Positions 1 through 64,000 of a DNA stretch of 64,000 nucleotides are shown in pieces. Both the position numbers and the translations under genes were made by a program. Position 1 is the first letter of the stretch, and the number at the start of each line of letters is the position of its first letter. The notes beneath the pieces are model-generated. The model saw only the letters and a list, made by a program, of their open reading frames with translations, searched no databases and had not been told where the DNA came from. This stretch comes from a virus (taxonomy: Duplodnaviria; Caudoviricetes). Where the stretch lies: IMG/VR virus record IMGVR_UViG_3300035182_001315; one strand, written 5' to 3'.

Positions 1-73
1 GAGTATCAGTCCCAGTAAAATCATTAGGACTAATATTTCTTGCATTAATATCTACGTGTGTTATAAATGACAT
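1..73 (-). CDS. 5' part of a probable tail/virion protein, truncated by the window edge (MSFITHVDINARNISPNDFTGTDT...)
   Basis: ATG at 73-71, open to position 1; follows the tail fibre gene on the same strand. Confidence 0.6.
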   Translation of the reverse strand, partial: MSFITHVDINARNISPNDFTGTDT

Positions 74-96
74 TCTTTACGTTTTACTTGCTCTTC

Positions 97-2253
97 TTAT
101 ATCAAATCCCAATATGTACCATCATTGATGAACACAAAACCTTCACCCGGATTAATGTTATATGATGTTCCAGCTGATGTACTATAAATAGTCGTTGATG
201 CATCTGAAACATTCATTGTAAGTATACCAGAACCACGGTTCTTAATAGCAAACTCCCAACCTGTTTTACCAGAGATAGGTGGCAATGACCAAGTACCTGT
301 AGTTCCCGTAAATATGTGAGCGTATGCTGTACCTGTAAGCGTCAATGAAGCTGCACCAGATACCAACACACCAAATGCTCTGTTACCGTTGACCTGAAGT
401 CTTGCGCCGTTTTCAGAAACTGGGGTTGTGAAACCTAACAGAATATTCTGAGAACCATTACCAAGAATTGCAACGTTGGATACGTTGGTTGTTATACCAG
501 CACCAATTATTGTTGTGTTAATAATAGCTGAAATGCTATCTGTACTTGTACCAATCAAGATGTTATTATCAAGCAATGTACCATTTACGTTTGCGTTGGT
601 ACCAATTGCAATATTGTTTACACCGAGTAATACCTGACGAGATGCACTTGCACCAATTGCGATATTCTGGAACGATGGTCTTGTTAGTTTGGATGTACCA
701 TTCTGCCAGAACATCGCACTTAAACCAATAGCAATGTTGGTATCACCAGACATGGCACCACCAGCCTTTGTACCAATCAAGACGTTATTGTTTGTACTAC
801 CAGTTGCTTCTTGCATCGCAGAGTCACCGAATACAATGTTATCACTACCATTTTGGTTGTTTAACATTGATGTTCTACCCATTGTTAAGTTTCTACTACC
901 AGTAAAGTTTGTTGTTTGTGATGCATGGCCAATAGCGATGTTACTTACACCAGTTGTTAAAGCTGAAAGGGCTCTGAAACCAACAGCAGTATTGCTTGTC
1001 GATGCAGTGATGGATGCCAAAGCATCTTCACCAATACCAACGCTCGTGTTGTTTGTTGCGTGACCACCGGCATTTTTACCAATGAACAAAGAAGTAAATC
1101 CAGCAGCAATTGGTGCTCTCATCTCCATCGCTACAACACCAGCAGAATTTTTAACCGCAAAGAATGGTGTAAAAGCTGATTGAGTTGATGGAAGTATGAT
1201 TGTCTGTTGTACAGCATTTGTTTTTCCAGTAATAACAAATTGGCCATTCAATGTAAAGCCAGTAGGATTGAACAAAGCTAAGTCACTTCTATTAATATCA
1301 CTTGTCCCGTTACCGATAACAACAAGTGACTCTGTATTTCCCGTTTTGTTCCAATAACCCATTGCTGAACTACCAGAAAGAAGAGAATATGTACCAATAC
1401 CTCCAGCATTTGAATAATCGCCGATAGCCTGAGTCGAATTACCTTCAGAATGTGAACCAATACCAATAGCTGTTGTACTGATACCTTCCGCATGTGAACC
1501 CTCACCTTGAGAAATAGAACTACGACCTTCAGCGTGTGAATTACTACCATTAGCTGTTGTGGCAGAACCCTCAGCATGAGAATAATCACCGCTTGCAATT
1601 GTTGTCCATCCTTCGGCATGTGCCGCAGTACCTAATGCCTGTGTAAAGAAACCTTCAGCGTGGGAAAAGTTATTAAGTGTTTGTGTTGAGAAACCTTCAG
1701 CATGTGATGATGCACCACTTGTTACAGTTGCCTGTCCTTCAGCATGTGAGTTATTACCCAGAGCTTGTGTACTATTACCTTCTGCATGTGAACCAAAACC
1801 TTGCGCAACTGTACTTGAACCCTCTGAGTGAGAGTTGGTACCCAACGCTTGCGTACCACCGCCTTCCGCATGCGTGAACGCACCTGATGCAGTATTGGTA
1901 TCACCATTTCTCATTTGACCATTTACGGTAATACCACTAAAGAAATCAATTACTGTAGTAAATGTGGCAGTTCCAGTTTTTGCTGTTAATACGTTTCCAG
2001 CGAATGTAAGTCCGCTTAAGGTACCTGTACCACCGCTCGTTCCACCACTTGATGTTACAAACGGGATTTCAATGGTGGAACCATTTACAAGGTTAAGAAT
2101 CAATTGGTTATTATTGGTTGAACCTGTATAGATATCTTGACCCTTCAAGAAAATGAAGTTGTTATCCACATCAGCTTGGCTCAACACACTACCTCTGGTT
2201 TCGTCACCATAAGGGCTGTCTAAGGTTCTTAATATCAATTTATTGTTCGGCAT
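97..2253 (-). CDS. Tail fibre / adhesin with YadA-head-like 14-aa repeats (SHAEGxxTxAxG and NxAIG types)
   Basis: About 12 HAEG repeats plus NT/IAIG repeats. Start moved from 2328 to ATG 2253, which lies downstream of a terminator and a TATTTAT motif. Confidence 0.8.
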   Translation of the reverse strand: MPNNKLILRTLDSPYGDETRGSVLSQADVDNNFIFLKGQDIYTGSTNNNQLILNLVNGSTIEIPFVTSSGGTSGGTGTLSGLTFAGNVLTAKTGTATFTTVIDFFSGITVNGQMRNGDTNTASGAFTHAEGGGTQALGTNSHSEGSSTVAQGFGSHAEGNSTQALGNNSHAEGQATVTSGASSHAEGFSTQTLNNFSHAEGFFTQALGTAAHAEGWTTIASGDYSHAEGSATTANGSNSHAEGRSSISQGEGSHAEGISTTAIGIGSHSEGNSTQAIGDYSNAGGIGTYSLLSGSSAMGYWNKTGNTESLVVIGNGTSDINRSDLALFNPTGFTLNGQFVITGKTNAVQQTIILPSTQSAFTPFFAVKNSAGVVAMEMRAPIAAGFTSLFIGKNAGGHATNNTSVGIGEDALASITASTSNTAVGFRALSALTTGVSNIAIGHASQTTNFTGSRNLTMGRTSMLNNQNGSDNIVFGDSAMQEATGSTNNNVLIGTKAGGAMSGDTNIAIGLSAMFWQNGTSKLTRPSFQNIAIGASASRQVLLGVNNIAIGTNANVNGTLLDNNILIGTSTDSISAIINTTIIGAGITTNVSNVAILGNGSQNILLGFTTPVSENGARLQVNGNRAFGVLVSGAASLTLTGTAYAHIFTGTTGTWSLPPISGKTGWEFAIKNRGSGILTMNVSDASTTIYSTSAGTSYNINPGEGFVFINDGTYWDLI
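1400..1895 (-). repeat. Coding tandem repeat, 42-nt/14-aa period (HAEG repeats)
   Basis: Recurrent ccttc(a/c/t)gc(a/g)tg at about 42-nt spacing; protein repeats SHAEGxxT. Confidence 0.85.
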
Positions 2254-2265
2254 GGAGTCTTTAAC

Positions 2266-2275
2266 AATAAATATC
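2266..2275 (-). promoter_or_regulatory. Putative late promoter GATATTTATT
   Basis: Same motif precedes many structural genes. Confidence 0.6.
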
Positions 2276-2308
2276 AACCCCAGCCCTTTTAGTACAATCT
2301 TTAAACAA

Positions 2309-2332
2309 AAAAGTGCCCCGGAAGGCACTTTT
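2309..2332 (-). terminator. Rho-independent terminator
   Basis: AAAAGTGCC-CCGGAA-GGCACTTTT hairpin with T tract, after the 2351..5926 gene. Confidence 0.8.
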
Positions 2333-2350
2333 AAGCTTAATTTTGATTTT

Positions 2351-5300
2351 TTATTGATTTGTAACCGTAGCCGTTAATATTTGTGTATTGTTGGCGTTCG
2401 GAAACCTTGAAACACCAGCCGGTATCGGAATATACATTCTGCCATTCTCAACGATAAAGTAATAATTGAACGGCAAGACTGTTGACGAACCCAGAACTGG
2501 ATATGTAGAGTAATTAGCTGTTTTCCAGTTAAGACCATCCTTTGAAGTCCTTACACCATAGTAATCCAAGATATACAAGTTGTTGAATTCATCAGTTGTC
2601 AACCCATATACGTTACCACCAGCCTCAGAGTATTTTATTAATTTCCAATCAACACCATCAACAGAACGGAATAGACCCTTACCGGCGATACTTGTACCTG
2701 TTATAGTATAAGATATATAGAAAAATCCGTTAAAGAATCTCATAAATGCTGGAGCACCAATAAACGTACCAACCATTTCCTTAGACCAATTGAGACCATC
2801 GTTCGTACTGGTCCAAATGATTGAGTTGTTATTTGATGCAATAAGCCATCTACCGTTGCCGTAAGAAACAGCCGTTAAATCATCCTTGGATTGAAGATAG
2901 ATTTTGGTCCAGTTTATACCATCTGTAGAACGGTAAACATCACCCCACTGACCACCAACGATAAACACACCATTACCAAATCCCGCAAAATAGAATCTAC
3001 CAACCTTGCTTTGATAACTTATTGGTGACACATCGGCCCAATTTATACCGTCAGTACTTCTTAATATAGTTCCACCCGCACCCGCAGCGATATAACAACC
3101 CGCACCGAATACTACATCAATAATAGAAGCGGTATACGCAAGTGGTGTAAAGCATTGAGTCCAGCCAGATGCAATATTTGTTGATGTTCTGAAACCGGCT
3201 CCTGTAGATGTCAATGACATACTAATAGATGCAATGTAGAAATACCTTCCGTTTACTTTCTTTAAAACACCAGCAGCTGGTGATGATGAAGAATTCTTTT
3301 GCCCCTCATTTGTTTTCCATATAAAACCATCGGTTGAATACCATACAATTTTTTCATTCATCAACACAAAATAACCATTTGCATAATTGAGGACTGCCCT
3401 GATAGAGTTATTTTCTGAAAAACCACCATATGCGACCATATTCCAAGTTGCGCCAGAGTCTCTTGTTACAGCAACCTGTCCGTAAACAAGTTGAACAAGT
3501 ACCGTTGTACCAGAACCATTGGTTGCAGATTGGAAAAATTGGTTTGTACCCTGACTCATCAAGGTAGCTGGTGTAGAAATTGTCCAATTAATTGCATCTG
3601 TGCTCTTCACAAGAGAACCATTTTGCATTACATTTATGTATGTGGCACCATCATATACACCAGTAATACCAATCAATGTTGAACCTGATGAGGCAGGTGT
3701 TGGTATTGGACTGGTCCAGCTAATACCGTCATTGGAATAACTGAAACCATTATTATGATAGATAAAGAATGTATTGTTTAGTACCAACGCATTGTTTACA
3801 AGTGTTGATGCGGAGAAAAAAGTTACACCAGACCAAGTTGTACCATCATCGGAAGCCAATGCCTTCACACTCGCCAAGTTTTGAACAGCAATGAATCTTG
3901 AACCATTATTTACAATACGTGATACAGAACCAGTGAAACCAGATGCGGTAGCTCTTGTGGTAAATCCTGTTGCCGCTGACATGCTCATTGACCTAACAGA
4001 ACCAGTTGACGTACCAACAACAGCAATATCACCTAAGATATCTAAACCAGCATATGAAACGTTCGTATCACCAGAAGGTGCAGCGTTCGTCCAAGTTATG
4101 CCATCAAGACTCGTTGAATATGTTCCAAGAGTACCAACCATTAAATATTTGTTGGCTGTTGAGCTATAGTTCACATTTATTATATTTCTGGCGGCACCAA
4201 GGCTAAAACCCCTTGCTGGAACAGCTACCGAGAAAAATGGATTTTCAGGGTTATTGTCAGTTGACTGAATAATGAAACCAAACGAAGCAGCTGGTACCAT
4301 CCATTTGTTATTAATAAACTTAAATGGAAATATCGTTTGAAGGAATGTTGTTGGAAATGATGAATTATTGTTTGTTGCAGCTGCTGAATTACCTTCAGAA
4401 ACTTGTGTATAAGTTACACTACTTCCCGGATTTGTTTGAACATAAATTGGTGAATAGAGAGTCGTAGGGAACAACAAATTTTTGGTTGCATCTATCCTAT
4501 AAACTAAATTCGTAGTAGCTATTATCGGGTGCGCCGTATAACCCCAAGTAACACCATCATCACTTGAGTAAAAAGTTCCAATAGAACCGACAACATAGAA
4601 TACACCACTTTGGTAATATGTCACAGCAATAGCAGCACCAGTGTTTAATGCTGTAAGAACACCCGGATTAGCAATTTGGTCGTAATTCAAATCTGTCCAG
4701 TTAGCACCATTATCAGTACTTCTAAGAACTCTGGCACCAGTCGTAGAAATAGCAATACATGTATTAGCACCATTGCTTGACATAGCGTTGGCAAAACCAG
4801 AACTACCATAATATGTGTTGGTTACATTTGATGTTGACCATGTAATAAAATCATTTGTATAATATGATTGGTTTGCCACAGCAGAAAATACATGCCATCT
4901 ACCGTTGCTGTAAGCAATAGCATTGATATTTTGTGCAATTGGCAATTGTGAGAAAGTCCATGTTAATCCGTCGAAGCTATACCAAATGAGACCAGCTTGG
5001 TTGGCGTATGCAACAAATCTATCACCTAAAAATAAAACCTTTTGTAACGGTGTTTTAACTGATTGAAGTAACGTTGTTGGAATAGCCAATGGAACCTCAG
5101 ACCAGTTGATACCATCAGTTGAGCGATATAAACCATAACCATTAGATGCAGTGGCGGCAAGACCAATTGTCATAACAAATACACCATTACCAAACGCCAG
5201 ACCATCAATTGAAGTGCTCTGAGTCGAATTGGAAATAATTGCATCATTCCAATTTAAACCATCGGTAGAATACGTTAATACAGGGCCAAGCGTTACGTTA

Positions 5301-5926
5301 CCTGCAACCGGATTACCACCAGCAACAAACAAACCATTACCATAGAATATAAAGGCGTAAAGACTTGCCGATTCATTCTTGACATATGTTGACCATGTTG
5401 CCCCACTATCTGTACTACGAATCAAAGAGCCAGTAGAACCAATAACCACGTGTGTACCAGCACTGTTGGTTGCGCCAATACCGTAACAGTTCGCAGCAGG
5501 TGGAGAAGCAAAGGTGTTAACATAGTAAGGAGCAAGTTCAATTGTTGTTCCGGTTCTTACAGCCTTTGTATCAAAATCAACATCTGGAGCAAGTATATTA
5601 AAACTTGACGCAGTAACACCACTTGAGAATGCAGCTGATGTACCAGAAATACTCTGATTAAATATTACATTTGTTGTGAATGCACTAATAGTTGTATTTA
5701 CTGTTCCACCTGTTAAATTTTTCAATGAAAGTGTATTTGCAGAGAAAGTTGCACCCGTTAAGATACTACCAGAACCCCCAGTACCACCAGAGATTTGAGT
5801 GTTTAAGTAAGATGTAAGGGCACTAAGGGATAGAACCATGGTTGAACCGCTGGCATCCATCAAGAAAATATTCTCACCACTTGGTGACGTATTTATCGGA
5901 AATTGACTGATTTCTTTATTTGGCAT
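2351..5926 (-). CDS. Large receptor-binding/tail protein with about 19 Asp-box-like (SxDGxxW) repeats, multi-beta-propeller
   Basis: RSTDGINW, YSTDGLNW, SSDDGVTW, TSLDGITW and similar; N-terminal anchor-like segment. Confidence 0.75.
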   Translation of the reverse strand: MPNKEISQFPINTSPSGENIFLMDASGSTMVLSLSALTSYLNTQISGGTGGSGSILTGATFSANTLSLKNLTGGTVNTTISAFTTNVIFNQSISGTSAAFSSGVTASSFNILAPDVDFDTKAVRTGTTIELAPYYVNTFASPPAANCYGIGATNSAGTHVVIGSTGSLIRSTDSGATWSTYVKNESASLYAFIFYGNGLFVAGGNPVAGNVTLGPVLTYSTDGLNWNDAIISNSTQSTSIDGLAFGNGVFVMTIGLAATASNGYGLYRSTDGINWSEVPLAIPTTLLQSVKTPLQKVLFLGDRFVAYANQAGLIWYSFDGLTWTFSQLPIAQNINAIAYSNGRWHVFSAVANQSYYTNDFITWSTSNVTNTYYGSSGFANAMSSNGANTCIAISTTGARVLRSTDNGANWTDLNYDQIANPGVLTALNTGAAIAVTYYQSGVFYVVGSIGTFYSSDDGVTWGYTAHPIIATTNLVYRIDATKNLLFPTTLYSPIYVQTNPGSSVTYTQVSEGNSAAATNNNSSFPTTFLQTIFPFKFINNKWMVPAASFGFIIQSTDNNPENPFFSVAVPARGFSLGAARNIINVNYSSTANKYLMVGTLGTYSTSLDGITWTNAAPSGDTNVSYAGLDILGDIAVVGTSTGSVRSMSMSAATGFTTRATASGFTGSVSRIVNNGSRFIAVQNLASVKALASDDGTTWSGVTFFSASTLVNNALVLNNTFFIYHNNGFSYSNDGISWTSPIPTPASSGSTLIGITGVYDGATYINVMQNGSLVKSTDAINWTISTPATLMSQGTNQFFQSATNGSGTTVLVQLVYGQVAVTRDSGATWNMVAYGGFSENNSIRAVLNYANGYFVLMNEKIVWYSTDGFIWKTNEGQKNSSSSPAAGVLKKVNGRYFYIASISMSLTSTGAGFRTSTNIASGWTQCFTPLAYTASIIDVVFGAGCYIAAGAGGTILRSTDGINWADVSPISYQSKVGRFYFAGFGNGVFIVGGQWGDVYRSTDGINWTKIYLQSKDDLTAVSYGNGRWLIASNNNSIIWTSTNDGLNWSKEMVGTFIGAPAFMRFFNGFFYISYTITGTSIAGKGLFRSVDGVDWKLIKYSEAGGNVYGLTTDEFNNLYILDYYGVRTSKDGLNWKTANYSTYPVLGSSTVLPFNYYFIVENGRMYIPIPAGVSRFPNANNTQILTATVTNQ

Positions 5927-5936
5927 TTTAATTAGT

Positions 5937-7760
5937 TTAAGGTGTCCAAATTATCCCGAAACCATCTTCTGATAGAATTACGCTATTGTCAGAGGCTAAG
6001 ATAAAATTGTTATCGGGTAAACCCTTACAATCATATCGGGGTAATTCGCTATAATAAATATTTTCAATGTCCGTAAAACTTAAATCACAGATATTAAACT
6101 TGAATTGAGAGATGGCTCCAACGAAAGAACCAGCAAAGTTCTTCTCAATCGGTAGACCCAAATCCGCTTGGTCTCTACCATCAAAGGTTTGTGTTTCGAT
6201 AAGACCCTGAGAACCACCCCCTAAGCTAAAGTTAAAGGGTACAGCTACTTGCTTTTGCCAGTGTTCTTCAAGTCTCCTTGCGATAAATTCATCAAAGTCA
6301 TGCTTTACAAATTTTAATTTCCCGTTCACATAAATATAAAGAGTACCTTTTCTTTTCGGCTGAACCTCAAGACCACAATCATCTAAATAGTTTGTTTTGA
6401 ATCTGATAACGATGTTGCTCCAGCAATTGCCGGTAACCATACCGCTAAGGGAATAACTCTCTTCAACCGTAACACCGCTAACAAAAGTATCACCAGAACA
6501 CATTCCTGTAACGGTTAATAATCTGTAACCAATAGAACCGTCTTCTCTGATTCTAAAACCAATAGCATTATCGATAACATCCAGATTGTAATCAAGGTTA
6601 TCGAATTCTACTGATTTGCTGAATCCGCTGAAGCTACATGCTGTTTCATTCCCAAAGCCGCTCGGTGCTCCACATGAACCACATCTTGTTGCACCACTGT
6701 TGGCCCTTCCGTAAACCAAGAATGGATTTCTATGGTCAGTAACAACCGTCTTAGGTATTGTTTGAATAATCGGTGTACCGTCATAGCTGCATGCTGTTTG
6801 ATTACCGAATCCACTTGGCGCACCACATGAACCACATCTTGTTGCTCCACTGTTCGCACGACCATAGATAAGGAACGGATTGGTGATAAAGTTGGTGGTT
6901 ACTGAATCCGGTGAAAGAGAAATAGTATGCGCTGTTGCGCCGGTTCCACCAAATCCATTTGCGGCATTTATATAAACTTGTGTTTCCTTAGGTATTGTAC
7001 ACCACTCGCTAACCGTATCAGTACAGCCGGTTGGTTGGGTACATCCGCTTGTACATCCTGTATCAGCACCTTCAAATCTATTCCAGAACTTATTTTCTGC
7101 ACGGGTACCCATGTAGAAAAATATACCTGAGTTCTCAGGGTATGTATCGTTGAGCGTTGTGCCGGTGTTACCAGAACAAGGGCCACTATCTCTCTTTAAC
7201 CAAAATTGAGCTGTCCAAGCTTCATGCACCCTCGTAGGAAGGACCTGATAGGTTGAACCGTCAATCTTATAATAACCCTGATAGAATCCACCACAAAATT
7301 GAGCATAGGTTCCAGCGTTGCCGCTGATGGACGGTACAATATCAATAGGATAGATATAGTTGCCTGTGGTGCCCGTAACTCTTGTGAAGTGCATCCTTGT
7401 ATCACCTGAAGGAATAACGAGCGTAGTGCCGGTTAATGCAGATAACAACGCTTGATTGGATGTATCTCCGCTCAACTTCTCAAATGTTACTAACCCATTG
7501 TCGATACCTGTAAGACCAATTGTGCTGAAGGTATAACCAGTATTGGTTGCGCCGGTCCAGCTTACAAGGCTTGAAATGGTATTGGCAGATGTTGCGCCGG
7601 TGTAGAAGATACCTGAATTATTGAAATCAATATAGGTAACTGTACAGTCTGGTGGTCCAACCAATGGTGATTCATCGACCCCTAAAAAGAAATCCCAGTA
7701 ATCACTATTGCTTAGTATTACATCTAATTTATTAAAATTAAAATTTCGTATGTTCTGCAT
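5937..7760 (-). CDS. Virion protein, probable ConA/LamG-like lectin fold with a duplicated Cys-rich insert
   Basis: WTAQFWL...IYVNGKL...FNFSLGGG...FVGAISQFKF pattern; tail cluster context. Confidence 0.55.
   Translation of the reverse strand: MQNIRNFNFNKLDVILSNSDYWDFFLGVDESPLVGPPDCTVTYIDFNNSGIFYTGATSANTISSLVSWTGATNTGYTFSTIGLTGIDNGLVTFEKLSGDTSNQALLSALTGTTLVIPSGDTRMHFTRVTGTTGNYIYPIDIVPSISGNAGTYAQFCGGFYQGYYKIDGSTYQVLPTRVHEAWTAQFWLKRDSGPCSGNTGTTLNDTYPENSGIFFYMGTRAENKFWNRFEGADTGCTSGCTQPTGCTDTVSEWCTIPKETQVYINAANGFGGTGATAHTISLSPDSVTTNFITNPFLIYGRANSGATRCGSCGAPSGFGNQTACSYDGTPIIQTIPKTVVTDHRNPFLVYGRANSGATRCGSCGAPSGFGNETACSFSGFSKSVEFDNLDYNLDVIDNAIGFRIREDGSIGYRLLTVTGMCSGDTFVSGVTVEESYSLSGMVTGNCWSNIVIRFKTNYLDDCGLEVQPKRKGTLYIYVNGKLKFVKHDFDEFIARRLEEHWQKQVAVPFNFSLGGGSQGLIETQTFDGRDQADLGLPIEKNFAGSFVGAISQFKFNICDLSFTDIENIYYSELPRYDCKGLPDNNFILASDNSVILSEDGFGIIWTP
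6633..6881 (-). repeat. Internal duplication of NPFLxYGRANSGATRCGSCGAPSGFGNxTACS, 153-nt period
   Basis: Copies at 6633-6728 and 6786-6881. Confidence 0.9.
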
Positions 7761-7762
7761 TA

Positions 7763-8986
7763 TTAAAAGGTTTCAAGCTTCGTTCTTTTCCAGCCAGTAT
7801 TTGTTTTTATATAAAGATATTCGTTGTCTCGTGTCACAGAACCTTCAAGCTCAGCTATCTCTAACGCTGATTGCGGTGTATAGAAAGGAATAACCAAACC
7901 CATTGGCTTGAGGTTATTGTTCGTAATCCAATCACCATGCTTGTCAGTTACAAACTCAGCTGTACCATCTTCACTCATCGCATGCAAGACCTTCATACCA
8001 CCACCGATTGATGAACCGTAGTTTCCGTTGAAGTTTAATTCAATGTCATTATCTTCAGCTATGATGGTCTGTGTATTCACGACACTCTTACTTGTTATGG
8101 TACCACCACTGCTTACAAGTTCTTTTAATGCTTCAACCAACAAAGGAGTTACATTATCATAATGCACACCCATGTAAAGTTCTGGCGACTTTTTGTTTAC
8201 GAAAGCCAGTTCAGGTACTGCCTTAGCAACTTCCTGAGCAATAAATCCAATTCTCTTATCACCAGTTGGTTCAAGGGCCCAGTTGTAATAAATACCACTT
8301 AAGGAAAGGACCTTACCCAAAGCTCCGGTGATTGGAACAATGTTTGTTTTGAGTCTTTTATCAGAAGTATTCACGGTTAACGTACCATCTGAAGTATAAT
8401 GTAACGAACCGGCCTGTGCTGCCGAACCGATGTTTGTAAATTGAGCATCGCCGGTTGCAATCAATTGTTTTGTTCTTGTGATACCTGAAACATCAACCCA
8501 GATTGTACGGCCAGTAAAATCCAGTGTACCGGCAGTCAGGAATTGAAGAACTTGAGTTGTTGCTTGACCAGAATAATTTCCACCACCCAAGTTCAAATAT
8601 GTTGTTGGGGTGAAGTCATAACTTACGCCGGAGTAAATCAGAACCACGGTATTTCCGTCAATTACGGTTGTGGTTTTGGCTGTGAAGCCTTTGGTATACT
8701 GGGTAGTTGCACTCAAGTTGGCTGAAAGTGGGGTAAAAAGACCTGTTACAGCCAAATTCATATTTGAATTTCCAAAATTGTATGTTGTTGTTGTCGCATT
8801 ACCTGAAAAAGTACTTGAAACGTTGGTTAATGTGCTTGTTTGTCCAGTTGCCAATAAGTCAGGGCCGTGTGTCAACGCACTGAAAGGAACACCAAATACC
8901 GTAGTTCCTGATAACACGGTAGTTGTCTCAGGTCTCTGCTTAATTTGTCTGTTATCCGAAAAGTCCAATTTTGTTCTAAATGCCAT
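7763..8986 (-). CDS. Tail fibre/spike protein with peptidase S74 intramolecular chaperone domain
   Basis: TSDKRLKTNI...IGFIAQEV...GVHYDNVTPLLVEALKEL. Confidence 0.8.
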   Translation of the reverse strand: MAFRTKLDFSDNRQIKQRPETTTVLSGTTVFGVPFSALTHGPDLLATGQTSTLTNVSSTFSGNATTTTYNFGNSNMNLAVTGLFTPLSANLSATTQYTKGFTAKTTTVIDGNTVVLIYSGVSYDFTPTTYLNLGGGNYSGQATTQVLQFLTAGTLDFTGRTIWVDVSGITRTKQLIATGDAQFTNIGSAAQAGSLHYTSDGTLTVNTSDKRLKTNIVPITGALGKVLSLSGIYYNWALEPTGDKRIGFIAQEVAKAVPELAFVNKKSPELYMGVHYDNVTPLLVEALKELVSSGGTITSKSVVNTQTIIAEDNDIELNFNGNYGSSIGGGMKVLHAMSEDGTAEFVTDKHGDWITNNNLKPMGLVIPFYTPQSALEIAELEGSVTRDNEYLYIKTNTGWKRTKLETF

Positions 8987-9001
8987 TTTTGAGCGGTTTA
9001 T

Positions 9002-9032
9002 TATAAATATTCGGCCTTTCTGATATATTTAT
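9002..9032. promoter_or_regulatory. Back-to-back divergent late promoters (ATATTTATA on -, TATTTAT on +)
   Basis: tataaatat at 9002-9010 serves gene 8986; tatttat at 9026-9032 serves the + strand cluster. Confidence 0.6.
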
Positions 9033-9534
9033 GATTAAAGAATTATTTATGTCAATGAATAAAAATGATATTGCTGAAAATCCAATCACAGAATTAGTTG
9101 ATTCTGAAGGTAGCCCAATCAGCGGTGACAGGAACGCTACAAGCGATTCTGAAATCGAAACTGGGCCTGTTCAGAAGCCATTTAACGATGATTCTGACTA
9201 CGAAAAAGGCATGTCAACAACAACTGACAGAGCGACAAGATATGCTCAGAATATACCTTGGTTTGCTGTTTACAGCTATGGTCAAACCGCTGGCCCAATT
9301 GCCAGAGTGAATGAAACCAAAAAGAAATTAACCAAGAAGCAACTTGAAGAGGATATCAAGGAAGACCTTGTAAAGAAGTCAACCAGAGACCGTGATGTAA
9401 TGAGCAAAGAAGAGAAGGCTGAGAAATTGATTGATAAAATCGGTGATGCAATTGATGCTGTTGAATTAACGCCGGACCAGCTTGAGAAGATAAAGACCGC
9501 TGTAATGAATAAATTGAGCAAAGCAGATGCCTAA
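9031..9534 (+). CDS. Hypothetical protein, putative internal head protein (true start may be 9049 or 9055)
   Basis: ORF; VNE/LEE/IKE motifs; late motif upstream. Confidence 0.6.
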   Translation: MIKELFMSMNKNDIAENPITELVDSEGSPISGDRNATSDSEIETGPVQKPFNDDSDYEKGMSTTTDRATRYAQNIPWFAVYSYGQTAGPIARVNETKKKLTKKQLEEDIKEDLVKKSTRDRDVMSKEEKAEKLIDKIGDAIDAVELTPDQLEKIKTAVMNKLSKADA

Positions 9535-9982
9535 CCAAAAACTTGTAAATAAGGTTTATGACGTACCACCGGAGCTTCAGAGCTTTTTGGGGCCGACAAT
9601 CACCTACCAGAACCTTAAGATGACGAAATCTCGTTTAAAAAAGGCTCAGGATGATAAAAATGTGGCTGAATTTGATAGAAAAGGTGGAGAAAACGTAAAA
9701 AAATGGATTGATGGCTTGTTGAAAAAGGACCGTGACGCTATTTATAATACTAAGAAGATTGGGATGGATACTGGCCGTGAGAATCAGTTTTTGAAAACCC
9801 ATGACAAGGACCAGAGCAAGAACCCAACTAAGGTTGGTGGTTTGCCGAAGATTGGAAAGGGGAGTGTGAACAGGAAAATAATGACGAACACAGAAGTTTA
9901 CAACGAATCCATCAATAAAGAATTAAAAGATATCATATACCTGATGGAGTATATGGATAATAATAAAAAACAAACAATTTAA
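9527..9982 (+). CDS. Hypothetical protein
   Basis: ORF overlapping the upstream stop. Confidence 0.65.
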   Translation: MPNQKLVNKVYDVPPELQSFLGPTITYQNLKMTKSRLKKAQDDKNVAEFDRKGGENVKKWIDGLLKKDRDAIYNTKKIGMDTGRENQFLKTHDKDQSKNPTKVGGLPKIGKGSVNRKIMTNTEVYNESINKELKDIIYLMEYMDNNKKQTI

Positions 9983-9983
9983 T

Positions 9984-10352
9984 ATGCCAATTCCACACTT
10001 ACCAGATGGCGGACAGTCCGCATTAGAGCTTGCAGCAATCAAGCAAAGAAACATATTAATTCCGATTAATATCTACAACAATGCTGCTGAGGCTAACGAG
10101 TACACAGCTACTCACTCAAGAGCCTTGGCTGACCAGAAGACCCCTCACTACGGTAAGGGTACTGGTAATTTCTTGGATATCTATAACTACAATGCCGGTT
10201 CTGACTGGGACCAATTTGGTAACCAATCAAACTCTGTAGGTTCTGGTAGAAACCCAGCATTTGCAAACAATTTCGGTACATGGGGTTATGATAACACTCA
10301 TTACTACTTGTCACCGGATATGTCTAAGAACGTTGGTCAGGTAATAATCTAA
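9984..10352 (+). CDS. Hypothetical (probable virion) protein
   Basis: ORF, Gly/Asn/Tyr-rich. Confidence 0.65.
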   Translation: MPIPHLPDGGQSALELAAIKQRNILIPINIYNNAAEANEYTATHSRALADQKTPHYGKGTGNFLDIYNYNAGSDWDQFGNQSNSVGSGRNPAFANNFGTWGYDNTHYYLSPDMSKNVGQVII

Positions 10353-10359
10353 ACCAAAC

Positions 10360-10860
10360 ATGAAGCTTTACAATCTACTTGAAGATATTATATTAGAGGA
10401 AACAGTTAAAGCGAAAGCACTGTTGACTGAGGGGGTTGCGGATTCAGATGTTATAGCGGCTATTAACGGCAAATACAACGTTAATATCCTTTATGACGAC
10501 TATCCCGATGCTCAGCCAGCTACTGCCCCAAGCAAAAGATATATTCAAGTTTATGCCTTCGCCGAAACGAAAGCAGGTAATAAAGCAATAAGAGCCTTCC
10601 AAATCTTTGGTGGCTCGAAAACAACGCCAAAGAATGGCGCATGGAAGATATTCAGATTGGATAGAATCCGTGGATGGTTCCCAACAAAGGTTAAGTTCGC
10701 TCAACCAGTTTCAAACAAGGACCCAAACATTCCGGCATATAATAACAACGGTGACAGAAGCATGTCACGAGTTTATAATAAGGTGGATTTTAATAAACCA
10801 CAACCAGTAAACAAACCGAAAAATGGACCAACCAACACCAGTGGACCTGAACAAGCTTAA
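10360..10860 (+). CDS. Stand-alone WYL-like domain protein
   Basis: WKIFRLDRIRGW matches the WYL R-x-FRLDRI signature; no HTH domain. Confidence 0.55.
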   Translation: MKLYNLLEDIILEETVKAKALLTEGVADSDVIAAINGKYNVNILYDDYPDAQPATAPSKRYIQVYAFAETKAGNKAIRAFQIFGGSKTTPKNGAWKIFRLDRIRGWFPTKVKFAQPVSNKDPNIPAYNNNGDRSMSRVYNKVDFNKPQPVNKPKNGPTNTSGPEQA

Positions 10861-11443
10861 AGGTATTCTATCAGCATCAAGAAAATTGATGACGAAGGTA
10901 GAAAGCAATGACTATACAACAGGGCACATCGACTCAAGAGCACTTAACCAAGATGGTATCAACCTTATCAAAGGTGAAGACCCAGAAGTTAGAGCGGCAT
11001 CAAGAACACCTCAATCAGTTGTTCCAGCTGGCGGCTTTAGTACTGAACAAATTAATAACTCAAATCTTCCACCGGCTGTTAAGAAAGCTATGTTGGAAAG
11101 ACCTATACCACAACTCACAGGACTTAATCACACATTCACATTGGATGACGTAACTGATGATTCAGCTTACGAAAAACCAGCAGGCTTTGTTAAGCCGAAA
11201 GCTCAACCACAACAGAAGGCTGCGCCAAGACAACAAATTGCTGAGCAAAGAACACACAACACAGATTTGATTACCATCAGTAAGACTGAGCTAAAAGAAA
11301 TGGTGGATGCATTGGTAAACGAGAAACTGTTAGAACATTACACCAAGGCTGCATCAAGCAGAATTACAGAAGATGCCGTGAAGAAAACCATCGGAATGAT
11401 GATTAAAGAAGGCAAGTTAACCCCAAAAAAGAAGATAGCATAA
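10823..11443 (+). CDS. Hypothetical protein
   Basis: ORF ending before a terminator. Confidence 0.65.
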   Translation: MDQPTPVDLNKLKGILSASRKLMTKVESNDYTTGHIDSRALNQDGINLIKGEDPEVRAASRTPQSVVPAGGFSTEQINNSNLPPAVKKAMLERPIPQLTGLNHTFTLDDVTDDSAYEKPAGFVKPKAQPQQKAAPRQQIAEQRTHNTDLITISKTELKEMVDALVNEKLLEHYTKAASSRITEDAVKKTIGMMIKEGKLTPKKKIA

Positions 11444-11464
11444 GCTAAAATAAGATTATTTTTC

Positions 11465-11497
11465 AAAAGGACCTGATTTTCGGGTCCTTTTTTATTT
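11465..11497 (+). terminator. Rho-independent terminator
   Basis: AAAAGGACCTGA-TTT-TCGGGTCCTTTT followed by T tract. Confidence 0.85.
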
Positions 11498-11522
11498 ACA
11501 AATATCCGGGATTGTTTATATT
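11495..11522 (+). promoter_or_regulatory. Host-RNAP-type promoter TTTACA-N16-TATATT
   Basis: Directly upstream of the glycan island. Confidence 0.55.
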
Positions 11523-11540
11523 AAGTCCAAAGTTTAAAAT

Positions 11541-12779
11541 ATGAGCAAAATCAAGGTTTTAGTTATCCCTTCCGACAGGACAGGTGTAAGTTATTTCAGA
11601 AGCACCAGCCCTCACATAGCCTTAGAAGAAAAATATCCCGACGAATTCCACATCGACATCGACTACGAGCCACAGATGCTCAATGACGAATGGGTGAAAC
11701 AATACGACATCATTCATTATCACCGTACACTTGGCCCTTTCGAAGGCGTTCCAGCCCTTTTGGATCGCATGGATAAGCTTGGCGTTGTTACTATAATGGA
11801 CTTGGATGACTATTGGTCTCCCGGCCCACACCATCCGGGGTATCTCATGATTAAGAATTCAGGTATGGATAAGCAAATCCTTGCTAACGTCCGTTCTGCA
11901 AGAAACATCACAACCACAACCCCTATATTCGCCGAAGAAATGAAGCGATTCAATCCGAACGTAACTGTTCTACCTAATGCCATTGACCCAAAACAAAAGC
12001 AATTCGTTTCGAATCCAGAACCTTCTGAAAGAATAAGAATCGGCTGGTTAGGCGGTTCAAGCCATTTGCATGACTTGGAAATCCTTAATGGACTTGTTAG
12101 TAAGGTAAAGAGCCATGGCCTTATAGATAAGGTACAATTCGTTCTGTGTGGATTCGATATCAGAGGCGCTATTACCATGATTGACGAGAAGACCAAAGAA
12201 CAGAAACAAAGACCTATCAAGCCACACGAAAGTGTTTGGTGCCAGTACGAAAGAATCTTCACGGATAACTACGGTACAATAAGCCCAGAATACAGAGCGT
12301 TCCTTGAACAGTTCATTCCTAATTCAGAATACCCAGATATCAAGAACCAACCTTACAGAAGAGTTTGGACAAAACCTATCAGCACATACGCTTCAAACTA
12401 TAACCTGTTTGATATCTCATTGGCACCAATCGAAGAGAATACCTTCAATAAGGTAAAGAGCCAGCTGAAGATAATTGAAGGTGGCTTCCATAAGAAAGCA
12501 GTTATTGCTCAGGACTTTGGCCCTTACCAAATCGATGTGAACCCAGCCAACAAATTCGGCGGCGAATGGGACCCAGAAGGTAACGGTATCCTTATTGACA
12601 CAAACAAAAATCATAAGGATTGGTTCAAGTATGTAAAGAAGCTTATTGAACAGCCAGAACTCATCGCTCAATTAAGTACAAATCTTCATAACATGGTGAG
12701 CCAGAAATATTCTGTATCAGCTGTTTCTGATGAAAGAAGAGAACTTTACAAGAGATTGGTTACTGAAAAAAAGAAGTAA
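11541..12779 (+). CDS. Glycosyltransferase, GT-B fold (GT4-like)
   Basis: IGWLGGSSH; DISLAPIEENTFNKVKSQLKIIEGG donor-binding motif. Confidence 0.8.
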   Translation: MSKIKVLVIPSDRTGVSYFRSTSPHIALEEKYPDEFHIDIDYEPQMLNDEWVKQYDIIHYHRTLGPFEGVPALLDRMDKLGVVTIMDLDDYWSPGPHHPGYLMIKNSGMDKQILANVRSARNITTTTPIFAEEMKRFNPNVTVLPNAIDPKQKQFVSNPEPSERIRIGWLGGSSHLHDLEILNGLVSKVKSHGLIDKVQFVLCGFDIRGAITMIDEKTKEQKQRPIKPHESVWCQYERIFTDNYGTISPEYRAFLEQFIPNSEYPDIKNQPYRRVWTKPISTYASNYNLFDISLAPIEENTFNKVKSQLKIIEGGFHKKAVIAQDFGPYQIDVNPANKFGGEWDPEGNGILIDTNKNHKDWFKYVKKLIEQPELIAQLSTNLHNMVSQKYSVSAVSDERRELYKRLVTEKKK

Positions 12780-12795
12780 AAAGTTTTAGCTAAGG

Positions 12796-12826
12796 TTGCA
12801 ACACTGGGAAAGTTTTGGTATATTTG
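12796..12826 (+). promoter_or_regulatory. Bacteroidota-type promoter TTGCAA-N17-TATATTTG
   Basis: TAnnTTTG at 12819-12826. Confidence 0.7.
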
Positions 12827-12842
12827 CGAAAATTCAATACCT

Positions 12843-13436
12843 ATGACTCCAATTTCTAATGAAACCATCGCAAAGAATGCGAGAAAATTCTTCAAAGTAG
12901 CCACAGAAAAGGGCTTCATGAACGACGAATTAATGACCTTCTTAGGCTCAAACTTTATCGAAGCACCAGCCACTACAATGAAGGACATGAATAACGCATT
13001 TAAGGGTGGTCTTATTGACCATATTCTTAAGGTTACAACCTATGCTATCGGCTTAAACGACCTTCACAAAACAAACAAGGTTGATGCAACAAGCATTCTT
13101 AAGGTTTGTTTCCTTCACCAGATTGGCAAGGCACATTCTTATGTTCCAAACCCATCACAATGGCATGTTGAAAAACAAGGAAAGATTTACGAATTCACTG
13201 ACCAGCTTTCTATGCGTGTTGGTGAACGCTCTGCTTTCTATGCATTGTCTCACGGTATTACACTTACCGAAGAAGAATACCAAGCCATCGTTAATCATGA
13301 CAAGGATGACTCCGACAAACAATCCAAATACCATAACTCATGGTTGGGTGATTTGTTGAAGATTGCCACGGTTATGGCCATCGCTGAAGAAAAAAATACT
13401 AAGCCAGCAGTAGCAGTAGCAGCAGTTGCTGAATAA
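12843..13436 (+). CDS. HD-domain phosphohydrolase (YhaM-like)
   Basis: GGLIDHIL...FLHQIGK...AIVNHD. Confidence 0.65.
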   Translation: MTPISNETIAKNARKFFKVATEKGFMNDELMTFLGSNFIEAPATTMKDMNNAFKGGLIDHILKVTTYAIGLNDLHKTNKVDATSILKVCFLHQIGKAHSYVPNPSQWHVEKQGKIYEFTDQLSMRVGERSAFYALSHGITLTEEEYQAIVNHDKDDSDKQSKYHNSWLGDLLKIATVMAIAEEKNTKPAVAVAAVAE

Positions 13437-13445
13437 TTTTATACC

Positions 13446-14027
13446 ATGGACGTAACAAGAATGACAGAGAAATTGCTTCTGACACTTGACCCAAATTCGG
13501 GTTATACTCAGAAGGATTTTGAAAAGGAATTCATGCAAGCAACGGTGAACTCCGCTGCTCTTAAGACAGACTTCTATAAGTTGAAGGTTAACTTCGTAAA
13601 CGAATCAAACAACCCAAACCCAGAGTACGCAACTCCCGGTTCTTCAGGCTTTGATTTACGTGCTAACCTTGAAGAACCACTTGAGATTCAAGCTGGACAA
13701 AGAAAACTGGTACCAACCGGCCTCTTCTTTGAACTACCAGACAACTATGAACTTCAGGTGCGCCCACGTAGCGGCCTTGCAATCAAGCAAGGTATTACCG
13801 TATTGAATACGCCGGGAACTGTAGATTCTGATTACCGTGGTGAAGTTAAGGTTATCCTTATCAATCTGAGCACAATCACTCAAGCCATTTTACATGGTGA
13901 TAGAATTGCTCAGGCAGTTATTGCTCCGGTTACAGCATCAAACATTGTGAAGCTACTTCAAATTGAAACAATTGGAACCAACACAGAAAGAGGTGCCGGT
14001 GGGTTTGGTTCAACGGGTTTACAATAA
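13446..14027 (+). CDS. dut: Trimeric dUTPase
   Basis: All five motifs: [33 protein letters not shown]. Confidence 0.97.
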
Positions 14028-14044
14028 TTCAAAAGATTTAATTT

Positions 14045-15511
14045 ATGATTACAGTAGTATATTGTACAAGAGAAGCAAACTCTAAGCACACAGACCATAT
14101 CATTAAGTCATCCGGCATGCCTAAGATGATTCAGGTAATTGAGATTGTTAATAACGGTGAAGCATTGACAAAGGCTTACAACCGTGGACTTGAAATGGCA
14201 AAGAATGATATCGTTGTATTTATGCACGATGACGTAACCTTTGACAACTCAGGCTGGGGAAAGAAATTGCTGAAGCATTTCCAAGAAACCGATTATGGTA
14301 TTCTTGGTTTAGCCGGTACTACAGACATCCCAGAAACAGGCAAGTGGTGGGAAGACCGCCAGAAGATGGTTGGTATTGTTAACCACGAAAGCGGCGGAAA
14401 GAAATGGGAATCAAAATACTCAAAGAGCTGGGAAGGTAGAATAACTGAAGTTGCTGTTGTTGATGGACTTTTCTTCGCAGTAAACAAGAAACGCATACAT
14501 GCAATCTTTGATGAAACAATCGATGGTTTCCACTTCTATGAATTGGATTTCGTATTGAGTAATCATCTTGATGGCGTAAAGGTTGGTGTTATTTACAACA
14601 TCCGTGTGACTCACAAATCTATCGGTCAGACAAACGCACAATGGGAATCAAACCGTGTTCAATTCTCAACGAAATTCGCCGACAAGCTTCCAATCAAGTT
14701 GGTACCAGATTTCCCTGAATCAGAAGAAATTGCTGACCCAAAGATTGATACACCAATCAAGGTGATTATCCAATCATCCGGCGATGGGGTAGTTCTTGAA
14801 AACCTGTATAATAAAATCATTTCTTTTGGATATCCAAGCCTGAGCGTGGTTGTTATCAGCAATGAAAGCAATTTCGAAGACTTGAAGCATCAATGCCAGT
14901 GGAACCCAGCAGTAAAGGTTTACGAAGGATTCTATAATTCACTTCCAAAGAACCTTTCAGTATTGAAGTTCGAAGATGACTTTATTACAAAAAGCGATGA
15001 GCTGGTTGTTTTCATGAACGACAATGTGAAGATTATTAACAACATCCTTACCAATTTCGCCAAGCTTTATAAGATAAACAAGAATACATTCGGTGGCGCT
15101 TTCCCGCTGGCTTACAATGAGAACAGAACAATTTTCTCTTCAAGTCTGAGCATCTTTGCTGACAAGGAAAACAAGGTGGGTATCGATATGAGAGATGGTA
15201 ATTCTTATTATAATGTGCAGTACGGTTACATTGTGAATGCGCTGGGAAACCTTGCGGATTGCTTTGCTACAACAGCAAATAACTTGGTACTTTTGGATTG
15301 GTTCAAGAATAACTTCGAGACCCCAATGTATTTCAATGAATTTGCTTTAAGGCTTTACTTAAAGAAGAAAATTGTGTATAATGATACAAACTCCCTGACG
15401 GTGCAGAAATCATTCTCTGGTCAACACAATATCCAGCAGGATTTCCAAACCTACATCGATGCAATTGCTTCCGATGTCAATTTACAGGCGTTGGTAAAAC
15501 AGATAAAATGA
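14045..15511 (+). CDS. Glycosyltransferase GT2-like with a second degenerate GT-A-like domain
   Basis: KAYNRGL...VVFMHDDV...VDGLFFAV...FHFYELD. Confidence 0.8.
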   Translation: MITVVYCTREANSKHTDHIIKSSGMPKMIQVIEIVNNGEALTKAYNRGLEMAKNDIVVFMHDDVTFDNSGWGKKLLKHFQETDYGILGLAGTTDIPETGKWWEDRQKMVGIVNHESGGKKWESKYSKSWEGRITEVAVVDGLFFAVNKKRIHAIFDETIDGFHFYELDFVLSNHLDGVKVGVIYNIRVTHKSIGQTNAQWESNRVQFSTKFADKLPIKLVPDFPESEEIADPKIDTPIKVIIQSSGDGVVLENLYNKIISFGYPSLSVVVISNESNFEDLKHQCQWNPAVKVYEGFYNSLPKNLSVLKFEDDFITKSDELVVFMNDNVKIINNILTNFAKLYKINKNTFGGAFPLAYNENRTIFSSSLSIFADKENKVGIDMRDGNSYYNVQYGYIVNALGNLADCFATTANNLVLLDWFKNNFETPMYFNEFALRLYLKKKIVYNDTNSLTVQKSFSGQHNIQQDFQTYIDAIASDVNLQALVKQIK

Positions 15512-16290
15512 TAAAAATAATTTCAGGTTATACAGATAAAGGTGGCTCAACGGTCGCCTTTATCAATTTGACGAACGCCCTGAATGCTGCCGGTTACGAA
15601 ACCATCATGTACGGGCCACATCCGTGGTTTATGCATCATTGCAAATCAGATACCATTCAGAACTTTAAACCGGAACCAGATGATAATGTCATTGCTCACT
15701 TCTTGGATTTGAAGGTTAGGCCGAACGTTAAAAAGATTGTTTTGGCTTGCCATGAGAAATGGTGGTATGACGTAGCTAAGGTTCAACAGTTCTGGGATGA
15801 GGTAATCTTCCTGCATAAGGCACATAGAGAATATCATGGCGGTTATAGAGGCGATTGGACCATAATTCCGAATATCAAGGAACCTTTCATAATGAGAGAG
15901 AAACCAGAATTGGATTTGGTTGCCGGTATCGTTGGTGGAATTGAAGACAGGAAACAAACTCATGTTTCAATTCAAAGAGCGATGAAAGACCGTTGCAAAC
16001 AGATTTATCTTTTCGGTGGAATAAACGACAAAAGATATTACGAGCAAATGGTTAAACCCATGCTCAATCCAAGGATAATTGAATACGGCTACGCTTCAGA
16101 TAAACAAGCCATGTACGATTTGGTTGGTAGGGTTTATCACTCATCGAAAGGTGAAGTGGCATCACTGGTAAAGGATGAGTGTTTTTCAACCGGCACAAAA
16201 TTTTTCGGTAACGAGGAAACGGAAAATCAAATCTCAACACTTACCAATAACGAGGTTGTAGACCTTTGGAAAATAGTTTTTAGCTTATGA
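15508..16290 (+). CDS. Glycosyltransferase, GT-B-like
   Basis: GGSTVAFINL N-terminus; YHSSKGEVASLVKDEC C-terminal motif. Confidence 0.6.
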   Translation: MIKIISGYTDKGGSTVAFINLTNALNAAGYETIMYGPHPWFMHHCKSDTIQNFKPEPDDNVIAHFLDLKVRPNVKKIVLACHEKWWYDVAKVQQFWDEVIFLHKAHREYHGGYRGDWTIIPNIKEPFIMREKPELDLVAGIVGGIEDRKQTHVSIQRAMKDRCKQIYLFGGINDKRYYEQMVKPMLNPRIIEYGYASDKQAMYDLVGRVYHSSKGEVASLVKDECFSTGTKFFGNEETENQISTLTNNEVVDLWKIVFSL

Positions 16291-17003
16291 TAATACACGC
16301 ACATATACTGGCATGGAACGAAGAAATGATTCTTCCGTATACCTTGGATTACTACTCCCTGATATGCGATAAGATTTTCGTCTATGATAACATGTCTACC
16401 GATGGTTCTGACGCAATTTACGCCAAGTATCCAAAAGTAAGTGTTATCAAGTGGTCAAGCAATGATGAGATAAACGAAATGAATTACGTTAACATCAAAT
16501 CAATGGCTTATCGGGAAACGAGCAGAGATGCTGACTGGGTTATTGTTTGTGATTGTGATGAATTTTTGTATTCTCCAATGTTATTAGAAGTACTGGAGAT
16601 TTATAAAATCACAGGGGTAACCGTTCCGAAAATTAATGGTCATGACATGGTGTCTGCAACCTTCCCAGAATACGATGGTGGTTCATTAATTGCTAAGATT
16701 AGAACTGGTTCGGATGTTTACGGCCCGATGAGCAAGAATATCATCTTTAACCCAAAGCTGGATGTATCCTATGGGATTGGTGGACACAGCTTTCAGGCTC
16801 CGGGTGCGGTTTATTCAGAAGCCGTTAATTTAAAATTGCTTCATTATAAGTTCCTTGGTAAGGATTATGTAAAGAAGCTTTATATCGCCAGAGCCAAGAG
16901 ACTTTCAACTTGGAACAAGCAGCATAAGTTCGGCGAGCATTACTTCAACCTTCCGTTCGAATACATGGATAGGTTGTTGAAAGAAAACAGACAAGTTATA
17001 TGA
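16287..17003 (+). CDS. Glycosyltransferase GT2-like
   Basis: WNEE...YDNMSTDGS...WVIVCDCDEF (DxD). Confidence 0.8.
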   Translation: MIIHAHILAWNEEMILPYTLDYYSLICDKIFVYDNMSTDGSDAIYAKYPKVSVIKWSSNDEINEMNYVNIKSMAYRETSRDADWVIVCDCDEFLYSPMLLEVLEIYKITGVTVPKINGHDMVSATFPEYDGGSLIAKIRTGSDVYGPMSKNIIFNPKLDVSYGIGGHSFQAPGAVYSEAVNLKLLHYKFLGKDYVKKLYIARAKRLSTWNKQHKFGEHYFNLPFEYMDRLLKENRQVI

Positions 17004-17824
17004 GACAAATATTAGTATCAGACTTTACCATAAAGGAAGTTTCCCACGGTGGTTCAGAATGGGTAAACCAAGTGGTTATGGACAGATTTCCAGACTTAGA
17101 ATTCTGGTATTCTCAGCAAGTAACTGAATGGGATAAGGATGCATTTTATATTATCTCTAACATTTCTCTAATGAATCAGGCTTTGGTTAGACAAATCCCC
17201 AGCCTCAACTACATAATCTTAGAAAACGACTATAAAATTTGTCATAGCCGTCATCCATGGCGCTGGCCCAATTCTTTGGTTCCTCATAACGAGCGCATAA
17301 ACTACGATATCTATGCGAATGCAAAGGCTGTTTTTGTACAGACAACAGACCACATGAATGTTTACAAGGCCAATGATGTGAAGGCAAACTTTATCAATCT
17401 GAATTGTTCCATATGGTCCGATTCGGATTTGGCATTATTACAAAGTTTTTTACGCAAGAAACCTTTGAAAAATGGAAAACAAGCGGTATATTCTACGGGA
17501 AACTGGATTAAAAATACTGAAGGTGCGGTTAAGTACTGTGCTGAAAATAAACTAGAAGCTGTGCAGATTGAAAATCAGGAGAAGAGAGAAGACTTTTTGG
17601 ATAAGCTGTCCGATTGTTCTGGGTTGGTATTCTTCCCAATTGCGAGAGAAACCTTTTGCAGGTTGTTGGTTGAGGCCAAGTGTCTTGGATTGAAGGTGAC
17701 TACTAACAAGAATTCGGGGGCGGCTATGGAGAATTGGTTCGGTATGGAAGGTGAAGACCTCTTGAAGTTCCTGAAGATAAAAACTGAAATAAACCTTAAG
17801 AAAATTGGGGAATACATAAAATAA
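17000..17824 (+). CDS. Glycosyltransferase, GT-B-like
   Basis: HGGSEW; FFPIARETFCRLLVEAKCLGLKV. Confidence 0.7.
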   Translation: MRQILVSDFTIKEVSHGGSEWVNQVVMDRFPDLEFWYSQQVTEWDKDAFYIISNISLMNQALVRQIPSLNYIILENDYKICHSRHPWRWPNSLVPHNERINYDIYANAKAVFVQTTDHMNVYKANDVKANFINLNCSIWSDSDLALLQSFLRKKPLKNGKQAVYSTGNWIKNTEGAVKYCAENKLEAVQIENQEKREDFLDKLSDCSGLVFFPIARETFCRLLVEAKCLGLKVTTNKNSGAAMENWFGMEGEDLLKFLKIKTEINLKKIGEYIK

Positions 17825-17829
17825 AAGTA

Positions 17830-18765
17830 ATGAGTATTAAAGAATGGCTTAGACGACAAGCGATGGCGATAACACTCGCTGTTACCAATGTTCAAAAAAA
17901 TGCTTTGAACCAAGAAGCCAATGAGCTTACTGCTGGCTCAAATCTTGAACAGAAGAAGGAATCGAGCGATTTGCTTCAGGCATTGTTGCGTGGTGAGGTT
18001 AACCAAGAAGTGAAAGACCTTCGCTGGAGAACATATAAGGTTATGAAGGCCGCAGAAAAGAAAAACGCCAGACTTATCCCTAAGATGATTTATGGTGAAA
18101 ATGGAGAAAGAGAATTTGCTTATGATGAAGAAGGTAGTATTATTTTTGAATCTGCAACCGTTAATCCTCGAAACAAAGAAAGAGCACTCGAAAAGGTCGT
18201 TGTTGATTTGACAGATAACTATCCAGTAAAGATGGTTGTAAAGAATGAGCCAGTTACCAATCCACTTGATTCAAAAGCAGACGAGAACATGGTTGTCGGA
18301 TATTCTTCCAAGAATCTTAATGATATGCCAATCAAAATTATCAGAGATTTTGTACCAAAGTTTGAGATTGAAAACTACGCAAAGAAAATGGTTGTAAGAA
18401 CCATCTCCGATACGGAAGTTCTTTTGGAGTTCTATATCAGCAAATACATAGACCCGTACAACGCTTCAAGCAAAATGCTCGTAGCTGAAATGAATAAAAT
18501 ACTGACCAATGGTCCCGACAAGGTTAATTCTCTTGAAATAAAGGAAGTTGGTTTCATTTCTGACAATACTATCGGTTCTGATGACTTCATGGGTTACGCA
18601 TATGATATTATTGGGTTTGACAAGATTGTTGATTTCGACGGGTATTACGTTCTGAAATTCAAGGCAACCGTAACTCTGGATGGTGAAGACCTGATGGAAA
18701 AATACAGGGAAGCTGAACTTGACAGGAAGTATAATGAAAAGGAACAGAGAAAAATGACCATATGA
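17830..18765 (+). CDS. Hypothetical protein
   Basis: Long ORF, translationally coupled; no motif recognised. Confidence 0.7.
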   Translation: MSIKEWLRRQAMAITLAVTNVQKNALNQEANELTAGSNLEQKKESSDLLQALLRGEVNQEVKDLRWRTYKVMKAAEKKNARLIPKMIYGENGEREFAYDEEGSIIFESATVNPRNKERALEKVVVDLTDNYPVKMVVKNEPVTNPLDSKADENMVVGYSSKNLNDMPIKIIRDFVPKFEIENYAKKMVVRTISDTEVLLEFYISKYIDPYNASSKMLVAEMNKILTNGPDKVNSLEIKEVGFISDNTIGSDDFMGYAYDIIGFDKIVDFDGYYVLKFKATVTLDGEDLMEKYREAELDRKYNEKEQRKMTI

Positions 18766-19481
18766 GTGTAACAGCAATTCTTAATGGATTTAAAAGGCCA
18801 CAATCTTTACAGGAACAGGTTGATGCTATCAGAGCACAGACAATCCCTGTGGACGATATTATGCTTTGGCAGAATCACGATGAAGGATTCGATAAGAATC
18901 TTACCAGCCAGCTTACAACAGCCGTTTGTAACAGGAACTTGGGTGTATGGGCCAGATTTGCTTTTGCCCTTAATGCCAAGACTGAGTACATCGCAATGTT
19001 CGATGACGATACCATCCCCGGCACCATGTGGATTGAGAATTGTTTAAACACCATGAAAAGTCATGAAGGATTGCTTGGTAGCATTGGATTGGTTTTGGAT
19101 TCACCAAATGGATATCGACCACATACAAGACATGGTTGGGCCGAACCTAACGAGAAGGTTGTTGAGTGTGATATTGTTGGTCATGCTTGGTTCTTCAAAC
19201 GTGAATGGCTTGCAACATACTGGAGAGAATTACCACCAATCGATGTTACGCTGGTAGGTGAGGATATGCACTTCTCTTATATGATTCAAAAGTATCTTGG
19301 ATTGAAGACTTTTGTCCCACCGCATCCTAAGCATGTTCCAGAAATGTGGGGCAGCATAAAGGGCTGGCAGCTTGGTGTTGGGCCGCAAGCTATTTCAGCA
19401 AACGAACACAGTATTGTTCTGATGAACAATTATTTTAATATAATACGCAGCAAGGGTTTTAAATTGGTAAAGCATGGATAA
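18762..19481 (+). CDS. Glycosyltransferase GT-A (GT2-like)
   Basis: YIAMFDDDTIPG; GEDMHFSY. Confidence 0.75.
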   Translation: MSVTAILNGFKRPQSLQEQVDAIRAQTIPVDDIMLWQNHDEGFDKNLTSQLTTAVCNRNLGVWARFAFALNAKTEYIAMFDDDTIPGTMWIENCLNTMKSHEGLLGSIGLVLDSPNGYRPHTRHGWAEPNEKVVECDIVGHAWFFKREWLATYWRELPPIDVTLVGEDMHFSYMIQKYLGLKTFVPPHPKHVPEMWGSIKGWQLGVGPQAISANEHSIVLMNNYFNIIRSKGFKLVKHG

Positions 19482-20193
19482 GTATACAGCCGACTTTGAC
19501 TATTTCTGGCGACTTATCAACGAAGGTATGAATGTTACCTTTGCGAGATATGCCGATGGGGAAGTTTTGCTTATGCGTGGACATTCTGTTGGTAGTGACA
19601 CACAGGCTGGTAGGGTTGATAATTGGACATCTCCCGGTGGAACAACCAAGGTTGGTGCTGACCTTTTGCAAACCCTCAACCACGAAGAAAACGATTATTA
19701 CTATGCCATCTCTGGAATGAGCGATGATATGAATGACCACAAATACTTGAGAAGCGTTATTAAGCAAAATGAATCGCATTTGACGTTCGTTAACCTTTGG
19801 ATAAACGCAAATTATTCGAGGATGAAAGAAATGTTGTTGAATCTGAAACGTCCTGTTATTCTGATAGCGAATGAGATTGCACAAGGAAAGCCTTTCCCAT
19901 TTCCAGTAACGCATTTTACCGGCTTCCCAAACAACTGCATTCAATTCTGGGAGCAATTTGGCGACGAATACTCTCAATTCTTGCTGGATAATTACGGAAA
20001 AATGGAGAATCAGCTATTTTTTATCTCCTGCGGACCTGTTTCTGAGATTATTATTCACAAGCTTTATCAGAACAATCCTAACAATGCGTACATTGATGTT
20101 GGCTCATCCTTGGATGAACTTGTACATGGTAGACAAACCAGACCCTACATGAACCCAGCTTCAAGATACGCCAACGAAAAATCAAGTTTCTAA
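19474..20193 (+). CDS. GT-D fold (DUF1792-like) glycosyltransferase
   Basis: FARYADGE...ISCGPVS...YIDVGS resembles the RFGDGE...GP...AIDIG pattern. Confidence 0.6.
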   Translation: MDKYTADFDYFWRLINEGMNVTFARYADGEVLLMRGHSVGSDTQAGRVDNWTSPGGTTKVGADLLQTLNHEENDYYYAISGMSDDMNDHKYLRSVIKQNESHLTFVNLWINANYSRMKEMLLNLKRPVILIANEIAQGKPFPFPVTHFTGFPNNCIQFWEQFGDEYSQFLLDNYGKMENQLFFISCGPVSEIIIHKLYQNNPNNAYIDVGSSLDELVHGRQTRPYMNPASRYANEKSSF

Positions 20194-20888
20194 TGATACA
20201 AGTAGCATATTCTAATTCGGTTTGTAAGGACCTCTGGCCAGCATTTTATAAACTGTTGATGATTCATTCAAAGATGCAAACATATTCAATCTTGGATATA
20301 GAAGCACCTTATTATATCGACAAGCATTTTATTTACGCCGGTGATGCACCCTATTACAAGGCTTGGACTGATGCATTAAAAGCTCTCCCAAACGAATTCT
20401 TTATCTATCTTCAAGAAGATTTTTTCCTTTACGATAGAGTAGACATGGTTAAGATAAGAGAGTACGAAACTTACCTTAAGGAACATCCTGAGTATTCATT
20501 CGTAAGACTTTTGAAATCCGGTGCGCTGGGTAACAAAAAGATTACTGATACCCTTTACGAAATCGAATCGACCAATCAAGATATTTTCTCCATGCAAGCC
20601 ACCATCTGGAGAAGTTCAGATTACATAAAGTTACTTGAGGAAGTGAAAGATGAGAAATGGCTTGAGAACTACAAATACCGTGACGCAGCCATCAAGCTTG
20701 GCATAAAGGGCCTCTACCATTACGATGGTGAGCCTAAGAGGGGCGGAGCACACTATGACAGCAAAGTTTATCCCTACATCGCCACGGCGCTCGTAAGGGG
20801 CAAATGGAACCTTTCTGAATATCCAAAGGAACTTGGGAAAATTGGACAAGACCATAACATTGATTTTACAAAAAGAGGAACTTACTAA
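20193..20888 (+). CDS. Putative GT-A glycosyltransferase
   Basis: FIYLQEDFFL; FSMQATIW; island context. Confidence 0.55.
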   Translation: MIQVAYSNSVCKDLWPAFYKLLMIHSKMQTYSILDIEAPYYIDKHFIYAGDAPYYKAWTDALKALPNEFFIYLQEDFFLYDRVDMVKIREYETYLKEHPEYSFVRLLKSGALGNKKITDTLYEIESTNQDIFSMQATIWRSSDYIKLLEEVKDEKWLENYKYRDAAIKLGIKGLYHYDGEPKRGGAHYDSKVYPYIATALVRGKWNLSEYPKELGKIGQDHNIDFTKRGTY

Positions 20889-21646
20889 TGGCAAATGAAA
20901 ACTTAGGTGTTTGGGAAGGATTCAAGAATTCTGTCAGACATCACTTAAATACGGATAATATAAATAACTTTCATAACTGGCCGGTGCTTCAGCAGACAAT
21001 GATTGCTGGGATTGATGCGGTGGAATTTACTCACTTGCAAAATTCACCTCTTTGGTCTAAGTGGATGGAAACACTGAATGAAACAGCCCTTCAACCCAAC
21101 TCTTATAACCCATTCCCAAGCAGCTCAACCAACAACATGCATCACGCATATTCCTTGGATGTAATGATGAGCCTTTTGGGGTTGAATCTTAATGAATTTG
21201 GTACAATTGTTGAGTTCGGCGGCGGCTATGGCAACACAGCCCGTTTGTTCAAAAGATGGGGTCACACCGGCGATTTTTATATCTACGACATCCCAGAACT
21301 TCTGGAAATCCAGAGGCATTACCTGACAGTAAACAATGCACCAGAAATCAAGCTTATCTCCGGCGCTGAGGCTCTGGGAGAGATTGGAAAAAATTCTTTG
21401 TTCCTTGGGTTATGGTCTATCAGTGAAGTGCCGGTTGAAGCCAGAGCAGCGTTGCTTGACCAGTTGAAGTTTTATGAATGTGAGAACATCTTCATCGCCA
21501 TGGGTGAAACCTTCTATCAAGAGAATAATATGGCTTGGTTGCAAGAGGTTGTAATACCAAAGCTTGGCCCAAAGTATGCGCATGAGTTTGTAAGGATTGC
21601 ACATGGCCAAGGTATGTACTATTTCCGAGCTAAAAAGACGGATTAA
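20888..21646 (+). CDS. Putative sugar O-methyltransferase
   Basis: VEFGGGYG SAM motif; IYDIPE; WSISE. Confidence 0.75.
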   Translation: MANENLGVWEGFKNSVRHHLNTDNINNFHNWPVLQQTMIAGIDAVEFTHLQNSPLWSKWMETLNETALQPNSYNPFPSSSTNNMHHAYSLDVMMSLLGLNLNEFGTIVEFGGGYGNTARLFKRWGHTGDFYIYDIPELLEIQRHYLTVNNAPEIKLISGAEALGEIGKNSLFLGLWSISEVPVEARAALLDQLKFYECENIFIAMGETFYQENNMAWLQEVVIPKLGPKYAHEFVRIAHGQGMYYFRAKKTD

Positions 21647-21649
21647 GGG

Positions 21650-21680
21650 TTTACATATTTATTTTTAATTAGTATCTTTG
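21650..21680 (+). promoter_or_regulatory. Bacteroidota-type promoter TTTACA-N17-TATCTTTG
   Basis: TAnnTTTG at 21673-21680, 7 nt before ATG 21688. Confidence 0.7.
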
Positions 21681-21687
21681 CGTAACT

Positions 21688-22458
21688 ATGAAAGTTATCG
21701 CATTGACCTACGACTATGATTTAACCAAACTGGCTGAAATTGGGAGAAAATGGGCACCTGATGTTTATGGAAACAAGGACTATATCTTCGAATATTCAGC
21801 GGCATCCTATGCTACATTTTTGGACAAAAATCCAAACAAAGTACTTCATCTTTACACTGATGACATTCCTCTTATAAAAGAAAAGCTTAGCAAATATGTT
21901 ACCGGCCTTGAGTGGGTAATTTTCTATGATATTAACCACCTACTGGAGAAATATAAAAATGGGATGAGATACAGCTTTGATATGCTGACAGACTTCATCC
22001 ATTACGGCAAATCTCAAACAGAATTTACACTTAAGATTGATAATGATTTGGTATTTCATTCTGAAGTACCTGAACCGGCAACGGAAGGTAATGTCGTTTA
22101 CGTATGGAAATACGAAAGGCTGGTTAAGGAAGGTGACCCACGCATGGGCGAAATAAAGGTTGCCTCAGAAACCCTTGGTACCCTTGATTTCCCAATCTAC
22201 AACTTGGGTGTTTTTGGTTTACCGGCTCAATACCCAGAAGATGAGGTTCGTGAATTGATTGATAGAATGGTTGACGTTGATATCAGACCCGTAAGTGATT
22301 TGGGTGTAAAGATATGGCATTGCGCCGAACAGACGGCAAATAATTGGATTTTTCATGAAGTTGGCTACCACGTTGTTGAAACTTTTCGACATGTAACCCA
22401 CCACTATGACAATAAGCAGCTATGTATAAAGCATGCTGAATATCTTTTAAAGAAATAA
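21688..22458 (+). CDS. Putative GT-A glycosyltransferase
   Basis: LHLYTDD; LKIDNDL (DxD); YNLGVF; AEQ. Confidence 0.5.
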   Translation: MKVIALTYDYDLTKLAEIGRKWAPDVYGNKDYIFEYSAASYATFLDKNPNKVLHLYTDDIPLIKEKLSKYVTGLEWVIFYDINHLLEKYKNGMRYSFDMLTDFIHYGKSQTEFTLKIDNDLVFHSEVPEPATEGNVVYVWKYERLVKEGDPRMGEIKVASETLGTLDFPIYNLGVFGLPAQYPEDEVRELIDRMVDVDIRPVSDLGVKIWHCAEQTANNWIFHEVGYHVVETFRHVTHHYDNKQLCIKHAEYLLKK

Positions 22459-22459
22459 C

Positions 22460-23056
22460 ATGGCTGATGAATATTCACAGGCTGGCCAAGACAAATTTGT
22501 CCTGAGCCTTGCAAAAACTGACTTAGATCCAAATCATTACTTTGTTGATATCGGATGCTGGTTACCGATTACTCTTAACAACACAATGCTTCTTGAAGAA
22601 AATAGTTGGAAAGGTGTATCATTGGATATCTCCGACATGTATGCGGATTGGACAAGTAGGAAAACTCCTTTCGTACAAGCTGATGCACTTACAATGGACT
22701 ACGCATTGCTTTTCAAGAATACTGGGTTACCCCATTTTATTGATTACCTGAATGTGGATATCGAAGGAACCGGAATGAGATTTCAAGCCCTCAAGAAGGT
22801 TTTCGAATCTGGCCATGAGTTTGGAATCATAACAATCGAGCATGATGCTTACCGTGGGTTAACCGAATCTGAAATGGTACCTCAAAGGGAATTCCTGAGT
22901 GAGAAGGGTTACAGATTGGTTTGTGCCAGTGTTTGTTTGGGTGGCAACCCATTCGAGGATTGGTGGGTAAATACAAAATTCTATAAGGATTCTGAATACG
23001 AACATCTCTTGTCAAACAATGAAGAGGCAAGTGCAATAATAGCAAAATTAAAATGA
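22460..23056 (+). CDS. FkbM-like SAM methyltransferase
   Basis: YSQAGQD...FVDIG...IDYLNVDIEG...ITIEH. Confidence 0.8.
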   Translation: MADEYSQAGQDKFVLSLAKTDLDPNHYFVDIGCWLPITLNNTMLLEENSWKGVSLDISDMYADWTSRKTPFVQADALTMDYALLFKNTGLPHFIDYLNVDIEGTGMRFQALKKVFESGHEFGIITIEHDAYRGLTESEMVPQREFLSEKGYRLVCASVCLGGNPFEDWWVNTKFYKDSEYEHLLSNNEEASAIIAKLK

Positions 23057-23610
23057 ACAATATGAGCAAAAACTATCAGAGTGATAACTCAAGCAATGTA
23101 GGCGAGTGGGAAAGCCACGCAGCCATCGCAGCAGCCGCTGAAAACGTAATCGTTGAGATTGGCGTTTTATTCGGTGACACAACAAAGGTATTGCTGGGCG
23201 CAGCAAAGCCAACAACTCACATTTACGGTATTGACCCTATAATTCCTGACTCTATGAACGAAGCCCTTATCGGTAGCGTTGAAAAGATAAATGAATTGGT
23301 TGCCCAGTATCCTAATTTCACCTTCATCAAGGATTACAGCTTCAACGTTGTTAAGACTTGGGACAAGGAAATTGATTACATCTTTATTGATGGTGACCAC
23401 CAGTACGAAGCAGTTAAGGCGGATTACGAACAATGGTTGCCTTTCGTTAAGGTTGGTGGTATCATTGCCATCCATGATTCAGCTGCGAACAGAGGCGGTC
23501 CGTTTTACTGGCCGGGGCCTTCACAATTGGCTGACGAATTAATCAATGCGTCTAATCTGGAATTCATTCAGACAAGACATACAATGACAATTTTAAAAAA
23601 AATCGCATGA
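23053..23610 (+). CDS. Class I SAM methyltransferase (Methyltransf_24-like)
   Basis: VEIGVLFG...YGID...IFIDGDHQYEAV...GGIIAIHD. Confidence 0.85.
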   Translation: MNNMSKNYQSDNSSNVGEWESHAAIAAAAENVIVEIGVLFGDTTKVLLGAAKPTTHIYGIDPIIPDSMNEALIGSVEKINELVAQYPNFTFIKDYSFNVVKTWDKEIDYIFIDGDHQYEAVKADYEQWLPFVKVGGIIAIHDSAANRGGPFYWPGPSQLADELINASNLEFIQTRHTMTILKKIA

Positions 23611-25295
23611 AAAAAAGAGTTTTAATATTGGGTGGTGGTGGCTTTATCGGCGGACACTTAGCGAAGAAACTAAAGTCTGAGGGTTGCTGGGTACGTGTTG
23701 TGGATATCAAGAAACATGAGTACTTTAAGGAAGAAGATTTCTGTCATGAATTCATTCTCGGAGACCTCAGAAATCCTTTAACCGTTTCAAAGGCAATGTT
23801 CTCCCCATCTCAATCATCACCAAATGATGCTGTTGGTAGCTTCGATGAAGTTTACCAGCTTGCGGCAGACATGGGCGGTGCCGGTTATATTTTTACTGGT
23901 GACCATGATGCAGACGTTATGCACAACTCAGCTCTTATCAACCTAAACGTTGCTCATTACGCTGAGAAGCACAAGGTGAAGAAGATATTTTACTCTTCAT
24001 CAGCATGCATGTATCCTGAACACAACCAGCTTGACCCTTTGAATCCAAACTGTGAAGAATCTTCTGCATACCCTGCAAATCCAGATTCTGAATATGGTTG
24101 GGAAAAGTTATTCAGCGAAAGACTCTACGGAGCATTCAGCCGTAACTATGGAATGGATGTACGTATTGCAAGGTTCCACAACATCTTCGGTCCTTATGGA
24201 ACATGGAAGGGTGGAAAGGAAAAAGCACCGGCAGCTATGTGCAGAAAGGCCGCTGAAACTGAGGCTGGCAGCAGCATTGAGGTTTGGGGTGACGGTCAAC
24301 AGACTCGTTCATTCTTATACATTGATGATTGTCTTAAGGCAATTGAGAAGTTCATGGAATCTAATTTCCAAGGGCCGGTGAATATCGGTTCTGAAGAAAT
24401 GGTAACAATCAACGAATTGGCTCAAATGGCTATTGATTTATCAGGAAAAGACATTAAGATTGATAATATTAAGGGTGTTGAATTCTTGTTGAAATACGGA
24501 TTCAATTGTCCTACAGGTGTTAGAGGAAGAAATTCTGATAACAAACTGTTCGAAGAAAAAATGAAGTGGAAGGTTAATCAGCCGTTGAAGGATGGCATGG
24601 CCAAGACCTTTAATTGGATAAAGAACCAGTTATACATGGATAAATTTTGCGTAGTAGTACAAGGCCCCAGCACCCAAGTGGATGAAATCAGGACAGCGTT
24701 CGGTGAGGCCGGTATTCATGTTATCTTTTCTACATGGGAAGGACAGAGGGATAAATATTCTGATAGCGATATCGTGGTGTTTAACGAATATCCAACTGAT
24801 GCTGGAATAGGGAATATCAACTATCAGAAGATTACAACTCTCAATGGTTTGATGAAAGCGAAACAGCTGGGGTTTGACTACGCATTAAAATTCAGAAGTG
24901 ACCAAATTCCGACGAATCCAAAAGAATTCGTTAAGTCTTTTTTTAATGACAGGCTTAACTTCTTTGCTTGGCACTTCACACCGGATTTGGCAATCAAGGG
25001 TTACATGGTTGATTATTTTATGTCTGGGCCGATTGACCAACTCATTGATATCTGGACGTTCGAATCAATCAGGTACAGCATTCCAGAGGCGATGATAACC
25101 AATGGAATTCTGAAGAATTTTGAGAAGTTCAATTTCCTTGTAAATGTTTTGGATGAGGACAACGATGTGTACTGGGACAAATATAAGATTAAACTTAGTA
25201 ACTTCAAGAACATCAAAACAACAACTTGGTTCGGTGAAATCGACCTGAGAATTGAGCCGGTTGTTCATGAAGCATATAAAACAGTTTTCGAATGA
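23607..25295 (+). CDS. GDP-mannose 3',5'-epimerase-like NAD-dependent epimerase fused to a C-terminal WavE-like domain
   Basis: GGGGFIG, LAADMGG, SSSACMYP, SEYGWEK, GGKEKAPAAMCRK; from about residue 345 VVVQGP...IFSTW...NINYQ...KFRSD. Confidence 0.85.
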   Translation: MKKRVLILGGGGFIGGHLAKKLKSEGCWVRVVDIKKHEYFKEEDFCHEFILGDLRNPLTVSKAMFSPSQSSPNDAVGSFDEVYQLAADMGGAGYIFTGDHDADVMHNSALINLNVAHYAEKHKVKKIFYSSSACMYPEHNQLDPLNPNCEESSAYPANPDSEYGWEKLFSERLYGAFSRNYGMDVRIARFHNIFGPYGTWKGGKEKAPAAMCRKAAETEAGSSIEVWGDGQQTRSFLYIDDCLKAIEKFMESNFQGPVNIGSEEMVTINELAQMAIDLSGKDIKIDNIKGVEFLLKYGFNCPTGVRGRNSDNKLFEEKMKWKVNQPLKDGMAKTFNWIKNQLYMDKFCVVVQGPSTQVDEIRTAFGEAGIHVIFSTWEGQRDKYSDSDIVVFNEYPTDAGIGNINYQKITTLNGLMKAKQLGFDYALKFRSDQIPTNPKEFVKSFFNDRLNFFAWHFTPDLAIKGYMVDYFMSGPIDQLIDIWTFESIRYSIPEAMITNGILKNFEKFNFLVNVLDEDNDVYWDKYKIKLSNFKNIKTTTWFGEIDLRIEPVVHEAYKTVFE

Positions 25296-26017
25296 ATGTA
25301 TTAATACCAATGGCTGGGCTGGGTTCTCGTTTTCCAGTAAGTGAATACAAGGTACCGAAGCCAATGATACCGATAAAGAATTTTGGTCTACCAATGATTG
25401 AGGTGGCTATCAAAACTCTTGATGTTTCTGGTAAATATATTTTTATTGTAAACAGTGCTCAACCAGAATATTTTGAAGTTGTGAAGACTCTTTGGAAAGC
25501 GGCTAATAATCCAATAATCATCAATGTTGATTATTTAACAGAAGGCCCAGCTTCAACTTGTTTATTGGCAACTCAATTTATTAACAACGATGAACCGTTG
25601 GTTATTGCTAACTGCGACCAAATTATGGAATGGTCAGGACAGTCTTTTTTGGAATACTGTAACCAATCAGATTCAGATGGTATCGTTGTAACGTATGATG
25701 TACAGACAACAAAAAACAGTTATGTGAAACTGGATGAGCGTGGATGGGCAACTGAATTTGCTGAAAAGAAAATCATCAGTAATCACTCCCTTAATGGTAT
25801 TCATTACTGGAAGAAGGGGTCTGATTTCGTTGAGTCAGCAATGAAAATGATTGACAAAGACATCAGGGTGAACAATGAATTTTATATTTCCCAGACGTAC
25901 AATGAACTTGTACAGGAAGGAAAGAAAATAACAATTTATGAAATAGACAAGTTTCAGCACTGGGCCGTAGGAACACCTGAAGACTTGGATAAATACAATG
26001 AACATGCGAATTTATAA
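25292..26017 (+). CDS. Sugar-phosphate nucleotidyltransferase (NTP_transferase family)
   Basis: LIPMAGLGSRF...PKPMI...TEGPAST...IANCDQ...NNEFYI. Confidence 0.85.
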   Translation: MNVLIPMAGLGSRFPVSEYKVPKPMIPIKNFGLPMIEVAIKTLDVSGKYIFIVNSAQPEYFEVVKTLWKAANNPIIINVDYLTEGPASTCLLATQFINNDEPLVIANCDQIMEWSGQSFLEYCNQSDSDGIVVTYDVQTTKNSYVKLDERGWATEFAEKKIISNHSLNGIHYWKKGSDFVESAMKMIDKDIRVNNEFYISQTYNELVQEGKKITIYEIDKFQHWAVGTPEDLDKYNEHANL

Positions 26018-26327
26018 TTTACGTGATATGGTGGGTGGTTGGTTTGTAGGTAACTTCGAACCGGCAGCATTACAAACAGATACTTTCGAGGTTTGTTATA
26101 AGCATCATAAAGAAGGTGAAGTATGGGACACACATTACCATAAGGAAGCCATTGAAGTTAATTTATTGGTTAAGGGTACGATGTTCATTAACGATATGAA
26201 GATAGTAGCTGGTGAAATCTTTGTTATTCCACCTTATTATGTTTCAGCACCAGTATTTGCAAGTGATTGTGAGCTGGTCGTAATTAAAACACCTTCAATT
26301 AAGGGTGACAAATATGTAGTAAAATAA
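25998..26327 (+). CDS. Cupin-fold protein
   Basis: HYH...E metal motif; GEIFVIPP. Confidence 0.75.
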   Translation: MNMRIYNLRDMVGGWFVGNFEPAALQTDTFEVCYKHHKEGEVWDTHYHKEAIEVNLLVKGTMFINDMKIVAGEIFVIPPYYVSAPVFASDCELVVIKTPSIKGDKYVVK

Positions 26328-26332
26328 ACGAT

Positions 26333-27514
26333 ATGATATTTAAAGAAAAATTAAACGAACAGGATTACATTATAGTGAAGTACTATCTTGAATCAGAAAC
26401 CAACCTCAGAGATGCGGCTTGGAATTTGGCGATTGGCCAAAGCGTAGGTAACCCTAATGTAAGAAACAAATGGGAAAGCGATGAGTTATTCGAAAAATAT
26501 TCCGCAATGGTGGAAGGTGACGAGGAATCTTTAAAAGGTGTGAAGGGAGGGATAGTGAAGATTGGATTCCCCAAAATCAATTTGGATTGGGCTACTGACG
26601 GTGTTTCTCAATTGCTTTGCTTCATTATGGGTGGCCAGATGGACATCGACAACGTAACCAAGTGTCACGTGTTGGATATCGACTTCCCAGAATCAATCTC
26701 TTCAACATTCCTTAAGCCAAAGTTTGGCCTTACAGGATTCAGAGATTTCAGCAACACACATGGCAAGCCTTTCTTTGGTGCTATCGTAAAACCAAAGACT
26801 GGCATTTCAAGTGATGTACTTTTGGAGATGGTAAAGGAAATGGTTGATGGTGGTGTAAACTTCATCAAGGAAGACGAAATTCTTTCTAACCCAGCATTCT
26901 GTACGATTGAAGAAAGAGTTCCGAAAATCATGGAATACGTTAAAGGTAAGGGTGTGATATACTCTGTGTGTATCAACTCAGACCCTGCATATATATTGGA
27001 CCGTGTAAAGCGTGTTCACGAGCTGGGTGGAAACTCAGTTCACGTTAATTTTTGGTCTGGCCTTGGCGTATATAAGTCAATCCGTGAATTGGACCTTCCG
27101 ATTTTTATTCACTTCCAGAAATCTGGTGACAAGACCCTGACTGCAAAGTCTCACGATTATCATATCGAATGGTATGTAATCTGTAAGCTGGCCGCAGCCA
27201 TGGGTGTGGATTCGATTCATGCTGGCATGTATGGTGGTTATTTGAATGATGAGAAAGAAGAACTTCTTCACAACTTGGGGGTATTGAGAAGTGCGAATGT
27301 TATCCCAGCCTTGAGTTGTGGCATGCATGCCGGTTTGATTGACTACGTTACTGATAACGTGGGTATCGATTACATGGCGAACGTTGGTGGGGCTATTCAT
27401 GGTCATCCAGATTCAACCGGAGCCGGTTGTAGAGCAATAAGACAAGCCATAGACAAAACCTATGGTGAAGAATACTACAAGGCAATTGCCAAGTGGGGTA
27501 AAAAAACTGACTAA
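26333..27514 (+). CDS. RuBisCO-like protein (form IV RLP)
   Basis: GAIVKPKTG, GGVNFIKEDE, DSIHAG, PALSCG, VGGAIHGHP; several carboxylase residues substituted. Confidence 0.92.
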   Translation: MIFKEKLNEQDYIIVKYYLESETNLRDAAWNLAIGQSVGNPNVRNKWESDELFEKYSAMVEGDEESLKGVKGGIVKIGFPKINLDWATDGVSQLLCFIMGGQMDIDNVTKCHVLDIDFPESISSTFLKPKFGLTGFRDFSNTHGKPFFGAIVKPKTGISSDVLLEMVKEMVDGGVNFIKEDEILSNPAFCTIEERVPKIMEYVKGKGVIYSVCINSDPAYILDRVKRVHELGGNSVHVNFWSGLGVYKSIRELDLPIFIHFQKSGDKTLTAKSHDYHIEWYVICKLAAAMGVDSIHAGMYGGYLNDEKEELLHNLGVLRSANVIPALSCGMHAGLIDYVTDNVGIDYMANVGGAIHGHPDSTGAGCRAIRQAIDKTYGEEYYKAIAKWGKKTD

Positions 27515-28152
27515 TGATTATAAGTAATTTCGTAAACCATATCCTTGGTCAGAACAAGGATTATTCACCAAAGGTAATCTTGGACATCGGTTCAAGAGAC
27601 CTTGGCCAGAGCATTGAGCTGGGCTCCGTGTTCCCGAATGCCAAGATTTATGCCTTCGAACCAAACCCAGAACAGTTTAAGATTTGTGCTGAGTTAGCTA
27701 AGAATTATCCAAATATCACCGCAATTCCCAAGGCTGTAAGCAACATCACCGGCACCTTGGATTTTTATGTAACTCATGGTAACGTGGGCGCATCATCAAC
27801 GCTGGAACCTCTTGACGTTCCGTTCGGTACAAGCAGGGACTTTACAAAGATTACTGTTGAATCAATCATCCTTTATGATTGGTTAAACGCTGAAGGAATT
27901 GACCAAGTTGACGTTATGTGGATGGACGCTCAGGGTATCGAATTGTCTGTATTGAAAAGTCTTGGTGAAAAATTGGAAAAAGTTAAGTATCTTCACTGTG
28001 AAGCGGCAGAAATTGGGTATTACAAGGGACATCAGTTGAAGGCTGAGCTTGATGAATACTTGGTTTCAATGGGTTTTGACCTTTTATTTAAAAACGAAGC
28101 ATACCATCCTTACAAAGAGGGAGATATTATTGCTACAAACAGAAACATATGA
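27514..28152 (+). CDS. FkbM family methyltransferase
   Basis: LDIGSRD...FEPNP...AVSN...VDVMWMDAQGIE. Confidence 0.85.
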   Translation: MIISNFVNHILGQNKDYSPKVILDIGSRDLGQSIELGSVFPNAKIYAFEPNPEQFKICAELAKNYPNITAIPKAVSNITGTLDFYVTHGNVGASSTLEPLDVPFGTSRDFTKITVESIILYDWLNAEGIDQVDVMWMDAQGIELSVLKSLGEKLEKVKYLHCEAAEIGYYKGHQLKAELDEYLVSMGFDLLFKNEAYHPYKEGDIIATNRNI

Positions 28153-28712
28153 TACTTATAAGCCACAGGGGGAACATTGACGGCATCAATCCAAAATTGG
28201 AGAATGACCCGATGTATATCAAGATGGCCCTGACCATGGGTTATCATGTTGAAATTGACGTTTGGTATTCAAACGAACAATGGTACCTTGGCCATGACCT
28301 ACCAACGTTTCCAATTGATGAATCATTTCTTGAGAATGATAAGCTTTGGTGCCATTCGAAGAATCATTACGCAATGGAGAAGATGTTACATAACCATTTG
28401 ATTCATTGTTTCTGGCATGAGAATGACCAGCTGACCCTCACTTCAAAAAGATTTGTGTGGACATATATGGGTAAGAATCAAATAGCAAATTCAATTGCTG
28501 TTCTCCCTGAGAAATTTCCATTCAGAGAGATTTCACCAAACGTTGTTGGTATATGCAGCGATAATATTAAAAATTATAAAGGTAATGATATTACTCACTT
28601 ACGGAACCCGTCCAGAATATATAAAGGTTCATCCAATAATGGTGGAGATGACCAGAAGGCAAATGAAATTCAAGACTCTTTTCACAGGCCAACACAAGGA
28701 CCTGCTATCTGA
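28149..28712 (+). CDS. PLC-like/GDPD-type phosphodiesterase (short TIM barrel)
   Basis: LISHRGN...VEIDVW...LGHD...WCHSKN...GICSD. Confidence 0.65.
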   Translation: MILISHRGNIDGINPKLENDPMYIKMALTMGYHVEIDVWYSNEQWYLGHDLPTFPIDESFLENDKLWCHSKNHYAMEKMLHNHLIHCFWHENDQLTLTSKRFVWTYMGKNQIANSIAVLPEKFPFREISPNVVGICSDNIKNYKGNDITHLRNPSRIYKGSSNNGGDDQKANEIQDSFHRPTQGPAI

Positions 28713-29622
28713 TAATGAAGCTGATTACAATCACCCATTTGAAAACTTCCCCGGTAACCGTTTAGATTCGGTATTGAAGAATTGCTTGAGCCTGAACGAT
28801 AGATACTTTGATGGTATCACCCATGTATTGGTACAAGGTGATACAACGTCTGTATTGGGATTGGCTATAACAGCAATGCACAGAGGATTAAAGATTATTC
28901 ATCTTGAAGCTGGGCTAAGAACTTATGATAAACAGAATCCATTCCCAGAGGAAAACAATCGTAGACTTATTTCAGCAATCGCTGATATTCATTTATGTCC
29001 AACAATACAGAGTCAATCAAATTTAATTCGAGAAGGTATTGATGAGAATGATACATACCTTGTTGGTAACACCGGCTTAGATGAAATCTTAAAAAAAATA
29101 ATTCCTCTCCGTGATACAAGTGAACCAAAAGAAATATTAATAACTCTTCATAGACGAGAAAATCACGAGAAGATGGATGAGTGGTTTACCGCAATTAATG
29201 ATTTAGCCAAGGACTATCCACAATATAATTTTGTTGTCCCTTTGCATCCAAACCCAATGGTACAAAAGCATAAAGATTTATTAACAGATGTTGTTATCGT
29301 TGAGCCAATGTCTCATTTTCAATTGTTAAATTTCATCTCAAGAAGTAGATTGGTAATAACCGATTCGGGCGGTATTCAAGAAGAATGTTCGTTCTTGAGA
29401 AAGAAAGTGCTGGTTTGTCGTAAGATAACCGAAAGGCCAGAATCGCTGGGGTTAACGTCATGGCCGGTTATGACTCCAAACGATTTGAAGAATCTGTTTA
29501 GGAAACACAGTAGTTCCTATTTTGTTCCGCCAGATACATATTGTCCATACGGGGACGGGCATGCCTCAGAAAAAATCTGTGATATATTTCAGGGTTGGTG
29601 TAACTTCGAAAAAGGTCTTTGA
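28585..29622 (+). CDS. wecB: UDP-N-acetylglucosamine 2-epimerase (non-hydrolysing)
   Basis: GTRPE, TGQH, QGDT, HLEAGLR, PEE-NR, TLHRRE, TDSGGIQEE, ERPE; start placed at ATG 28585. Confidence 0.95.
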   Translation: MILLTYGTRPEYIKVHPIMVEMTRRQMKFKTLFTGQHKDLLSDNEADYNHPFENFPGNRLDSVLKNCLSLNDRYFDGITHVLVQGDTTSVLGLAITAMHRGLKIIHLEAGLRTYDKQNPFPEENNRRLISAIADIHLCPTIQSQSNLIREGIDENDTYLVGNTGLDEILKKIIPLRDTSEPKEILITLHRRENHEKMDEWFTAINDLAKDYPQYNFVVPLHPNPMVQKHKDLLTDVVIVEPMSHFQLLNFISRSRLVITDSGGIQEECSFLRKKVLVCRKITERPESLGLTSWPVMTPNDLKNLFRKHSSSYFVPPDTYCPYGDGHASEKICDIFQGWCNFEKGL

Positions 29623-29630
29623 TATTTATT
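29621..29630 (+). promoter_or_regulatory. Putative late promoter GATATTTATT
   Basis: Upstream of phoH. Confidence 0.55.
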
Positions 29631-29642
29631 TAAAAAGACTGC

Positions 29643-30479
29643 ATGATTAAAAAAGCGTCCGAAAAGAAACCAAGAGGTAGGAAATCCCTTTCCGCCTCGT
29701 CCGAGACCGTTACAGAAATCAAAAACAAAGCAACCTTACCAGAACTAATCAAATTCGCCCAGCCCTTCAAGTGCAAGACTAAAAACCAGAAGATATTGGC
29801 CCAACTCATTGCTGAGAAGGAAATTATCATCGCTTCTGGAGCTGCCGGTGTGGGTAAAACCTACGTAGCAATCGCTATTGCGCTAGAACTGATTAAGTCC
29901 ACAAACACACCCTTTAACAAAATTATCATATCCAAGCCAGCCGTGGAATCCGAAGAGGAACATGGCTTTTTGCCGGGAGACCAAAGAGAGAAGATGGAAC
30001 CATTCGTGGCATCCATTCTTGATATCATTGACAAGCTTATCGGCAAGGGCAGCAGGTTGGCCTTGGAAGAGGCTGGATACCTCGAAATCATGGCTCTGGC
30101 CTACGTTAGAGGTAAATCCATCGATAACGCCATTTTCATACTTGATGAGGCGCAGAACACATCCCCAAGCCAAATGAAGACGGTTCTAACCCGTATTGGC
30201 TATAACTCCAAGTTTGTAATCACTGGTGACCTTGACCAATCAGATAGGTACCGTCATATCCATGAGAGTGGATTGTATGATGCTATCAAAAAACACAAAA
30301 ATATCCCAGAAATCGGATTTATTGAGTTTGATTTGGAGGATATCGTGAGAAACAAATTGATTAGCAAGATTTTGGAGAACTACAAACAGCCGGAATTTGT
30401 TCAAAAACCAAAGGTTGTTTTGGTTAAACCAGAGAAAAAATTGCCTTGGTGGAAGAAATTTCTTAATTGGCTTCATTAA
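29643..30479 (+). CDS. phoH: PhoH family ATPase
   Basis: GAAGVGKT, LAYVRG, ILDEAQN, TRIG, GDLDQSD, DIVRN. Confidence 0.95.
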   Translation: MIKKASEKKPRGRKSLSASSETVTEIKNKATLPELIKFAQPFKCKTKNQKILAQLIAEKEIIIASGAAGVGKTYVAIAIALELIKSTNTPFNKIIISKPAVESEEEHGFLPGDQREKMEPFVASILDIIDKLIGKGSRLALEEAGYLEIMALAYVRGKSIDNAIFILDEAQNTSPSQMKTVLTRIGYNSKFVITGDLDQSDRYRHIHESGLYDAIKKHKNIPEIGFIEFDLEDIVRNKLISKILENYKQPEFVQKPKVVLVKPEKKLPWWKKFLNWLH

Positions 30480-30505
30480 TTCGGTAAATAACTGAATAGA
30501 AGTAC

Positions 30506-30534
30506 TTTACTTTATCACCAAAAGGAATTATTTT
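30506..30534 (+). promoter_or_regulatory. Host-RNAP-type promoter TTTACT-N17-TATTTT
   Basis: Spacing and position before ATG 30541. Confidence 0.45.
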
Positions 30535-30540
30535 AATTCC

Positions 30541-31143
30541 ATGAGGATAGGTATATCAATTAATGAAGTTTTAAGAAACTTTTTGGGGCAGTTAATCTAC
30601 ACTTACGAAAAGTATATTGGCGAACTCGACATCAATACGTCAGATGTAACGGACTTTGACCTTATAAAGTCATTCCCTTTCGTTACTGAAGCTGAGATGA
30701 AGAGATTCCTTTACGCTGGAGAAGGCTCATTGGAAGTCTTCGGCCACGCTGATGAGATGACAGATGGTCTTATGGGTCACTTCAATCGTTTTGTTTTGGA
30801 TCTGAAGGACGATGGTCATTACGTTGAGCTTACCGGCAAGGAAGCCAACAAAAGCATTCAATCTACTTTTTTCTACTTATCAAAAACAGGTTGCAGAATC
30901 AGCGACATTCGCTTTGTTACAGACAGTACCAAGGAATGGGACGGCCTCGACCTTTTGATTACTGCGAACCCAGACGCACTTAAAAACAAACCCAGCGGCA
31001 AAATCAGCATCAAGATAAACGCACCGTATAACACCGATGCTCCGGCTGATTACGCCTTCGACTCAATCGTTGATTTCATAAAAGATTTCAATCTACGTGA
31101 TGTCGTATTAAATACCAAAATAACAACTTACGAAGAAATTTAA
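30541..31143 (+). CDS. 5'(3')-nucleotidase (NT5C/HAD)-like protein with degenerate catalytic motif
   Basis: MRIGISINEVLRNF resembles HAD motif I; C-terminal INAPYN. Confidence 0.5.
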   Translation: MRIGISINEVLRNFLGQLIYTYEKYIGELDINTSDVTDFDLIKSFPFVTEAEMKRFLYAGEGSLEVFGHADEMTDGLMGHFNRFVLDLKDDGHYVELTGKEANKSIQSTFFYLSKTGCRISDIRFVTDSTKEWDGLDLLITANPDALKNKPSGKISIKINAPYNTDAPADYAFDSIVDFIKDFNLRDVVLNTKITTYEEI

Positions 31144-31147
31144 AACT

Positions 31148-31498
31148 ATGATAGAATTCGGTGACAGCCAGTATTACATCGACCTTGACACCTTGGATAA
31201 ATTGATTACATTAAAAGGTAGCAAGGTTGACGAAGTTACAGTCAAAACAATCACGAACCAAACAACTGGTGTTATAACTGTAGAGAAAGAAGAATTTACA
31301 AGGAAGTCAGAAGAAGGAAAGACCATCGACATGGCCAAGTATGACATGTTAAAATATTTCATTGAACTCTTGGTTGAGGATGAAAGCGTCGATGATGATT
31401 CACTGGGTTCTGAGAGAGCACTAAACAAAGCTTCATTAGCTTATAAGATAGTATTTAACACCCTCTTAAAAGAAAACGTTCTTAAAGAGGCAGAATAA
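31148..31498 (+). CDS. Hypothetical protein
   Basis: ORF in operon. Confidence 0.7.
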   Translation: MIEFGDSQYYIDLDTLDKLITLKGSKVDEVTVKTITNQTTGVITVEKEEFTRKSEEGKTIDMAKYDMLKYFIELLVEDESVDDDSLGSERALNKASLAYKIVFNTLLKENVLKEAE

Positions 31499-31514
31499 AA
31501 AACAAAACACCAAT

Positions 31515-32636
31515 ATGGAAGACAAGCAAACAAAATTGGACCAAGTTAAAGGGTTCATCAAGAATTTAGAGAATAAAGATTTTACGCTTTATTTCTTCAC
31601 GCTCGACACAAAGGGTAATCCTACTGCCGGTATCGCAAACATTTACGAACACGTAAAGGTTTTGAACAGTTTGGGTTACAAAGCCGTTATTCTTCATGAA
31701 AAGAATGACTACAAATTACACGCTGATGAAGCTGGTATGGGTATCGCAGAATGGCTGGGTGCTGAATACGCTGCATTGCCACACAAGGCAATCGAAGGTC
31801 AGAACCTGAATATCAGACCAACTGATTTCATCGTTATTCCAGAAATTTTCTCTACCATCATGGACCAAGTTAAATCTTTCCCATGTCGTAAGATTGTATT
31901 CTGCCAAAGCTATGACTATCTTTTGGAACTCCTTCCAATCGGTAAGAGATGGGATTTGGATTACGGCTTCAGCCATGTTATTACTACAAGTGAAAGACAA
32001 GCTGCTTACGTAAGACAATTGTTCCAGTACTCAAAGACTTACATTACTCCGGTGAGCATTCCTGAGTACTTCAAACCAAGCGTTACACCTAAGGTACCAA
32101 TCGTATCTATCGTTACAAGAAATCCGGGTGATGCTGCTAAGATTGCCAAGGCGTTTTACTTGCAGTACCCAATCTACAAGTGGATTACCTTCAAGGAACT
32201 TAGAGGTCTTTCAAGAGAACAATTTGCTGAAGACTTGGGTAAAAGTTGCTTAGCCGTATGGGTTGATGAAACTGCTGGTTTTGGTACATTCCCACTTGAA
32301 GCATTTGAGTGTGGTACACCTATCATTGGTAGAATCCCTAACATGGTTCCTGATTGGATGGAAACACTTGATGAGAACGGCAATGCTGTTATCAAGAACA
32401 ACGGTGTTTGGACCAACACATCAATCAACATTCCAGAACTTATCGCTACATACCTGAAGGTATGGTTCGAGGATTCAGTTCCAACTGAATTGTTGAACGT
32501 GATGAAAGAATCAGCTGGTAAATATACACCTGCTGCTCAGGCTGCTGCAATCGAAAATGTGTTCGCACAATTGGTTGCTGAAAGAATCGCTGAGCTTAGC
32601 AAACTAATCGAAAACGAAGAAACTGCTACAGCCTAA
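31515..32636 (+). CDS. Glycosyltransferase, GT-B fold
   Basis: AGIANIYEHV; VIPE; ETAGFGTFPLEAFECGTPIIG. Confidence 0.8.
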   Translation: MEDKQTKLDQVKGFIKNLENKDFTLYFFTLDTKGNPTAGIANIYEHVKVLNSLGYKAVILHEKNDYKLHADEAGMGIAEWLGAEYAALPHKAIEGQNLNIRPTDFIVIPEIFSTIMDQVKSFPCRKIVFCQSYDYLLELLPIGKRWDLDYGFSHVITTSERQAAYVRQLFQYSKTYITPVSIPEYFKPSVTPKVPIVSIVTRNPGDAAKIAKAFYLQYPIYKWITFKELRGLSREQFAEDLGKSCLAVWVDETAGFGTFPLEAFECGTPIIGRIPNMVPDWMETLDENGNAVIKNNGVWTNTSINIPELIATYLKVWFEDSVPTELLNVMKESAGKYTPAAQAAAIENVFAQLVAERIAELSKLIENEETATA

Positions 32637-33256
32637 TGGAAACGCTAATTGACATAATAAGAGAATTGGAAGCTGAGCTGTCATCAAGTAACGGTGACTA
32701 CTTAGAAATCAAGGGTATTAAAGAGAGTTATAACCAACGTCTCTTGGCTCAGTCACAATTCAGTGGGGTTACAAGAATCAATTGGCTTGAAACACCTATA
32801 TTCAAATCAGATGATAAGACTGGAATTCCATTGACTTCAATCCAAAATTATTTGGGTGTTGACAAGGTACTTATTCAAGCAGTTGAGGAATTCTCATTTC
32901 ACCCAACAGAAAGCCAAGTGGTTTTCAACGATGAGATTGATGTATTCGGTTTCCGTGTATCATCAAACATCTACGATACTTCAAACTTGGGAAAGGGTGT
33001 TTGGAAATATCCAAAGCTTTATCATCCAGCAACATTTTCAGAACAGGATAAGATTGTTATCAACTACTCCTTTTCTGACATAAAAGAAAATTTTAAATTA
33101 ACTGATGCAGAAACAAAGGCATATATCCAAGCCGTAGTTCTTCCTCAGGTAGCTGAGTTGATTGAGGCTGACGAATCAAATGCGCCACACCAAAATTATA
33201 TCGGCATAAGATGTTCAAAAAGGAGCATCAAAAGCATAAATAAACATTCAAGCTAA
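32636..33256 (+). CDS. Hypothetical protein
   Basis: ORF coupled by TAATG overlap. Confidence 0.65.
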   Translation: METLIDIIRELEAELSSSNGDYLEIKGIKESYNQRLLAQSQFSGVTRINWLETPIFKSDDKTGIPLTSIQNYLGVDKVLIQAVEEFSFHPTESQVVFNDEIDVFGFRVSSNIYDTSNLGKGVWKYPKLYHPATFSEQDKIVINYSFSDIKENFKLTDAETKAYIQAVVLPQVAELIEADESNAPHQNYIGIRCSKRSIKSINKHSS

Positions 33257-33266
33257 AACCATAACC

Positions 33267-34079
33267 ATGGAAAAATCAAACATAACCGTAATTATCCCAG
33301 TACACCAATTACAAACTGAAGGAATAACAGAACTTTTTCAGAACGCTCTTATAAGTGTTCAAATACAAAAGGTATTGCCGGATGAAGTTATTGTTGTAGT
33401 ACCATATGTAAACAATAATGTTTTACATGATGTTAGCGAAATTTTGGACAAACCAGAACTTGCTGCAATCAAAACAATTACAAGAATCGTAGAACACGAT
33501 AAAGGAATGGATTTCGCTTCTCAGGTAAACTACGGCGTATCTCAAGCCAAAACTGAATGGGTAACCATTCTTGAATACGATGACGAACTTGCCAATATCT
33601 GGTTAAAGAACGTTGTTGAATACAGAAAGGCTTTTCCTACAGTAGGATTGTTCATGCCGATTGTTGTTGACGTTGATGCTGCTGGCCAGTTCATCGGATT
33701 CACAAACGAAGCAGTATGGGCCAATAGTTTCTCAGATGAACTGGGTATACTGGACCTTAACGCACTTCTGGTTTACCAGAACTTCAACCTCGATGGTATT
33801 GTTATCAAGAAAGAAATCTACGAAGAGAACGGTGGTATCAAGCCAAGTATCAAGCTTACATTTATCTATGAATTCCTGTTAAGAATGGCGTTCAAGGATG
33901 TTAGAATAATGACCATCCCACGTTTCGGTTACAGGCACGTTAACCAGAGACCAGATTCATTGTTCGCAAGACTAAAAGCTGAAATCGACCCAATTGAAGC
34001 TAAATGGTGGTTGAGCCAAGCTAAGAAAGAATACTATTTTGAAAAGGATAGAAAGCTTTCATACACAACAACGAAATAA
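33267..34079 (+). CDS. Glycosyltransferase GT2
   Basis: ITVIIPVH...VNYGV...TILEYDDE...YEFLLR...YRH. Confidence 0.85.
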   Translation: MEKSNITVIIPVHQLQTEGITELFQNALISVQIQKVLPDEVIVVVPYVNNNVLHDVSEILDKPELAAIKTITRIVEHDKGMDFASQVNYGVSQAKTEWVTILEYDDELANIWLKNVVEYRKAFPTVGLFMPIVVDVDAAGQFIGFTNEAVWANSFSDELGILDLNALLVYQNFNLDGIVIKKEIYEENGGIKPSIKLTFIYEFLLRMAFKDVRIMTIPRFGYRHVNQRPDSLFARLKAEIDPIEAKWWLSQAKKEYYFEKDRKLSYTTTK

Positions 34080-34807
34080 TGGTCAACAAAAGAGGACGCA
34101 AACGTAAAAATGAAATGTACTTTGGTCCCGAAGAAGAGTTGGCTGTTAATCAGTACCTCGCATCTACAGATGATGCAGAAAGAAACTTAATCTATAATCA
34201 ATGGCTACGTGACCCATTGAACAAAATGATAGAGTCGATTATCAGAAGATACAAATTGTATCGTAAGGGTGAAACGTTTGAGGATTTACATAGCGACACC
34301 CTTTCTTTTCTGATGACGAAGGCACACAAGTTTGAGAGTTCAAGAGGCAAAAAAGCTTATTCCTATTACGGAACAATTTGCAAACATTACATCTTAGGAT
34401 TACTTATTAAGGACAAAAAATATACCAAGAACACCGCATCATACGAAGACATATCCTCAGAGCTTGAAGAAAGACAAGAGCTGAGCTATACAATCGACGA
34501 AGATGAGGTGACCATGGAAGCGTTTTTCAAAACCCTTACAAAAAGTATCAGGGAAGAACTCAACGATGAGAACTTTGCCCCGAAGAAAAAGCTCAACGAG
34601 AACGAACGCAAGGTCGGTCAGGCTCTGATAGAAATATTGGAGAACTGGGAGACAGCTTTTGACTCAATGAACGGTGGCCCTAAGTATAACAAGAATTCTG
34701 TACTCGAAACACTGAGGAACTATACTAACCTTTCAACAAAGGATATCAGACTTGCCATGAGGCGATTCAAGGAGCTTTATAAGCTTCTGAAGCGTCATGA
34801 TTTGTAA
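34079..34807 (+). CDS. Phage sigma factor, gp55-like (late transcription)
   Basis: Region-2-like KFESSRGKKAYSYYGTICKHY; EDLHSDTLSFL; located before the structural genes. Confidence 0.65.
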   Translation: MVNKRGRKRKNEMYFGPEEELAVNQYLASTDDAERNLIYNQWLRDPLNKMIESIIRRYKLYRKGETFEDLHSDTLSFLMTKAHKFESSRGKKAYSYYGTICKHYILGLLIKDKKYTKNTASYEDISSELEERQELSYTIDEDEVTMEAFFKTLTKSIREELNDENFAPKKKLNENERKVGQALIEILENWETAFDSMNGGPKYNKNSVLETLRNYTNLSTKDIRLAMRRFKELYKLLKRHDL

Positions 34808-34832
34808 TTTGACGTATAAAAAGCCTTTTCTG

Positions 34833-34842
34833 GATATTTATA
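34833..34842 (+). promoter_or_regulatory. Putative late promoter GATATTTATA
   Basis: Upstream of the HNH gene and baseplate cluster. Confidence 0.65.
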
Positions 34843-34857
34843 TGTAACTAAATTGCG

Positions 34858-35517
34858 ATGGAAACAGAGAAAATTTGTAAAAAATGTGGTCTAACTAAGA
34901 CTATTTCCGATTTCACCAAGTGTAAAGCTTGTGTTGGCGGATACAGAAATTCTTGTAAAGAATGTACCAGAGCATATCATGTTGATTATCAGAAAATTAA
35001 TCCAGAGGTAAAAGAATATCAGGAAAGGTATCGTCAAAAGAATAAAACTAAAAGGAGTGTTTATCAAATAAATTATGCTAAGAGTATCACCGGCTCAGCT
35101 AATAGAAGAGGGTGGTATTTGAAAAATAAACATCTTTTAGAAAAAAAGGAGAATAGACGAAAATATCGCAAGGTGTATAATAAAAATTCTTTATCACTGA
35201 AATGGCGATTACTCCTGAATAATACTTTAAAAAGAATTGGAAAAAAGAAAGAAGGGACAACAATTGAACTATTAGGATACACTGCGATTGATTTAAAACT
35301 ACATTTGGAATCATTATTTACCGAAGGAATGTCTTGGAAAAATTATGGTGAGTGGCATATTGACCATATCATACCAATATCCAAGTTCGACACATCAACA
35401 CCCGTGAATGTGATAAATTCATTGAGTAATTTACAACCTCTTTGGAAAACTACACGGGAAATTAATGATATTAGTTATTTAGGTAATCTGAACAAATCAA
35501 ATAATATTTTAAATTAA
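34858..35517 (+). mobile_element. Free-standing HNH homing endonuclease with N-terminal CxxC...CxxC zinc motif
   Basis: CKKC...CKEC; WHIDHIIP...NLQPLW...NLNKSN; visibly AT-richer than its flanks. Confidence 0.8.
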
Positions 35518-35528
35518 ATTTAAAAATC

Positions 35529-35921
35529 GTGCCACGTAAAAAGAAACAAGAGGTAAAGGTAAACGACTCTGAAAGTCTTCAAGGTCTTATGCAAGAAACC
35601 TACAATGACGCATGTTTACAAATAAATGATACTCAAAGAACTATAAACGAGTTATCAACTGCAACTCCGGCGAATGTCGAAGAAGTAAGTGATATCGCCA
35701 TCATTGTTAGGGAAAAAAGCAACCTTCTTAAAGTGAAGGATTCTGCCATCCGTATCAAGTTGGAAATCGCAAAGCTTCAGAGCGACATCATCAAGAACAG
35801 AGGCAACGTTGAAGAAGCCGTAACGCAAACCAGTAATGGACAGGCAACCTTGGATGACTTCAGTACCGTGAGAGCTATGCTTAAGAAAAATAAGGAAAAC
35901 GAAGATACTGACCTTGGTTAA
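35529..35921 (+). CDS. Hypothetical coiled-coil protein
   Basis: GTG start; heptad pattern. Confidence 0.65.
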   Translation: MPRKKKQEVKVNDSESLQGLMQETYNDACLQINDTQRTINELSTATPANVEEVSDIAIIVREKSNLLKVKDSAIRIKLEIAKLQSDIIKNRGNVEEAVTQTSNGQATLDDFSTVRAMLKKNKENEDTDLG

Positions 35922-35923
35922 TT

Positions 35924-37363
35924 ATGTCAATACTATCACAAAAACAAAAGGTGTTTGGAGACATCGCAGCGTTCAGAACTTTAACCGAAGGACTTCCTTC
36001 CTTAAAGACAAGCTCGTCGTTTCCATCCATCAATAACAACGGTGATAGCATCGCATTCCTTTGTGACCTTATCAAGGCCCTGATTGGATATGATGCCCTT
36101 CAGGAAACCGTGGTTACAACACTTGTTTACTCTCTGAAAGACATCGAAAGAGAAATCAAAAATAGCCTTAAACTTGAATTGAAATCAATCGTTAGTTGTG
36201 GTGTTAACCCATCACTTCCATCATTCATCAAATCAAGTGGCCCCGGCATCAAGGTGCAGGTTCCAAAGGTAGACTTTACAAATCTTATGCTGGTTGACCC
36301 AAGGTCAACTGGCGGTAAGATGCTTTACAATGACCTAACCACAAACCTGCTGGATAGCTCAGACTTTAATACATTCCTTTACCAAACAATTCAAAACAAT
36401 GGTACCATTCAGAGCTGGGGACATACAACAGCCGGTGCTGATATCATAACCGTAAGATTCGATGCTCAGGATATTTCAAACGTAAATCCTAACAATACAC
36501 TTACAATAAAAGCGCATCCAACTTACGATAGCAAAACACTTACTGATTTAAACAACGATTATATCGACAGCATCACTCTTTTCAATACGGAAAATCTTGT
36601 GAACAATGTTATTGATATGGTATTCGGAACAATTTCTACAACACTTGGCAAGTCATTAAAACAACTTACAGCCGAGGCACAAATAAACACCGTTATTGAC
36701 AAGATAGTATCTTCAGATAACAGGGATGTAATCAATGACAGTTATTTCACATTCACACCGGCACAGGTAAATGCTCAGAATCTTCAGGCTGCTTCAAGAC
36801 AAATCGGACAGAAGCCACAGGATACTTCAGCGCAGTTTACTACCAGTGTACCATTCGCCATGCTTTCTGCTTCAAGTGCAAGCATCGCCAGTACAACAAA
36901 TCAACTGGATAAAAGAGATGCGGTTATTTCATCATTGAATACGATAGGTAATCAGGTTGCTTTACCAGCTACCAATCCTGTTGACAATGCTGCAATGAAA
37001 CTTAACTTTATTCAGGAAATCGTAAACAACCTTATCAAAGGAATTGTGAATTCAATTCTAAGTCCAAAGGTTATTACAATATTTTTGATTAATTATAAAA
37101 TTGTATACGGCCCAGCTGCAACTTTTACGGATTCAGTTGACTTCCTAAAAAAGAACAAGAACCTTATACACAATATTACCAAGACCATCAGTACGCTTAT
37201 AATTAAGACGTTACTGACTCTTGCAATGAAACAAATTGCTACTTTGGTTGCGGAAGCCGCTGCCAAGCAGTTAATCGATAAGGCCCAATCAAACCTGACA
37301 CAATTGTTGAGCTTGGTTGGTGTGCCACAGGAAACCCTAAGACTAATACTTGGATTATTATGA
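35924..37363 (+). CDS. Putative baseplate/tail structural protein
   Basis: Late cluster, upstream of gp5-like gene. Confidence 0.5.
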   Translation: MSILSQKQKVFGDIAAFRTLTEGLPSLKTSSSFPSINNNGDSIAFLCDLIKALIGYDALQETVVTTLVYSLKDIEREIKNSLKLELKSIVSCGVNPSLPSFIKSSGPGIKVQVPKVDFTNLMLVDPRSTGGKMLYNDLTTNLLDSSDFNTFLYQTIQNNGTIQSWGHTTAGADIITVRFDAQDISNVNPNNTLTIKAHPTYDSKTLTDLNNDYIDSITLFNTENLVNNVIDMVFGTISTTLGKSLKQLTAEAQINTVIDKIVSSDNRDVINDSYFTFTPAQVNAQNLQAASRQIGQKPQDTSAQFTTSVPFAMLSASSASIASTTNQLDKRDAVISSLNTIGNQVALPATNPVDNAAMKLNFIQEIVNNLIKGIVNSILSPKVITIFLINYKIVYGPAATFTDSVDFLKKNKNLIHNITKTISTLIIKTLLTLAMKQIATLVAEAAAKQLIDKAQSNLTQLLSLVGVPQETLRLILGLL

Positions 37364-37812
37364 GTGATGTAAATACAGGAAAGAAACAGGAAATAGCTAC
37401 TGGTGACAACACCAATCTTAGCTCCATATCCAGTATCTTGGGTGTCATTACAGCAGCATTCAATATACCAAAGGAACCTGTGTCTCCATTGCCGCCACCG
37501 CTTATCCTTACAGGTGCTAACATCAGGCCGGGACTTACCGCCAGCGTTATCGCTTCAAGAATTATAGCAAGGCAATCAGAAGCCGGATTGATTCCCGGTG
37601 ATGTTTATGGCGATGGACCAAACACATCAGAAGCTATGCTTTTGATTATCGTTCAGGAAATAATAAACGCTATCCTGACTGAAGCTAAGATTGAGGTTGT
37701 CGTTCCACCGGGAGTTGCAGTAACAACCGTGGGTGTTGGTAACCTTGGTGCCCCAGTGTTATCACAAGGCGCTACAACCAACCTTGGCGTTGGTAGCGGT
37801 GTTATTCGTTAA
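37360..37812 (+). CDS. Putative baseplate spike-associated protein
   Basis: Pro/Gly/Val-rich C-terminus; context. Confidence 0.45.
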   Translation: MSDVNTGKKQEIATGDNTNLSSISSILGVITAAFNIPKEPVSPLPPPLILTGANIRPGLTASVIASRIIARQSEAGLIPGDVYGDGPNTSEAMLLIIVQEIINAILTEAKIEVVVPPGVAVTTVGVGNLGAPVLSQGATTNLGVGSGVIR

Positions 37813-37822
37813 ACGTTATTTT

Positions 37823-38035
37823 ATGGAAACAACAACAGAAAAAACTCTCAGTGAAGAGGTAAAAGATTTGGAAAACAAATCGAACAATGAGATTCTATTT
37901 GAAATTAAACAAATGGAAGCTGACCACGAAGCCCTTAAGATGAAAATGATTAAGGACTTTGATAAACTTGTCGATATCGAAAAGAGATTCGACAGAGCTA
38001 ACCAAATTTTATTGAAAAGACTTAAGAAAGACTAA
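37823..38035 (+). CDS. Hypothetical coiled-coil protein
   Basis: ATG 37823 (METTTEK...). Confidence 0.65.
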   Translation: METTTEKTLSEEVKDLENKSNNEILFEIKQMEADHEALKMKMIKDFDKLVDIEKRFDRANQILLKRLKKD

Positions 38036-39012
38036 TGTCTGAAAATAAATTCATAACAAATAGACCTACCGTACTGAGTACTGTCGATAACTTGAAATTC
38101 GTCCAGATTGGCGTTGTTGCAAGTGTCGATGACCCAAATGGTTTAGGTCGTATTAAGGTAAAGATACCGGGACCTGCCAACCGTGGCGGTGATGACGGTA
38201 CATTGCTTGAGGATATCCCATGGGCATATCCAATGGTTTCAAAATTCTTTACAGCTCAACCAAAGATTGGTGAAGGCGTTTTTATCCTTGTATTTACAGA
38301 CCAAAAGTCACATAGCGATAGATTATATTTCGGTCCGATAATTTCATCATTGGACAACCTTAATCTGGACCCAGTTAACACAACAGCGTTAACCCCGTTC
38401 ACATTCGCAAACCTTAGCCCAAAAACAAACATTGGCCAGATTCCGGCACTCACCGGAGTCTTCGCCAAGCCAGATGATATCGCTATTCAAGGTCGTTATA
38501 ATACAGACATCCTGCTTAGAAAGAATGAAGTTCTTATCAGAGCCGGTAAGTTTATTGAAGTAAACCCTGATGACAACAACCCATATGGATTCCAGTTCAA
38601 TACAGCCACTCCCGGCTTCTTGCAGATAAGAAATGCGGTGCCTTTGGCCAAGCCAGTGGAGAACGTTACAACCCCAATAGGAAGCGTTGTGAACCTCGTT
38701 GGTAGCAAGGTGAATATCCTTACCCATCAGGACGGAGCCCCACGTTTCAACCTGACTGACCAAGATGAACAAATTACCGACGACGAGATGTTGAATATCC
38801 TTGAAAATGCTCACCAGCTACCTTTCGGCGATATCCTGATTCAATACCTTAGGCTCCTGAAGACAGCCTTCCTGAATCACGTCCATAATGGCAACGGAAG
38901 ACCACCAACAGACCTTGTGGCCGGTGGTGCAGCTCAGAATGTGCTGGCTTTCAAGAAGGCGGCAGAGGACTTGGAAAATCGAATGTTATCCCAAAATGTA
39001 CGAATAAACTAA
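38035..39012 (+). CDS. Baseplate hub/spike protein with gp5/VgrG-type N-terminal OB fold
   Basis: IGVVASVDDPNGLGRIKVKIPG...PWAYP...PKIGEGVFI; C-terminal HVH. Confidence 0.75.
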   Translation: MSENKFITNRPTVLSTVDNLKFVQIGVVASVDDPNGLGRIKVKIPGPANRGGDDGTLLEDIPWAYPMVSKFFTAQPKIGEGVFILVFTDQKSHSDRLYFGPIISSLDNLNLDPVNTTALTPFTFANLSPKTNIGQIPALTGVFAKPDDIAIQGRYNTDILLRKNEVLIRAGKFIEVNPDDNNPYGFQFNTATPGFLQIRNAVPLAKPVENVTTPIGSVVNLVGSKVNILTHQDGAPRFNLTDQDEQITDDEMLNILENAHQLPFGDILIQYLRLLKTAFLNHVHNGNGRPPTDLVAGGAAQNVLAFKKAAEDLENRMLSQNVRIN

Positions 39013-39020
39013 GAGTTTTG

Positions 39021-39030
39021 GATATTTATA
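39021..39030 (+). promoter_or_regulatory. Putative late promoter GATATTTATA
   Basis: 10 nt before ATG 39041. Confidence 0.65.
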
Positions 39031-39040
39031 AAGAAAACAA

Positions 39041-40450
39041 ATGGTAATTAGGACCTTTTTCGATAAAAACAATACTCTTGTAGCAAATGACTATGTGAAC
39101 ACAGCGAGAAATCCCGTTGCGGAACTCTTCTATGGCGGTGCCGTAGGTGAGAACAGATTTACCCGTTTCATCTTCCATTTTGACGAATCAAGACTCCGTT
39201 CAATGTACACTGGCGGAACCTTCACAGACCTTACCAAACTGAAACATACTCTTAAATTAACAAATACCGCTATCTTTGACGAAGAACTTCTTAACAAGGA
39301 TTTCGGCGGAAAGGACAGAAGCTCATCTTTCGACCTTATCGTTTTCAAGGTTAACCAATCTTGGGACGAAGGGGTAGGCTATGACTTCTCTGATTGTCAG
39401 GCATTCTTCGGAAACTGCTCAATCTCTTTCACACCTTCAAGCTGGTATTACCCAACAACTGGTATCTACTGGAGCGGCGGTTCTGGCGTATACTCAGGTT
39501 CACCATCTGGCATCACTGTTGCTACTCAACACTTTGACCTTGGTAATGAAAATATGGAAGTAGATATTACAAGCTACGTTAACGGCCTATTGACAGGCGG
39601 AACAAACTATGGCTTGGGTATAGCATACTCACCAGCTTTCGAGGCGATGTCTACCCGCCAGCTTCAATATGTAGGATTCTTTACACGTCACACACAGACC
39701 TTCTATGAACCGTACATTGAAACAAGCTACAGCAACAATATCACAGATGACAGAAACAACTTTTACTTGGATAAGCCAAACAAGCTTTACCTGTACGTAA
39801 ATGCTGCCGGTAACCCAACCAATTTGGATTCACTTCCGGGAGTTGTTGTATATGATAATGAAGACAACGTATTCTCAGCTTATACTTCATCAGCGGTAAC
39901 CCACGTCACCAAGGGTGTTTATTCAATCGATATCTTGGTTCCAACCGTGGATGGCCTGACTGACAAATACCTTTACTCAGATGTATGGACCGGCATTACC
40001 ATCAACGGTATCAGCAGACCTAATATCAGCCTTACCTTTGAGCTTAGAGATAGCTTGGAGTATTACGGCATTGGTGACGAGGATGCCCTTCCTAAGCCAC
40101 TGGCTGTATCTGTAGCAGGACTTAATAGCAATGAGAAAATCAAGCGTGGCGATATCCGTAAGGTTATTGTTTCAGCAAGAATTCCATATACCGTAGAACA
40201 GTCTCAGACCGTTATCGGCATCAAATATCGTTTGTATGTAACTGAAGGAAAGAATGAGGTTACTGTTATCGACTTCACGCCGGTACAGATTGCTTCAAAC
40301 TATAACTACTTTTTGCTGGATACGCTTAGCCTTATTCCGGGAACATATTATTTGGATGTATTAGTTGAATCAAACCAAGAAGTGACAACGCTTAGAAACG
40401 TTATCAATTTCCAAATCATCAGTGAATCTAACCTTAGAATCAGCCAATAA
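39041..40450 (+). CDS. Virion structural protein (beta-rich)
   Basis: Late motif upstream; S/TGxT-rich like the tail proteins. Confidence 0.55.
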   Translation: MVIRTFFDKNNTLVANDYVNTARNPVAELFYGGAVGENRFTRFIFHFDESRLRSMYTGGTFTDLTKLKHTLKLTNTAIFDEELLNKDFGGKDRSSSFDLIVFKVNQSWDEGVGYDFSDCQAFFGNCSISFTPSSWYYPTTGIYWSGGSGVYSGSPSGITVATQHFDLGNENMEVDITSYVNGLLTGGTNYGLGIAYSPAFEAMSTRQLQYVGFFTRHTQTFYEPYIETSYSNNITDDRNNFYLDKPNKLYLYVNAAGNPTNLDSLPGVVVYDNEDNVFSAYTSSAVTHVTKGVYSIDILVPTVDGLTDKYLYSDVWTGITINGISRPNISLTFELRDSLEYYGIGDEDALPKPLAVSVAGLNSNEKIKRGDIRKVIVSARIPYTVEQSQTVIGIKYRLYVTEGKNEVTVIDFTPVQIASNYNYFLLDTLSLIPGTYYLDVLVESNQEVTTLRNVINFQIISESNLRISQ

Positions 40451-40827
40451 TGAAAGACCTTATCAGACATAGAGTACGCAACTTTATCATGGAGAATACC
40501 ATGATTGATGACCAGAGCATGAATCCCGGCACACAATCTCTGTGCAATACCATGAGCGTAAAAACCTATGATGAAGTTATTGGTCGTGTTACAGCAGCGA
40601 TAGGTACCCAGCAAGAAAATCCACAGATGTGGGCGAAGATTCAAAAGCCTCTTTCAATGCTTCAGCAATCCAACAATCAAATTGGTCAGGAAAGAGATAC
40701 AACCATGGATGGCCAGCCAACAAACAATGGCGCAGGCATCACAGGTGACTCAATGGTGGATGAAGCCAACACTTGGTGGGCTGCAATACAATCAATAATC
40801 TGCGAACAAGGTCCAGAATTTCAATAA
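40450..40827 (+). CDS. Hypothetical protein, putative internal head protein
   Basis: N-terminus MKDLIRHRVRNFIME resembles that of the 44590 gene. Confidence 0.6.
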   Translation: MKDLIRHRVRNFIMENTMIDDQSMNPGTQSLCNTMSVKTYDEVIGRVTAAIGTQQENPQMWAKIQKPLSMLQQSNNQIGQERDTTMDGQPTNNGAGITGDSMVDEANTWWAAIQSIICEQGPEFQ

Positions 40828-40828
40828 C

Positions 40829-40859
40829 AAAAAACCCACATTTCTGTGGGTTTCTTTTT
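40829..40859. terminator. Bidirectional terminator between convergent genes
   Basis: AAAAAACCCACA-TTTC-TGTGGGTTT with A/T tracts on both sides. Confidence 0.85.
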
Positions 40860-41703
40860 AACAATCTTTTCTACAACCTTCATTTATCAGATGTCTCATA
40901 TCAGATGGACGACCTGTAGCTCTGTTGTATTTGTTGGCCAACTGTGTATTGCCACCGGCAACCTCTTGCTTAGCCCAAGTTCTTGTTTTATAATTTGCCC
41001 CATAGAATGGATGCCATATGTGTAGTATAGAATTCTTTGTTGTTTTGTGCTTTGCGTAAAGTGTATCCAAAGCTCTCAATAAAGCGATGTCTTCACCACC
41101 CCAACCCTTATCAAATCTCTCATCGAAACAACCCAATATTTCAATAGCTTCTCTGGGCATCACGGTACACATTGCACCATAGCGATGACCATACTTGCTT
41201 ACATCACCAGCATTTTCAATAAAACAATCAGCCGGATGTTCTGGGAATCTGTAAGGATGCTTAGGGTCTGATTCAAGGATACGTTCGGATGCTTCTTTTG
41301 TTAAACGATAAAGATGACGGTAAGGTACATACCACAAGCGGTGGCCACGGTCAATCTCTTCAAGGATTCTATCAGCACAATGCTCGATAACCTTTCCAGA
41401 AATGTATGCATCAGAATCCATAACCACGATAACCTTTCCTGTTGATTCCTTGAAGGCATTGTTAAGTGCTTCGGATTTGCAGAAAATTTCGCTATTGGAT
41501 TTTCCAATTATAATTTCTGCATCAGGTAGTTCGTGTTTCCAATACTTCAATAACCATTTGAACGACCTTTTTCTTATTTTGTCCTCGGATGAAAATGGTA
41601 TCAGAATACTTATCTTAGGTTGTTCATTTTCGCATGGAGCCTTAAAAAAAAGATTGTAAATTAGCTTGCCTATTAACCTTGAAATTCTTCTGAAAATGTT
41701 CAT
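40858..41703 (-). CDS. Glycosyltransferase GT-A (GT2/GT7-like)
   Basis: KSEALNNA...VVMDSDA...FDERFDKGWGGED...HIWHP. Confidence 0.85.
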   Translation of the reverse strand: MNIFRRISRLIGKLIYNLFFKAPCENEQPKISILIPFSSEDKIRKRSFKWLLKYWKHELPDAEIIIGKSNSEIFCKSEALNNAFKESTGKVIVVMDSDAYISGKVIEHCADRILEEIDRGHRLWYVPYRHLYRLTKEASERILESDPKHPYRFPEHPADCFIENAGDVSKYGHRYGAMCTVMPREAIEILGCFDERFDKGWGGEDIALLRALDTLYAKHKTTKNSILHIWHPFYGANYKTRTWAKQEVAGGNTQLANKYNRATGRPSDMRHLINEGCRKDC

Positions 41704-42419
41704 GAAAATAATCTTTTTATTTCTTCGAAAACATCGAACAATTCGTGTTGTCGTTCTGTTATTATGTGTCTGTTTGCTTGTTGTGTTACACCTATCTCCA
41801 GCTCCATTCCGATGCTCTGACTGTAGTCATGCCATTTGAATAGTCCACCTTCTTGGTGCGGATGACTCAAGACCCTTTCTGAGATTTCAATTCTTCTTGG
41901 TATACCAAATGCATCTGCAATTATAATACCATGTAACGAAGAACTAACAATCTTTTTACACTGACCTATCTCAGCAATTACCTTTAGTGGGTCATCACTC
42001 ACATCGATAATCTTAGGGTTGTACTTTAAAAATCTTGGGTCTTTGGTTAATGCCTTATCAGTCCAATGTGCAACAATTCCTAAGTCATATTTCTTGTCTT
42101 CAAGCGGTACCAATTCATCAGCCAATAATCCGAAATCTCCAAATGGAATGCCGGTTAAATGTGGCGCTGTAAGTGGCCCTCTCAGAGCTAAAATAGTAGC
42201 GTTAGGGAAATCTACTACCGTCTTTTCATGTAATTTTCCTGTACCTGCAATCACCCCGCTGAAGTCCTTTGGAAGATGCTCAAGTATAGAGCCCACCATA
42301 ACCAATTCAGCCTTGTCTGGTGTGACAAGGGTCGTTGATAATCCAGTAAATCTTTTGATTAGTAAGTCGGTTAGTAAATCACCGAAATTTTTCTTTCCTG
42401 TCCAGTAATATACATTCAT
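41700..42419 (-). CDS. Polysaccharide pyruvyltransferase (ExoV-like)
   Basis: NFGDLL, VGSIL, GTG, LRGPLT, GDFGLL, SSSLHGIIIADAFGIP. Confidence 0.85.
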   Translation of the reverse strand: MNVYYWTGKKNFGDLLTDLLIKRFTGLSTTLVTPDKAELVMVGSILEHLPKDFSGVIAGTGKLHEKTVVDFPNATILALRGPLTAPHLTGIPFGDFGLLADELVPLEDKKYDLGIVAHWTDKALTKDPRFLKYNPKIIDVSDDPLKVIAEIGQCKKIVSSSLHGIIIADAFGIPRRIEISERVLSHPHQEGGLFKWHDYSQSIGMELEIGVTQQANRHIITERQHELFDVFEEIKRLFS

Positions 42420-42422
42420 AAC

Positions 42423-42432
42423 TATAAATATG
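42423..42432 (-). promoter_or_regulatory. Putative late promoter CATATTTATA
   Basis: TATTTAT ends 4 nt before ATG 42419. Confidence 0.65.
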
Positions 42433-42484
42433 GGAGGTTCCAGAGAAATTTCTAATACAAAATTAATTATTTGTTGTTAGCCTC

Positions 42485-42516
42485 TTGACTTATCAACATG
42501 TTGTATTATATTTATA
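42485..42516 (+). promoter_or_regulatory. Overlapping TTGACT-N16-TATATT and TATTTATA promoter-like elements
   Basis: About 100 nt upstream of ATG 42618. Confidence 0.45.
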
Positions 42517-42617
42517 ATTAACGTTAACTCACGAATTGGTATCGACCCCTCAGAAGGTTTTGAGTTGTCAAAAGGCAACAAAGATATTGGTTCATAATAA
42601 AAAAATTAAAAGTTAAA

Positions 42618-43511
42618 ATGAAACAATTTACCACAGGACCAAGAGTCCCAGAGGCCCACATTTGTATTAACAAATCCAAGCTAAAAATCTACAACAAAGA
42701 AACAGACCCTACCTTCTATTTAGAGGACGGGCAAGAGTTCCAAATCGAACTTTACAATCCAACTGAGGACACTATTCTCGCAAAGATTCACCTTAATGAC
42801 AAGCCTATCTCACAGGGCGGACTTGTGCTTAAGCCGGGGCAAAGAGTTTTCTTAGAACGTTACCTTGACGTTGCAAGAAAGTTCCTGTTCGAAACTTACG
42901 AAGTATCCAACTCAACGGAAGTAAAAGAAGCCATCAAAAAGAATGGTGATTTCAAGGTTCAATTCTTCAGAGAATCAAGACCCTTTTACAATCTGCCAAT
43001 CGTCATAACAACGTATACGAACCATTACCCATGGAATCAGCCACACGTTTATCGTATGAGTGACCAGAACCAATACAACGGTCTTCAGGGACTAAGTGGA
43101 AACATTAAGTCAGCCAACGCTTTCTTTAGTTCAACCAATATGGATGTCAACGGACTGGTTGGTTCAACAACGACATACAACAGTAACGCAAACTTTTCAT
43201 CAAGCGTTACATTGGATGGTATGGGAATGAATGATGCGAAAGCCGAACCATTAAAGAAGTCTATCTTGAGAAGTGCAAAGAAGATTGAAACAGGCCGTGT
43301 TGAACAGGGTAGTTCTTCTGACCAAGAATTGACCTACGTAAACAAGTCATTTGATTTGTATGCATTCTGTACTGTTGAATATAAGATGCTTCCAGTATCA
43401 CAGAAGATTAATACCGTGGATGATGTTAACGTTGCTCGCTATTGCGGCAACTGCGGAACAAAGCAAAAAGCTGAACATAACTTCTGCCCAACATGCGGCC
43501 AGAAGAAATAA
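42618..43511 (+). CDS. Hypothetical protein with C-terminal double-CxxC zinc ribbon
   Basis: CGNCG...CPTCG. Confidence 0.7.
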   Translation: MKQFTTGPRVPEAHICINKSKLKIYNKETDPTFYLEDGQEFQIELYNPTEDTILAKIHLNDKPISQGGLVLKPGQRVFLERYLDVARKFLFETYEVSNSTEVKEAIKKNGDFKVQFFRESRPFYNLPIVITTYTNHYPWNQPHVYRMSDQNQYNGLQGLSGNIKSANAFFSSTNMDVNGLVGSTTTYNSNANFSSSVTLDGMGMNDAKAEPLKKSILRSAKKIETGRVEQGSSSDQELTYVNKSFDLYAFCTVEYKMLPVSQKINTVDDVNVARYCGNCGTKQKAEHNFCPTCGQKK

Positions 43512-43537
43512 AAAATAAGGGTTAACGTATAAAAATC

Positions 43538-43567
43538 GGGTAGAATTTGTATTCTACCCTTTTTTTA
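43538..43567 (+). terminator. Rho-independent terminator
   Basis: GGGTAGAAT-TTGT-ATTCTACCC + T7. Confidence 0.85.
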
Positions 43568-43582
43568 TGTATATTTATTTAT

Positions 43583-43681
43583 ATGGAAAATAACTATGCT
43601 AAAATGAGAGGTGGTTGTTATTTGTTGACCATCTTATTCTTGGGTCTGGTAATCTCACCGCCATGGGGATTTGCTGGCTAA
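43583..43681 (+). CDS. 32-aa small membrane protein (not in the ORF track)
   Basis: MENNYAKMRGGCYLLTILFLGLVISPPWGFAG; TATTTAT 4 nt upstream. Confidence 0.45.
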   Translation: MENNYAKMRGGCYLLTILFLGLVISPPWGFAG

Positions 43682-43685
43682 TCTT

Positions 43686-44108
43686 CTAAATCTCCATATA
43701 CGGATAAAGATGGTTCAGAATCTCCTGAGCCGTTGTACGCCATGAAACCAAGATATCAGCAGTAATTAACTTGCTCTTGATGGGTTTCGGATGGTCAGAG
43801 AACCTTACACAATATTGCGGATTGTTTTTCCTGTCATAGATATAAACTGATTCAGTTGATTTGGACCATTTCACCAGACAACCCTTCTTTTCAATCCACA
43901 GGCCAATTCTTTTCAACTTTATACAACATAACATGTGTTCAAACGTTTCAAGGCTGAAGGAATCCTTGCTTTCAGGATGATTGAGGAACACACGCATGCT
44001 TATATCCGCAGAGCCATTGACCCTTGCGTTGAATATCTTGATGTTCGGGAAGAACCTCTTACCCTCAAGATATAGCTCACGAATTTGTGTTTGATTCAAT
44101 TCAGCCAT
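43686..44108 (-). CDS. Hypothetical protein, paralog of the 44147..44590 gene
   Basis: EGKRFFP...SKSTESVY...VRFSDH...DILVSW. Confidence 0.7.
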   Translation of the reverse strand: MAELNQTQIRELYLEGKRFFPNIKIFNARVNGSADISMRVFLNHPESKDSFSLETFEHMLCCIKLKRIGLWIEKKGCLVKWSKSTESVYIYDRKNNPQYCVRFSDHPKPIKSKLITADILVSWRTTAQEILNHLYPYMEI

Positions 44109-44146
44109 TATACAAAATAAATGAAAATTCTGGAGATATCCAAAAA

Positions 44147-44590
44147 TTAATGAACCTTAACAAGGTCATAAATGGCATTGAGGATTTCAAGGAGAGATGT
44201 ACTCCAGCGTACAAGGAAATCTGGACCGTCATGTGAACCCTTTCTGTGATTAGAAATTCTTATGATTTCCTTGAGCCCACGAACATAAATTGAAGAAGTT
44301 GTCTTCGATTTCTTATATGGAATGTTCTTCTGATTCAGCCAATCCTCAATCTTTACAACCTTAGCGGCAGCAATCTCTTGTTCAAACCCACCCAAGGACA
44401 CTGTACGGTCCTGTTCAGGAATCTCAACGGCCACCTGTGTCTTCTGAGGCTGGTCTGCATTAGCCGGTACAAGTCTCATTTGTGGGAAAAACTTCTTTCC
44501 TTCCTTCTCCAAAGCGGCCAAGGATGCAGGGTCAGACTTGGAATTCTCATCCAATGATTCACGTACTAATTGTTTGATTAAGTCCTTCAT
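44147..44590 (-). CDS. Hypothetical protein (start moved to MKDLIKQLVRE)
   Basis: GATATTTAT 4 nt upstream; EGKKFFP...SKTTSSIY...IRISNH...DFLVRW. Confidence 0.7.
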   Translation of the reverse strand: MKDLIKQLVRESLDENSKSDPASLAALEKEGKKFFPQMRLVPANADQPQKTQVAVEIPEQDRTVSLGGFEQEIAAAKVVKIEDWLNQKNIPYKKSKTTSSIYVRGLKEIIRISNHRKGSHDGPDFLVRWSTSLLEILNAIYDLVKVH

Positions 44591-44594
44591 AACC

Positions 44595-44603
44595 ATAAAT
44601 ATC
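44595..44603 (-). promoter_or_regulatory. Putative late promoter GATATTTAT
   Basis: Motif and spacing as at other late genes. Confidence 0.6.
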
Positions 44604-44631
44604 CAGTTAAAAAATAAAGTTGGGTTTAAAC

Positions 44632-44663
44632 TTGGCGCTATCCAGCTTTTTTTGGTACCTTTG
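44632..44663 (+). promoter_or_regulatory. Bacteroidota-type promoter TTGGCG-N18-TACCTTTG
   Basis: TAnnTTTG at 44656-44663. Confidence 0.65.
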
Positions 44664-44681
44664 CGCCAAATTGTAAGAGTT

Positions 44682-44945
44682 ATGATTAACCCATTTATAA
44701 AACGTTTGAGAGAAGAAGATATTGTTTTGGTAATCGATACCAAATATAACTTCGACCTCATTACCGCCCACCTTACCAATCATCGTGTTACAGTTGATAT
44801 TGATTGGGCAGACGCATGCTATAATGAGAATGATAACTTTGCCGTTATCGATAACAGCTTCTCATTGGTTGATGATTCATTCGAGCCATCACAGACCGTT
44901 GAAGCCGAAGAGTTCTTTACCCTTTTAAATGCAAGTTATGCCTGA
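44682..44945 (+). CDS. Small acidic hypothetical protein (MINPFIKR...)
   Basis: ATG downstream of the promoter. Confidence 0.6.
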   Translation: MINPFIKRLREEDIVLVIDTKYNFDLITAHLTNHRVTVDIDWADACYNENDNFAVIDNSFSLVDDSFEPSQTVEAEEFFTLLNASYA

Positions 44946-45167
44946 GATAATCAAACTGGGAGTTCTCCTACAAAACAGGAAGATTAAATTAAGATGCGGT
45001 GAATATGTACCATATTCACCGCAGAAATTTGGGAATTCAGACCCAATCCACAACCTGAAGAGTCATCAGAATACGTTATCTGTCCATTGCCGGAATGTGG
45101 AAATCAATGCTGGGATTACGAAGGCGATGATGTGCCGGTAAACGAAGATAAAGACGAAGACGAATAA
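44938..45167 (+). pseudogene. Possible frameshifted zinc-ribbon gene
   Basis: Frame 0 ...LRCGEY; frame -1 from 45006 CTIFTAE...ICPLPEC...EDKDEDE stop. Confidence 0.3.
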
Positions 45168-45200
45168 ACGATTTAAAACTTGCCTTCATGAAGAAATCTT

Positions 45201-45404
45201 ATGAAGACAATCCTAACCACCATTATCCTATTGCTGATTCTCTATGTAAGTACCAGCTGTAGCCCTAACCTGTTGAAGTATGGCCATGAACATCACGAGA
45301 TGGAATTGGTTCAAGAGACGGACAGCATCGCCGTCTTCAGATGTATCAGGAATTGCCCATTTACCCACACGTATTACTTCAAGGGATGGAAGAAAAATCA
45401 ATAA
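45201..45404 (+). CDS. Putative small lipoprotein
   Basis: Hydrophobic signal ending in STSC (lipobox-like). Confidence 0.5.
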   Translation: MKTILTTIILLLILYVSTSCSPNLLKYGHEHHEMELVQETDSIAVFRCIRNCPFTHTYYFKGWKKNQ

Positions 45405-45406
45405 AC

Positions 45407-45616
45407 ATGGAAATCAAAGAAGCACAACGTGCCCTGTATGACAGCATCAAAGAACATGATGATGTTACCGGCGCATCATCCAATGATGTTGAAATTAAAA
45501 TCATGCTCATTAAGAAATCTAAGAGTGTAATGAAAATTATTCCTAAGACCTACGAAGGATTCAAGGTAATCGTTGATGTTACCGGCGTAATCCGTCCATT
45601 AAGAGCAACCTTATGA
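45407..45616 (+). CDS. Small hypothetical protein
   Basis: ATG 45407 (MEIKEAQ...). Confidence 0.55.
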   Translation: MEIKEAQRALYDSIKEHDDVTGASSNDVEIKIMLIKKSKSVMKIIPKTYEGFKVIVDVTGVIRPLRATL

Positions 45617-45786
45617 CAAAAGACTGGATAAAATGCAGCAACCAACTCCCACAAACCGAGGGGTATTATAGGGTTCGCTATGATGACGGAACAGAGGACC
45701 AAAAACCCTTTCGCATCCGCCCATCGAAGGGCATTAACGGTTTCATGACTGAAAAAAATGTCGTAGCATGGAAAGAAAATAATTAA
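45613..45786 (+). CDS. 57-aa DUF551-like protein (not in the ORF track)
   Basis: MTKDWIKCSNQLPQTEGYY...VVAWKE; ATGA overlap with the upstream stop. Confidence 0.6.
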   Translation: MTKDWIKCSNQLPQTEGYYRVRYDDGTEDQKPFRIRPSKGINGFMTEKNVVAWKENN

Positions 45787-45793
45787 TATTTGG

Positions 45794-45824
45794 TTGCAAA
45801 AGGATAAATATAGTAGTATCTTTG
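45794..45824 (+). promoter_or_regulatory. Bacteroidota-type promoter TTGCAA-N17-TATCTTTG
   Basis: TAnnTTTG at 45817-45824. Confidence 0.7.
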
Positions 45825-45838
45825 CAAAAATTTATACC

Positions 45839-46147
45839 ATGAGACGACCAATCGTAACCCAATGTGTTTCCGCAATCTTGAGAGATATTTTACGTGAACG
45901 TAAATCTAAAGAATTAACTCTTCTTATCGATAAAGAACAATACTATTTTTTGTATGACGAATCAATTGAATTTCTTAAGAAACCAAAAAAAGAGTTTAAT
46001 TACCATACACAAACACATGAAGAAATTGTTCGTGAATTATTAAATGCAGATGTAATAGCTGATTTCGAATTGAATGAAGAATTCAATGATGATAGTCAGG
46101 AATATAACTTAAGGATAAGTGATATTACTATTACTTCGAACCCTTAA
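45839..46147 (+). CDS. Hypothetical protein (start MRRPIV...)
   Basis: ATG downstream of the promoter. Confidence 0.55.
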   Translation: MRRPIVTQCVSAILRDILRERKSKELTLLIDKEQYYFLYDESIEFLKKPKKEFNYHTQTHEEIVRELLNADVIADFELNEEFNDDSQEYNLRISDITITSNP

Positions 46148-46805
46148 CATAGTTCTCCATGGCCCACATCGGCTGGAGATTATCCAAACACCAACATAAC
46201 TTAAACTCATGGTCATCAGTAGACGTAAAGTTGAACTTGGCCATGGGTATTTTATGGTCAACATGCCATAACCCATAGTTCTCCCAATTCATTCCCTCAG
46301 TGAATAAAGCCTCAAGGTGAGATATCAATTCGTCAAGGGTATATCCCAGCGTTTCAAACGTTGAGCGATATTTGGCCACGTCAGCCTCTTTAAGACAAGT
46401 CCAAACCGCAGTGCGAGTTCTCGCCGCCAGCCGGTACTTGGGGTCAGTTGCCCTTCTTGTTCTTTCATAATCCCTTTGCCTTGCAGCATTCTCAGGATTA
46501 TCCTTGCGCCATTCAGCATGATACTCACGTAATTCTTCACGATTATTTTCAGACCATTCTTTATGATATTTTTGTAATTCTGGTTTTCTCTTTTTATAAT
46601 ATCGCTTGGCAGCGGCAGGCTTCCCTCCAATGTTTCTCCGCCCCGGCTGGTCCAATACAACCCCATTCTCTTTCAGCGTTCGATTGATAACAACCTTATG
46701 CGCACCAATGGCTTTACCTATAGCCGGTGTGCCCATCTTCTCTTCAGTATATAACCTAATTATTTCTTTAACCTGTTCCTTTGTAAATTCTACCTTTTTT
46801 CCCAT
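46131..46805 (-). mobile_element. Free-standing HNH homing endonuclease with N-terminal HTH-like segment
   Basis: WHVDHKIP...CWCLDNLQPMWAMENYVKG; own promoter 3 nt upstream of the ATG. Confidence 0.8.
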
Positions 46806-46808
46806 ATG

Positions 46809-46839
46809 CAAAGATACGATTATTTTCTGATAAAGTAAA
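46809..46839 (-). promoter_or_regulatory. Bacteroidota-type promoter TTTACT-N17-TATCTTTG
   Basis: Reverse complement of 46809-46839. Confidence 0.7.
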
Positions 46840-46891
46840 GAATTTCATACAACCATAGAATCTGTTATTAATGGGTGGCGTTTATACAAAC

Positions 46892-46918
46892 AAAAAACCC
46901 CTGAATAAAATTCAGGGG
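46892..46918 (-). terminator. Terminator after the major capsid gene
   Basis: CCCCTGAA-TAAAA-TTCAGGGG hairpin, T6 on the - strand. Confidence 0.85.
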
Positions 46919-46943
46919 CTTTAAGTTATTGATTTAGAAGAGA

Positions 46944-48809
46944 TTATCTCAATTCATTTACGTTGAAGGTAGGAACACCATCTACACGAATATGCCCGTA
47001 GAAGCGGTTATTTACGACCTTTTTTGCGTAACGAGTCATGATACCCTTCACCGGAGCGAAGTTGAATGGATTGTACATTGTTGGGGTTAACTGCAACGGC
47101 ACGTAAGGTGCGTAGATATAACCTGTGTCCAAAAGTGACTTACCCTTGTGACCGATGATAACACTATACGCTGGAGCGTAAGGGTCACGGTAAACTTGGT
47201 AACGACCACCTAAAGTACCGATACGTTCGATACCCATGTTGTACTGGTCCTGTTCTGGGTTAGCGTCAGATACGTGGAAATATTCCAAGTCATCAAATAC
47301 AGCAGAGATTTCAGAAGAAACTACGATGAAGTTTGCACCACCACGTAAAGTTGACTTGTGAATCTGAGCAGAGATTTGGTTTACTCTTGTGATAAGAGTT
47401 TGGTTCCAGTCTTTCTGAGTGTATGGACTTGCAGCAGATGAAGCTTTTCTCCAACCGTTGTAATCCCAACGCAACTGCCATGCAGCAGCCTTTCTGATGT
47501 CTCTCAAGATTTCTCTGTCGATTTCAGCCGCAACCTGCTCAGACAACATAGCTGTAAGTTCAGCTTCTGCGTCGATGTTATGGAATGCGCTAACGTCTTG
47601 AGCAAGCTCTGGAGACCATGTAGCACGTAATTTTCTTTCTTCAACAGCAACAACAACTTCGTCCAATTTGAATGATACTTCACCCATTTCAGTTTCAAGT
47701 TCCAATGAAGCGTATTGGCCCCAAGCAACAGAGAAAGAAGCAGCTGATAATGATACAGAACCAGCGTAAGTTGTAGCAGATGCACCGATGTAACCATCGA
47801 ATGTAGAAGTACCCGGAGATACTAATGAACCAGCCGCAGTTGAACCAACTGGGTGAGTCAAGTCAAGACCCAAGTACAAAGTACCTGTAACGTCAGTCAA
47901 GTTCTGGTAATCTACGATACCACGACCGTACTGCTGAGTCATAAGACGGAAAGGAACTTCCTTGTTGATAGCGATAATTGTGTTACCGTCCTTATCAAGG
48001 ATTGCGCTGTTAGCGATAACGTGGATAGAAGCCAAGAAAGATTCTGTATCCATTGAGTTACCGTCAGCACCAGCAAGGATTTGCTTAGTTGCGTATGGAG
48101 TGAAACCAGTTACGCCAATGATAACCTGACGAACAGTACCATCGTTACCAGCAGCTACAGGAACACCGTTTGCGATGCTGTAATTACCAGTTGAATCCAA
48201 AGCCAATACATTGTAACCACCAGTGATGATTGTCAAAGTACCCTTAGAGTTATCGAACATACCATCGTTGTAGAATATATCGTACAAGTTCTTAGCTTGG
48301 TACTGAGTGATTGCACAACCTGTAGAGTTGATACATGATGGAAGACCTACAGCAACAACGTTACCATTGTTCATACCACCCAATGCAGTGTGTGCAGAGA
48401 AAGTAGTACCGTAGATGTCAGAAGCTGCTGTCTGAGTGTAGTCAGAACCGGCAAGACCGTTTCCGTCAACACGAGAAGATGTCTGAGGTACGAAGTAGAA
48501 CAACTTACCGATTGGCATGTTCATAGCTTGTACAGACACGATGTCGTTAGCCAAAAGCTTAGAGAATACTCTTCTCACGATAGGGAATACAACTGTTTCG
48601 AAAGAACCAGAAGACTGTGAGGTTGTAGATTCGCTCAACAAAGTTGAAGCTTGGTTTTCATACAACTGAGCAATGTTTTCCTTAACGTGTCCCTTAAGAC
48701 CTTCAAGGAAGCCAAGTGATTCCCACTTAGCTTGGGTTTCCTTACGGATAGCCTTCATGTGGTTTAAACCGATGTTACCCACTTGGCCAGATGTTAATAA
48801 ATGTGACAT
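46944..48809 (-). CDS. gp23: Major capsid protein, T4 gp23-like
   Basis: VRRVFSKLLANDIVSVQAM; RKLRATWSPELAQDV...DAEAEL...EIDREI; YAPYVPL; IMTRY. Confidence 0.97.
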   Translation of the reverse strand: MSHLLTSGQVGNIGLNHMKAIRKETQAKWESLGFLEGLKGHVKENIAQLYENQASTLLSESTTSQSSGSFETVVFPIVRRVFSKLLANDIVSVQAMNMPIGKLFYFVPQTSSRVDGNGLAGSDYTQTAASDIYGTTFSAHTALGGMNNGNVVAVGLPSCINSTGCAITQYQAKNLYDIFYNDGMFDNSKGTLTIITGGYNVLALDSTGNYSIANGVPVAAGNDGTVRQVIIGVTGFTPYATKQILAGADGNSMDTESFLASIHVIANSAILDKDGNTIIAINKEVPFRLMTQQYGRGIVDYQNLTDVTGTLYLGLDLTHPVGSTAAGSLVSPGTSTFDGYIGASATTYAGSVSLSAASFSVAWGQYASLELETEMGEVSFKLDEVVVAVEERKLRATWSPELAQDVSAFHNIDAEAELTAMLSEQVAAEIDREILRDIRKAAAWQLRWDYNGWRKASSAASPYTQKDWNQTLITRVNQISAQIHKSTLRGGANFIVVSSEISAVFDDLEYFHVSDANPEQDQYNMGIERIGTLGGRYQVYRDPYAPAYSVIIGHKGKSLLDTGYIYAPYVPLQLTPTMYNPFNFAPVKGIMTRYAKKVVNNRFYGHIRVDGVPTFNVNELR

Positions 48810-48830
48810 ATTGATTATGTTTTTAAGTTT

Positions 48831-50147
48831 TTAGTACTTATCTTTATTTTCAACTCTCTTAATCAAATCTTTGATTCTTTGAGTAGAAGGGTCAACGTAT
48901 GCAGTTGCTTCGTTTAATTGTTTTGAAGAACCTGTAGCGACCTCTTTTATTATTTTGTTTTCTACCGCTTCGTTTACTGGTTTCTTAGACTTAAGCTCGT
49001 TAACGATAGTTTTGTATAATCTTTTTGATTGTTCAAGAGTTGTTACCTCTTCGTCGAATCTCTGGATAAATTTCTTCTTCTCATCCTTGGTAGTTGCATG
49101 TTCCATGAACAATCTTGTTATGTAACTAAGATTGCTATTGAATACTACAGTTTCCACAAGCATGTTTCTGAATTTCTTTAGGGCTTCTTTGTATTCTTCG
49201 TTCTGGCCCTTAAGCTTTGTAGCTTCAGTCAACAATTTGTTGTACTTAACTTCAATGCCTTCAGTAACTATTTTCTTTGCAGTTGTAGTTGACTCTTTAA
49301 CGCTTGCTGCGCCAGCTCCCTTTGGTTGGCCAATCTTAGCCTTCCCCGGTAATCTGTGTGCTTGTGCAAGGCCAACAGGAATTGCTTCCTTTACCAAGTC
49401 TTCCTCTTCACCTTCAACAGGTGCTTCACCTTCTGCAATTGGTTCTTCTTCATCATCAGTAGCAGGAGCTTCTTCGCCACCTTCAGCTGGAGTTTCGGCA
49501 TCATCATCATCATCATCATCATCCATAGCGATTTCGTAACTCATCTCATCATCGTCACCACCTTCTGCGCCCATGTCACCACCAAGTTCTCCACCGATTG
49601 CTTCGTCACCTACTGGTGCTTCTGCTGCTGGTGTGCCACCTGCCTTAACAATGTACTCTCCCGGTTCGCTAATAGTCATGTGAATTTCGTCACCCACAAC
49701 TTCGATTTCGTCTTCGCCACTCAATTTCTTGTAGATAGCTATAACGTCATCATCTGAGGCATCAGTCATATCTAATTCATCCCCATCCAACGCATCTGCG
49801 TCCGTTCCAAATTCTTGACCCATTTCTGGTTCAACTTCATCTGAGGTTTGAATAGCTGAATCGTCAGTTTCGTCCCCGCCAATGCCTTCGATTCCTGCGT
49901 CTGGAGTTTCTGCGCCCACTTCTTCTCCTGCTGGAGCTTCAGTTTCTTCACCATCCATTTCGCCATCTTCATCACCATCGACAGTTTCTTCTTCAAAATC
50001 ATTTTCAGTTAATGATTCTTTCACCAGACCAGCAATTTCTTCTTTCGCAACGGAACGAAGTATTTCTTTGGTATTGGCATTCAAAGCATTCTTGATTTTT
50101 GTAACATCAAGTAACGCTTCTTCAATAATTGATTTCTTTTCTGCCAT
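48831..50147 (-). CDS. Prohead core/scaffolding protein (gp22-like), highly acidic
   Basis: Between protease and MCP; acidic middle and coiled-coil C-terminus. Confidence 0.75.
   Translation of the reverse strand: MAEKKSIIEEALLDVTKIKNALNANTKEILRSVAKEEIAGLVKESLTENDFEEETVDGDEDGEMDGEETEAPAGEEVGAETPDAGIEGIGGDETDDSAIQTSDEVEPEMGQEFGTDADALDGDELDMTDASDDDVIAIYKKLSGEDEIEVVGDEIHMTISEPGEYIVKAGGTPAAEAPVGDEAIGGELGGDMGAEGGDDDEMSYEIAMDDDDDDDDAETPAEGGEEAPATDDEEEPIAEGEAPVEGEEEDLVKEAIPVGLAQAHRLPGKAKIGQPKGAGAASVKESTTTAKKIVTEGIEVKYNKLLTEATKLKGQNEEYKEALKKFRNMLVETVVFNSNLSYITRLFMEHATTKDEKKKFIQRFDEEVTTLEQSKRLYKTIVNELKSKKPVNEAVENKIIKEVATGSSKQLNEATAYVDPSTQRIKDLIKRVENKDKY
49500..49523 (-). repeat. (GAT)8 microsatellite encoding poly-Asp
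   Basis: Perfect trinucleotide run in the scaffold gene. Confidence 0.85.
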
Positions 50148-50213
50148 TTTATTGTTTTTTGTTGTTTTATTTATTTCTGATAAATAACAAAATGAGTATT
50201 ACTCACTTACATA

Positions 50214-50224
50214 ATAAATATATC
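50214..50224 (-). promoter_or_regulatory. Putative late promoter GATATATTTAT
   Basis: Upstream of the scaffold-MCP pair. Confidence 0.55.
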
Positions 50225-50276
50225 TTTTTTGAAGAAAAGTTCTTTTTGATAAAATTTTTTTACCAAAAAAGGATAC

Positions 50277-50972
50277 TTAACCCAATAAAAAGCTATCTAA
50301 CCCCTCGTTAAGTGTACTTTTCTTCCCCTGAACGCTCTCCACATAAGGTTTTGCCTCGGCTGCATGCTTAAACATCCATGACCCCGGCGTACTTGGAGCC
50401 GTTACAATATCCCAGCAAATCAATTCAAAATCCTCTTGTACGATGAAATCACCCTTCACTTCCTTCAACGAACCAACACCTCTTGAGGAAACCCCAATCA
50501 TAATGTTGTTCCTTAAAAGGTTTGCAACCTCGTCACCCTTGGTAGAAACAATGCCGTAATTGATGTAACCCTTAGACATAAGGATTTCCATTTGGCCCAT
50601 AAGCGTATGCCCTTCCCACCAAGTCTTGATGATATTGTGGGAAATACGGTCACCGGCAATTACTGATGATTCTGGGTGATCCAATTCACCAACAGCTCTT
50701 CTTTCGTGAATAGCTTGCTGATAAATTTCATTCTGTGTCTTGAGAATATGTTCTGGGTAGATTCTTCCATTACGGTTCTTCACGTTGTACTTCTGAAGAA
50801 CAACATATACAATTAGGGTATCTGTAGCATCACCCTTTCCAGCATCCAACTTTGCGAATTCTCTTATGAGGTTTGAATTCTTTGGGTCAGTCGGAGAGAT
50901 ATAACCGGCATCCTGCTCAATTAAGTAGCCAAACCCTGTTTTACCTGCCTTTAATATTTTGATGTCATCCAT
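50277..50972 (-). CDS. gp21: Prohead core protease, T4 gp21-like
   Basis: NRNGRIYP...VGELDHP...IGVSSRGVGS...DIVTAPSTPG. Confidence 0.95.
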   Translation of the reverse strand: MDDIKILKAGKTGFGYLIEQDAGYISPTDPKNSNLIREFAKLDAGKGDATDTLIVYVVLQKYNVKNRNGRIYPEHILKTQNEIYQQAIHERRAVGELDHPESSVIAGDRISHNIIKTWWEGHTLMGQMEILMSKGYINYGIVSTKGDEVANLLRNNIMIGVSSRGVGSLKEVKGDFIVQEDFELICWDIVTAPSTPGSWMFKHAAEAKPYVESVQGKKSTLNEGLDSFLLG

Positions 50973-50988
50973 ATTTGCATATTATCTT

Positions 50989-50998
50989 AATAAATATG
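50989..50998 (-). promoter_or_regulatory. Putative late promoter CATATTTATT
   Basis: Upstream of the protease gene, after a terminator. Confidence 0.6.
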
Positions 50999-51009
50999 CA
51001 CTTAACAAC

Positions 51010-51035
51010 AAAAAACCCCAGCTTTAAGGCCGGGG
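51010..51035 (-). terminator. Rho-independent terminator
   Basis: CCCCAGC-TTTAAG-GCCGGGG hairpin with T tract on the - strand. Confidence 0.75.
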
Positions 51036-51044
51036 CTTGTTTTC

Positions 51045-51488
51045 TTATTTCTTTTTCTTGTGGAAGGTGAAGTTCTTGTTGCTTTCGAAGATGTTTTTGA
51101 TGACCACGTTAACGATATCCTCAACTATTGGCATAAGGTATTCTGAGTTAACTGGAATCTCGTAATTCAAATATAAGGTTATTTCACAGTTTATAAAGCT
51201 ACGCTTGCCGTACTTTATCCCAGATTCCCTGATATCGAAGTCAATTATAGTCCTATCTTTTGCGAAGGGACTGGCCACATCCAGCGATAACTCATTGAAG
51301 AGGGCCTGTCTGATTTCTTTATCGAGGTTTCTGATTATCCTGCCGTACCTGATTTCTCCTTCTGTACGAGGGTCCGCCCAAGCGGAAATGTTAATGTAGA
51401 TAGCTTTCGGGGCTTTGTTATTGACGCTGCCGTAAACAATGTTGTAATTTCTGAATTGCTCAATTTTGAGTTCTTTGCCTTTTTTCAT
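51045..51488 (-). CDS. Hypothetical protein
   Basis: ORF with its own promoter and terminator. Confidence 0.7.
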   Translation of the reverse strand: MKKGKELKIEQFRNYNIVYGSVNNKAPKAIYINISAWADPRTEGEIRYGRIIRNLDKEIRQALFNELSLDVASPFAKDRTIIDFDIRESGIKYGKRSFINCEITLYLNYEIPVNSEYLMPIVEDIVNVVIKNIFESNKNFTFHKKKK

Positions 51489-51511
51489 AGAATATACCCG
51501 GTGTTTTTACT

Positions 51512-51540
51512 AATATACTCAATTTTAATGAAAGAGTCAA
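51512..51540 (-). promoter_or_regulatory. Host-RNAP-type promoter TTGACT-N17-TATATT
   Basis: Reverse complement of 51512-51540. Confidence 0.6.
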
Positions 51541-51544
51541 GTGG

Positions 51545-51880
51545 TTAGAATTTACCCCATAATACTACAGCTAAACCAACCAAAATTTGAAGAACCGAAA
51601 TAATGGCAACGGTTGCCACCCACTTTGACTTCTGCTTGTAGATTTCATCCTTGGCTTCCTTCATCTGAGCCGGTGACCAAACATCACCAACCTTCTCAAT
51701 CCAAATCTTGTGGTCAGCCACAGCCTTTTCAGTATTTTTAAAGTCAGATAGAACCTTACCCATTTCCTGAAAACGGAAACCAATGTCCTCACGCATCTTT
51801 TCGTAATTCTCATTGAGTCTTTCCAATTCTTTTAGAACAAGTTTACTATAGTCGCCCCATGTGTCTTTAACTTCTGACAT
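51545..51880 (-). CDS. Coiled-coil protein with C-terminal transmembrane helix (holin-like topology)
   Basis: WVATVAIISVLQILVGLAVVLW. Confidence 0.5.
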   Translation of the reverse strand: MSEVKDTWGDYSKLVLKELERLNENYEKMREDIGFRFQEMGKVLSDFKNTEKAVADHKIWIEKVGDVWSPAQMKEAKDEIYKQKSKWVATVAIISVLQILVGLAVVLWGKF

Positions 51881-51884
51881 AATT

Positions 51885-52115
51885 TTAAATGTTGCTTAAT
51901 ATTTTTTTTATTTGTGCGCACATCTTTTCGTAGAACTTTAGCTTATCGGCTTCAACCAAAAAAGTCTTTGGCTCAACCTCAACTATACCAGCAATTTGGT
52001 CAATTATTTCTCTGGAAGATTTTCTTTCAGATGATTCCTCTGTCATTCTTGCTGTAAGCTCTCTTAACTTCAAGATGTTTTCGCTTGGTCTTCTTAGAAC
52101 GTTTTCTTGTAACAT
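51885..52115 (-). CDS. Small hypothetical protein
   Basis: ORF in head cluster. Confidence 0.55.
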   Translation of the reverse strand: MLQENVLRRPSENILKLRELTARMTEESSERKSSREIIDQIAGIVEVEPKTFLVEADKLKFYEKMCAQIKKILSNI

Positions 52116-52132
52116 GTTTGTGAAAATTTTTT

Positions 52133-52909
52133 TTAGTTATTAATAAGGTTATGCTTTAAATCAACCAATTTTAATATCTTAGTGATTATTTCAGCTTCAT
52201 TAATCTCCGCCTTATCAGCCATGAGCTTCGTCTTAACCTTCAATAACTTGTCCTTTGAATCGTCATCGGCTGTAGCAACCTTGGTATCTACCAGCGTTGC
52301 ACACTCGTTAACCAATTCCTCATATTGTGCCTTCTTTTCGTCAAAGTTTGATTCCAAAAGAACTCTCAAAACCTTCTTGTCACTTTCATCTAACGTAGAG
52401 TACTTTTCGTTGTATTTTTCAACAACCAAATTCATGAACATGCTCATAGGCAATTCCACGCTTTCATTGATTTCTTTTGGTTTGTTGTTTGCCATGTGGC
52501 CCGAAACATTCTTAATCTCATCGATAACCTTGTCAACATTCTGGCCGTTTCTCTTGATGAAAATAAGCTTGGACAAAGATTCATGCAGCGGAGCCAATTC
52601 GTAGTCATCTACCATTTTGGTACCAGTAACCAAGCTTGCCAATTTCTCGTTCTCCTTAAGGATGTCAGCCGGTTTGAATTTCTCCAAAAGCTTTATGTTT
52701 TCAGAGATGTAGAGGTTAGCAGATACAGGGTCAGTCTCAATCTTGTGCTCAATGTTGTCATAAACCATGAACTGAGTCTTCAAGATTTCACTTTCCTTTA
52801 GGGCCTTTATGTACTTCTGAAATAATTTCTTGCTATTGGCATCCTTTGAAACGATTCCCTCAGCCAGCAAATTATTAAAGACGTTCTTTATTTTTCCGAA
52901 ATTTTGCAT
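52133..52909 (-). CDS. Hypothetical helical protein (head assembly cluster)
   Basis: Late motif upstream; follows portal. Confidence 0.7.
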   Translation of the reverse strand: MQNFGKIKNVFNNLLAEGIVSKDANSKKLFQKYIKALKESEILKTQFMVYDNIEHKIETDPVSANLYISENIKLLEKFKPADILKENEKLASLVTGTKMVDDYELAPLHESLSKLIFIKRNGQNVDKVIDEIKNVSGHMANNKPKEINESVELPMSMFMNLVVEKYNEKYSTLDESDKKVLRVLLESNFDEKKAQYEELVNECATLVDTKVATADDDSKDKLLKVKTKLMADKAEINEAEIITKILKLVDLKHNLINN

Positions 52910-52925
52910 GTAACTTTATTTACAT

Positions 52926-52935
52926 TATAAATATT
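52926..52935 (-). promoter_or_regulatory. Putative late promoter AATATTTATA
   Basis: Upstream of ATG 52909. Confidence 0.6.
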
Positions 52936-52957
52936 GTAATTTAACGTAAAAAATCAA

Positions 52958-55024
52958 TTAATCCTTCAACATATCGTCGATATCAGAAATCATTCGATTG
53001 ATTCCCTCGTTGATTTTCACGTTCTTATTGTAAATCTTCACGTTTTCTGTTGGTTTTTCCTCACCATTTACGCTGGTAATCAGCTTATCTATGAAGATTC
53101 CGTTATATCTGGCAGTTCTCTCGTTGAGCTTTTTCTTAAGAATTTTCTTCTGTTCATTAAGAATATTGGCCCTTCTTTTAATTTGCTCTGCCGTTGGGGT
53201 TACCGGTTCTGTTCCGCCAGCCGCTGGTTCTGGAGCTTCCGCACCACCTTCAGCCGGTTCAGCTCCACCCTCTGCGCCACCTGTCGCACCGCCTTCTGGG
53301 GTCTCAGCACCTTCAGTTCCTTCCTCATCCTGACCGAAGTCCAAGTCAGTTTCTGAGGTTCCACCACCACCAAAACCACCACCTAAGCCACCGCCTCCAC
53401 CGGCAGCATCAGCACCTTCTTCACCGCCTTCTGGGGTACCGCCCTTCATCGCAGCAGTCATATCACCGTAAAGTCTGTCCACGATATCAAACATACCAGT
53501 ATGCTTGATAACTGAAGCTGTATTGGCCAATTCAGCCGCCGCAGCCTTCTCCATTCTCTGTTCAAGTAAATCCTGCTTAATTTCATTGTCAGACCAACCA
53601 AGGATTTCTCTCTTGGCTCTGGTCATAGACATAGCACCGAAACCGTTACCGGCATCAGATACAGAATCCTTATAAAGAGTCATCTTCAATTGAGAATGCT
53701 CAACCTTCAACATTTCAGCCTGTGTTGATGGGTTATTAAGAGTAAGTGTAAAATTGTCCAAGTCATCCTCGAATCCCAAAAGGTACAAGTGAATGATAAC
53801 AATCTTGTTCAATTCCTGCAACATCGTTTGCTGGATACGGTTGATGGTTCTGGAGAAACGGATATCCTGCAAGGCAAGATTCTTACCGTCACCAGTTGTT
53901 TCATCAAAGCCCAAGAACGGCTTAGGAACTCTCAATGCTGTAAACAATTTCTTCTGCAAGTACTCGATATCCGCAATCTGGTCCAAGTTAGATGCACCCG
54001 GAAGTGTATCGATTGGATTTGGAGCGTCTTCTGTTCTTACTGGAATGAAATAATCTTGGTCATTTGAAAGCTGATTGTAACGAAGGTCCATCTGGCCGGT
54101 TGCTGGGTCAACAACTGGACTTCTTTTGAACCTGTTCGCAATTTCATTTACGTATGATTCTACATCCGCTTCATCGATGTTACCAACGAAGATTTTATAG
54201 ATTCTTCTTTCTGGGGCTCTTGTTACACGGTAAACCAACATCGCATCCTCAGAAAGCAACAGCTGCTTCCAGATTCTTCTTGCTTTCTCAAGTACTGATG
54301 TACCATAAGGAAGTCTTCTGTCATCGCCAAGCAATCTGAAGTGAGCCATCTGCAATGAATTGAATTCCATGTCACGACCTCTCCAATAGAACTTAACCTT
54401 ATCTGATTTTGATGTTGTCTGGGAAGGATTCTGTGAAAGTACATCGAACAAACCACCATCTCTTCTTTCCATTTCGTAGTTCGGCATCTGCTTAGCACCA
54501 ATAATACCATTCTGGTCATCGATGTTCAAGTAAACAAAGTTGTCACCATACTTACAGGTATTACGGGTCCACATCGGTAAAGAGGTATGAATGTCCAAAC
54601 GGTTGAAGATAAGGTCTTCAACAATTCCCTTTACACGCTTACTGTCTGAGTAAACGTTCACCATTCTACCGTTAGAGTTAAGGGTAGTTGATTCTTCCAT
54701 CATGATATCCAAAGCTGCGGCGATTTCTGGGTAGAACTCCATAGCCTCGAAGTCAGAATATGAACTGATTCTGGTTGTTTCGTAGTTAACGGACTGCTGG
54801 AAAAGACCATTTTCAACCTTCTTCCAAGTTTGTCCTAAATATTTATTTTGCTGAGCCTGAAGCTTAGCTGTCTCGAATGCTGCTTTGTCGGTAGTCTTGA
54901 TAAGCACATCGTTGCCGATGTTATATCTCTGGGTCTGCGGCTTGCTGGTTTCTTTGGTCTTGAAACCTTCTGGGCCTAATATCTGACCTAATTTTTGAAA
55001 TACCGTTAGTTTTTGTTTAGCCAT
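52958..55024 (-). CDS. gp20: Portal protein, T4 gp20-like
   Basis: SVLEKARRIWKQLLLSEDAMLVYRVTRAPERRIYKIFVGN; DYFIP; IDTLPG; FQKKL-like motif. Confidence 0.95.
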   Translation of the reverse strand: MAKQKLTVFQKLGQILGPEGFKTKETSKPQTQRYNIGNDVLIKTTDKAAFETAKLQAQQNKYLGQTWKKVENGLFQQSVNYETTRISSYSDFEAMEFYPEIAAALDIMMEESTTLNSNGRMVNVYSDSKRVKGIVEDLIFNRLDIHTSLPMWTRNTCKYGDNFVYLNIDDQNGIIGAKQMPNYEMERRDGGLFDVLSQNPSQTTSKSDKVKFYWRGRDMEFNSLQMAHFRLLGDDRRLPYGTSVLEKARRIWKQLLLSEDAMLVYRVTRAPERRIYKIFVGNIDEADVESYVNEIANRFKRSPVVDPATGQMDLRYNQLSNDQDYFIPVRTEDAPNPIDTLPGASNLDQIADIEYLQKKLFTALRVPKPFLGFDETTGDGKNLALQDIRFSRTINRIQQTMLQELNKIVIIHLYLLGFEDDLDNFTLTLNNPSTQAEMLKVEHSQLKMTLYKDSVSDAGNGFGAMSMTRAKREILGWSDNEIKQDLLEQRMEKAAAAELANTASVIKHTGMFDIVDRLYGDMTAAMKGGTPEGGEEGADAAGGGGGLGGGFGGGGTSETDLDFGQDEEGTEGAETPEGGATGGAEGGAEPAEGGAEAPEPAAGGTEPVTPTAEQIKRRANILNEQKKILKKKLNERTARYNGIFIDKLITSVNGEEKPTENVKIYNKNVKINEGINRMISDIDDMLKD

Positions 55025-55038
55025 ATAGCGTTTATTGA

Positions 55039-55066
55039 ATTATACTGTTTTTATTAGAAAAATCAA
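55039..55066 (-). promoter_or_regulatory. Host-RNAP-type promoter TTGATT-N16-TATAAT
   Basis: Reverse complement, 14 nt before the portal ATG. Confidence 0.45.
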
Positions 55067-55068
55067 GG

Positions 55069-55311
55069 TTATTGAACGTAATCACATTCTACATAGGCAA
55101 GTCTTTCAACCTGTCCGTTCTGAGCTACAACCACATTATATGAATAGGTTGATATCCAATCCTGACCTTGAGAAAATGGGGTTGCATTACAGAAACGATT
55201 ATTCTTACCACCACCTTGTGGTGCCTTATAAATAGACCTGTCTGGGCACCAAGTGTAAAGTTCACTGGTGTAAGTTTTTACTGTATAACATCCTCTTTTT
55301 TGTACTGGCAT
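55069..55311 (-). CDS. Small Cys-containing protein between terminase and portal
   Basis: 80-aa ORF with 4 Cys. Confidence 0.6.
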   Translation of the reverse strand: MPVQKRGCYTVKTYTSELYTWCPDRSIYKAPQGGGKNNRFCNATPFSQGQDWISTYSYNVVVAQNGQVERLAYVECDYVQ

Positions 55312-55323
55312 TTTGTTTAAGAT

Positions 55324-57138
55324 TTATTTGGTACCACTAAACAACCACATATATTGGCCTTTAGGGTCTTGCATATTCCTCGCAACCTTAGGGCTGAAGT
55401 TTGGCTTCCTTGCGGCTTCCTTATGCTTATTTTCTTTTGAAACAAATCCCTGTCCACGCTCAGCCTCAGTAAGAGGGGCTGGGGCAGCAGGTGTCTTGGC
55501 ACCATTCATCCATCCCTTAAGCATGGCTTTCGTTTGTTTTGCAAACTTCTCAAGATTCTTAAATGAATGCTCAATAACCCAAAGTGCCATGGCCATACCC
55601 ATGATAAGGTCATCATGATAGCCTTCCTGATGGTCAGGTCTACCATTCTTATATACAAACGTCTTCATCTCACCAGTAAGCCTTACAGACCTAATGATAA
55701 CACCCAACGTTCTTACTTTTTCTTCGAAATTTGAAACCATCTGTAAACGAATATTGTTTACCTGCAATCCCGGAATCTTCTCGTTGTTCTGTTTCTTGAT
55801 ATTCTGTAACTGCTTCTGCTTGCTTGAAAGGACCTTGCTACCCACGTTGTCATGGTGAAGTCTCTTGTATTCAAACTCAACAAGCTTTAATACTGTTGAT
55901 ACACCCATACCACCAGTGATATCCACAACGACATATGCCTTGTAATCATCACCGTATTGCTCAACAAGCTGGGCCAACAAATCCGGCTGAATCTTTCCTT
56001 CAAATTCCAGAACCTGTTCCATGGTGGTAAAATCAAGAATCTGAATGGTTGATTTATCTGCACCATCACCTCTTGAAACGTCCACGCCCATAACGTACTG
56101 ATGCCCTTCAACTGGGTCAGCCCAAATCCAAGTATCATTGTCAGGGCCAGTCTTTCTGATTGGCTCTCTCACGTTTAATTTCTTTTGTCTGTCGATATCA
56201 ACCTCAGCAATAACGTTACCACCAGAACCGATGAATGATACATCCAATTCCTGCGCAATCATTCTTGAGTCGTTGTTCATACCACGACACATTTCTTCAT
56301 ACCATGAAGACGTAGGTTTCCAACCTTCTTCAATTCTATGCTCATATGATTCAAATGAAAATTCAACCTCAGCCTCAACTTCTTGATTTTCCACATCACC
56401 TCGTAACCATTTCAAGTCTCTGTTATAACGATAATCCTCATACCATTTCATTTCAATGATATTGAAGTCATTTTTACCAGATTTAGCCTTTTCGTATGTT
56501 TTGTAGTAAAGTGCGTCCAAACCATTTGGAGTAGAAATAAGAGTAGCTTTACCACCCGTACCCAACGCTGTAAGTGCAGCACCAAATACTTGGTCACCGT
56601 TGTCAATGTGGGCTGCTTCATCCATTACAAGGTATGTAGGGGTGAAACCTCTAAGGGCATCCTTGGAAGTGGCCACGGCCTTAACTCTCGAACCGTTTGG
56701 TAATTTGATTTCTTTTACAGATTCTTTTCCGAAGATTGATTTGGCTTCAAGCTTTTCTGTGCCGTAGTATTCAGGCCCCCAGACCCAACGAGGCATTTGT
56801 GAGAGGAAATCCTTAATCTTGGCCAAGAATTCGAAGGCAAGTTCCTGTTTGTTCGCAATAATCAGAACCGCTTCGGGGTTTTCTTTATCTGCCAACGCAA
56901 CCTTAACTGCCATGAAAGCGGCGGTAGTAGTAGATACCCCAGCCTGTCTTGGTTTTGTAATCAGATTAAAACGATGCTTATCGTAGCACTGGATAATCTC
57001 TTTCTGTCTCTGGAATAGCTTGAATGGAACGAAACCCTCTTGAGTCTTGTCAAAAGTCTCCAAATAGGTTTCTATTGCATAGATAGGATTATCTAAGCAT
57101 TTGGCGTATTCCTTTATGATTTCTTGTCTGCTTAACAT
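55324..57138 (-). CDS. gp17: Terminase large subunit, T4 gp17-like
   Basis: KPRQAGVST (Walker A), LVMDEAA (Walker B), ISTPNG, GVDVSRG, HDDLIM. Confidence 0.97.
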   Translation of the reverse strand: MLSRQEIIKEYAKCLDNPIYAIETYLETFDKTQEGFVPFKLFQRQKEIIQCYDKHRFNLITKPRQAGVSTTTAAFMAVKVALADKENPEAVLIIANKQELAFEFLAKIKDFLSQMPRWVWGPEYYGTEKLEAKSIFGKESVKEIKLPNGSRVKAVATSKDALRGFTPTYLVMDEAAHIDNGDQVFGAALTALGTGGKATLISTPNGLDALYYKTYEKAKSGKNDFNIIEMKWYEDYRYNRDLKWLRGDVENQEVEAEVEFSFESYEHRIEEGWKPTSSWYEEMCRGMNNDSRMIAQELDVSFIGSGGNVIAEVDIDRQKKLNVREPIRKTGPDNDTWIWADPVEGHQYVMGVDVSRGDGADKSTIQILDFTTMEQVLEFEGKIQPDLLAQLVEQYGDDYKAYVVVDITGGMGVSTVLKLVEFEYKRLHHDNVGSKVLSSKQKQLQNIKKQNNEKIPGLQVNNIRLQMVSNFEEKVRTLGVIIRSVRLTGEMKTFVYKNGRPDHQEGYHDDLIMGMAMALWVIEHSFKNLEKFAKQTKAMLKGWMNGAKTPAAPAPLTEAERGQGFVSKENKHKEAARKPNFSPKVARNMQDPKGQYMWLFSGTK

Positions 57139-57141
57139 ACT

Positions 57142-57151
57142 AATAAATATG
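57142..57151 (-). promoter_or_regulatory. Putative late promoter CATATTTATT
   Basis: TATTTAT ends 4 nt before the terminase ATG. Confidence 0.6.
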
Positions 57152-57202
57152 TTGAAAGCAGTTTAAAGGCTGATTTTGTGCTTTTTGGAGACCTTACACA
57201 AA

Positions 57203-57226
57203 AAAACCACTCAGGCGAGTGGTTTT
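57203..57226 (-). terminator. Rho-independent terminator
   Basis: AAAACCACTC-AGGC-GAGTGGTTTT. Confidence 0.85.
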
Positions 57227-57233
57227 AATTTTA

Positions 57234-58448
57234 TTACATAAATGGTTCAATTTCGTCTTCATCGTTGTTCGTATCGATACCCAGTTCGTTAAGGGCATTT
57301 CCGAATTCTTCTTCCTGTAAGTCACGTCTCACATCGTTAACAATTGTCTTGATGTATTTCTTGCCTTCTACGGTACCGGCAAGAATTTCCTTCATTACCT
57401 TGTGGAATTCCTTCGCAGGTAAAGCAGCCAATTCAGAATATACATGGTGCTTCAAATCAAAGTCATCCGCATCAATCGCATCAGCAAATTGTTCCCAGAT
57501 AGCTGGGCCCATTCTCATATCCCATGGCTCAGCGGCAAGGAAATCAGCCTTATTTATAACATATTCAGCAATTTTCTTTTTCTTTGGCAATCCATGAGCG
57601 GAAAGCAATTCCATTACACCCTTTACGATTTCGTGAACCAATACTGGGAAAACCATAGCCTGAGCATAGATAATCGCCTTTGGATTCTTCGCAGATGGGA
57701 ATTCAACCTTCACAACACCACCACTAACACCATTGTCCATCTTTGGAATAATGTAGTACATGTAATCAGCAGCAGCCATCATCTTGGCATATTTGTTTGG
57801 AAGCTTAGGGTCAAGGTCGCCCAATTCCTCAGCAACCATATGGAACATGTGATTACATTTCTTTGCGGCACCCTGAGTCATTGCATTAAGCAATCTTCTC
57901 TTATAAACTTCAGCGTTTGTATTTTCGATTTCTTCGTGGTTCTCAAACTCCATTCCTTCAACCGGCATTGGCTTAGGATTCTTTTTGGTACCTTCAATAG
58001 AGATGTGCGGAGTCAATTCAGCGATGATTTCAACAGCGTCTGGGCTGATATCATATTCTTTACGAATCATTTCAACCGCCAACTTTTCAAGCTCAGCCTT
58101 GTGCTTTGATTCCAATGCGATGGTTTCGAAAACCAATGGCATCATTTGTTGCTTAACTTCTTCATTACTGATGTTGTTTACATCAAAGGCTCTTTTGTAT
58201 CTCTTAGCAACTTCACTGAAACGCTTACCCATAATCTTTTGGGTAAAAGAATCTTCATCACCTTCTGGAAATGCAGGGTGCTTACCCAGCGAGTGCTTAT
58301 CGTCTCTCAACTCGTCTTCGAGTTGTGGGTGCATCCTTTCAGACATGTTCTCTGGGTAGACAACAGCTTCGTTCAATGGTGTTCCACCATTACCACCCTT
58401 GGTTGCGTTTAGTAATGCTTTTTTAGCTATTTGATTGTAGTCCGGCAT
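57234..58448 (-). CDS. Hypothetical helical protein, putative head-associated
   Basis: N-terminal PLNE motif; late operon. Confidence 0.7.
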   Translation of the reverse strand: MPDYNQIAKKALLNATKGGNGGTPLNEAVVYPENMSERMHPQLEDELRDDKHSLGKHPAFPEGDEDSFTQKIMGKRFSEVAKRYKRAFDVNNISNEEVKQQMMPLVFETIALESKHKAELEKLAVEMIRKEYDISPDAVEIIAELTPHISIEGTKKNPKPMPVEGMEFENHEEIENTNAEVYKRRLLNAMTQGAAKKCNHMFHMVAEELGDLDPKLPNKYAKMMAAADYMYYIIPKMDNGVSGGVVKVEFPSAKNPKAIIYAQAMVFPVLVHEIVKGVMELLSAHGLPKKKKIAEYVINKADFLAAEPWDMRMGPAIWEQFADAIDADDFDLKHHVYSELAALPAKEFHKVMKEILAGTVEGKKYIKTIVNDVRRDLQEEEFGNALNELGIDTNNDEDEIEPFM

Positions 58449-58452
58449 AATT

Positions 58453-59556
58453 TTATTTTAAATCTTTAACTTTGATATTTTTGATTATATTCTTTCCTTC
58501 AGTTACCGTAGAACTTGTACTAACAGATGTTGAGCTACTTGAAGCGTCATTGCTGGTTGTGCTTGAAGAATTGGTTTGTGCGTTCCTGATTCCAATAGTA
58601 ATCTTTTGTAACTGAGAACTTGGAACACCAATTAGCTGAGCAAAATCAATAATAACCTGAGCCTGTGCAACCTGATTGTTCTTGATGTTTGTAATAACTT
58701 CCTTTGGAATCTTTTGCTGAATCAAACCCATAAGCTTCTGTGAGCTTGCAACAATGGTTGGGTCAACCGGCGTATCTTCCTTCATCATTCCCTTCTTACC
58801 AAACAATACTTCATCCAAATACTTCTTGAATTCCTTTATCCCCATATATTGTTCGTCTTCAGTCATGCTTGCCTTCGCCAAATCAGAAACACCCTTGAAC
58901 TTTCTTGCTTTGCCTTTCTTTCTGTTTACGATGAAATGCTTGAAGCCTTGGTAAGCCTTAAAATCCTGTCCAAATTCTGGTGATACATTTGCTTGTCCTT
59001 TATCTTCAGCTTCTTCCATACCATGGCCAGCATCTTGTGTTACTGGTACCGGCGCATCGGTTGGGTTTTCAGCAGGAACTTCCTGTTGAGCTGGTTGTTC
59101 TTGTTGTCCCTTCGCTGGGCCAGCGATGGTATCTTCGAAAGTCTTCATATCGTAAACTACAGGGCCATCTTCAGTTTCTGGTTCGTCATGCGAATATACA
59201 CCTAAAACCTTTTGGTTGTCTGGTGTCATTGCACGGCACATTTGATAAGTTTTGCTATTGATGGTGAAAGGCTGGGAGATTTGACTTGTTTTAGCGTCCT
59301 TGACGTTTGAAACGTAAATCAATCTTACCGGCTCTTGACCAACGGTAGCTGTATCTTCATCAATAACATTTACCTGAGCACCTTTCATTCCAGCTATATT
59401 TTTCTGAAGGGTAGGGTCAGACAAATCCTTCTTCTTGATGTTGATGGATGTCTTGCCGTTGCCGCCAGATGAAGCCTGAGATGATGCTGTTGAAGATGAG
59501 GTATCGCTTGATGATTGATACGACATGTCTTCTTTTATGTTATTGTTGTTTTTCAT
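58453..59556 (-). CDS. Hypothetical low-complexity protein, putative internal head protein
   Basis: IKE/MKE/VTE motifs; Ser-rich ends. Confidence 0.65.
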   Translation of the reverse strand: MKNNNNIKEDMSYQSSSDTSSSTASSQASSGGNGKTSINIKKKDLSDPTLQKNIAGMKGAQVNVIDEDTATVGQEPVRLIYVSNVKDAKTSQISQPFTINSKTYQMCRAMTPDNQKVLGVYSHDEPETEDGPVVYDMKTFEDTIAGPAKGQQEQPAQQEVPAENPTDAPVPVTQDAGHGMEEAEDKGQANVSPEFGQDFKAYQGFKHFIVNRKKGKARKFKGVSDLAKASMTEDEQYMGIKEFKKYLDEVLFGKKGMMKEDTPVDPTIVASSQKLMGLIQQKIPKEVITNIKNNQVAQAQVIIDFAQLIGVPSSQLQKITIGIRNAQTNSSSTTSNDASSSSTSVSTSSTVTEGKNIIKNIKVKDLK

Positions 59557-59968
59557 ATTTATTGGTATTGAATTCCAGTGTTAGGTCTTTTTCATACAGC
59601 TTGTCTTTTATGTCTTTGGCAAGTTCTCCAAACTTGAAGCAAAGCCTCTTGGTTGGGTATGTATCATATGCGTCGATGTATTCCCAAGCCAAAGCGATAA
59701 CGCCATCAACCGCATCCCAAACAGCGAACGAATCACTGTTTTGAACGACATCCAGCTTCAGCTCTGACTTTAACATCCCAACGCTCTTAATAAATATGTC
59801 GTGCGGCGGATGTGGTCGGCCAGATGCCGGATAAGTATCCCACTCATCACCATCAATGTCCTCAGTTATATCAGAAAAGATGAATTCATAAAGGTAATTT
59901 CCCTTATAATCTTTCCCAACCAAGTTCACATATATCAGGTACAATTCCTTCATTATTGGATATAGCAA
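59540..59968 (-). CDS. Hypothetical protein
   Basis: ORF in late operon. Confidence 0.65.
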   Translation of the reverse strand: MLYPIMKELYLIYVNLVGKDYKGNYLYEFIFSDITEDIDGDEWDTYPASGRPHPPHDIFIKSVGMLKSELKLDVVQNSDSFAVWDAVDGVIALAWEYIDAYDTYPTKRLCFKFGELAKDIKDKLYEKDLTLEFNTNKYEKQQ

Positions 59969-61375
59969 TTTAACTCGTACTTAGAACCCATGCCATAAAT
60001 CTGCATGTGTAATTGCTTTTTAGACAATTTATTGCTTTTCCATAAAGGAATAGAATAACGGTTTGATTTACCGGCATCAGGCTTAGATGGGCCAGCACCA
60101 ATAATATCATCCCAATCATTCATATCGATTCTGTAGCCTTGGTCTTCAGCATATTTTTTACCAGCGTATGTAGCATTTGCAAATATCTCATGGTAAAGTG
60201 GATAGTCGTATTTTGCCTCATCCAAAGCTTTAGGGTCAGGTCTAACTCCCGGTGTCACAACTGGCTGAAATGGTTTATCCCTTCTGCTTGGTTTGCTTGG
60301 AGCAGGAGTACTTGGTTTTGTTGTTGGAGCCGTTTTTGGCTTTTCTGGTGCAGGTGCTGGCATTTCTTCTTGATTAAAAGATTCCTTTAAAATTGATTTG
60401 ATACTCTCTTTATCTGCGAAGATACAAGTATTTTCTTCAATTGGCAAGTTTTCTTCTGTTTCTTCAGCTGCTTCCAACATATCATTAGACCCCAGCTGGA
60501 ACATGTTGTTCTTCTTTGGGTTATCTAAAAAAAATTGGCCTTCTTGCACCGATGGTTTTTCTACACCATATTCCTTAAGCTTAGCGAAAATCTCTTGAAG
60601 GTCTTCGTAATCAATTTCATCCTTAAGGTCATTCAAGAATTCGTTACGGTTTACCTTGCTGCTAAAAGACACAAGGCGAGTAAGAACCTGCTTAATTTGG
60701 TCAGAACCGTTATCGTAAATCTTAACAAGTTGTTGAGCGTTGTTATCGTTAAGTGACATTTCGTTCATAGCACCTTCTCCGCCTGCTGCTGGAGCTTCTG
60801 CGCCTGCTGCTGGAGCTTCTGCGGCAGCTGCTGGGGATTCGCCTGTTGGTGCTTCAGCATCAGCGCCCGGAGCCTGAGAATCGTCCACATCATCACCCTT
60901 ATCTTCATCACCCTTGTCGTCCTTGGTTTCAGCGTTGGCTGTACCAGCGGTTTCAACCTTCTTGATAATATCTGATTGGTCTTCAGCGTCCATGGTGCCG
61001 GTGTGGGATGCTGATAACAATGAGTTAATAGCAAACTTTTCCAGTTCCAAATCAGGTTGGCCTTGGGTTTCGTTGTATTTTCTTAGGGATTGTCCTAACT
61101 TACCAGTAAGTTGTTCGATGAATTTCTTTGGGTCAGATTCTTCGCTCGCTTCAACACCGGCATCAAATGGCTGGTCGTCGAAAGGCTTATCGTTACCACC
61201 GGCTGGAGCTTCACCAGTAGCTGGTGCTGTAGCATCCAATCCCAAATCAGGGGCTGCATCAGCAGCTGGGGCCGGTTCTTGAGCTGGAGCAGGGGCAGGG
61301 GTAGGGGCAGGAGTTTCACTGCCCAGCTTCAACTTGTATTTTACTTCGTTTACTTTAGGGAGTAAACTTTTTTTT
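59953..61375 (-). CDS. Acidic Pro/Ala-rich protein, probably the -1-frame C-terminal extension of 61350..62048 (fusion about 698 aa)
   Basis: Frame opens at the A9 tract; no nearby ATG; the track start is only a TTG at 61332. Confidence 0.6.
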
Positions 61376-61383
61376 TATTTTTT
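61348..61383 (-). promoter_or_regulatory. Candidate programmed -1 frameshift/slippage site A6-T-A9-G with adjacent 7-bp hairpin
   Basis: AAT AAA AAA AAA GTT; GTTTACT-CCCTAA-AGTAAAC. Confidence 0.6.
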
Positions 61384-62048
61384 CCAGAAACAACATCATC
61401 TACGATGTTATCCATTTCAGCCAAAGAAGTCTTGATTGACAAACGCCCTTCAACAACCGGAGCCTTACCATCATTATCTTCAACTTCCAACATGTCATCA
61501 ACAGCCTGTTCAACTTCAGAAAGTTCAACATCATGTCCTTCCATATCCATATCTTCGCTTTCTGAAATCATGTTACCACACTCAGAGCATTTGCCTTCGT
61601 TGATTGGTGCATGACAGCATTCGCTTTCATTAACGCTTTCGTTTGTAGCAAAACCTTCACCAAAAGCAACATTCTCAGAAAGATTGTCGTTTTCGAATAC
61701 GTTGATTTGACCAGACTTGCCCAAAGCTTCGTTTAAGCTATTGAACTTAAGGTTCAAGAACTTGATAGCCTTAGCGTAAGAAGGGTGAGCATGAGACTTC
61801 TTGTTCTGAAGTCCGCCGATGTATTTGAAATCCTCAGAAAGGATGTTATCCTTCTTATCAGTAACCTTGATGTAATACTCGTGGTTTTCACGAACAATAC
61901 CATAAACGTTACCGTCTGGACCTACCTTGGTAAGCTCAACAGTTGAGGTTGAATGATTCTTGTTAAGAGTAGTAATACCCATTAACTCCTTCATACGTTC
62001 GTTAATTTCTTGGCCTTTTAAACCAACTGGACTGATTCTATCTTTCAT
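61350..62048 (-). CDS. Putative prohead core/internal protein (short, 0-frame product)
   Basis: Many xxE motifs; CC...CSEC; late motif upstream. Confidence 0.7.
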   Translation of the reverse strand: MKDRISPVGLKGQEINERMKELMGITTLNKNHSTSTVELTKVGPDGNVYGIVRENHEYYIKVTDKKDNILSEDFKYIGGLQNKKSHAHPSYAKAIKFLNLKFNSLNEALGKSGQINVFENDNLSENVAFGEGFATNESVNESECCHAPINEGKCSECGNMISESEDMDMEGHDVELSEVEQAVDDMLEVEDNDGKAPVVEGRLSIKTSLAEMDNIVDDVVSGKNKKKVYSLK

Positions 62049-62066
62049 AAAAGTGTTTTATTTTAA

Positions 62067-62076
62067 TATAAATATG
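62067..62076 (-). promoter_or_regulatory. Putative late promoter CATATTTATA
   Basis: Upstream of ATG 62048. Confidence 0.65.
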
Positions 62077-62079
62077 TCG

Positions 62080-62337
62080 TTATGCGGTGTAAGAACCACC
62101 AATGATGCTGGAATCCTGTCGATTATCGATGGTTTCACCCAAAAGTACACAACCAGTTGCAGCTGTGATGGTTTTAACCTTAATCTTTATTGATGAGCCA
62201 GCACCCATTGTAACCGTTACACCGTTGATAACTGGGGTAGCAGCAGCACCACAATAAATTTCAGTATATGTATGTGCAGTGAAGTTTGGAGCAGTAGCGT
62301 CAACAACCAGCGAGTGAATATCATTTAATAATGGCAT
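62080..62337 (-). CDS. Small beta-rich virion protein candidate
   Basis: Own late motif; Thr/Gly/Val-rich. Confidence 0.6.
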   Translation of the reverse strand: MPLLNDIHSLVVDATAPNFTAHTYTEIYCGAAATPVINGVTVTMGAGSSIKIKVKTITAATGCVLLGETIDNRQDSSIIGGSYTA

Positions 62338-62350
62338 AGCTTAATTTTAT

Positions 62351-62360
62351 TATAAATATT
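62351..62360 (-). promoter_or_regulatory. Putative late promoter AATATTTATA
   Basis: Upstream of ATG 62337, after a terminator. Confidence 0.65.
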
Positions 62361-62380
62361 CAAAAAAACCAGAAAAAATG

Positions 62381-62406
62381 AAAAAAGGCTCCAAAACGGA
62401 GCCTTT
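62381..62406 (-). terminator. Rho-independent terminator
   Basis: AAAGGCTCC-AAAAC-GGAGCCTTT. Confidence 0.85.
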
Positions 62407-62431
62407 CTTTAAACTTATGTTCTGTAAAAGC

Positions 62432-63163
62432 TTACGCTACTACATACTTGATGCCATCAATAACCAACCATTTGATTTCGTTGATGTTAACCTTTCTCAG
62501 GTTCTTGCCCTTTCCTTCTGGGTCTTCGATGTCCATGTCTATAACATCGTAGAAACCGTTGGTAGAGGCGAACTGTACCTTGTAACCTCTTAAAACTCTT
62601 TCTTCACCCTTCTCGATTTCGTTGATTGGGTTTTCCTGTACGAACTTGAATGCATCCTGCATGGTTACGTCACCGGCAGAAATCTTAGCCAAAGCGTCAG
62701 CAATTTGCTTGTCTTTAGCTGCGTTGAATGCTTTCTTGGTAAGAGCCTTGCCCTTCTTGTCGAAACATACTGAGAAAACCTTGGTAGTGTGGATGTCAGA
62801 CCAAATGCTTCTGATACCCTTAAGCTTAAGGTCGCCTTCTCTTAATTCGCCGATGTCTTCACCCTTCTTCTTCAAATCCTCAAGTTGCTTGGCTGTCCAG
62901 AACTTGTCATCAACTCCAACCTCGACTTCAGCTGTTTCGTCGTAAAGGTCCGCTGTTGTAAGTAATTCTGAAACATAATGGCCGTCAAGCTGAATGACCT
63001 TGCCAGATTCTAAATGCTTGAACTCATAAGCCTTGCCGTTTAATCCTAAGAAAACGTAATGGCTTTCTTCGCTGAATACGAAGCCTGCTTCGATTGACTT
63101 CAGGTCAATTGGTAATTTTGTTGCTGTTGTTTGTGCTTTCGCTTGGGTTGTTGTTGTTCTCAT
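62432..63163 (-). CDS. Hypothetical protein
   Basis: ORF downstream of the vWA gene. Confidence 0.7.
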   Translation of the reverse strand: MRTTTTQAKAQTTATKLPIDLKSIEAGFVFSEESHYVFLGLNGKAYEFKHLESGKVIQLDGHYVSELLTTADLYDETAEVEVGVDDKFWTAKQLEDLKKKGEDIGELREGDLKLKGIRSIWSDIHTTKVFSVCFDKKGKALTKKAFNAAKDKQIADALAKISAGDVTMQDAFKFVQENPINEIEKGEERVLRGYKVQFASTNGFYDVIDMDIEDPEGKGKNLRKVNINEIKWLVIDGIKYVVA

Positions 63164-63192
63164 ATTAATTGTTGGTTTTTACGTGGGTTGGA

Positions 63193-63942
63193 TTATTTTG
63201 TTTCTTCCTCTTCAGTTCTTAAAAGAGTCTTTGTGTAGAATGCTTCTTTTACATCCTCACCCAAAGAAACTGACTTAGAATACATTGCTCTTGCTCTTAC
63301 AGTTGTGTCGAAAGCTGCCTTTACGGTTGATGCTGTGTTGGCATGAACCATCGTGTTGCTGGCCTTAAGGCTAAGCGTGTTGATAGCATAGTTAACTTCA
63401 GTCTGAGTACCTACGAATGTTGTAGTGAAGCCCTTATCTTCAAGGTCAAGAATTAACTTGCCAAGATAAGCAGCGCCGGGAGCACCCTTGTACTTGCCTT
63501 GTGATTCGTTTTCGCCACCATCAGTGAATACATTCACCAAGACTTTATCATCAACGCTGTAGTTGGTTGCACGTAAATCCAATACGGCTTCAAGTGTTTC
63601 ACCAACCGCTTGGTTTAATGGAGTCAAGCCGCCAGTACCCATACCCTTATAAGAAGAAGGGATAGTGCTGGTGATTGGAAGTCTTGTTACAATGTTGCGT
63701 CCTTCGAACTCAACAATCATAACTGTGTTTTCAGAGTCAGTGTCATTTTTAATTCCGTAAAGAAGCTCATTCAAACCGCCGATAGCAATACTGTATTTGC
63801 GATTAGAGTCCATAGACCCAGATGCGTCAATAATAAAGATGTTGTGAATACGTGGCTTTCTGCCGTTTGTAATGGTAGTAGTTGTAGTGGTAGTTGTTAC
63901 AATAGTGATGTTTGGGTTACGATTTACGATTACTTTTTTCAT
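63193..63942 (-). CDS. von Willebrand factor A (vWA) domain protein
   Basis: MIDAS DASGSM, GLTPL, VFTDGGEN. Confidence 0.9.
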   Translation of the reverse strand: MKKVIVNRNPNITIVTTTTTTTTITNGRKPRIHNIFIIDASGSMDSNRKYSIAIGGLNELLYGIKNDTDSENTVMIVEFEGRNIVTRLPITSTIPSSYKGMGTGGLTPLNQAVGETLEAVLDLRATNYSVDDKVLVNVFTDGGENESQGKYKGAPGAAYLGKLILDLEDKGFTTTFVGTQTEVNYAINTLSLKASNTMVHANTASTVKAAFDTTVRARAMYSKSVSLGEDVKEAFYTKTLLRTEEEETK

Positions 63943-63958
63943 GGTTATTGGATTTTGA

Positions 63959-63988
63959 TAAAGATACGAAATTAAATAAAAAAATCAA
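63959..63988 (-). promoter_or_regulatory. Host-type promoter TTGATT-N16-TATCTTTA
   Basis: Near-consensus TAnnTTTG upstream of the vWA gene. Confidence 0.5.
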
Positions 63989-64000
63989 GTCTTTTCATAA

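Follow-up and report, generated by a model that had tools for sequence, protein, structure and literature searches.

The locus described here raises the question of what a phage builds with a long run of soluble sugar enzymes, and to which acceptor the product is attached. It occupies positions 11541-34079 of the window, i.e., the whole 64,000-nucleotide stretch that was analysed, and its source is an uncultured large T4-like phage of a far-T4-like lineage. Samples containing this lineage were sediment and microbial mat, no cultured relatives were found, and the host is suspected to belong to Bacteroidota. The answer that we tentatively favour is a functional line of glycan assembly that works entirely in the cytoplasm, acting on virion proteins late in infection.

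The island comprises about 28 tightly packed genes, all on the + strand, with ORFs at the positions given in the initial annotation. GC content was uniform (0.39-0.41) and the same as in the remaining phage DNA, which argues against a recent import. Nine glycosyltransferase (GT) genes or domains were supported, four of them solid and five probable; the earlier count of about 12 was slightly generous, as the proteins at 15508 and 17000 are GT-B-like by eye only. The four methyltransferases reported previously were recovered, those at 23053 and 27514 as solid assignments and those at 20888 and 22460 as weak ones. The other island enzymes are a GDP-mannose-3,5-epimerase fused to a WavE-like domain, WecB, a sugar-1-phosphate nucleotidyltransferase, dUTPase and PhoH. 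The genes up to 20888 and from phoH onward, together with the flanking elements, were as follows.

11465-11491, + strand: strong intrinsic terminator, a 12-bp stem followed by a T run, which ends the upstream operon
11541-12779, + strand: probable GT-B (GT4-like), frame gene (PF13439 N-domain, E 5.9e-5, below cut-off); 63-71% identity in relatives
12843-13436, + strand: conserved 197-aa protein, faint HD-domain match, Bacteroidota-type TAnnTTTG element upstream
13446-14027, + strand: dUTPase (PF00692, E 4.2e-26)
14045-15511, + strand: GT2_5 glycosyltransferase (PF13712, E 3.6e-28); C-terminal half (about 280 aa) without family assignment
15508-16290, + strand: 260-aa protein, N-terminus GT-B-like by eye; no significant family match, 56-63% identity in relatives
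16287-17003, + strand: GT2_4 glycosyltransferase (PF13704, E 1.5e-17)
17000-17824, + strand: 274-aa protein, GT-B-like at the N-terminus; no family match
17830-18765, + strand: fastest-evolving island gene (33-44% identity in relatives)
18762-19481, + strand: lineage-core GT2 (PF00535, 29.2 bits against a cut-off of 23.3; 128 IMG/VR loci)
19474-20193, + strand: GT-D-like glycosyltransferase (Atlas feature score 0.96)
20193-20888, + strand: GT-A-fold protein (AF2 pLDDT 93.3), E75-D76 invariant in the alignment
29643-30479, + strand: PhoH-like ATPase (PF02562, 3.4e-63), with ATATTTAT upstream at 29622
30541-31498, + strand: two conserved genes (200 aa and 116 aa), no family match
31515-32636, + strand: probable GT-B, frame gene (PF00534, E 0.0074; PDB 8xsg, 3.9e-5); 66-74% identity in relatives
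32636-33256, + strand: 206-aa ORF, counterparts almost absent in relatives (one locus match)
33267-34079, + strand: GT2 (PF00535, 27.9 bits against a cut-off of 23.3)
34079-34807, + strand: phage sigma factor (PF04542, E 1.6e-5; 41 IMG/VR loci), abutting the island end
40832-40853, + strand: next comparable terminator
40858-41703, - strand: GT2 (PF00535, 2.5e-6) of a satellite operon (40858-42419) beyond the island span
41700-42419, - strand: polysaccharide pyruvyl transferase (PF04230, 5.8e-8) of the same operon

The stop codon of the last GT2 overlaps the sigma factor start, as had been read from TAATG at 34077-34081. From 11.5 to 40.8 kb the island and the baseplate genes are co-directional, with no strong terminator between them. 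In the Atlas, the GT-D-like protein matched viral clusters of which 16-52% of the members carry PF08759/PF22882. The model of the GT-A-fold protein retrieved SpsA in Foldseek (2.8e-7), as well as Mimivirus R699 and TarS, and makes this protein a probable glycosyltransferase.

The initial annotation described all island proteins as soluble and the window as lacking membrane partners. Both statements were borne out. The Kyte-Doolittle 19-residue maximum stayed below 1.6 in all island proteins with three exceptions, namely an Ala-rich Rossmann stretch (23053, 1.69), the P-loop region of PhoH (1.68), and a value of 2.40 at residue 16 of a spurious TTG extension of the WecB ORF upstream of 28585. 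A WecB start at 28495 was rejected; the true start is 28585, giving the N-terminus MILLTYGTRPE. In a Pfam scan, neither the island proteins nor the flanking ones matched a flippase, polymerase, ABC permease or initiating transferase. Membrane partners elsewhere in the genome, named earlier as evidence that would count against the proposal, were sought in four complete relatives (266-345 kb, CheckV-100%), and no Bac_transf, WecA/MraY-type, Wzx, Wzy_C or ABC2_membrane protein was found genome-wide, while positive controls were found in 10-14 of 14 genomes. Soluble GTs are, on the other hand, also the rule in undecaprenyl-P-linked pathways.

Island orthologues were intact and syntenic, at 45-80% identity, in more than 100 related IMG/VR contigs. 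Their conservation equalled that of the baseplate genes downstream, which points to purifying selection, and by these comparisons the island is core to the phage lineage. The variable central part lies between the lineage-core GT2 and WecB; from 20888 to the end of WecB, this phage has the following features.

20888-21646, + strand: class-I methyltransferase, weak (PF00891, E 2.2e-4)
21655-21680, + strand: late-like ATATTTAT and, after it, a TAnnTTTG element, both preceding the genes of the 21688-29622 run
21688-22458, + strand: 256-aa protein of the variable cassette, no family match
22460-23056, + strand: FkbM-like methyltransferase, weak (PF05050, E 0.0038)
23053-23610, + strand: Methyltransf_24 (TylF-like) methyltransferase (PF13578, E 1.3e-19)
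23607-25295, + strand: GDP-mannose 3,5-epimerase fused to a WavE-like GT domain (residues 356-442; PF07507, E 4.6e-6)
25292-26017, + strand: sugar-1-phosphate nucleotidyltransferase (PF00483, 4.1e-9; 4evw, 2.4e-8)
25998-26327, + strand: small cupin with a phosphosugar-isomerase-like fold (Atlas TM 0.81-0.88 to Cupin_2/MannoseP_isomer clusters; phrog_24762)
26333-27514, + strand: form IV RuBisCO-like protein, RLP (PF00016, 1.6e-35)
27514-28152, + strand: FkbM-family methyltransferase (TIGR01444, 4.9e-21)
28149-28712, + strand: mini GDPD-like phosphodiesterase, domain at residues 1-145 (Atlas TM 0.64 to the GDPD cluster)
28585-29622, + strand: WecB, lineage-core non-hydrolysing UDP-GlcNAc 2-epimerase (TIGR00236)

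Three enzymes named in the initial annotation were corroborated here by profile matches: the epimerase (302 bits, 7.9e-89 to plant GME 2c59, next family 83 bits), WecB (233.9 bits, over the cut-off of 210.15), and the nucleotidyltransferase at 25292. In one relative (L005) the epimerase and WavE-like halves are separate genes.

Among the IMG/VR contigs compared, GT2 of the 18762 family and WecB were adjacent in 43 of 60 loci, and in L079 their ORFs overlap. The gap is 9.1 kb here, and relatives carry inserts of 0.7-11 kb. At the same place L052 has DegT, FkbM, a hexapeptide acetyltransferase, GT11-like, NodZ-like and MT_24 proteins and two SDRs, by gene families a different amino-sugar/fucosyltransferase cassette, and the complete relative G004 has a different HAD-NTase precursor module. 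Since the two genes are adjacent in most loci and the gap contents differ between relatives, the exchangeable cassette within a GT frame, as proposed earlier, is real. Its limits, however, are about 19.5-28.6 kb, set by the GT2 at 18762-19481 and WecB at 28585, and not 15.5-29.6 kb. In most close relatives genes 14045-19481 are part of the conserved frame, and WecB is a core gene; the genes at 19474 and 20193 are widely conserved and located after WecB in distant relatives.

The nucleotidyltransferase-cupin-RLP-FkbM-GDPD-like module (25292-28712) includes three genes, for the RLP, the cupin and the GDPD-like protein, which had been overlooked. Phage RLPs have already been published. Alignments to form III enzymes and MtnW, together with the family invariants, place this one in form IV, and a carboxylase was rejected. 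It retains K175, K177, K201, D203, E204, H327, S379, G381, G403 and G404, while E60 is replaced by G, T65 by N and K334 by Y; Arg is not kept at R295, where the alignments place either F261 or the invariant K263. The GDPD-like protein has the motifs H6-R7-G8, E18-N19, E35-x-D37 and H49-D50, and a 42-aa read-through tail overlapping WecB, its homologues being 150 aa long. The nucleotidyltransferase is fused to the RLP in P0091/P0107/P0117, and viral NTase-cupin fusions exist. The module genes were also found in marine phage glycan islands unrelated to this one.

The motif ATATTTAT was counted 24 times, where 5.2 occurrences were expected. It stands 5-20 nt in front of tail-fibre, baseplate, protease and terminase genes, and also ahead of 21688, phoH and the pyruvyltransferase-GT2 operon; in the operon it lies 4-5 nt ahead of the ATG. 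It is a late-like promoter motif, defined by position only.

According to the assembly line that we favour, the conserved soluble frame (GT4-like, GT2_5, GT2_4, GT2 18762, GT-D-like, GT-A 20193, GT-B 31515 and GT2 33267) would build a common core glycan. This core would probably contain ManNAc from WecB, and the GT2 at 18762 is a candidate ManNAc transferase, because it lies directly beside WecB in most relatives. Precursor and tailoring cassettes would be swapped at the hot spot between the two. The present cassette is predicted to supply L-galactose or L-gulose through the epimerase-WavE-like fusion, O-methyl groups through three to four methyltransferases, and another activated sugar through the RLP module. 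There, the RLP may enolise, isomerise or 3-epimerise a mono-phosphorylated keto-sugar, and its product would pass to the cupin isomerase and the nucleotidyltransferase for further processing. The glycan would be attached to phage virion proteins in the cytoplasm, late in infection. Such attachment appears the most likely because no lipid-carrier initiation or membrane-transfer step is present in the window or in the complete relatives. Indirectly, the late-like motif, the GT-D fold and analogy with giant viruses also point to virion proteins. Enzymes with this fold are known to O-glycosylate serine-rich adhesins in the cytoplasm. Virion glycosylation occurs in chloroviruses, mimiviruses and some mycobacteriophages. 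To our knowledge, where large viral collections of soluble GTs, methyltransferases and NDP-sugar enzymes have a proven role, in chloroviruses and mimiviruses, that role is virion decoration. No conserved acceptor tail was found among the virion proteins in the window; the protein at 58453-59556 has S/T-rich tracts that are only partly conserved. If virion attachment is true, cassette exchange would give virion 'serotypes'.

The same enzymes could instead lengthen a host primer linked to undecaprenyl-PP at the membrane's inner face, with export by a host flippase or ABC transporter and a ligase, a reading that we regard as rather unlikely. In ECA and the teichoic-acid linkage unit, WecB and a ManNAc transferase classically carry out the second step, on Und-PP-GlcNAc, which the core GT2-WecB pair would fit. 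In ABC-dependent O-antigen pathways, methyl caps at the chain end serve as signals for export. Host-type TAnnTTTG elements stand in front of two island operons, at 12843 and 21688. 'LPS' clusters of T4-like cyanophages are already published; they lie near phoH in P-SSM2, S-SSM7 and S-SCSM1, as does the island, and the epimerase here is 56% identical to that of S-SSM7. Host-surface modification is the standing hypothesis for these homologous clusters (PMC9602691). The altered LPS, capsule or O-glycan would then block superinfection or the sticking of progeny to debris, and cassette differences would track host glycan types. However, with no initiating transferase, flippase, polymerase or ABC permease found in the four complete relatives, the phage would depend on the host for each membrane step. 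A lineage-core GT frame, conserved like structural genes in contigs from many different samples, is also unexpected if diverse host glycans had to be matched, and we know of no proven precedent for a lytic large phage building a glycan of at least nine sugars for export within one cycle.

That the enzymes serve another cytoplasmic target seems improbable. They would then glycosylate either host proteins or non-structural proteins of the phage, or produce a metabolite derived from nucleotide sugars, a signal or a soluble oligosaccharide. The RLP module might in that case be a metabolic unit independent of the GTs: a 10.4-kb contig (L009) carries the NTase-RLP fusion, cupin and GDPD-like genes and no recognisable GT, and in the complete relative G003 (locus L072) the GT2-WecB gap is filled by WavE-like-NTase-cupin-RLP alone. 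Yet in most contexts examined the module lies inside a glycan island, the WavE-like GT accompanies it in this lineage, and at least nine GTs, methyltransferases and a pyruvyltransferase suggest a complex polymer and not a metabolite.

Very unlikely, in our judgement, is a glycan on modified phage DNA bases that would serve restriction evasion. Phage GTs putting several sugars on DNA are known from work cited in PMC12619734, a dUTPase lies within the island, and relatives carry a thymidylate-synthase-family gene. The matches of the latter (287-323 bits, full profile) suggest ordinary ThyA and not a hydroxymethylase; no hydroxymethylase, base kinase or DNA-GT family was found in the window, and at least nine GTs, O-methylation and pyruvylation go far beyond known DNA glycans. 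Non-functional passenger ('stuffer') DNA, raised for cyanophage clusters (PMC3037559), is hardly credible for an island of intact, tightly coupled ORFs with genome-like GC and orthologues conserved in the same order.

The fast-evolving protein at 17830 showed, over residues 115-290, a weak resemblance to the tail-tube/Hcp/Dit beta-barrel (AF2 pLDDT 68; VIA Z 5-6; Foldseek E at least 0.013), and this modelled likeness is treated as a lead only.

The glycan-synthesis island (11541-34079) was found in the same genome as a T4-type virion module, in which MCP, portal, protease and TerL were recognized and which gave tblastn matches to T4-like phages. The window samples 64 kb of this large tailed phage, and its virion genes are placed as follows.

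97-8986, minus strand, tail-fibre genes
about 35.9-40.8 kb, probable baseplate genes
46944-48809, MCP of the T4-type head module (phrog_138, 4.1e-69)
50277-50972, prohead protease
51545-51880, minus strand, 111-aa protein in the head module and outside the island, strongly hydrophobic in one C-terminal segment (KD 2.64)
52958-55024, portal (phrog_213, 2.7e-61)
55324-57138, TerL

The MCP was only about 41% identical to that of any isolated phage, the nearest matches being Microcystis phage Mel-JY01, Flavobacterium 'immuto' phages and an uncultured 484-kb phage. The lineage is uncultured and differs from the T4-like cyanomyoviruses. The island had no match at the nucleotide level when 50,697 phage genomes were searched with Megablast, and no tblastn match among isolated phages was obtained for the RuBisCO-like protein (RLP), GT2_5, the GT2 starting at 18762 or the GT-D-like protein. 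The longest contig encoding the RLP of the window measured 228,620 bp, and DNA of the window was found in sediment and microbial-mat metagenomes. No RNA dataset was among the sequencing runs listed as containing it, which has no bearing on expression. Promoter-like elements of the host type, TAnnTTTG, precede genes 12843 and 21688 and suggest a Bacteroidota host; the hosts are presumably Gram-negative.

All genes between 11541 and 34079 lie on the plus strand, most stops and starts overlapping or abutting, and the GC content of 0.39-0.41 is that of the remaining window. The TAATG overlap between the stop of the last GT2 and the start of the sigma factor, at 34077-34081, reads as first described. 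The GT genes, and others added to the earlier account, are listed here by start or full coordinates.

11541, plus strand, GT4-like N-domain
14045, plus strand, GT2_5, solid profile match
16287, plus strand, GT2_4, solid profile match
18762, plus strand, GT2, solid profile match
19474, plus strand, GT-D-like protein (Atlas features 0.96)
20193, plus strand, predicted GT-A fold (structure model pLDDT 93; matches SpsA, TarS and Mimivirus R699)
C-terminus of the 23607 protein, plus strand, WavE-like domain
25998-26327, plus strand, cupin
26333-27514, plus strand, RLP
28149-28712, plus strand, mini GDPD-like protein
31515, plus strand, GT-B
33267, plus strand, GT2, solid profile match
40858-42419, minus strand, operon of a polysaccharide pyruvyl transferase and a GT2, among the virion genes

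The cupin, the RLP and the mini GDPD-like protein were absent from the initial annotation, which had counted about 12 GT genes or domains and four methyltransferases. Nine GTs in the island kept profile or fold support, four of them solid, while 15508 and 17000 were left without a family match; two methyltransferases were solid and the other two matched weakly. Nothing was found in Pfam at E <= 10, PHROGs or NCBIfam for 15508, 17000, 17830, 21688, 30541, 31148 and 32636, and the PDB sequence search with 11541 and 14045 gave no match. The GDP-Man 3,5-epimerase and WecB, both named earlier, were borne out. Residues 4-346 of the 23607 protein matched 2c59 with 302 bits (7.9e-89), the next family reaching 83 bits, and by sequence this N-terminal part of 346 residues is specifically GDP-mannose-3,5-epimerase-like (GME). 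WecB, the non-hydrolysing UDP-GlcNAc 2-epimerase, scored 233.9 bits with TIGR00236, above the equivalog cut-off of 210.15; its true start is 28585 and not the TTG at 28495. Hydropathy revealed no plausible TM helix or signal peptide in any island protein, in agreement with the earlier view that these enzymes are soluble.

Several peculiarities of gene structure were recorded. The GDPD-like ORF (28149-28712) overruns WecB (28585-29622) by 128 nt in a different frame; its homologues are about 150 aa long and stop ahead of the next gene. In L005, a locus from a relative, a NUMOD3 homing-endonuclease gene sits between these two genes, and the island there carries GIY-YIG and NUMOD3 homing-endonuclease insertions (6681-7268, 12630-13319). 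The GME and WavE-like parts, fused in the window, are separate genes in L005. A 206-aa ORF at 32636-33256 on the plus strand, between the GT-B at 31515 and the GT2 at 33267, had a counterpart in one relative locus and may be a recent insertion.

Relatives were retrieved from IMG/VR with the sigma factor (41 loci) and the GT2 18762 (128 loci) as queries, and all island proteins were compared with these loci by tblastn; the RLP as a single-protein query gave no match in IMG/VR. Most close relatives shared a conserved frame of genes at 45-80% identity, similar to the downstream baseplate genes. The frame consists of the following genes in window order.

Before the variable region: 10360, 10823, GT4-like, 12843, dUTPase, GT2_5, 15508, GT2_4, 17000, 17830, GT2 18762, GT-D-like, GT-A 20193
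Beyond the variable region: GDPD-like, WecB, PhoH, 30541, GT-B 31515, GT2 33267, sigma factor

WecB directly followed the homologue of GT2 18762 in 43 of the 60 loci with both genes, the alignments of such adjacent pairs being 23-46 nt apart and the ORFs overlapping in L079. The gap between these two genes is 9.1 kb in the window, and other relatives had inserts of 0.66, 1.4, 2.5, 2.9, 4.5, 5.3, 5.7, 7.3, 8.4 and 11 kb at the same place. Three loci (L005, c43398_272 and c47547_161) were syntenic with the window throughout, with an RLP of 78-81% identity, and c27969_43 and the 345-kb c37466_3310 were without RLP and cupin. In c23174_4619 the gap of about 10.6 kb was filled with unrelated genes, 9.7 kb having no match to genes of the window.

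Cassette of c23174_4619: DegT aminotransferase, FkbM, hexapeptide acetyltransferase, GT11-like and NodZ-like fucosyltransferases, MT_24, two SDR enzymes

A further alternative precursor module is the fusion of an HAD (phosphatase/mutase-like) domain with a nucleotidyltransferase, located at 15591-16958 of L079 inside the same island of G004, a distant complete relative. Because relatives differ in the content of the GT2-WecB gap inside a conserved GT frame, we regard the exchange of cassettes, as read from these comparisons, as real. The exchangeable cassette proposed in the initial annotation thus stands, and its limits of 15.5-29.6 kb do not: the hot spot is at about 19.5-28.6 kb, and WecB is a core gene outside the cassette. 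That precursor cassettes are exchanged at one hot spot implies that the structure of an exposed glycan is under selection.

The cassette of the window contains the RLP. Its residues were read from alignments to solved form III RuBisCOs and MtnW and from a 26-member family alignment. The fold was that of the RuBisCO large chain (PF00016, 1.6e-35). The residues kept were K175/K177 (K153-P-K155), K201/D203/E204 (K179, D181, E182), H327 (H296), S379/G381 (S328, G330) and G403/G404 (G352, G353), and the P1 site is kept. Those lost were E60 (now Gly), T65 (now Asn), K334 (an invariant Tyr303) and R295 as Arg, while the equivalent of H294 is H260 or Q262 depending on the alignment used. Judged from these residues, the protein is a form IV RLP with the carbamate/Mg site kept and the carboxylation residues lost, and it should form a Mg2+-stabilised enediolate of a mono-phosphorylated keto-substrate without carboxylation. 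The best PDB match was MtnW, 2oek (1.4e-35). Identity with MtnW was rejected at 125.6 bits (equivalog cut-off 513.6), with Q102/G101 where MtnW has its catalytic Lys98 (Lys98/Asn123 position), as was identity with OiaX at 123.1 bits (cut-off 700).

More than 2,500 metagenomic RLP homologues were found at E <= 0.001; the best 120 had 63-80% identity, and three clusters among these best 120 were nucleotidyltransferase-RLP fusions. Nucleotidyltransferase-cupin fusions also exist in viruses. The genes for nucleotidyltransferase, cupin, RLP and GDPD-like protein, often together with FkbM, recurred in unrelated phage contigs, usually within glycan islands. In G003, a complete relative (locus L072), the GT2-WecB gap held WavE-like, nucleotidyltransferase, cupin and RLP genes alone. 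Elsewhere the set lay alongside an SDR epimerase and UDP-glucose dehydrogenase (L007), or occurred as a fusion on a 10.4-kb Tara contig with no recognisable GT (L009). In L132 (marine, Tara) and L133 it was found amid two CMP-sugar synthetase genes, GT8, MptE/Maf-like and sulfotransferase-like genes, with an additional sialyltransferase-like gene and a pyruvyl transferase in L132; these two loci represent a phage glycan island of another kind, probably with ulosonic acid in its glycan.

RuBisCO itself misprotonates its substrate to xylulose bisphosphate. We propose that the RLP would act on a keto-sugar phosphate as an isomerase or 3-epimerase, with the product then processed and activated by the cupin and the nucleotidyltransferase. 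The proposal is drawn from the gene fusions, the genomic setting and what is known of the chemistry of the superfamily. With MtnW and with OiaX/OiaC of apiose catabolism the RLP shares the fold, the carbamate/Mg2+ site and a single phosphate site, but its context is glycan synthesis instead of methionine salvage or catabolism. Phage RLPs have been described as a divergent form IV-like clade of unknown function, lacking carboxylase residues, in the genomes of large Myoviridae-type phages from a variety of environments (Jaffe et al., 2018, Mol Biol Evol, PMC6389311); here, in difference from that work, the RLP is placed in a recurrent NTase-cupin-RLP(-FkbM)-GDPD-like set. In the literature searched we found no paper linking RLPs to nucleotide-sugar synthesis, nucleotidyltransferases or GTs. 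The orphan phage RLP family thereby gains a concrete biochemical context, with a nucleotidyltransferase, a cupin isomerase, a GDPD-like enzyme and natural gene fusions, and if the proposal is true it would be the first biosynthetic role of the RuBisCO superfamily outside carbon fixation, neither catabolic nor salvage.

The octamer ATATTTAT occurred 24 times in the window, about five-fold over the 5.2 expected, and none of 100 shuffles reached 24. Its sites include 9003, 21655, 29622, 34834, 39022, 42424, 50990, 52927, 57143 and 62068. Correctly oriented copies stood 5-20 nt before one tail-fibre and one baseplate gene, before the genes for the protease and TerL, and before further head genes as well as the gene that precedes MCP. 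The octamer also preceded phoH, the pyruvyltransferase-GT2 operon and 21688, the gene that opens the run with methyltransferases, the GME-WavE fusion, the RLP module and WecB. It is a candidate late promoter of the lineage, an assignment and a timing that rest on analogy to the late promoters of T4. At the pyruvyltransferase-GT2 operon (40858-42419) 4-5 nt separate the octamer from the ATG, so that the transcript would be nearly leaderless. Strong plus-strand terminators were found only at 11465-11491 and 40832-40853, and hence no strong terminator separates the island from the baseplate genes. Generic scans for sigma-70 promoters and for terminators did not exceed what shuffled sequence gave, the two or three strong terminators excepted.

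Membrane partners were searched for in the records of five relatives (G001-G005), four of which were CheckV-100% complete (266-345 kb, one of them with terminal repeats). At E <= 0.01 these genomes contained no initiating transferase of the Bac_transf or WecA/MraY type and no Wzx, Wzy_C or ABC-2 permease (PF01943, PF04932, PF01061), while identical family searches were positive in 10-14 of 14 control genomes. The initial annotation had held that such partners elsewhere in the genome would speak against glycosylation of virions; none turned up in these relatives. Nor did the scanned island and flanking proteins give a Pfam match to an initiating phosphoglycosyl transferase. The sole strong TM segments among proteins of the window were those of 51545-51880 (KD 2.64) and the N-terminal stretch (KD 2.2) of 97-2328, a tail-protein ORF started by GTG. 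The island resembles bacterial O-antigen and capsule loci in its conserved frame flanking exchangeable sugar-precursor, GT and tailoring genes, and WecB, FkbM-type methyltransferases and pyruvyltransferase are typical components of those loci, but the defining membrane parts (initiating transferase, Wzx/Wzy, ABC transporter) are missing from it. The island was not recognized as a Wzx/Wzy- or ABC-dependent surface polysaccharide locus, as initiating transferase, flippase/polymerase and ABC-2 permease were absent from the scanned island and flanks and from G001-G005. With no membrane step in complete relatives, the choice is narrowed to an acceptor in the cytoplasm or to export that depends wholly on the host.

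Virion proteins are the acceptor that we tentatively prefer, at somewhat less than an even chance. The complete relatives lack any membrane step, the frame is core to the lineage with conservation comparable to that of structural genes, and the island carries the late-like motif and is contiguous with baseplate genes. The GT-D fold is known from the O-glycosylation of serine-rich adhesins in the cytoplasm. To our knowledge, wherever a role has been proven for a large viral set of soluble GTs, precursor enzymes and methyltransferases, that role is virion decoration. Chloroviruses, mimiviruses and mycobacteriophages of the cluster-F type glycosylate virions with virus-encoded soluble GTs and no membrane partners; these GTs work in the cytoplasm without ER/Golgi, and in the giant viruses they are accompanied by virus-encoded NDP-sugar synthesis and sugar methyltransferases. 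The modelled fold of 20193 would add a likeness to mimivirus, as it matches R699 among other GT-A enzymes. In those systems, however, the glycan has been shown on virions, whereas the present lineage is known from genes alone. The mycobacteriophages use only 2-4 GTs together with acceptor tails at the C-terminus, of which none was found here, and, unlike the hosts of giant viruses and mycobacteriophages, those of the present lineage are presumably Gram-negative bacteria.

Remodelling of the host envelope is a possible but more doubtful reading. Soluble GTs are standard in lipid-linked pathways as well, WecB with a ManNAc transferase classically performs the step following Und-PP-GlcNAc, and promoter elements of the host type are present. 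The island has contiguous NDP-sugar epimerases, GTs and methyltransferases near phoH, as T4-like 'LPS' clusters do. Such clusters in cyanomyoviruses (P-SSM2, S-SSM7, S-SM2, S-SCSM1) also lie on a T4-like structural backbone, fill at least 12 kb of a variable region close to phoH with genes for NDP-sugar epimerases, methyltransferases and soluble GTs, and include a homologous GDP-Man-3,5-epimerase-type SDR (56% identity in S-SSM7). The window differs in that its lineage comes from sediment and mat and is not cyanobacterial, none of 50,697 isolated phage genomes has a homologue of its core GTs, insertions occur at a defined hot spot between GT2 and WecB, and an RLP module is present. The published proposal for the analogous clusters of cyanophages, which are near phoH and share GME, is modification of the host surface (PMC9602691). 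Other cytoplasmic targets or products appear improbable. DNA as the target is considerably less probable still, as the ThyA-family gene in relatives scores like ordinary ThyA and lends no support to hydroxymethyl-base chemistry. That the island is non-functional is very improbable: the cluster belongs to the core of an abundant uncultured lineage, where it is under selection, and is hence not filler DNA.

Virion glycosylation, phage RLPs and large 'LPS' clusters of phages had all been described before, and large glycan clusters in T4-like phages have been on record since 2005-2010; we know of nobody who has demonstrated their role. New here are a frame of genes conserved throughout the lineage, one hot spot between GT2 and WecB, the finding that complete relatives lack membrane partners genome-wide, and the RLP in a nucleotide-sugar module. 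A speculative and rather unlikely picture, taken in full, is that a whole large-phage lineage, probably with Gram-negative Bacteroidota as hosts, would coat its virions with a complex, methylated, pyruvylated glycan made wholly in the cytoplasm and swap cassettes at one hot spot to give 'serotypes', the RLP cassette being a new route to an activated rare sugar. If virion glycosylation is true, large aquatic phages would join giant viruses and actinophages in this phenomenon, with bearing on adsorption to hosts, environmental persistence and grazing avoidance.

Possible acceptors within the window were also considered. The fastest-evolving gene of the island, 17830-18765 on the plus strand, had 33-44% identity to its homologues versus 60-80% for its neighbours, and its homologue lies after WecB in the 345-kb relative. 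The protein gave a weak tail-tube/Hcp/Dit-like beta-barrel signal and is a candidate acceptor, as a lead only; a structural role was not accepted, the tail-tube-like matches being no better than VIA Z 5-6, Foldseek E >= 0.013 and Atlas TM < 0.5. The motif [S/T]-G-x-[S/T] occurred 15-30 times per 1000 aa in tail-fibre proteins versus 0-5 in enzymes; it was not counted as evidence for a sequon, because fibrous beta-structures normally have such a composition. A 367-aa head-module protein without known family (58453-59556, minus strand), adjoining TerL, has Ser/Thr-rich tracts at both ends, reaching 63% S/T across 30 residues near the C-terminus. The tracts are partly conserved, as the N-terminal one recurs in the relative G002 and the C-terminal one does not, and the protein is possibly an O-glycosylation acceptor or a disordered internal head protein.

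What the first reader, a model, noticed from the sequence alone, without database searches (positions are those of the whole stretch)
25292..28712. Phage-encoded RuBisCO-like protein in a nucleotide-sugar module: candidate new pathway for an unusual (branched or rearranged) sugar
Seen: five tightly packed genes encoding a nucleotidyltransferase, a cupin, a form IV RLP, an FkbM methyltransferase and a PLC/GDPD-like phosphodiesterase, inside a glycosyltransferase island. By eye against spinach numbering, the RLP keeps K175/K177 (VKPK), the carbamate/Mg site K201-x-D203-E204 (FIKEDE), H327, S379 and G403/G404. It has E60Q, N123G, H294Q, R295K and K334Y, so it should not be a RuBP carboxylase. Known: characterised RLPs catalyse enolate chemistry on phosphorylated keto-sugars (B. 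subtilis MtnW DK-MTP-1-P enolase, R. rubrum MTRu-1-P isomerase, 3-oxo-isoapionate-4-P transcarboxylase/hydrolase), all in salvage or catabolism. Inference: here the RLP acts biosynthetically (isomerisation, (trans)carboxylation or decarboxylation). The cupin would epimerise or isomerise, the nucleotidyltransferase would activate the product as an NDP-sugar, and the methyltransferase would decorate it for the island's GTs. I know of no characterised anabolic RLP role in glycan synthesis.
Basis: partly seen in the sequence, partly recalled or inferred. Interest (0 to 1): 0.87.

Follow-up and report, generated by a model that had tools for sequence, protein, structure and literature searches.

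The report
Phage RuBisCO-like sugar-activation gene cassette
A large T4-like phage carries an intact RuBisCO relative that lacks key carboxylation residues and is locked, across many phages and a few tiny-celled microbes, into a four-gene cassette with a sugar-activating enzyme, so it probably helps build an unusual activated sugar, a role not yet described for this enzyme family.

Summary
Window 25292-28712 encodes five tightly packed + strand genes: an NTP-transferase, a 109-aa cupin, a 393-aa RuBisCO-like protein (RLP), an FkbM methyltransferase and a small GDPD-like phosphodiesterase (PDE). They sit in a glycosyltransferase and methyltransferase island of a T4-like myophage.

The RLP keeps the Lys-carbamate/Mg site but has lost residues needed for carboxylation. 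It belongs to its own well-supported clade, the phage and Beckwithbacteria "IV-like" clade reported by Jaffe et al. (PMC6389311) without a function.

In 78 non-redundant loci the RLP lies within 3.5 kb of the NTP-transferase (76), the PDE (65) and the cupin (61), in 20 different gene orders. NTPt-RLP, RLP-NTPt, NTPt-cupin and HAD-NTPt fusions all exist. The methyltransferase is accessory, found in 24 of 100 loci. Other frequent neighbours are NDP-sugar tailoring enzymes. In a complete Pelagibacter chromosome the cassette sits beside LPS-type genes.

My best reading is a four-enzyme route to an unusual nucleotide-activated sugar, with the RLP doing enolisation (isomerisation or epimerisation). 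The substrate is unknown.

Earlier agents of this scan reached the same reading on other DNA. This report adds the PDE as a core member, the ManC-like NTPt-cupin architecture and the HAD fusions.

The parts
25292..26017 (+). NTP-transferase (NTPt, GT-A fold sugar-phosphate nucleotidylyltransferase); the hub of the cassette
   Evidence: PF00483 at 4.1e-9. The family profile hits PDB 4evw (V. cholerae NDP-sugar pyrophosphorylase) at 8e-34, then RmlA and GMPP at about 1e-10. R13, K23, D109 and the E158-K159 pair are invariant in the family. It lies within 3.5 kb of the RLP in 76 of 78 non-redundant loci. Fusions to the RLP, the cupin or a HAD domain are seen.
25998..26327 (+). 109-aa metal cupin, closest in fold to phosphomannose-isomerase cupins
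   Evidence: AF2 pLDDT 96. Foldseek PDB hits include the mini-PMIs 7zvm and 7zvy. The top 15 Swiss-Prot AFDB hits are the C-terminal PMI cupin of ManC, XanB and AlgA. H46, H48 and E53 are invariant. Present in 61 of 78 loci. Fused C-terminally to NTPt in about 16 loci.
26333..27514 (+). RuBisCO-like protein of the 'IV-like' phage/Beckwithbacteria clade
   Evidence: PF00016 at 1.6e-35. It scores below the cut-off of every NCBIfam RuBisCO or RLP equivalog. Its clade has 45 rows with SH-aLRT 100.
27514..28152 (+). FkbM-family methyltransferase (accessory tailoring enzyme, not core)
   Evidence: PF05050 at 6e-14 and TIGR01444 at 5e-21. The family is present in 24 of 100 loci by de novo clustering.
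28149..28712 (+). Minimal GDPD-like phosphodiesterase (PDE). The structured domain is residues 1 to about 145 (window 28149 to about 28585). The tail is disordered and overlaps wecB.
   Evidence: Profile hit to GDPD 7e0v at 2e-4. AF2 model. Foldseek hits to GDPDs with probability 0.99 but E only 3.5e-3. The Atlas shows a 141-157-aa family whose members with a taxon record are viral. H6, R7, E35, D37, H49, H69 and K71 are invariant. Present in 65-68 of 78 loci.
23607..25295 (+). SDR NDP-sugar epimerase/dehydratase fused to a WavE-like C-terminal domain (frequent accessory)
   Evidence: PF01370 at 4.6e-39 and a WavE hit at 4.6e-6, below its cut-off. The SDR family is found in 39 of 100 loci.
28585..29622 (+). 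WecB-type UDP-GlcNAc 2-epimerase (accessory)
   Evidence: TIGR00236 at 1.6e-69, matching from ORF residue 32. A Met at ORF residue 31 is the probable start.
14045..34079 (+). Surrounding glycan island: several GT2-family glycosyltransferases and methyltransferases, with PhoH interspersed
   Evidence: Pfam hits.

Best explanation
The window holds a conserved four-enzyme cassette (NTP-transferase, small cupin, IV-like RLP and mini-GDPD phosphodiesterase). I read it as making an unusual nucleotide-activated sugar or sugar phosphate, which the neighbouring tailoring enzymes and glycosyltransferases then use.

Proposed mechanism (inferred):
1. The RLP uses its retained carbamylated-Lys/Mg2+ site and K175 to enolise a phosphorylated or NDP-linked 2-keto-sugar. 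This moves or inverts a centre (isomerisation or 3-epimerisation). It does not carboxylate.
2. The cupin acts as an aldose-ketose isomerase, like the PMI domain of ManC.
3. The mini-GDPD, or a HAD phosphatase/mutase in some loci, resets the phosphate by cleaving a phosphodiester, a cyclic phosphate or a distal phosphate.
4. The NTP-transferase attaches the NMP.

Shown: the genes, their folds, the retained and lost active-site residues, the linkage, the fusions and the glycan-island context. Inferred: the order of steps, the substrate and the product.
For: - Linkage: in 78 non-redundant loci from phage contigs and cellular genome assemblies, NTPt lies within 3.5 kb of the RLP in 76, the PDE in 65 and the cupin in 61. 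This holds across 20 different gene orders and strand arrangements.
- Fusions: NTPt-RLP (P0091, P0107, P0117, L001) and the reverse RLP-NTPt (P0125). NTPt-cupin, always in that order, direct or with an insert of about 80 aa, as in ManC-type PMI-GMP. HAD_2-NTPt in about a quarter of the top NTPt homologues.
- The cupin's nearest Swiss-Prot structures are the PMI cupins of ManC, XanB and AlgA.
- RLP chemistry: K175, K177, K201, D203, E204, H327, S379, G381 and G403 are invariant or nearly so in the clade. Q294, K/R295 and Y334 replace H294, R295 and K334.
- Accessory neighbours are NDP-sugar tailoring enzymes: SDR in 39 loci, FkbM in 24, Methyltransf_24/TylF-type in 23 plus 11, DegT aminotransferase in 12, C-methyltransferase in 11, plus WavE and glycosyltransferases.
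- In the complete Ca. Pelagibacter sp. Uisw_094 chromosome the cassette lies between a GT9 heptosyltransferase, a HAD-NTPt fusion and a CMP-sugar-synthase-like gene.
Against: - No substrate or product is known. No kinase or classical phosphomutase is part of the core, so a complete route from a central metabolite cannot be written.
- The PDE's role is not explained by any known NDP-sugar pathway.
- The cupin's sequence profile also hits quercetin dioxygenases, so oxygenase chemistry is not excluded.
- Some loci, such as the Verrucomicrobiae chromosome L095, have no glycan genes nearby.
- Most of the 16 cellular hits come from metagenome-assembled or single-cell genomes, which I did not check for mis-binned phage DNA.
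Confidence: 0.55

Rival explanations
1. Acireductone-type chemistry modelled on methionine salvage. The RLP acts as an enolase (like MtnW), the HAD or mini-GDPD removes the phosphate (like MtnX), and the cupin acts as a dioxygenase (like MtnD/ARD). The substrate would be a different, sugar-derived diketo-phosphate. The shortened or acidic product would then be activated or consumed together with the NTP-transferase.
For: The RLP + HAD + cupin trio recurs here. It matches the MtnW-MtnX-MtnD enzyme classes known from the B. subtilis pathway (established knowledge; see also PMC3698126, listed). The cupin profile's best PDB sequence hit is quercetin 2,3-dioxygenase at 4e-6. Its invariant metal ligands are only H46, H48 and E53.
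Against: The position that aligns with N123 is K in the true MtnW representative (P0207) and is G in this clade. My recollection, not tested here, is that this Lys is MtnW's enolisation base. The MtnW models score 126-150 bits against cut-offs of 409-514. No ARD/MtnD appears among the top 30 structural matches, whereas PMI cupins fill the top 15. No mtn genes are nearby. This reading does not explain the near-universal link to an NTP-transferase.
Confidence: 0.13
2. The cassette makes an NDP-activated ketose phosphate or polyol phosphate, comparable to CDP-xylulose, CDP-arabinitol, CDP-ribitol or CDP-glycerol. This would serve phosphodiester-linked (teichoic-acid-like) decoration. The NTP-transferase would act on a primary phosphate, the RLP would epimerise the keto-pentose moiety, and the GDPD-like enzyme would supply or edit phosphodiester-linked units.
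For: GDPDs act on polyol phosphodiesters, and the PDE keeps the GDPD catalytic set. The NTPt profile also weakly matches inositol-1-P and MEP cytidylyltransferases and IspD. The RLP keeps the backbone P1 phosphate site and a cationic residue at 295. From my own knowledge, not checked here, nucleotidylyl transfer to xylulose-5-P is reported for the S. pneumoniae CDP-arabinitol pathway.
Against: No reductase and no polyol-phosphate transferase (TagF, LicD or Stealth type) turned up among the conserved neighbours. The accessory enzymes (4,6-dehydratase-type SDR, DegT, C-methyltransferase) are typical of NDP-hexose pathways.
Confidence: 0.12
3. The cassette is not for glycans. It would modify nucleotides or DNA (phage DNA hypermodification), or make or destroy a nucleotide-derived signal as counter-defence.
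For: The PDE family is viral in every Atlas member with a taxon record, and the RLP clade is mostly viral. The NTP-transferase and the phosphodiesterase both handle nucleotidyl groups. A distant RLP is fused to a TIR domain (P0203).
Against: Cellular copies sit in LPS-type gene clusters. The accessory neighbours are sugar-tailoring enzymes and glycosyltransferases. No DNA-modification genes are consistently linked.
Confidence: 0.07
4. The RLP is a working carboxylase or a form III-like enzyme of a pentose-bisphosphate (nucleotide salvage) pathway, or a methionine/MTA-salvage auxiliary gene of the MtnW or R. rubrum type.
For: Its best NCBIfam score is to form III (170 bits), and K175, K177, K201, D203, E204, H327 and S379 are kept. 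R. rubrum pairs an RLP with a cupin in the MTA-isoprenoid shunt (papers listed: PMC5893883, PMC4958253).
Against: All scores are far below the cut-offs: 170 against 497, 150 against 409 and 123 against 700. The residue at E60 plus N123, H294 and K334 are replaced clade-wide. No AMP phosphorylase, R15P isomerase, PRK or mtn genes were found among the neighbours I annotated. The clade is separate from MtnW and OiaX with SH-aLRT 100.
Confidence: 0.06

Closest known systems
'Form IV-like' RuBisCO-related proteins of phages and Beckwithbacteria (Jaffe, Castelle, Dupont and Banfield, Mol Biol Evol 2019, PMC6389311)
   Same: Same clade. A Beckwithbacteria MAG sequence (L091) and a Patescibacteria one nest inside the 45-row clade that holds the window's RLP. 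The carriers are Myoviridae-type phages from varied environments. The key residues diverge from those of known form IV enzymes.
   Different: That paper reports the proteins and their phylogeny only. A text search of it finds no word beginning 'nucleotidyl', 'glycosyl' or 'neighbor', and it leaves the function open. The four-gene cassette and the fusions are additional to it.
MtnW / YkrW 2,3-diketo-5-methylthiopentyl-1-phosphate enolase (B. subtilis, G. kaustophilus; PDB 2oek)
   Same: Best PDB sequence hit (1.4e-35). Shares the RuBisCO large-subunit fold, K175 and the K201 carbamate/Mg triad, and has G at the E60 position.
   Different: The window RLP scores 126-150 bits against cut-offs of 409-514. 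The Lys at the N123 position of true MtnW is G here. K177, H327 and S379 are kept here but K177 and H327 are lost in MtnW. No mtn neighbours. Separate clade.
ManC / CpsB / XanB / AlgA type II phosphomannose isomerase - GDP-mannose pyrophosphorylase
   Same: Same two-domain logic and order: NTP_transferase at the N-terminus and a cupin at the C-terminus, either as separate adjacent genes or fused, with or without a linker of about 80 aa. The cupin's top 15 Swiss-Prot structural matches are these PMI domains.
   Different: Much smaller domains. The cupin is only 15-25% identical to those PMI domains. No phosphomannomutase partner. It is coupled instead to an RLP and a mini-GDPD. The sugar is unknown.
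R. rubrum / R. palustris MTA-isoprenoid shunt (DeepYkrW RLP 1,3-isomerase plus cupin methylsulfurylase)
   Same: An RLP working together with a small cupin on a keto-pentose phosphate. It shows that RLPs can shift a carbonyl along a sugar phosphate.
   Different: That system is a salvage pathway for MTA. It has no NTP-transferase or GDPD partner and uses a different RLP clade. I could not fetch its cupin sequence to compare.
OiaX / OiaT RLPs of D-apiose catabolism
   Same: RLPs acting on branched keto-acid sugar phosphates. OiaX is annotated on the plasmid hits, at about 26-28% identity.
   Different: The window RLP scores 123 bits against a cut-off of 700. Separate clade. OiaX has lost K177, H327 and S379. 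The context is catabolic.
Glycerophosphodiester phosphodiesterases (GlpQ/UgpQ family, PF03009)
   Same: The HRG, ExD, HD and Lys motifs and the barrel fold of the catalytic half.
   Different: Only about 145 aa, against 220-250. No Pfam hit. The family's Atlas members with a taxon record are viral. The substrate is unknown.
GmhB-HddC steps of NDP-heptose synthesis (HAD phosphatase followed by nucleotidylyltransferase)
   Same: HAD plus NTP-transferase pairing. Weak NTPt hits to HddC. A GT9 heptosyltransferase sits beside the Pelagibacter cassette.
   Different: No GmhA or heptose kinase. The HAD here is of the HAD_2/TIGR01509 type. Similarity to HddC is marginal.

Membership tests
RuBisCO large-subunit superfamily (PF00016/PF02788) | Both Pfam domains score above their gathering cut-offs | tested here: met
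   PF00016 scores 123.3 bits against 30.1. PF02788 scores 21.9 bits against 20.7.
Bona fide RuBisCO (forms I-III) | Full catalytic set: E60, N123, K175, K177, K201, D203, E204, H294, R295, H327, K334, S379, G403/404 | tested here: not met
   E60->G, N123->G, H294->Q, R295->K, H298->D and K334->Y. The replacing residues are conserved across the clade. The form III model scores 170 bits against a cut-off of 497.
Phage/Beckwithbacteria 'IV-like' RLP clade (Jaffe et al. 2019) | Monophyly with the Beckwithbacteria and phage sequences, apart from other RLP clades | tested here: met
   A 45-row clade with SH-aLRT 100 contains the window RLP, phage contig sequences, and the Beckwithbacteria, Patescibacteria, Pelagibacter and Woesearchaeota sequences.
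MtnW (YkrW) DK-MTP-1-P enolase | Score above the NCBIfam equivalog cut-off, Lys at the N123 position, and mtn gene context | tested here: not met
   150 bits against 409, and 126 bits against 514. G at the N123 position. No mtn genes nearby. A true MtnW representative (P0207, 652 bits) lies in another clade.
OiaX 3-oxo-isoapionate-4-P decarboxylase | Score above the NCBIfam cut-off, and clade membership | tested here: not met
   123 bits against 700. Separate clade from the Agrobacterium OiaX anchor.
Sugar-phosphate nucleotidylyltransferase (PF00483) | Pfam score above cut-off, and the conserved GxGxR...K, D and EK catalytic motifs | tested here: met
   36.8 bits against 21.2. G9, R13, K23, D109, E158 and K159 are invariant in 31 family members. 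Hit to 4evw at 8e-34. Substrate specificity was not testable.
Cupin superfamily (PMI-type) | Double-stranded beta-helix fold with an HxH...E metal motif | tested here: met
   AF2 pLDDT 96. Foldseek probability 1.00 to many cupins. H46, H48 and E53 are invariant. No conserved fourth His was found. PMI activity itself is not testable here.
GDPD (PF03009) | Pfam score above cut-off and a full (beta/alpha)8 barrel of about 230 aa | tested here: not met
   No Pfam hit even at E <= 1. Only about 145 structured residues. The profile and fold similarity are limited to the catalytic half, and the catalytic motifs are retained. It works like a GDPD but is not a member by the curated model.
FkbM methyltransferase (TIGR01444/PF05050) | Score above the cut-offs | tested here: met
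   75.7 bits against 37.7, and 52.9 bits against 22.7.

The most novel reading that the evidence does not exclude
The IV-like RLP would be the first RuBisCO-superfamily enzyme with a biosynthetic role. It would act on a nucleotide-linked or bisphosphorylated keto-sugar inside a self-contained four-enzyme route (RLP, cupin, mini-GDPD, NTP-transferase). That route would generate a so far undescribed activated sugar, and it would replace the usual kinase or phosphomutase logic by handling the phosphate through a phosphodiester or cyclic phosphate. Phages would spread the route among hosts with very small genomes, such as SAR11, CPR bacteria and DPANN archaea.
Probability: 0.3. Interest if true: 0.88.

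Novelty: new variant of a known kind. Interest (0 to 1): 0.66.

Why it matters
RuBisCO-like proteins are a textbook case of an enzyme superfamily taking on new functions. All characterised members work in salvage or catabolism.

Novel RuBisCO-homologue groups have been visible in ocean metagenomes since 2007 (GOS, PMC1821046), although I did not test whether those are this clade. Phage-borne IV-like RLPs were reported in 2018-2019, without a function.

The tight, shuffled but persistent linkage to an NTP-transferase, a PMI-like cupin and a miniature phosphodiesterase, together with fusions in several combinations, turns that open question into a defined four-protein reconstitution experiment.

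If the product is a new activated sugar, three things would follow. It would add a new reaction class to the RLP superfamily. It would reveal how large phages remodel surface or virion glycans. And it would explain part of the glycan hypervariability of abundant plankton such as SAR11.

Tried and rejected
- DNA (megablast) and tblastn searches of the RLP region against 50,697 GenBank phage records found nothing. No isolate phage in that collection carries this RLP.
- Single-sequence scans of IMG/VR and GTDB genomes found nothing. The alignment-based scans succeeded.
- Complex prediction on RLP + NTP-transferase gave 'no answer' (score 0.00, controls not run). This says nothing for or against binding.
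- The look-up of sequencing runs listed only DNA holders, from sediment and microbial-mat metagenomes, three of which may be the source sample. No RNA holder was listed. I did not lay any reads.
- The sigma-70 promoter and terminator scans were at chance level (57 against 50.7 expected; 18 against 13.4), so operon boundaries could not be set.
- The genome search 'own' failed because no whole genome is held for this window. The control genomes gave no usable loci, so B. subtilis MtnW and Synechococcus RbcL could not be used as anchors. I used plasmid-borne form I RbcL and OiaX instead.
- Literature searches for RLP with nucleotidyltransferase, cupin, nucleotide sugar, auxiliary metabolic gene or phage found no paper describing the cassette. 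The search for '4EVW' found no functional paper.
- I could not fetch the R. rubrum cupin (methylsulfurylase), so that analogy remains untested.
- I considered and rejected the methyltransferase as a core member (24 of 100 loci).

Full report
**What is there.**
The window is part of a large T4-like myophage. It has a major capsid protein (46944-48809, - strand), a portal, a large terminase, tail-fibre-like proteins, PhoH and a sigma-like factor. The nearest isolate phages share only about 37-42% amino-acid identity in the capsid protein (Flavobacterium phage immuto, Microcystis phage Mel-JY01). The DNA occurs in sediment and microbial-mat metagenomes.

Three have clear family hits:
- NTP_transferase
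- RuBisCO_large plus its N-terminal domain
- FkbM methyltransferase

The 109-aa ORF has no Pfam hit. It carries a textbook cupin metal motif, folds confidently as a cupin (pLDDT 96) and matches cupins in the PDB and Swiss-Prot models.

The 187-aa ORF has no Pfam hit either. Its family profile matches the HRG...ExD...HD catalytic half of glycerophosphodiester phosphodiesterases (GDPDs). Its model is very confident for residues 1-145. The best PDB and Atlas fold matches are GDPDs. The last 40 or so residues are disordered and overlap the probable true start of the downstream WecB gene at 28585.

The surrounding + strand block is a glycan island. It has several GT2-type glycosyltransferases, several methyltransferases, an SDR epimerase/dehydratase fused to a WavE-like domain, and WecB.

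**The RLP.**
Against solved structures it is about equally distant from MtnW (2oek, 1.4e-35) and a RuBisCO entry (8dht, 2.6e-35). Every curated NCBIfam RuBisCO or RLP model scores far below its cut-off:

| Model | Score (bits) | Cut-off (bits) |
|---|---|---|
| Form III | 170 | 497 |
| MtnW | 150 | 409 |
| OiaX | 123 | 700 |

I built a maximum-likelihood tree of 127 sequences. It included representatives from a search of 1.84 billion proteins, a plasmid-borne form I RbcL and an annotated OiaX as anchors, and a representative confirmed as true MtnW (P0207). The window's protein falls in a 45-row clade with SH-aLRT 100. That clade also holds sequences from Beckwithbacteria, Patescibacteria, Saccharibacteria, Pelagibacter, Verrucomicrobiae and Woesearchaeota assemblies. 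This is the "IV-like" clade that Jaffe et al. reported on Myoviridae-type phage contigs and Beckwithbacteria, with the function left open.

- Kept, and invariant or nearly so across the 44 clade members examined: K175, K177, K201, D203, E204, H327, S379, G381 and G403/404.
- Changed: N123 is G, H294 is Q, R295 is K (R in some members), H298 is D and K334 is Y.
- E60 aligns with G35. Q36 is one position further on, so "E60Q" is off by one.

The enolisation apparatus and the backbone phosphate site therefore survive. The residues used for carboxylation, hydration and C-C cleavage do not.

**The conserved unit.**
A profile of the clade found 261 relatives in IMG/VR, on contigs up to 518 kb, and 16 in GTDB species genomes. 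I searched 99 loci with the window's own neighbours. After removing near-duplicates, 78 loci remained.

| Partner | Loci with it within 3.5 kb of the RLP (of 78) |
|---|---|
| NTP-transferase | 76 |
| Mini-GDPD | 65 (68 anywhere in the locus) |
| Cupin | 61 |

These occur in 20 different orders and orientations. The commonest order is N-C-R-P, as in the window (35 loci). De novo clustering of all neighbouring ORFs gives the same core. It shows that the FkbM methyltransferase is accessory (24 of 100 loci).

The next most frequent neighbours are all NDP-sugar tailoring or glycan enzymes:
- SDR epimerase/dehydratase (39 loci)
- Methyltransf_24/TylF-type methyltransferases (23 and 11 loci)
- DegT/EryC1 aminotransferase (12 loci)
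- a C-methyltransferase (11 loci)
- WavE and multidomain glycosyltransferases

**Fusions.**
NTPt-RLP fusions occur (P0091, P0107, P0117, L001). So does the reverse order, RLP-NTPt (P0125), so the fusion probably arose more than once. About 16 loci have NTPt-cupin fusions. These are always in that order, either direct (343-361 aa) or with an insert of about 80 aa (434-471 aa).

This is the architecture of ManC/AlgA-type bifunctional phosphomannose isomerase / GDP-mannose pyrophosphorylases. The C-terminal cupins of those enzymes are the top 15 Swiss-Prot structural matches of the phage cupin.

About a quarter of the best NTPt homologues are fused to a HAD_2 (TIGR01509-type) phosphatase/mutase domain. 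This includes RLP-linked loci (L025, L036, L009) and a second copy in Pelagibacter. The NTP-transferase is thus the hub of the cassette.

**Cellular context.**
In the complete chromosome of Ca. Pelagibacter sp. Uisw_094 the PDE-NTPt-RLP unit has these neighbours:
- a HAD-NTPt fusion
- a GT9 heptosyltransferase
- a D-2-hydroxyacid dehydrogenase
- a CMP-sugar-synthase-like cytidylyltransferase

This is an LPS-type island. In a Verrucomicrobiae chromosome the neighbours are uninformative and include a transposase.

**Interpretation.**
The test comes out in favour of the sugar-nucleotide reading.

I commit to a four-enzyme route to an unusual nucleotide-activated sugar:
1. The RLP performs Mg-dependent enolisation (isomerisation or 3-epimerisation) of a phosphorylated or NDP-linked 2-keto-sugar.
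2. The cupin acts as an aldose-ketose isomerase.
3. The mini-GDPD, or a HAD domain where present, resets the phosphate.
4. The NTP-transferase attaches the nucleotide.

Only the parts list, the linkage, the retained and lost residues and the context are shown. The order of steps, the substrate and the product are inference.

The main rival framework is the MtnW-MtnX-MtnD logic (RLP enolase, HAD phosphatase, cupin dioxygenase) applied to another substrate. Against it:
- The Lys that true MtnW has at the N123 position is absent.
- ARD-type cupins are missing from the structural matches.
- It does not explain the NTP-transferase hub.

The cupin's sequence similarity to quercetinases keeps this rival alive. 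Further rivals are scored in the rival section: a polyol or ketose-phosphate donor for phosphodiester decoration, nucleotide or DNA modification or counter-defence, and true carboxylase or salvage roles.

**Novelty.**
Phage RLPs of this clade are already published. A text search of that paper finds no mention of nucleotidyltransferases, glycosyltransferases or gene neighbours. No paper in the searchable library links RLPs to nucleotidyltransferases, cupins or nucleotide sugars.

Earlier agents of this scan reached the same general reading on other phage genomes. I reproduced the RLP-NTPt-cupin linkage independently. I add the mini-GDPD as a fourth core member, the ManC-like NTPt-cupin architecture, the frequent HAD fusions, and the demotion of the methyltransferase to an accessory.

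I rate it a new variant of a known kind: a known superfamily and a known clade, in an undescribed pathway context. There is a substantial chance that the chemistry itself is new.

Noticed in passing
P0203 (representative protein; not in the window): A 583-aa protein with an N-terminal TIR_2 domain fused to a distant RLP (29% identity to the window RLP; Pfam). I have not seen a TIR-RLP fusion described.
   Followed up: no
P0165 and P0195 (not in the window): IF-2B family domains (the family of ribose-1,5-bisphosphate isomerase) fused N-terminally to a RuBisCO that scores strongly on both Pfam RuBisCO domains (726 and 742 aa). This would join two steps of the archaeal AMP pathway in one polypeptide.
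   Followed up: no
window 28495-28712: The 187-aa PDE ORF runs 128 nt into the probable WecB coding region (start at 28585). This C-terminal tail is predicted disordered. The closest relatives (L004, L005) also have a 188-aa PDE ORF with wecB close downstream, so the overlap seems conserved rather than a sequencing error.
   Followed up: partly
window 23607-25295: An SDR NDP-sugar epimerase/dehydratase (residues 1 to about 340) carries a WavE-like LPS-synthesis domain at its C-terminus. The WavE hit, 26.5 bits, is just below its 27-bit cut-off. In relatives the WavE-like part also occurs as a separate ORF.
   Followed up: partly
loci L001-L099: The mini-GDPD family has 121 copies in 88 loci, so many phages carry a second paralogue near the cassette.
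   Followed up: no
L031, L035, L039, L049, L050 (NTPt-cupin fusions of 434-471 aa): An insert of about 80 aa between the NTPt and cupin domains has no Pfam match. It could be a linker domain like the one in ManC.
   Followed up: partly
L046:3801-6425: An 874-aa ORF with about 525 N-terminal residues of unknown family, followed by the NTPt-cupin fusion.
   Followed up: no

Follow-up and report, generated by a model that had tools for sequence, protein, structure and literature searches.

A conserved run of A's as a probable programmed −1 recoding site joining two overlapping reading frames in uncultured T4-like phages

Gene organization around the A-B locus

The stretch of DNA analyzed here (64,000 nt, referred to below as the window) is part of an uncultured T4-like phage, whose nearest cultured relatives by capsid protein, Flavobacterium phage immuto and Microcystis phage Mel-JY01, are only 37-42% identical. 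The two overlapping reading frames that are the subject of this study (tentatively referred to as ORF A and ORF B) are followed on the same strand by a set of genes typed by their T4 counterparts:

minus strand: ORF A, ORF B, then ORFs of 142, 367, and 404 aa
55324-57138, minus strand: large terminase (TerL)
52958-55024, minus strand: gp20-type portal
50277-50972, minus strand: gp21-type protease
minus strand, between the protease and the capsid gene in the listed order: scaffold-position gene
46944-48809, minus strand: gp23-type capsid protein

The A-B gene is located five genes upstream of the TerL and portal genes and on the same strand, and in relatives the upstream neighbor of A encodes a thymidylate synthase. 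A strong terminator (62409..62381) precedes the A-B unit. The promoter-like motif ATATTTAT is present in 24 copies in the window (5.2 ± 2.1 expected), among them copies just upstream of ORF A and of the TerL, protease, and scaffold genes, and of 71 related loci, 43 likewise have it ahead of ORF A; between A and B in the window, neither this motif nor a terminator was found. The gene position and the shared ATATTTAT motif together suggest that A-B is a late, head-module protein. Host assignment from MAG bins was also tried and set aside, as the labels are scattered across Methanobacterium, Spirochaetia, Bacteroidales, Paceibacterota, and others, and are therefore unreliable.

Anatomy of the junction

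The junction between the two frames comprises the following features, all on the minus strand:

62068..62075, minus strand: ATATTTAT promoter-like motif, 20 nt 5' of the ORF A ATG
61350..62048, minus strand: ORF A, ATG-initiated, 232 aa, the short product (25.7 kDa, pI 4.86)
61350..62048, minus strand: within ORF A, a C-terminus made of an invariant KKK (residues 225-227) and then VYSLK
61375..61377, minus strand: TAA closing the −1 frame, formed by a T and the first two A's of the run
61368..61376, minus strand: A9 run, in frame as AAA AAA AAA, the predicted slip site
61374..61368, minus strand: heptamer A_AAA_AAA inside the A9 run, in X_XXY_YYZ phase
59953..61374, minus strand: ORF B in the −1 frame, 473 codons from the frame opening, without a conserved start of its own
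61348..61367, minus strand: 7-bp hairpin, GTTTACT / 6-nt loop / AGTAAAC, abutting the run
61350..61352, minus strand: 0-frame stop TAA, 15 nt past the run, ending the short product
61324..61353, minus strand: conserved −1 frame motif V-N-E-V-K-Y-K-L-K-L

In minus-strand letters the junction reads GGA AAA AAT AAA AAA AAA GTT TAC TCC CTA AAG TAA, and the A9 run and the 0-frame stop, five codons past the run, are exactly as described in the first-pass annotation of this DNA. From its opening in the run at 61374, the −1 frame reads K K S L L P K V N E V K Y K L K L and continues to a stop at 59953. As that annotation had also stated, it has no early ATG. Its sole canonical start is TTG 61332..61330, from which ORF finders give B as a 459-aa ORF; the first in-frame ATG of B comes around residues 60-125, past the conserved region. 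Because the TAA at 61377..61375 shuts the −1 frame just before and within the run, a shift from one frame to the other must fall inside the run itself.

The two products computed from these frames are 232 and 698 aa, matching the sizes that had been predicted (232 and about 698 aa). The long product would be a protein of 76.2 kDa (pI 4.60) with the junction KKK-SLLPKVNEVKYKLKL, B being joined at a Ser codon (AGT 61368..61366), and transcripts carrying A8 or A11 are predicted to give products of 230-231 aa.

Distribution of the split state and of the run in related phages

IMG/VR was searched with A and with B, which gave 138 loci, and 78 distinct junctions were compared among them. The run of A's and the split ORF, for which the first-pass annotation had recommended a check in related phages, are both kept: 76 of the 78 junctions have B in frame −1 relative to A, with an overlap of 13-64 nt, and all 76 split loci carry the run within the overlap (A9 in 9 loci, A10 in 65, and A11 in 2, with none below 9). 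The run is present in the two exceptions as well: in L136 it is one A longer, so that A and B form one ORF, and L119 shares its site with L014 and has, in addition, an unrelated break further upstream.

The comparison was extended to 841 A-family clusters (50% identity) by scanning 1.84 billion cluster representatives. Among the best 150 A-family representatives of these 841 clusters, the protein ends within at most nine residues after KKK in 101, eight retain KKK in an in-frame fusion, 19 are continuous A-B proteins that lack it, and the remaining 22 are truncated or otherwise different; the split form accounts for 101 of the 109 run-bearing representatives in this set. Residues K225-K227 are invariant in alignment A1, which contains 76 representatives.

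A tree of the N-terminal domain places the window in a well-supported clade with 57 rows; 50 of these rows are split, and there are no fused ones among them. Of the 19 continuous run-less forms, 15 group in one separate clade (support 97/93), and five of the eight in-frame run-bearing forms belong to one nine-member clade. The split state was seen in JGI, ENA, and Logan assemblies and at run lengths of 9, 10, and 11. An independent contig (L147), reached through a search with the ORF B protein and 99.8% identical to the window, also carries A9, and a contig of this identity is in JGI sample 3300035661; exact-pattern scans for the junction of this phage with any run length gave no match in metagenome_contigs or viral_contigs.

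Besides the split form, several other arrangements occur in the family. A continuous orthologue of 650 aa (L145/L146) has the same gene order up to TerL and a junction without the A run, and a distant relative (L156) has a separate B gene that shares a TAATG stop-start overlap with A and is preceded by a 20-residue leader of its own. The first-pass annotation had regarded continuous homologues, or homologues in which B has its own start, as evidence against recoding. Such homologues do exist, but all belong to distant clades, and they leave the predicted recoding in the clade of the window unrefuted. Lineages with the long form in frame keep A10 or A11, and in the frame that the loss of one A would bring into use, the stop at a distance of 3 nt has been preserved too; the run is thus maintained whichever product is templated. 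In another distant sub-lineage (L159-L163 and L153), the site is A_AAT_TTT or A_AAT_TTC with a stop directly after it, and a −1 shift is still needed although there is no homopolymer, while L154 has A7 only, in phase. Most of the distant relatives are from IMG/VR viral contigs, and some are from MAG-binned genome contigs.

Selection on both reading frames and on the run

In 63 of 71 loci, the stretch from where the B frame opens up to the conserved K-Y-K-L-K motif contains no in-frame ATG, GTG, or TTG. At the position of the TTG in the window, these 71 loci have TTG (39), CTG (12), TTA (10), CTA (8), or CTT (2), and since the position varies among Leu codons, TTG 61332 is a Leu codon of the conserved motif, not a start. 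The −1 peptide is conserved as [ST]L.E..K[YF].LK from the first codon past the run, that is, within the overlap, with a family pattern at the junction of [LIVM]-x-E, then one or two residues, then K-[YF]-K-L-K, and B as a whole is conserved across hundreds of clusters.

The 0 frame is constrained as well. In the clade with a 15-nt overlap, the entropy by 0-frame codon position is 0.68/0.45/1.36, with the variation at third positions, and the tail VYTLK followed by the stop is encoded by nine different DNA versions, while the overlapping −1 peptides all differ. This constraint on the 0-frame tail argues that the short product is also real. Taken together, the substitution patterns indicate that both frames adjoining the run are under purifying selection.

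The run itself is unusual in the genome that carries it. The A9 is the only A/T run of at least nine in the 64 kb window, and runs of A8 are about three-fold depleted (8 found versus 22.2 ± 6.1 expected). AAA makes up 42% of the Lys codons in this phage, AAG being preferred, and of its 15 Lys-Lys-Lys triplets only the one at the slip site is coded by A9; for KKK outside this gene in the related loci, A9 coding was found in 6 of 125 cases versus 64.9 expected. In 61 of 74 loci, the three AAA codons follow a codon whose last base is A (baseline 0.39), and where that codon is Val it is always GTA (11/11; baseline 0.28). The run is, by these codon statistics, selected as nucleotides and for length, beyond what coding needs.

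The first-pass annotation had proposed a programmed −1 event, either ribosomal or transcriptional, at the A run that would yield a short and a long form, and the conservation described above strongly supports this proposal: the A9 run in the window is very probably a programmed −1 recoding site giving 232-aa and 698-aa forms.

RNA structure flanking the run

The perfect 7-bp hairpin abutting the run, with the 0-frame stop in its 3' arm, had been put forward as a potential part of the signal. It does exist in the window (61367..61348; dG −6.1 kcal/mol, z −0.95 versus shuffles of its 45 nt), with a stability that is ordinary for such a base composition, but it is not conserved. Stems of at least 5 bp starting no more than 2 nt from the run occur in 10 of 77 loci versus 5.9 ± 2.1 in shuffles, and those of at least 6 bp near the run in six of the 77 versus 2.0 ± 1.4; in 27 of the 77 loci there is no stem at all, and for the 45 nt following the run the 77 loci give a median z-score of 0. 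We therefore rejected the hairpin as a family-wide stimulator. As 7-bp stems of differing sequence are found in a few loci (the window, L024, and L029), the hairpin may have a local modulating role in some of them.

A nascent-RNA hairpin adjoining the run on its upstream side was rejected likewise, with upstream stems in 26 of 77 loci versus 19.4 ± 3.6 in shuffles; the upstream 10-bp stem of the window ends 11 nt before the run. Neither upstream nor downstream was a conserved RNA structure flanking the run found in the 77 loci. We also considered whether the reverse complement of the hairpin and run could act as a plus-strand terminator, but it was not flagged by the terminator scan, and the neighboring genes are all on the minus strand.

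Slippage by RNA polymerase or by the ribosome

Read without a slip, the A9 mRNA would yield the 232-aa protein A ending in KKKVYSLK, and a minority of products would go on in the −1 frame from the run to give the 698-aa A-B fusion. Transcriptional slippage and −1 ribosomal frameshifting yield the same protein, and the site has the sequence-level features of both classes; the usual ribosomal stimulators, namely a structure 5-9 nt downstream and an upstream SD-like element, are absent from it. Such a structure or SD-like element is usual for a −1 frameshift but not obligatory, and low-efficiency frameshifts such as that of lambda G/GT are not known to need a stimulator.

On balance, from indirect evidence and with only modest confidence, we favor slippage by RNA polymerase as the main route in the window. 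The polymerase would slip on the run and add one A to part of the transcripts, which would then be translated normally, and ribosomal −1 slippage on A_AAA_AAA would probably add to the yield. Polymerase slippage is favored because the length of the run is selected and no flanking structure is conserved. The run that is conserved has at least nine A's, usually ten, whereas a ribosomal heptamer needs only seven, and its retention in lineages that template the long form speaks for the polymerase too. The RNA polymerase of E. coli, the bacterial enzyme tested, slips detectably only from about eight A's (PMC6260861), and runs of nine A's or T's are the sites of programmed slippage in Thermus dnaX and in Shigella genes (PMC5009743). 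That the polymerase and not the ribosome is the main shifter is an inference, and so are the ratio of the two forms and any function.

Instead of the polymerase, the main source of both products may be programmed −1 ribosomal frameshifting on A_AAA_AAA (61374..61368), with both Lys tRNAs re-pairing one base back on an mRNA that carries the templated A9, an account that we consider a strong rival, although the less likely of the two. This heptamer has the right X_XXY_YYZ phase and coincides with the opening of the −1 frame, and all 76 split loci need a −1 shift while none needs +1. This −1-only pattern also fits insertion-biased slippage. The heteropolymeric heptamers of L159-L163 and L153 and the A7 of L154 further indicate that ribosomal frameshifting operates somewhere in the family, and, going by lambda G/GT, a weak shift may work without a stimulator. 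Seven A's would however suffice for the ribosome, yet the main-clade loci all have at least nine, and the bias towards a preceding codon ending in A points to selection for extension to ten. There is no downstream stimulatory structure conserved at any spacing, the hairpin in the window having a spacer of 0 nt, and an SD-like stimulator is unlikely, since the leaders in these phages are A-rich and without Shine-Dalgarno sequences. At A9-A11, some polymerase slippage is expected in any case (PMC5009743, PMC6260861).

Run-length variation and independent translation of ORF B

Two further explanations would dispense with recoding altogether. In one of them, the split reflects variation of the run at the DNA level, be it phase variation caused by slippage in replication or an assembly error in the homopolymer, and A-B is a single real ORF in part or all of the genomes. 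Run length does flip between lineages, as a run one A longer puts A and B in frame in the eight fusions among the best 150 representatives of the 841 clusters and in loci L136, L139, and L141-L143. Nevertheless, 76 of 78 loci have the split as their consensus, with many samples, assemblers, and sources represented, and it holds alike at runs of 9, 10, and 11, while the third frame never appears as a consensus. Purifying selection on the 0-frame tail also speaks against this explanation, and the clustering of the in-frame cases, five of eight in one nine-member clade, argues for fixed states rather than random error. With the −1 split and the run in 76 of 78 loci and A9 in the near-identical but independent contig L147, the explanation by error is excluded, and we regard DNA-level variation in general as very improbable.

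Least probable of all is that no fusion is made and ORF B is translated alone, with ribosomes initiating internally or reinitiating after termination, at TTG 61332 or a non-canonical codon: the separate B gene of L156, with its TAATG overlap and own leader, indicates that B can be made apart from A, and a weak sigma-70-like match overlaps the junction, but in most loci (63/71) the conserved motif is not preceded by a canonical start, different non-start Leu codons occupy the TTG position, the −1 conservation begins at the first codon past the run and inside the overlap, and the first in-frame ATG of B (residues 60-125) lies past the conserved region.

Comparison with known recoding systems

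A close counterpart of the predicted programmed site is dnaX (tau/gamma) of Thermus thermophilus, which likewise has an A9 in its coding region, a long and a short protein sharing the N-terminus, stops close by in the alternative frames, and no elaborate stimulator, and in which the two proteins come from mRNAs that differ in run length (PMC5009743). The phage site would work like Thermus dnaX, the Shigella spa/mxi genes, or Citrobacter tssM if it is the polymerase that slips, and like E. coli dnaX or the IS orfAB sites if it is the ribosome. Thermus dnaX templates the long form, as do some lineages of the phage family, in which the short form would then arise by slippage, whereas in the window it is the short form that is templated. 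The dnaX product is a cellular clamp loader of an unrelated family, while the phage gene is a probable late gene without an assigned role, and slippage has been shown by experiment for dnaX and is deduced from sequence for the phage.

[quoted passage not shown] Those sites, however, consist of a 7-nt heptamer ending in G with an upstream SD-like element and a downstream stem-loop (PMC5009743), while the invariant feature of the phage site is a run of at least nine A's, with no conserved flanking element. Overlapping ORFs on a homopolymer of about 9-11 bases are also found in Shigella spa13, mxiE, and related type III secretion genes and in Citrobacter tssM, where polymerase slippage fuses the ORFs in a fraction of the products (PMC5009743, PMC4256274). 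These are bacterial secretion genes with a narrow taxonomic spread, in contrast to the phage site, which extends over hundreds of protein clusters.

Among phages, lambda G/GT, T7 gp10A/10B, and the major head protein of Lactobacillus phage A2 resemble the proposed A-B system in that a late gene yields a short form and, via a −1 event, a C-terminally extended one at a set ratio (PMC5009743; PMC10885494). In these cases, however, it is the ribosome that shifts, on a heteropolymeric heptamer, and the roles of the proteins are known. The A-B protein has no detectable relation to lambda G/GT, T7 gp10, or the A2 head protein, and its gene is upstream of the terminase gene rather than in a tail module.

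Predicted proteins and possible function

The AlphaFold model of A has an N-terminal domain of a beta-sheet plus helix (residues about 30-120, pLDDT above 90), followed by an acidic, poorly ordered segment and then a helix before KKK. The model of B (472 aa) contains a four-helix domain (210-267) and a C-terminal alpha/beta domain (390-472), with pLDDT above 94, and B further has Pro/Ala-rich linkers plus a conserved helical region.

Neither A nor B of the window has a match in Pfam or PHROGs; members of the family match only PHROGs without known function, and the protein atlas contains only unnamed viral clusters for A/B. Structure searches with Foldseek (PDB, BFVD) and VIA-align (PDB representatives) had no hit that exceeded chance level, the best Z-scores being 5.5 and 6.1. 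The A domain has a weak resemblance to dsRNA-binding domains (Foldseek probability 0.5). In 50,697 phage records, blastn and tblastn with the region and with ORF A as queries found no match, and there was none for the continuous orthologue P0226 against cultured phage records; the C-terminal domain of B alone matches a hypothetical protein of Methylophilales phage Melnitz. The designation "prohead-core protein" in the first-pass annotation is a guess from gene position, and these family and structure searches gave no match that would link A-B to T4 IPI-III, gp67, gp68, gp22, or Alt.

A possible clue to function is the pattern [LIVM]-x-E, which is located one or two residues before K[YF]KLK in all 56 of 56 junction peptides, is also present in the continuous orthologues, and ends the 20-residue leader of B in L156. 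L/I-x-E is the consensus cleaved by the T4 prohead protease gp21. We speculate, as a rather unlikely reading, that A is a cleavable delivery module and B a cargo freed in the head at [LIVM]-x-E, in which case the polymerase slipping on the run would set the share of A that bears cargo. The idea of a cleavable module is testable, because L/I-x-E is the gp21 consensus and a gp21 homologue is encoded by this phage.

Significance for phage annotation and recoding

Full-text searches on slippage and frameshifting, covering T4-like and other phages, turned up no account of this family. The type of mechanism is already known and the gene family is undescribed, so the present result is one for annotation and for the catalogue of recoding sites rather than a new principle. 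In every assembly, gene callers divide A-B into two "hypothetical proteins", the second of which is falsely started at TTG, and the predicted real product of 698 aa is consequently missing from all databases. The family affected comprises more than 800 clusters from aquatic, soil, and gut phages, and for homopolymer recoding in phages its site is a natural example with unusually good replication.

Sister lineages with a plain heptamer, a continuous ORF, or separate genes offer a comparative system for polymerase versus ribosome recoding. If A does deliver B as a cargo, the same outcome would be reached across the family in four interchangeable ways, namely by a continuous ORF, by an A9-11 run in which either frame may be templated, by a classical heptamer, and by separate coupled genes, and the family would then represent a natural series in which recoding by polymerase and by ribosome can be compared.

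Transcription and translation signals around ORF A

The gene for the 232-aa short product, ORF A, is preceded by an 85-aa ORF, and between this ORF and a 243-aa gene lies a strong intrinsic terminator, which marks the beginning of a new transcription unit. Within the window, the octamer ATATTTAT occurs in 24 copies, against 5.2 +/- 2.1 expected, and precedes the starts of head-module genes, ORF A among them, at distances from a few to a few tens of bases. In 43 of 71 related loci, the same octamer likewise lies ahead of ORF A; it is probably a late-type promoter element. The terminator and some of the octamer copies are as follows:

62381-62409, minus strand: intrinsic terminator with a T run after its 13-bp stem
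62068-62075, 57143-57150, 52927-52934, 50990-50997 and 50214-50221, among others, minus strand: octamer ATATTTAT

The leaders ahead of the start codons, both in the window (62030-62075) and in the regions upstream of ORF A in the related loci L001-L046, are A/T-rich and lack Shine-Dalgarno sequences. Such leaders are typically seen in phages of hosts that lack Shine-Dalgarno-led initiation, e.g., Bacteroidota. The MAG bin labels of the related contigs are scattered and do not give a reliable host.

Variation of the A/B junction among relatives

The junction between ORF A and the -1 frame ORF B takes several other forms in related loci (designated by L-numbers), as listed below:

L159:4010-4040, and likewise L160-L163 and L153: junction without a poly(A) run
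L142:638-2899: 753-aa in-frame member with two long A runs
L119:3674-3700: additional A runs and a frame break
L156:3600-3615: TAATG, the ATG of ORF B overlapping the stop of A

L159-L163 and L153 form one distant sub-lineage, in which the place of the poly(A) run is taken by A_AAT_TTT with the stop TAA after it, or by A_AAT_TTC with the stop TGA after it, and ORF B remains in the -1 frame. By its sequence, this homologous junction is a classical ribosomal frameshift cassette.

Two other relatives carry additional runs. L142 has an A11 at codon 254 and an A10 at codon 417, and each comes after a similar "...GAATCA..." context, which suggests that a module was duplicated and that a second site is prone to slippage. 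L119 contains an L014-type junction site, plus an extra A7 and A9 within ORF A, the frame of which is prematurely broken upstream; these may represent either a second site of slippage or an error in the assembly.

In the distant relative L156, ORF B has its own ATG, and the A and B modules are separate genes with translational coupling.

A conserved tripeptide at the A/B boundary

The tripeptide [LIVM]-x-E was found at the A/B boundary in all 56 of 56 junctions, 1-2 residues ahead of the conserved K[YF]KLK motif near the start of ORF B. Its instance in the window is:

61345-61353, -1 frame: V-N-E

Continuous A-B orthologues also keep [LIVM]-x-E ahead of K[YF]KLK, and in L156 the 20-residue leader of ORF B ends in L-L-E, followed by the conserved motif. 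At the sequence level, this boundary tripeptide resembles the cleavage consensus of the T4 prohead protease.
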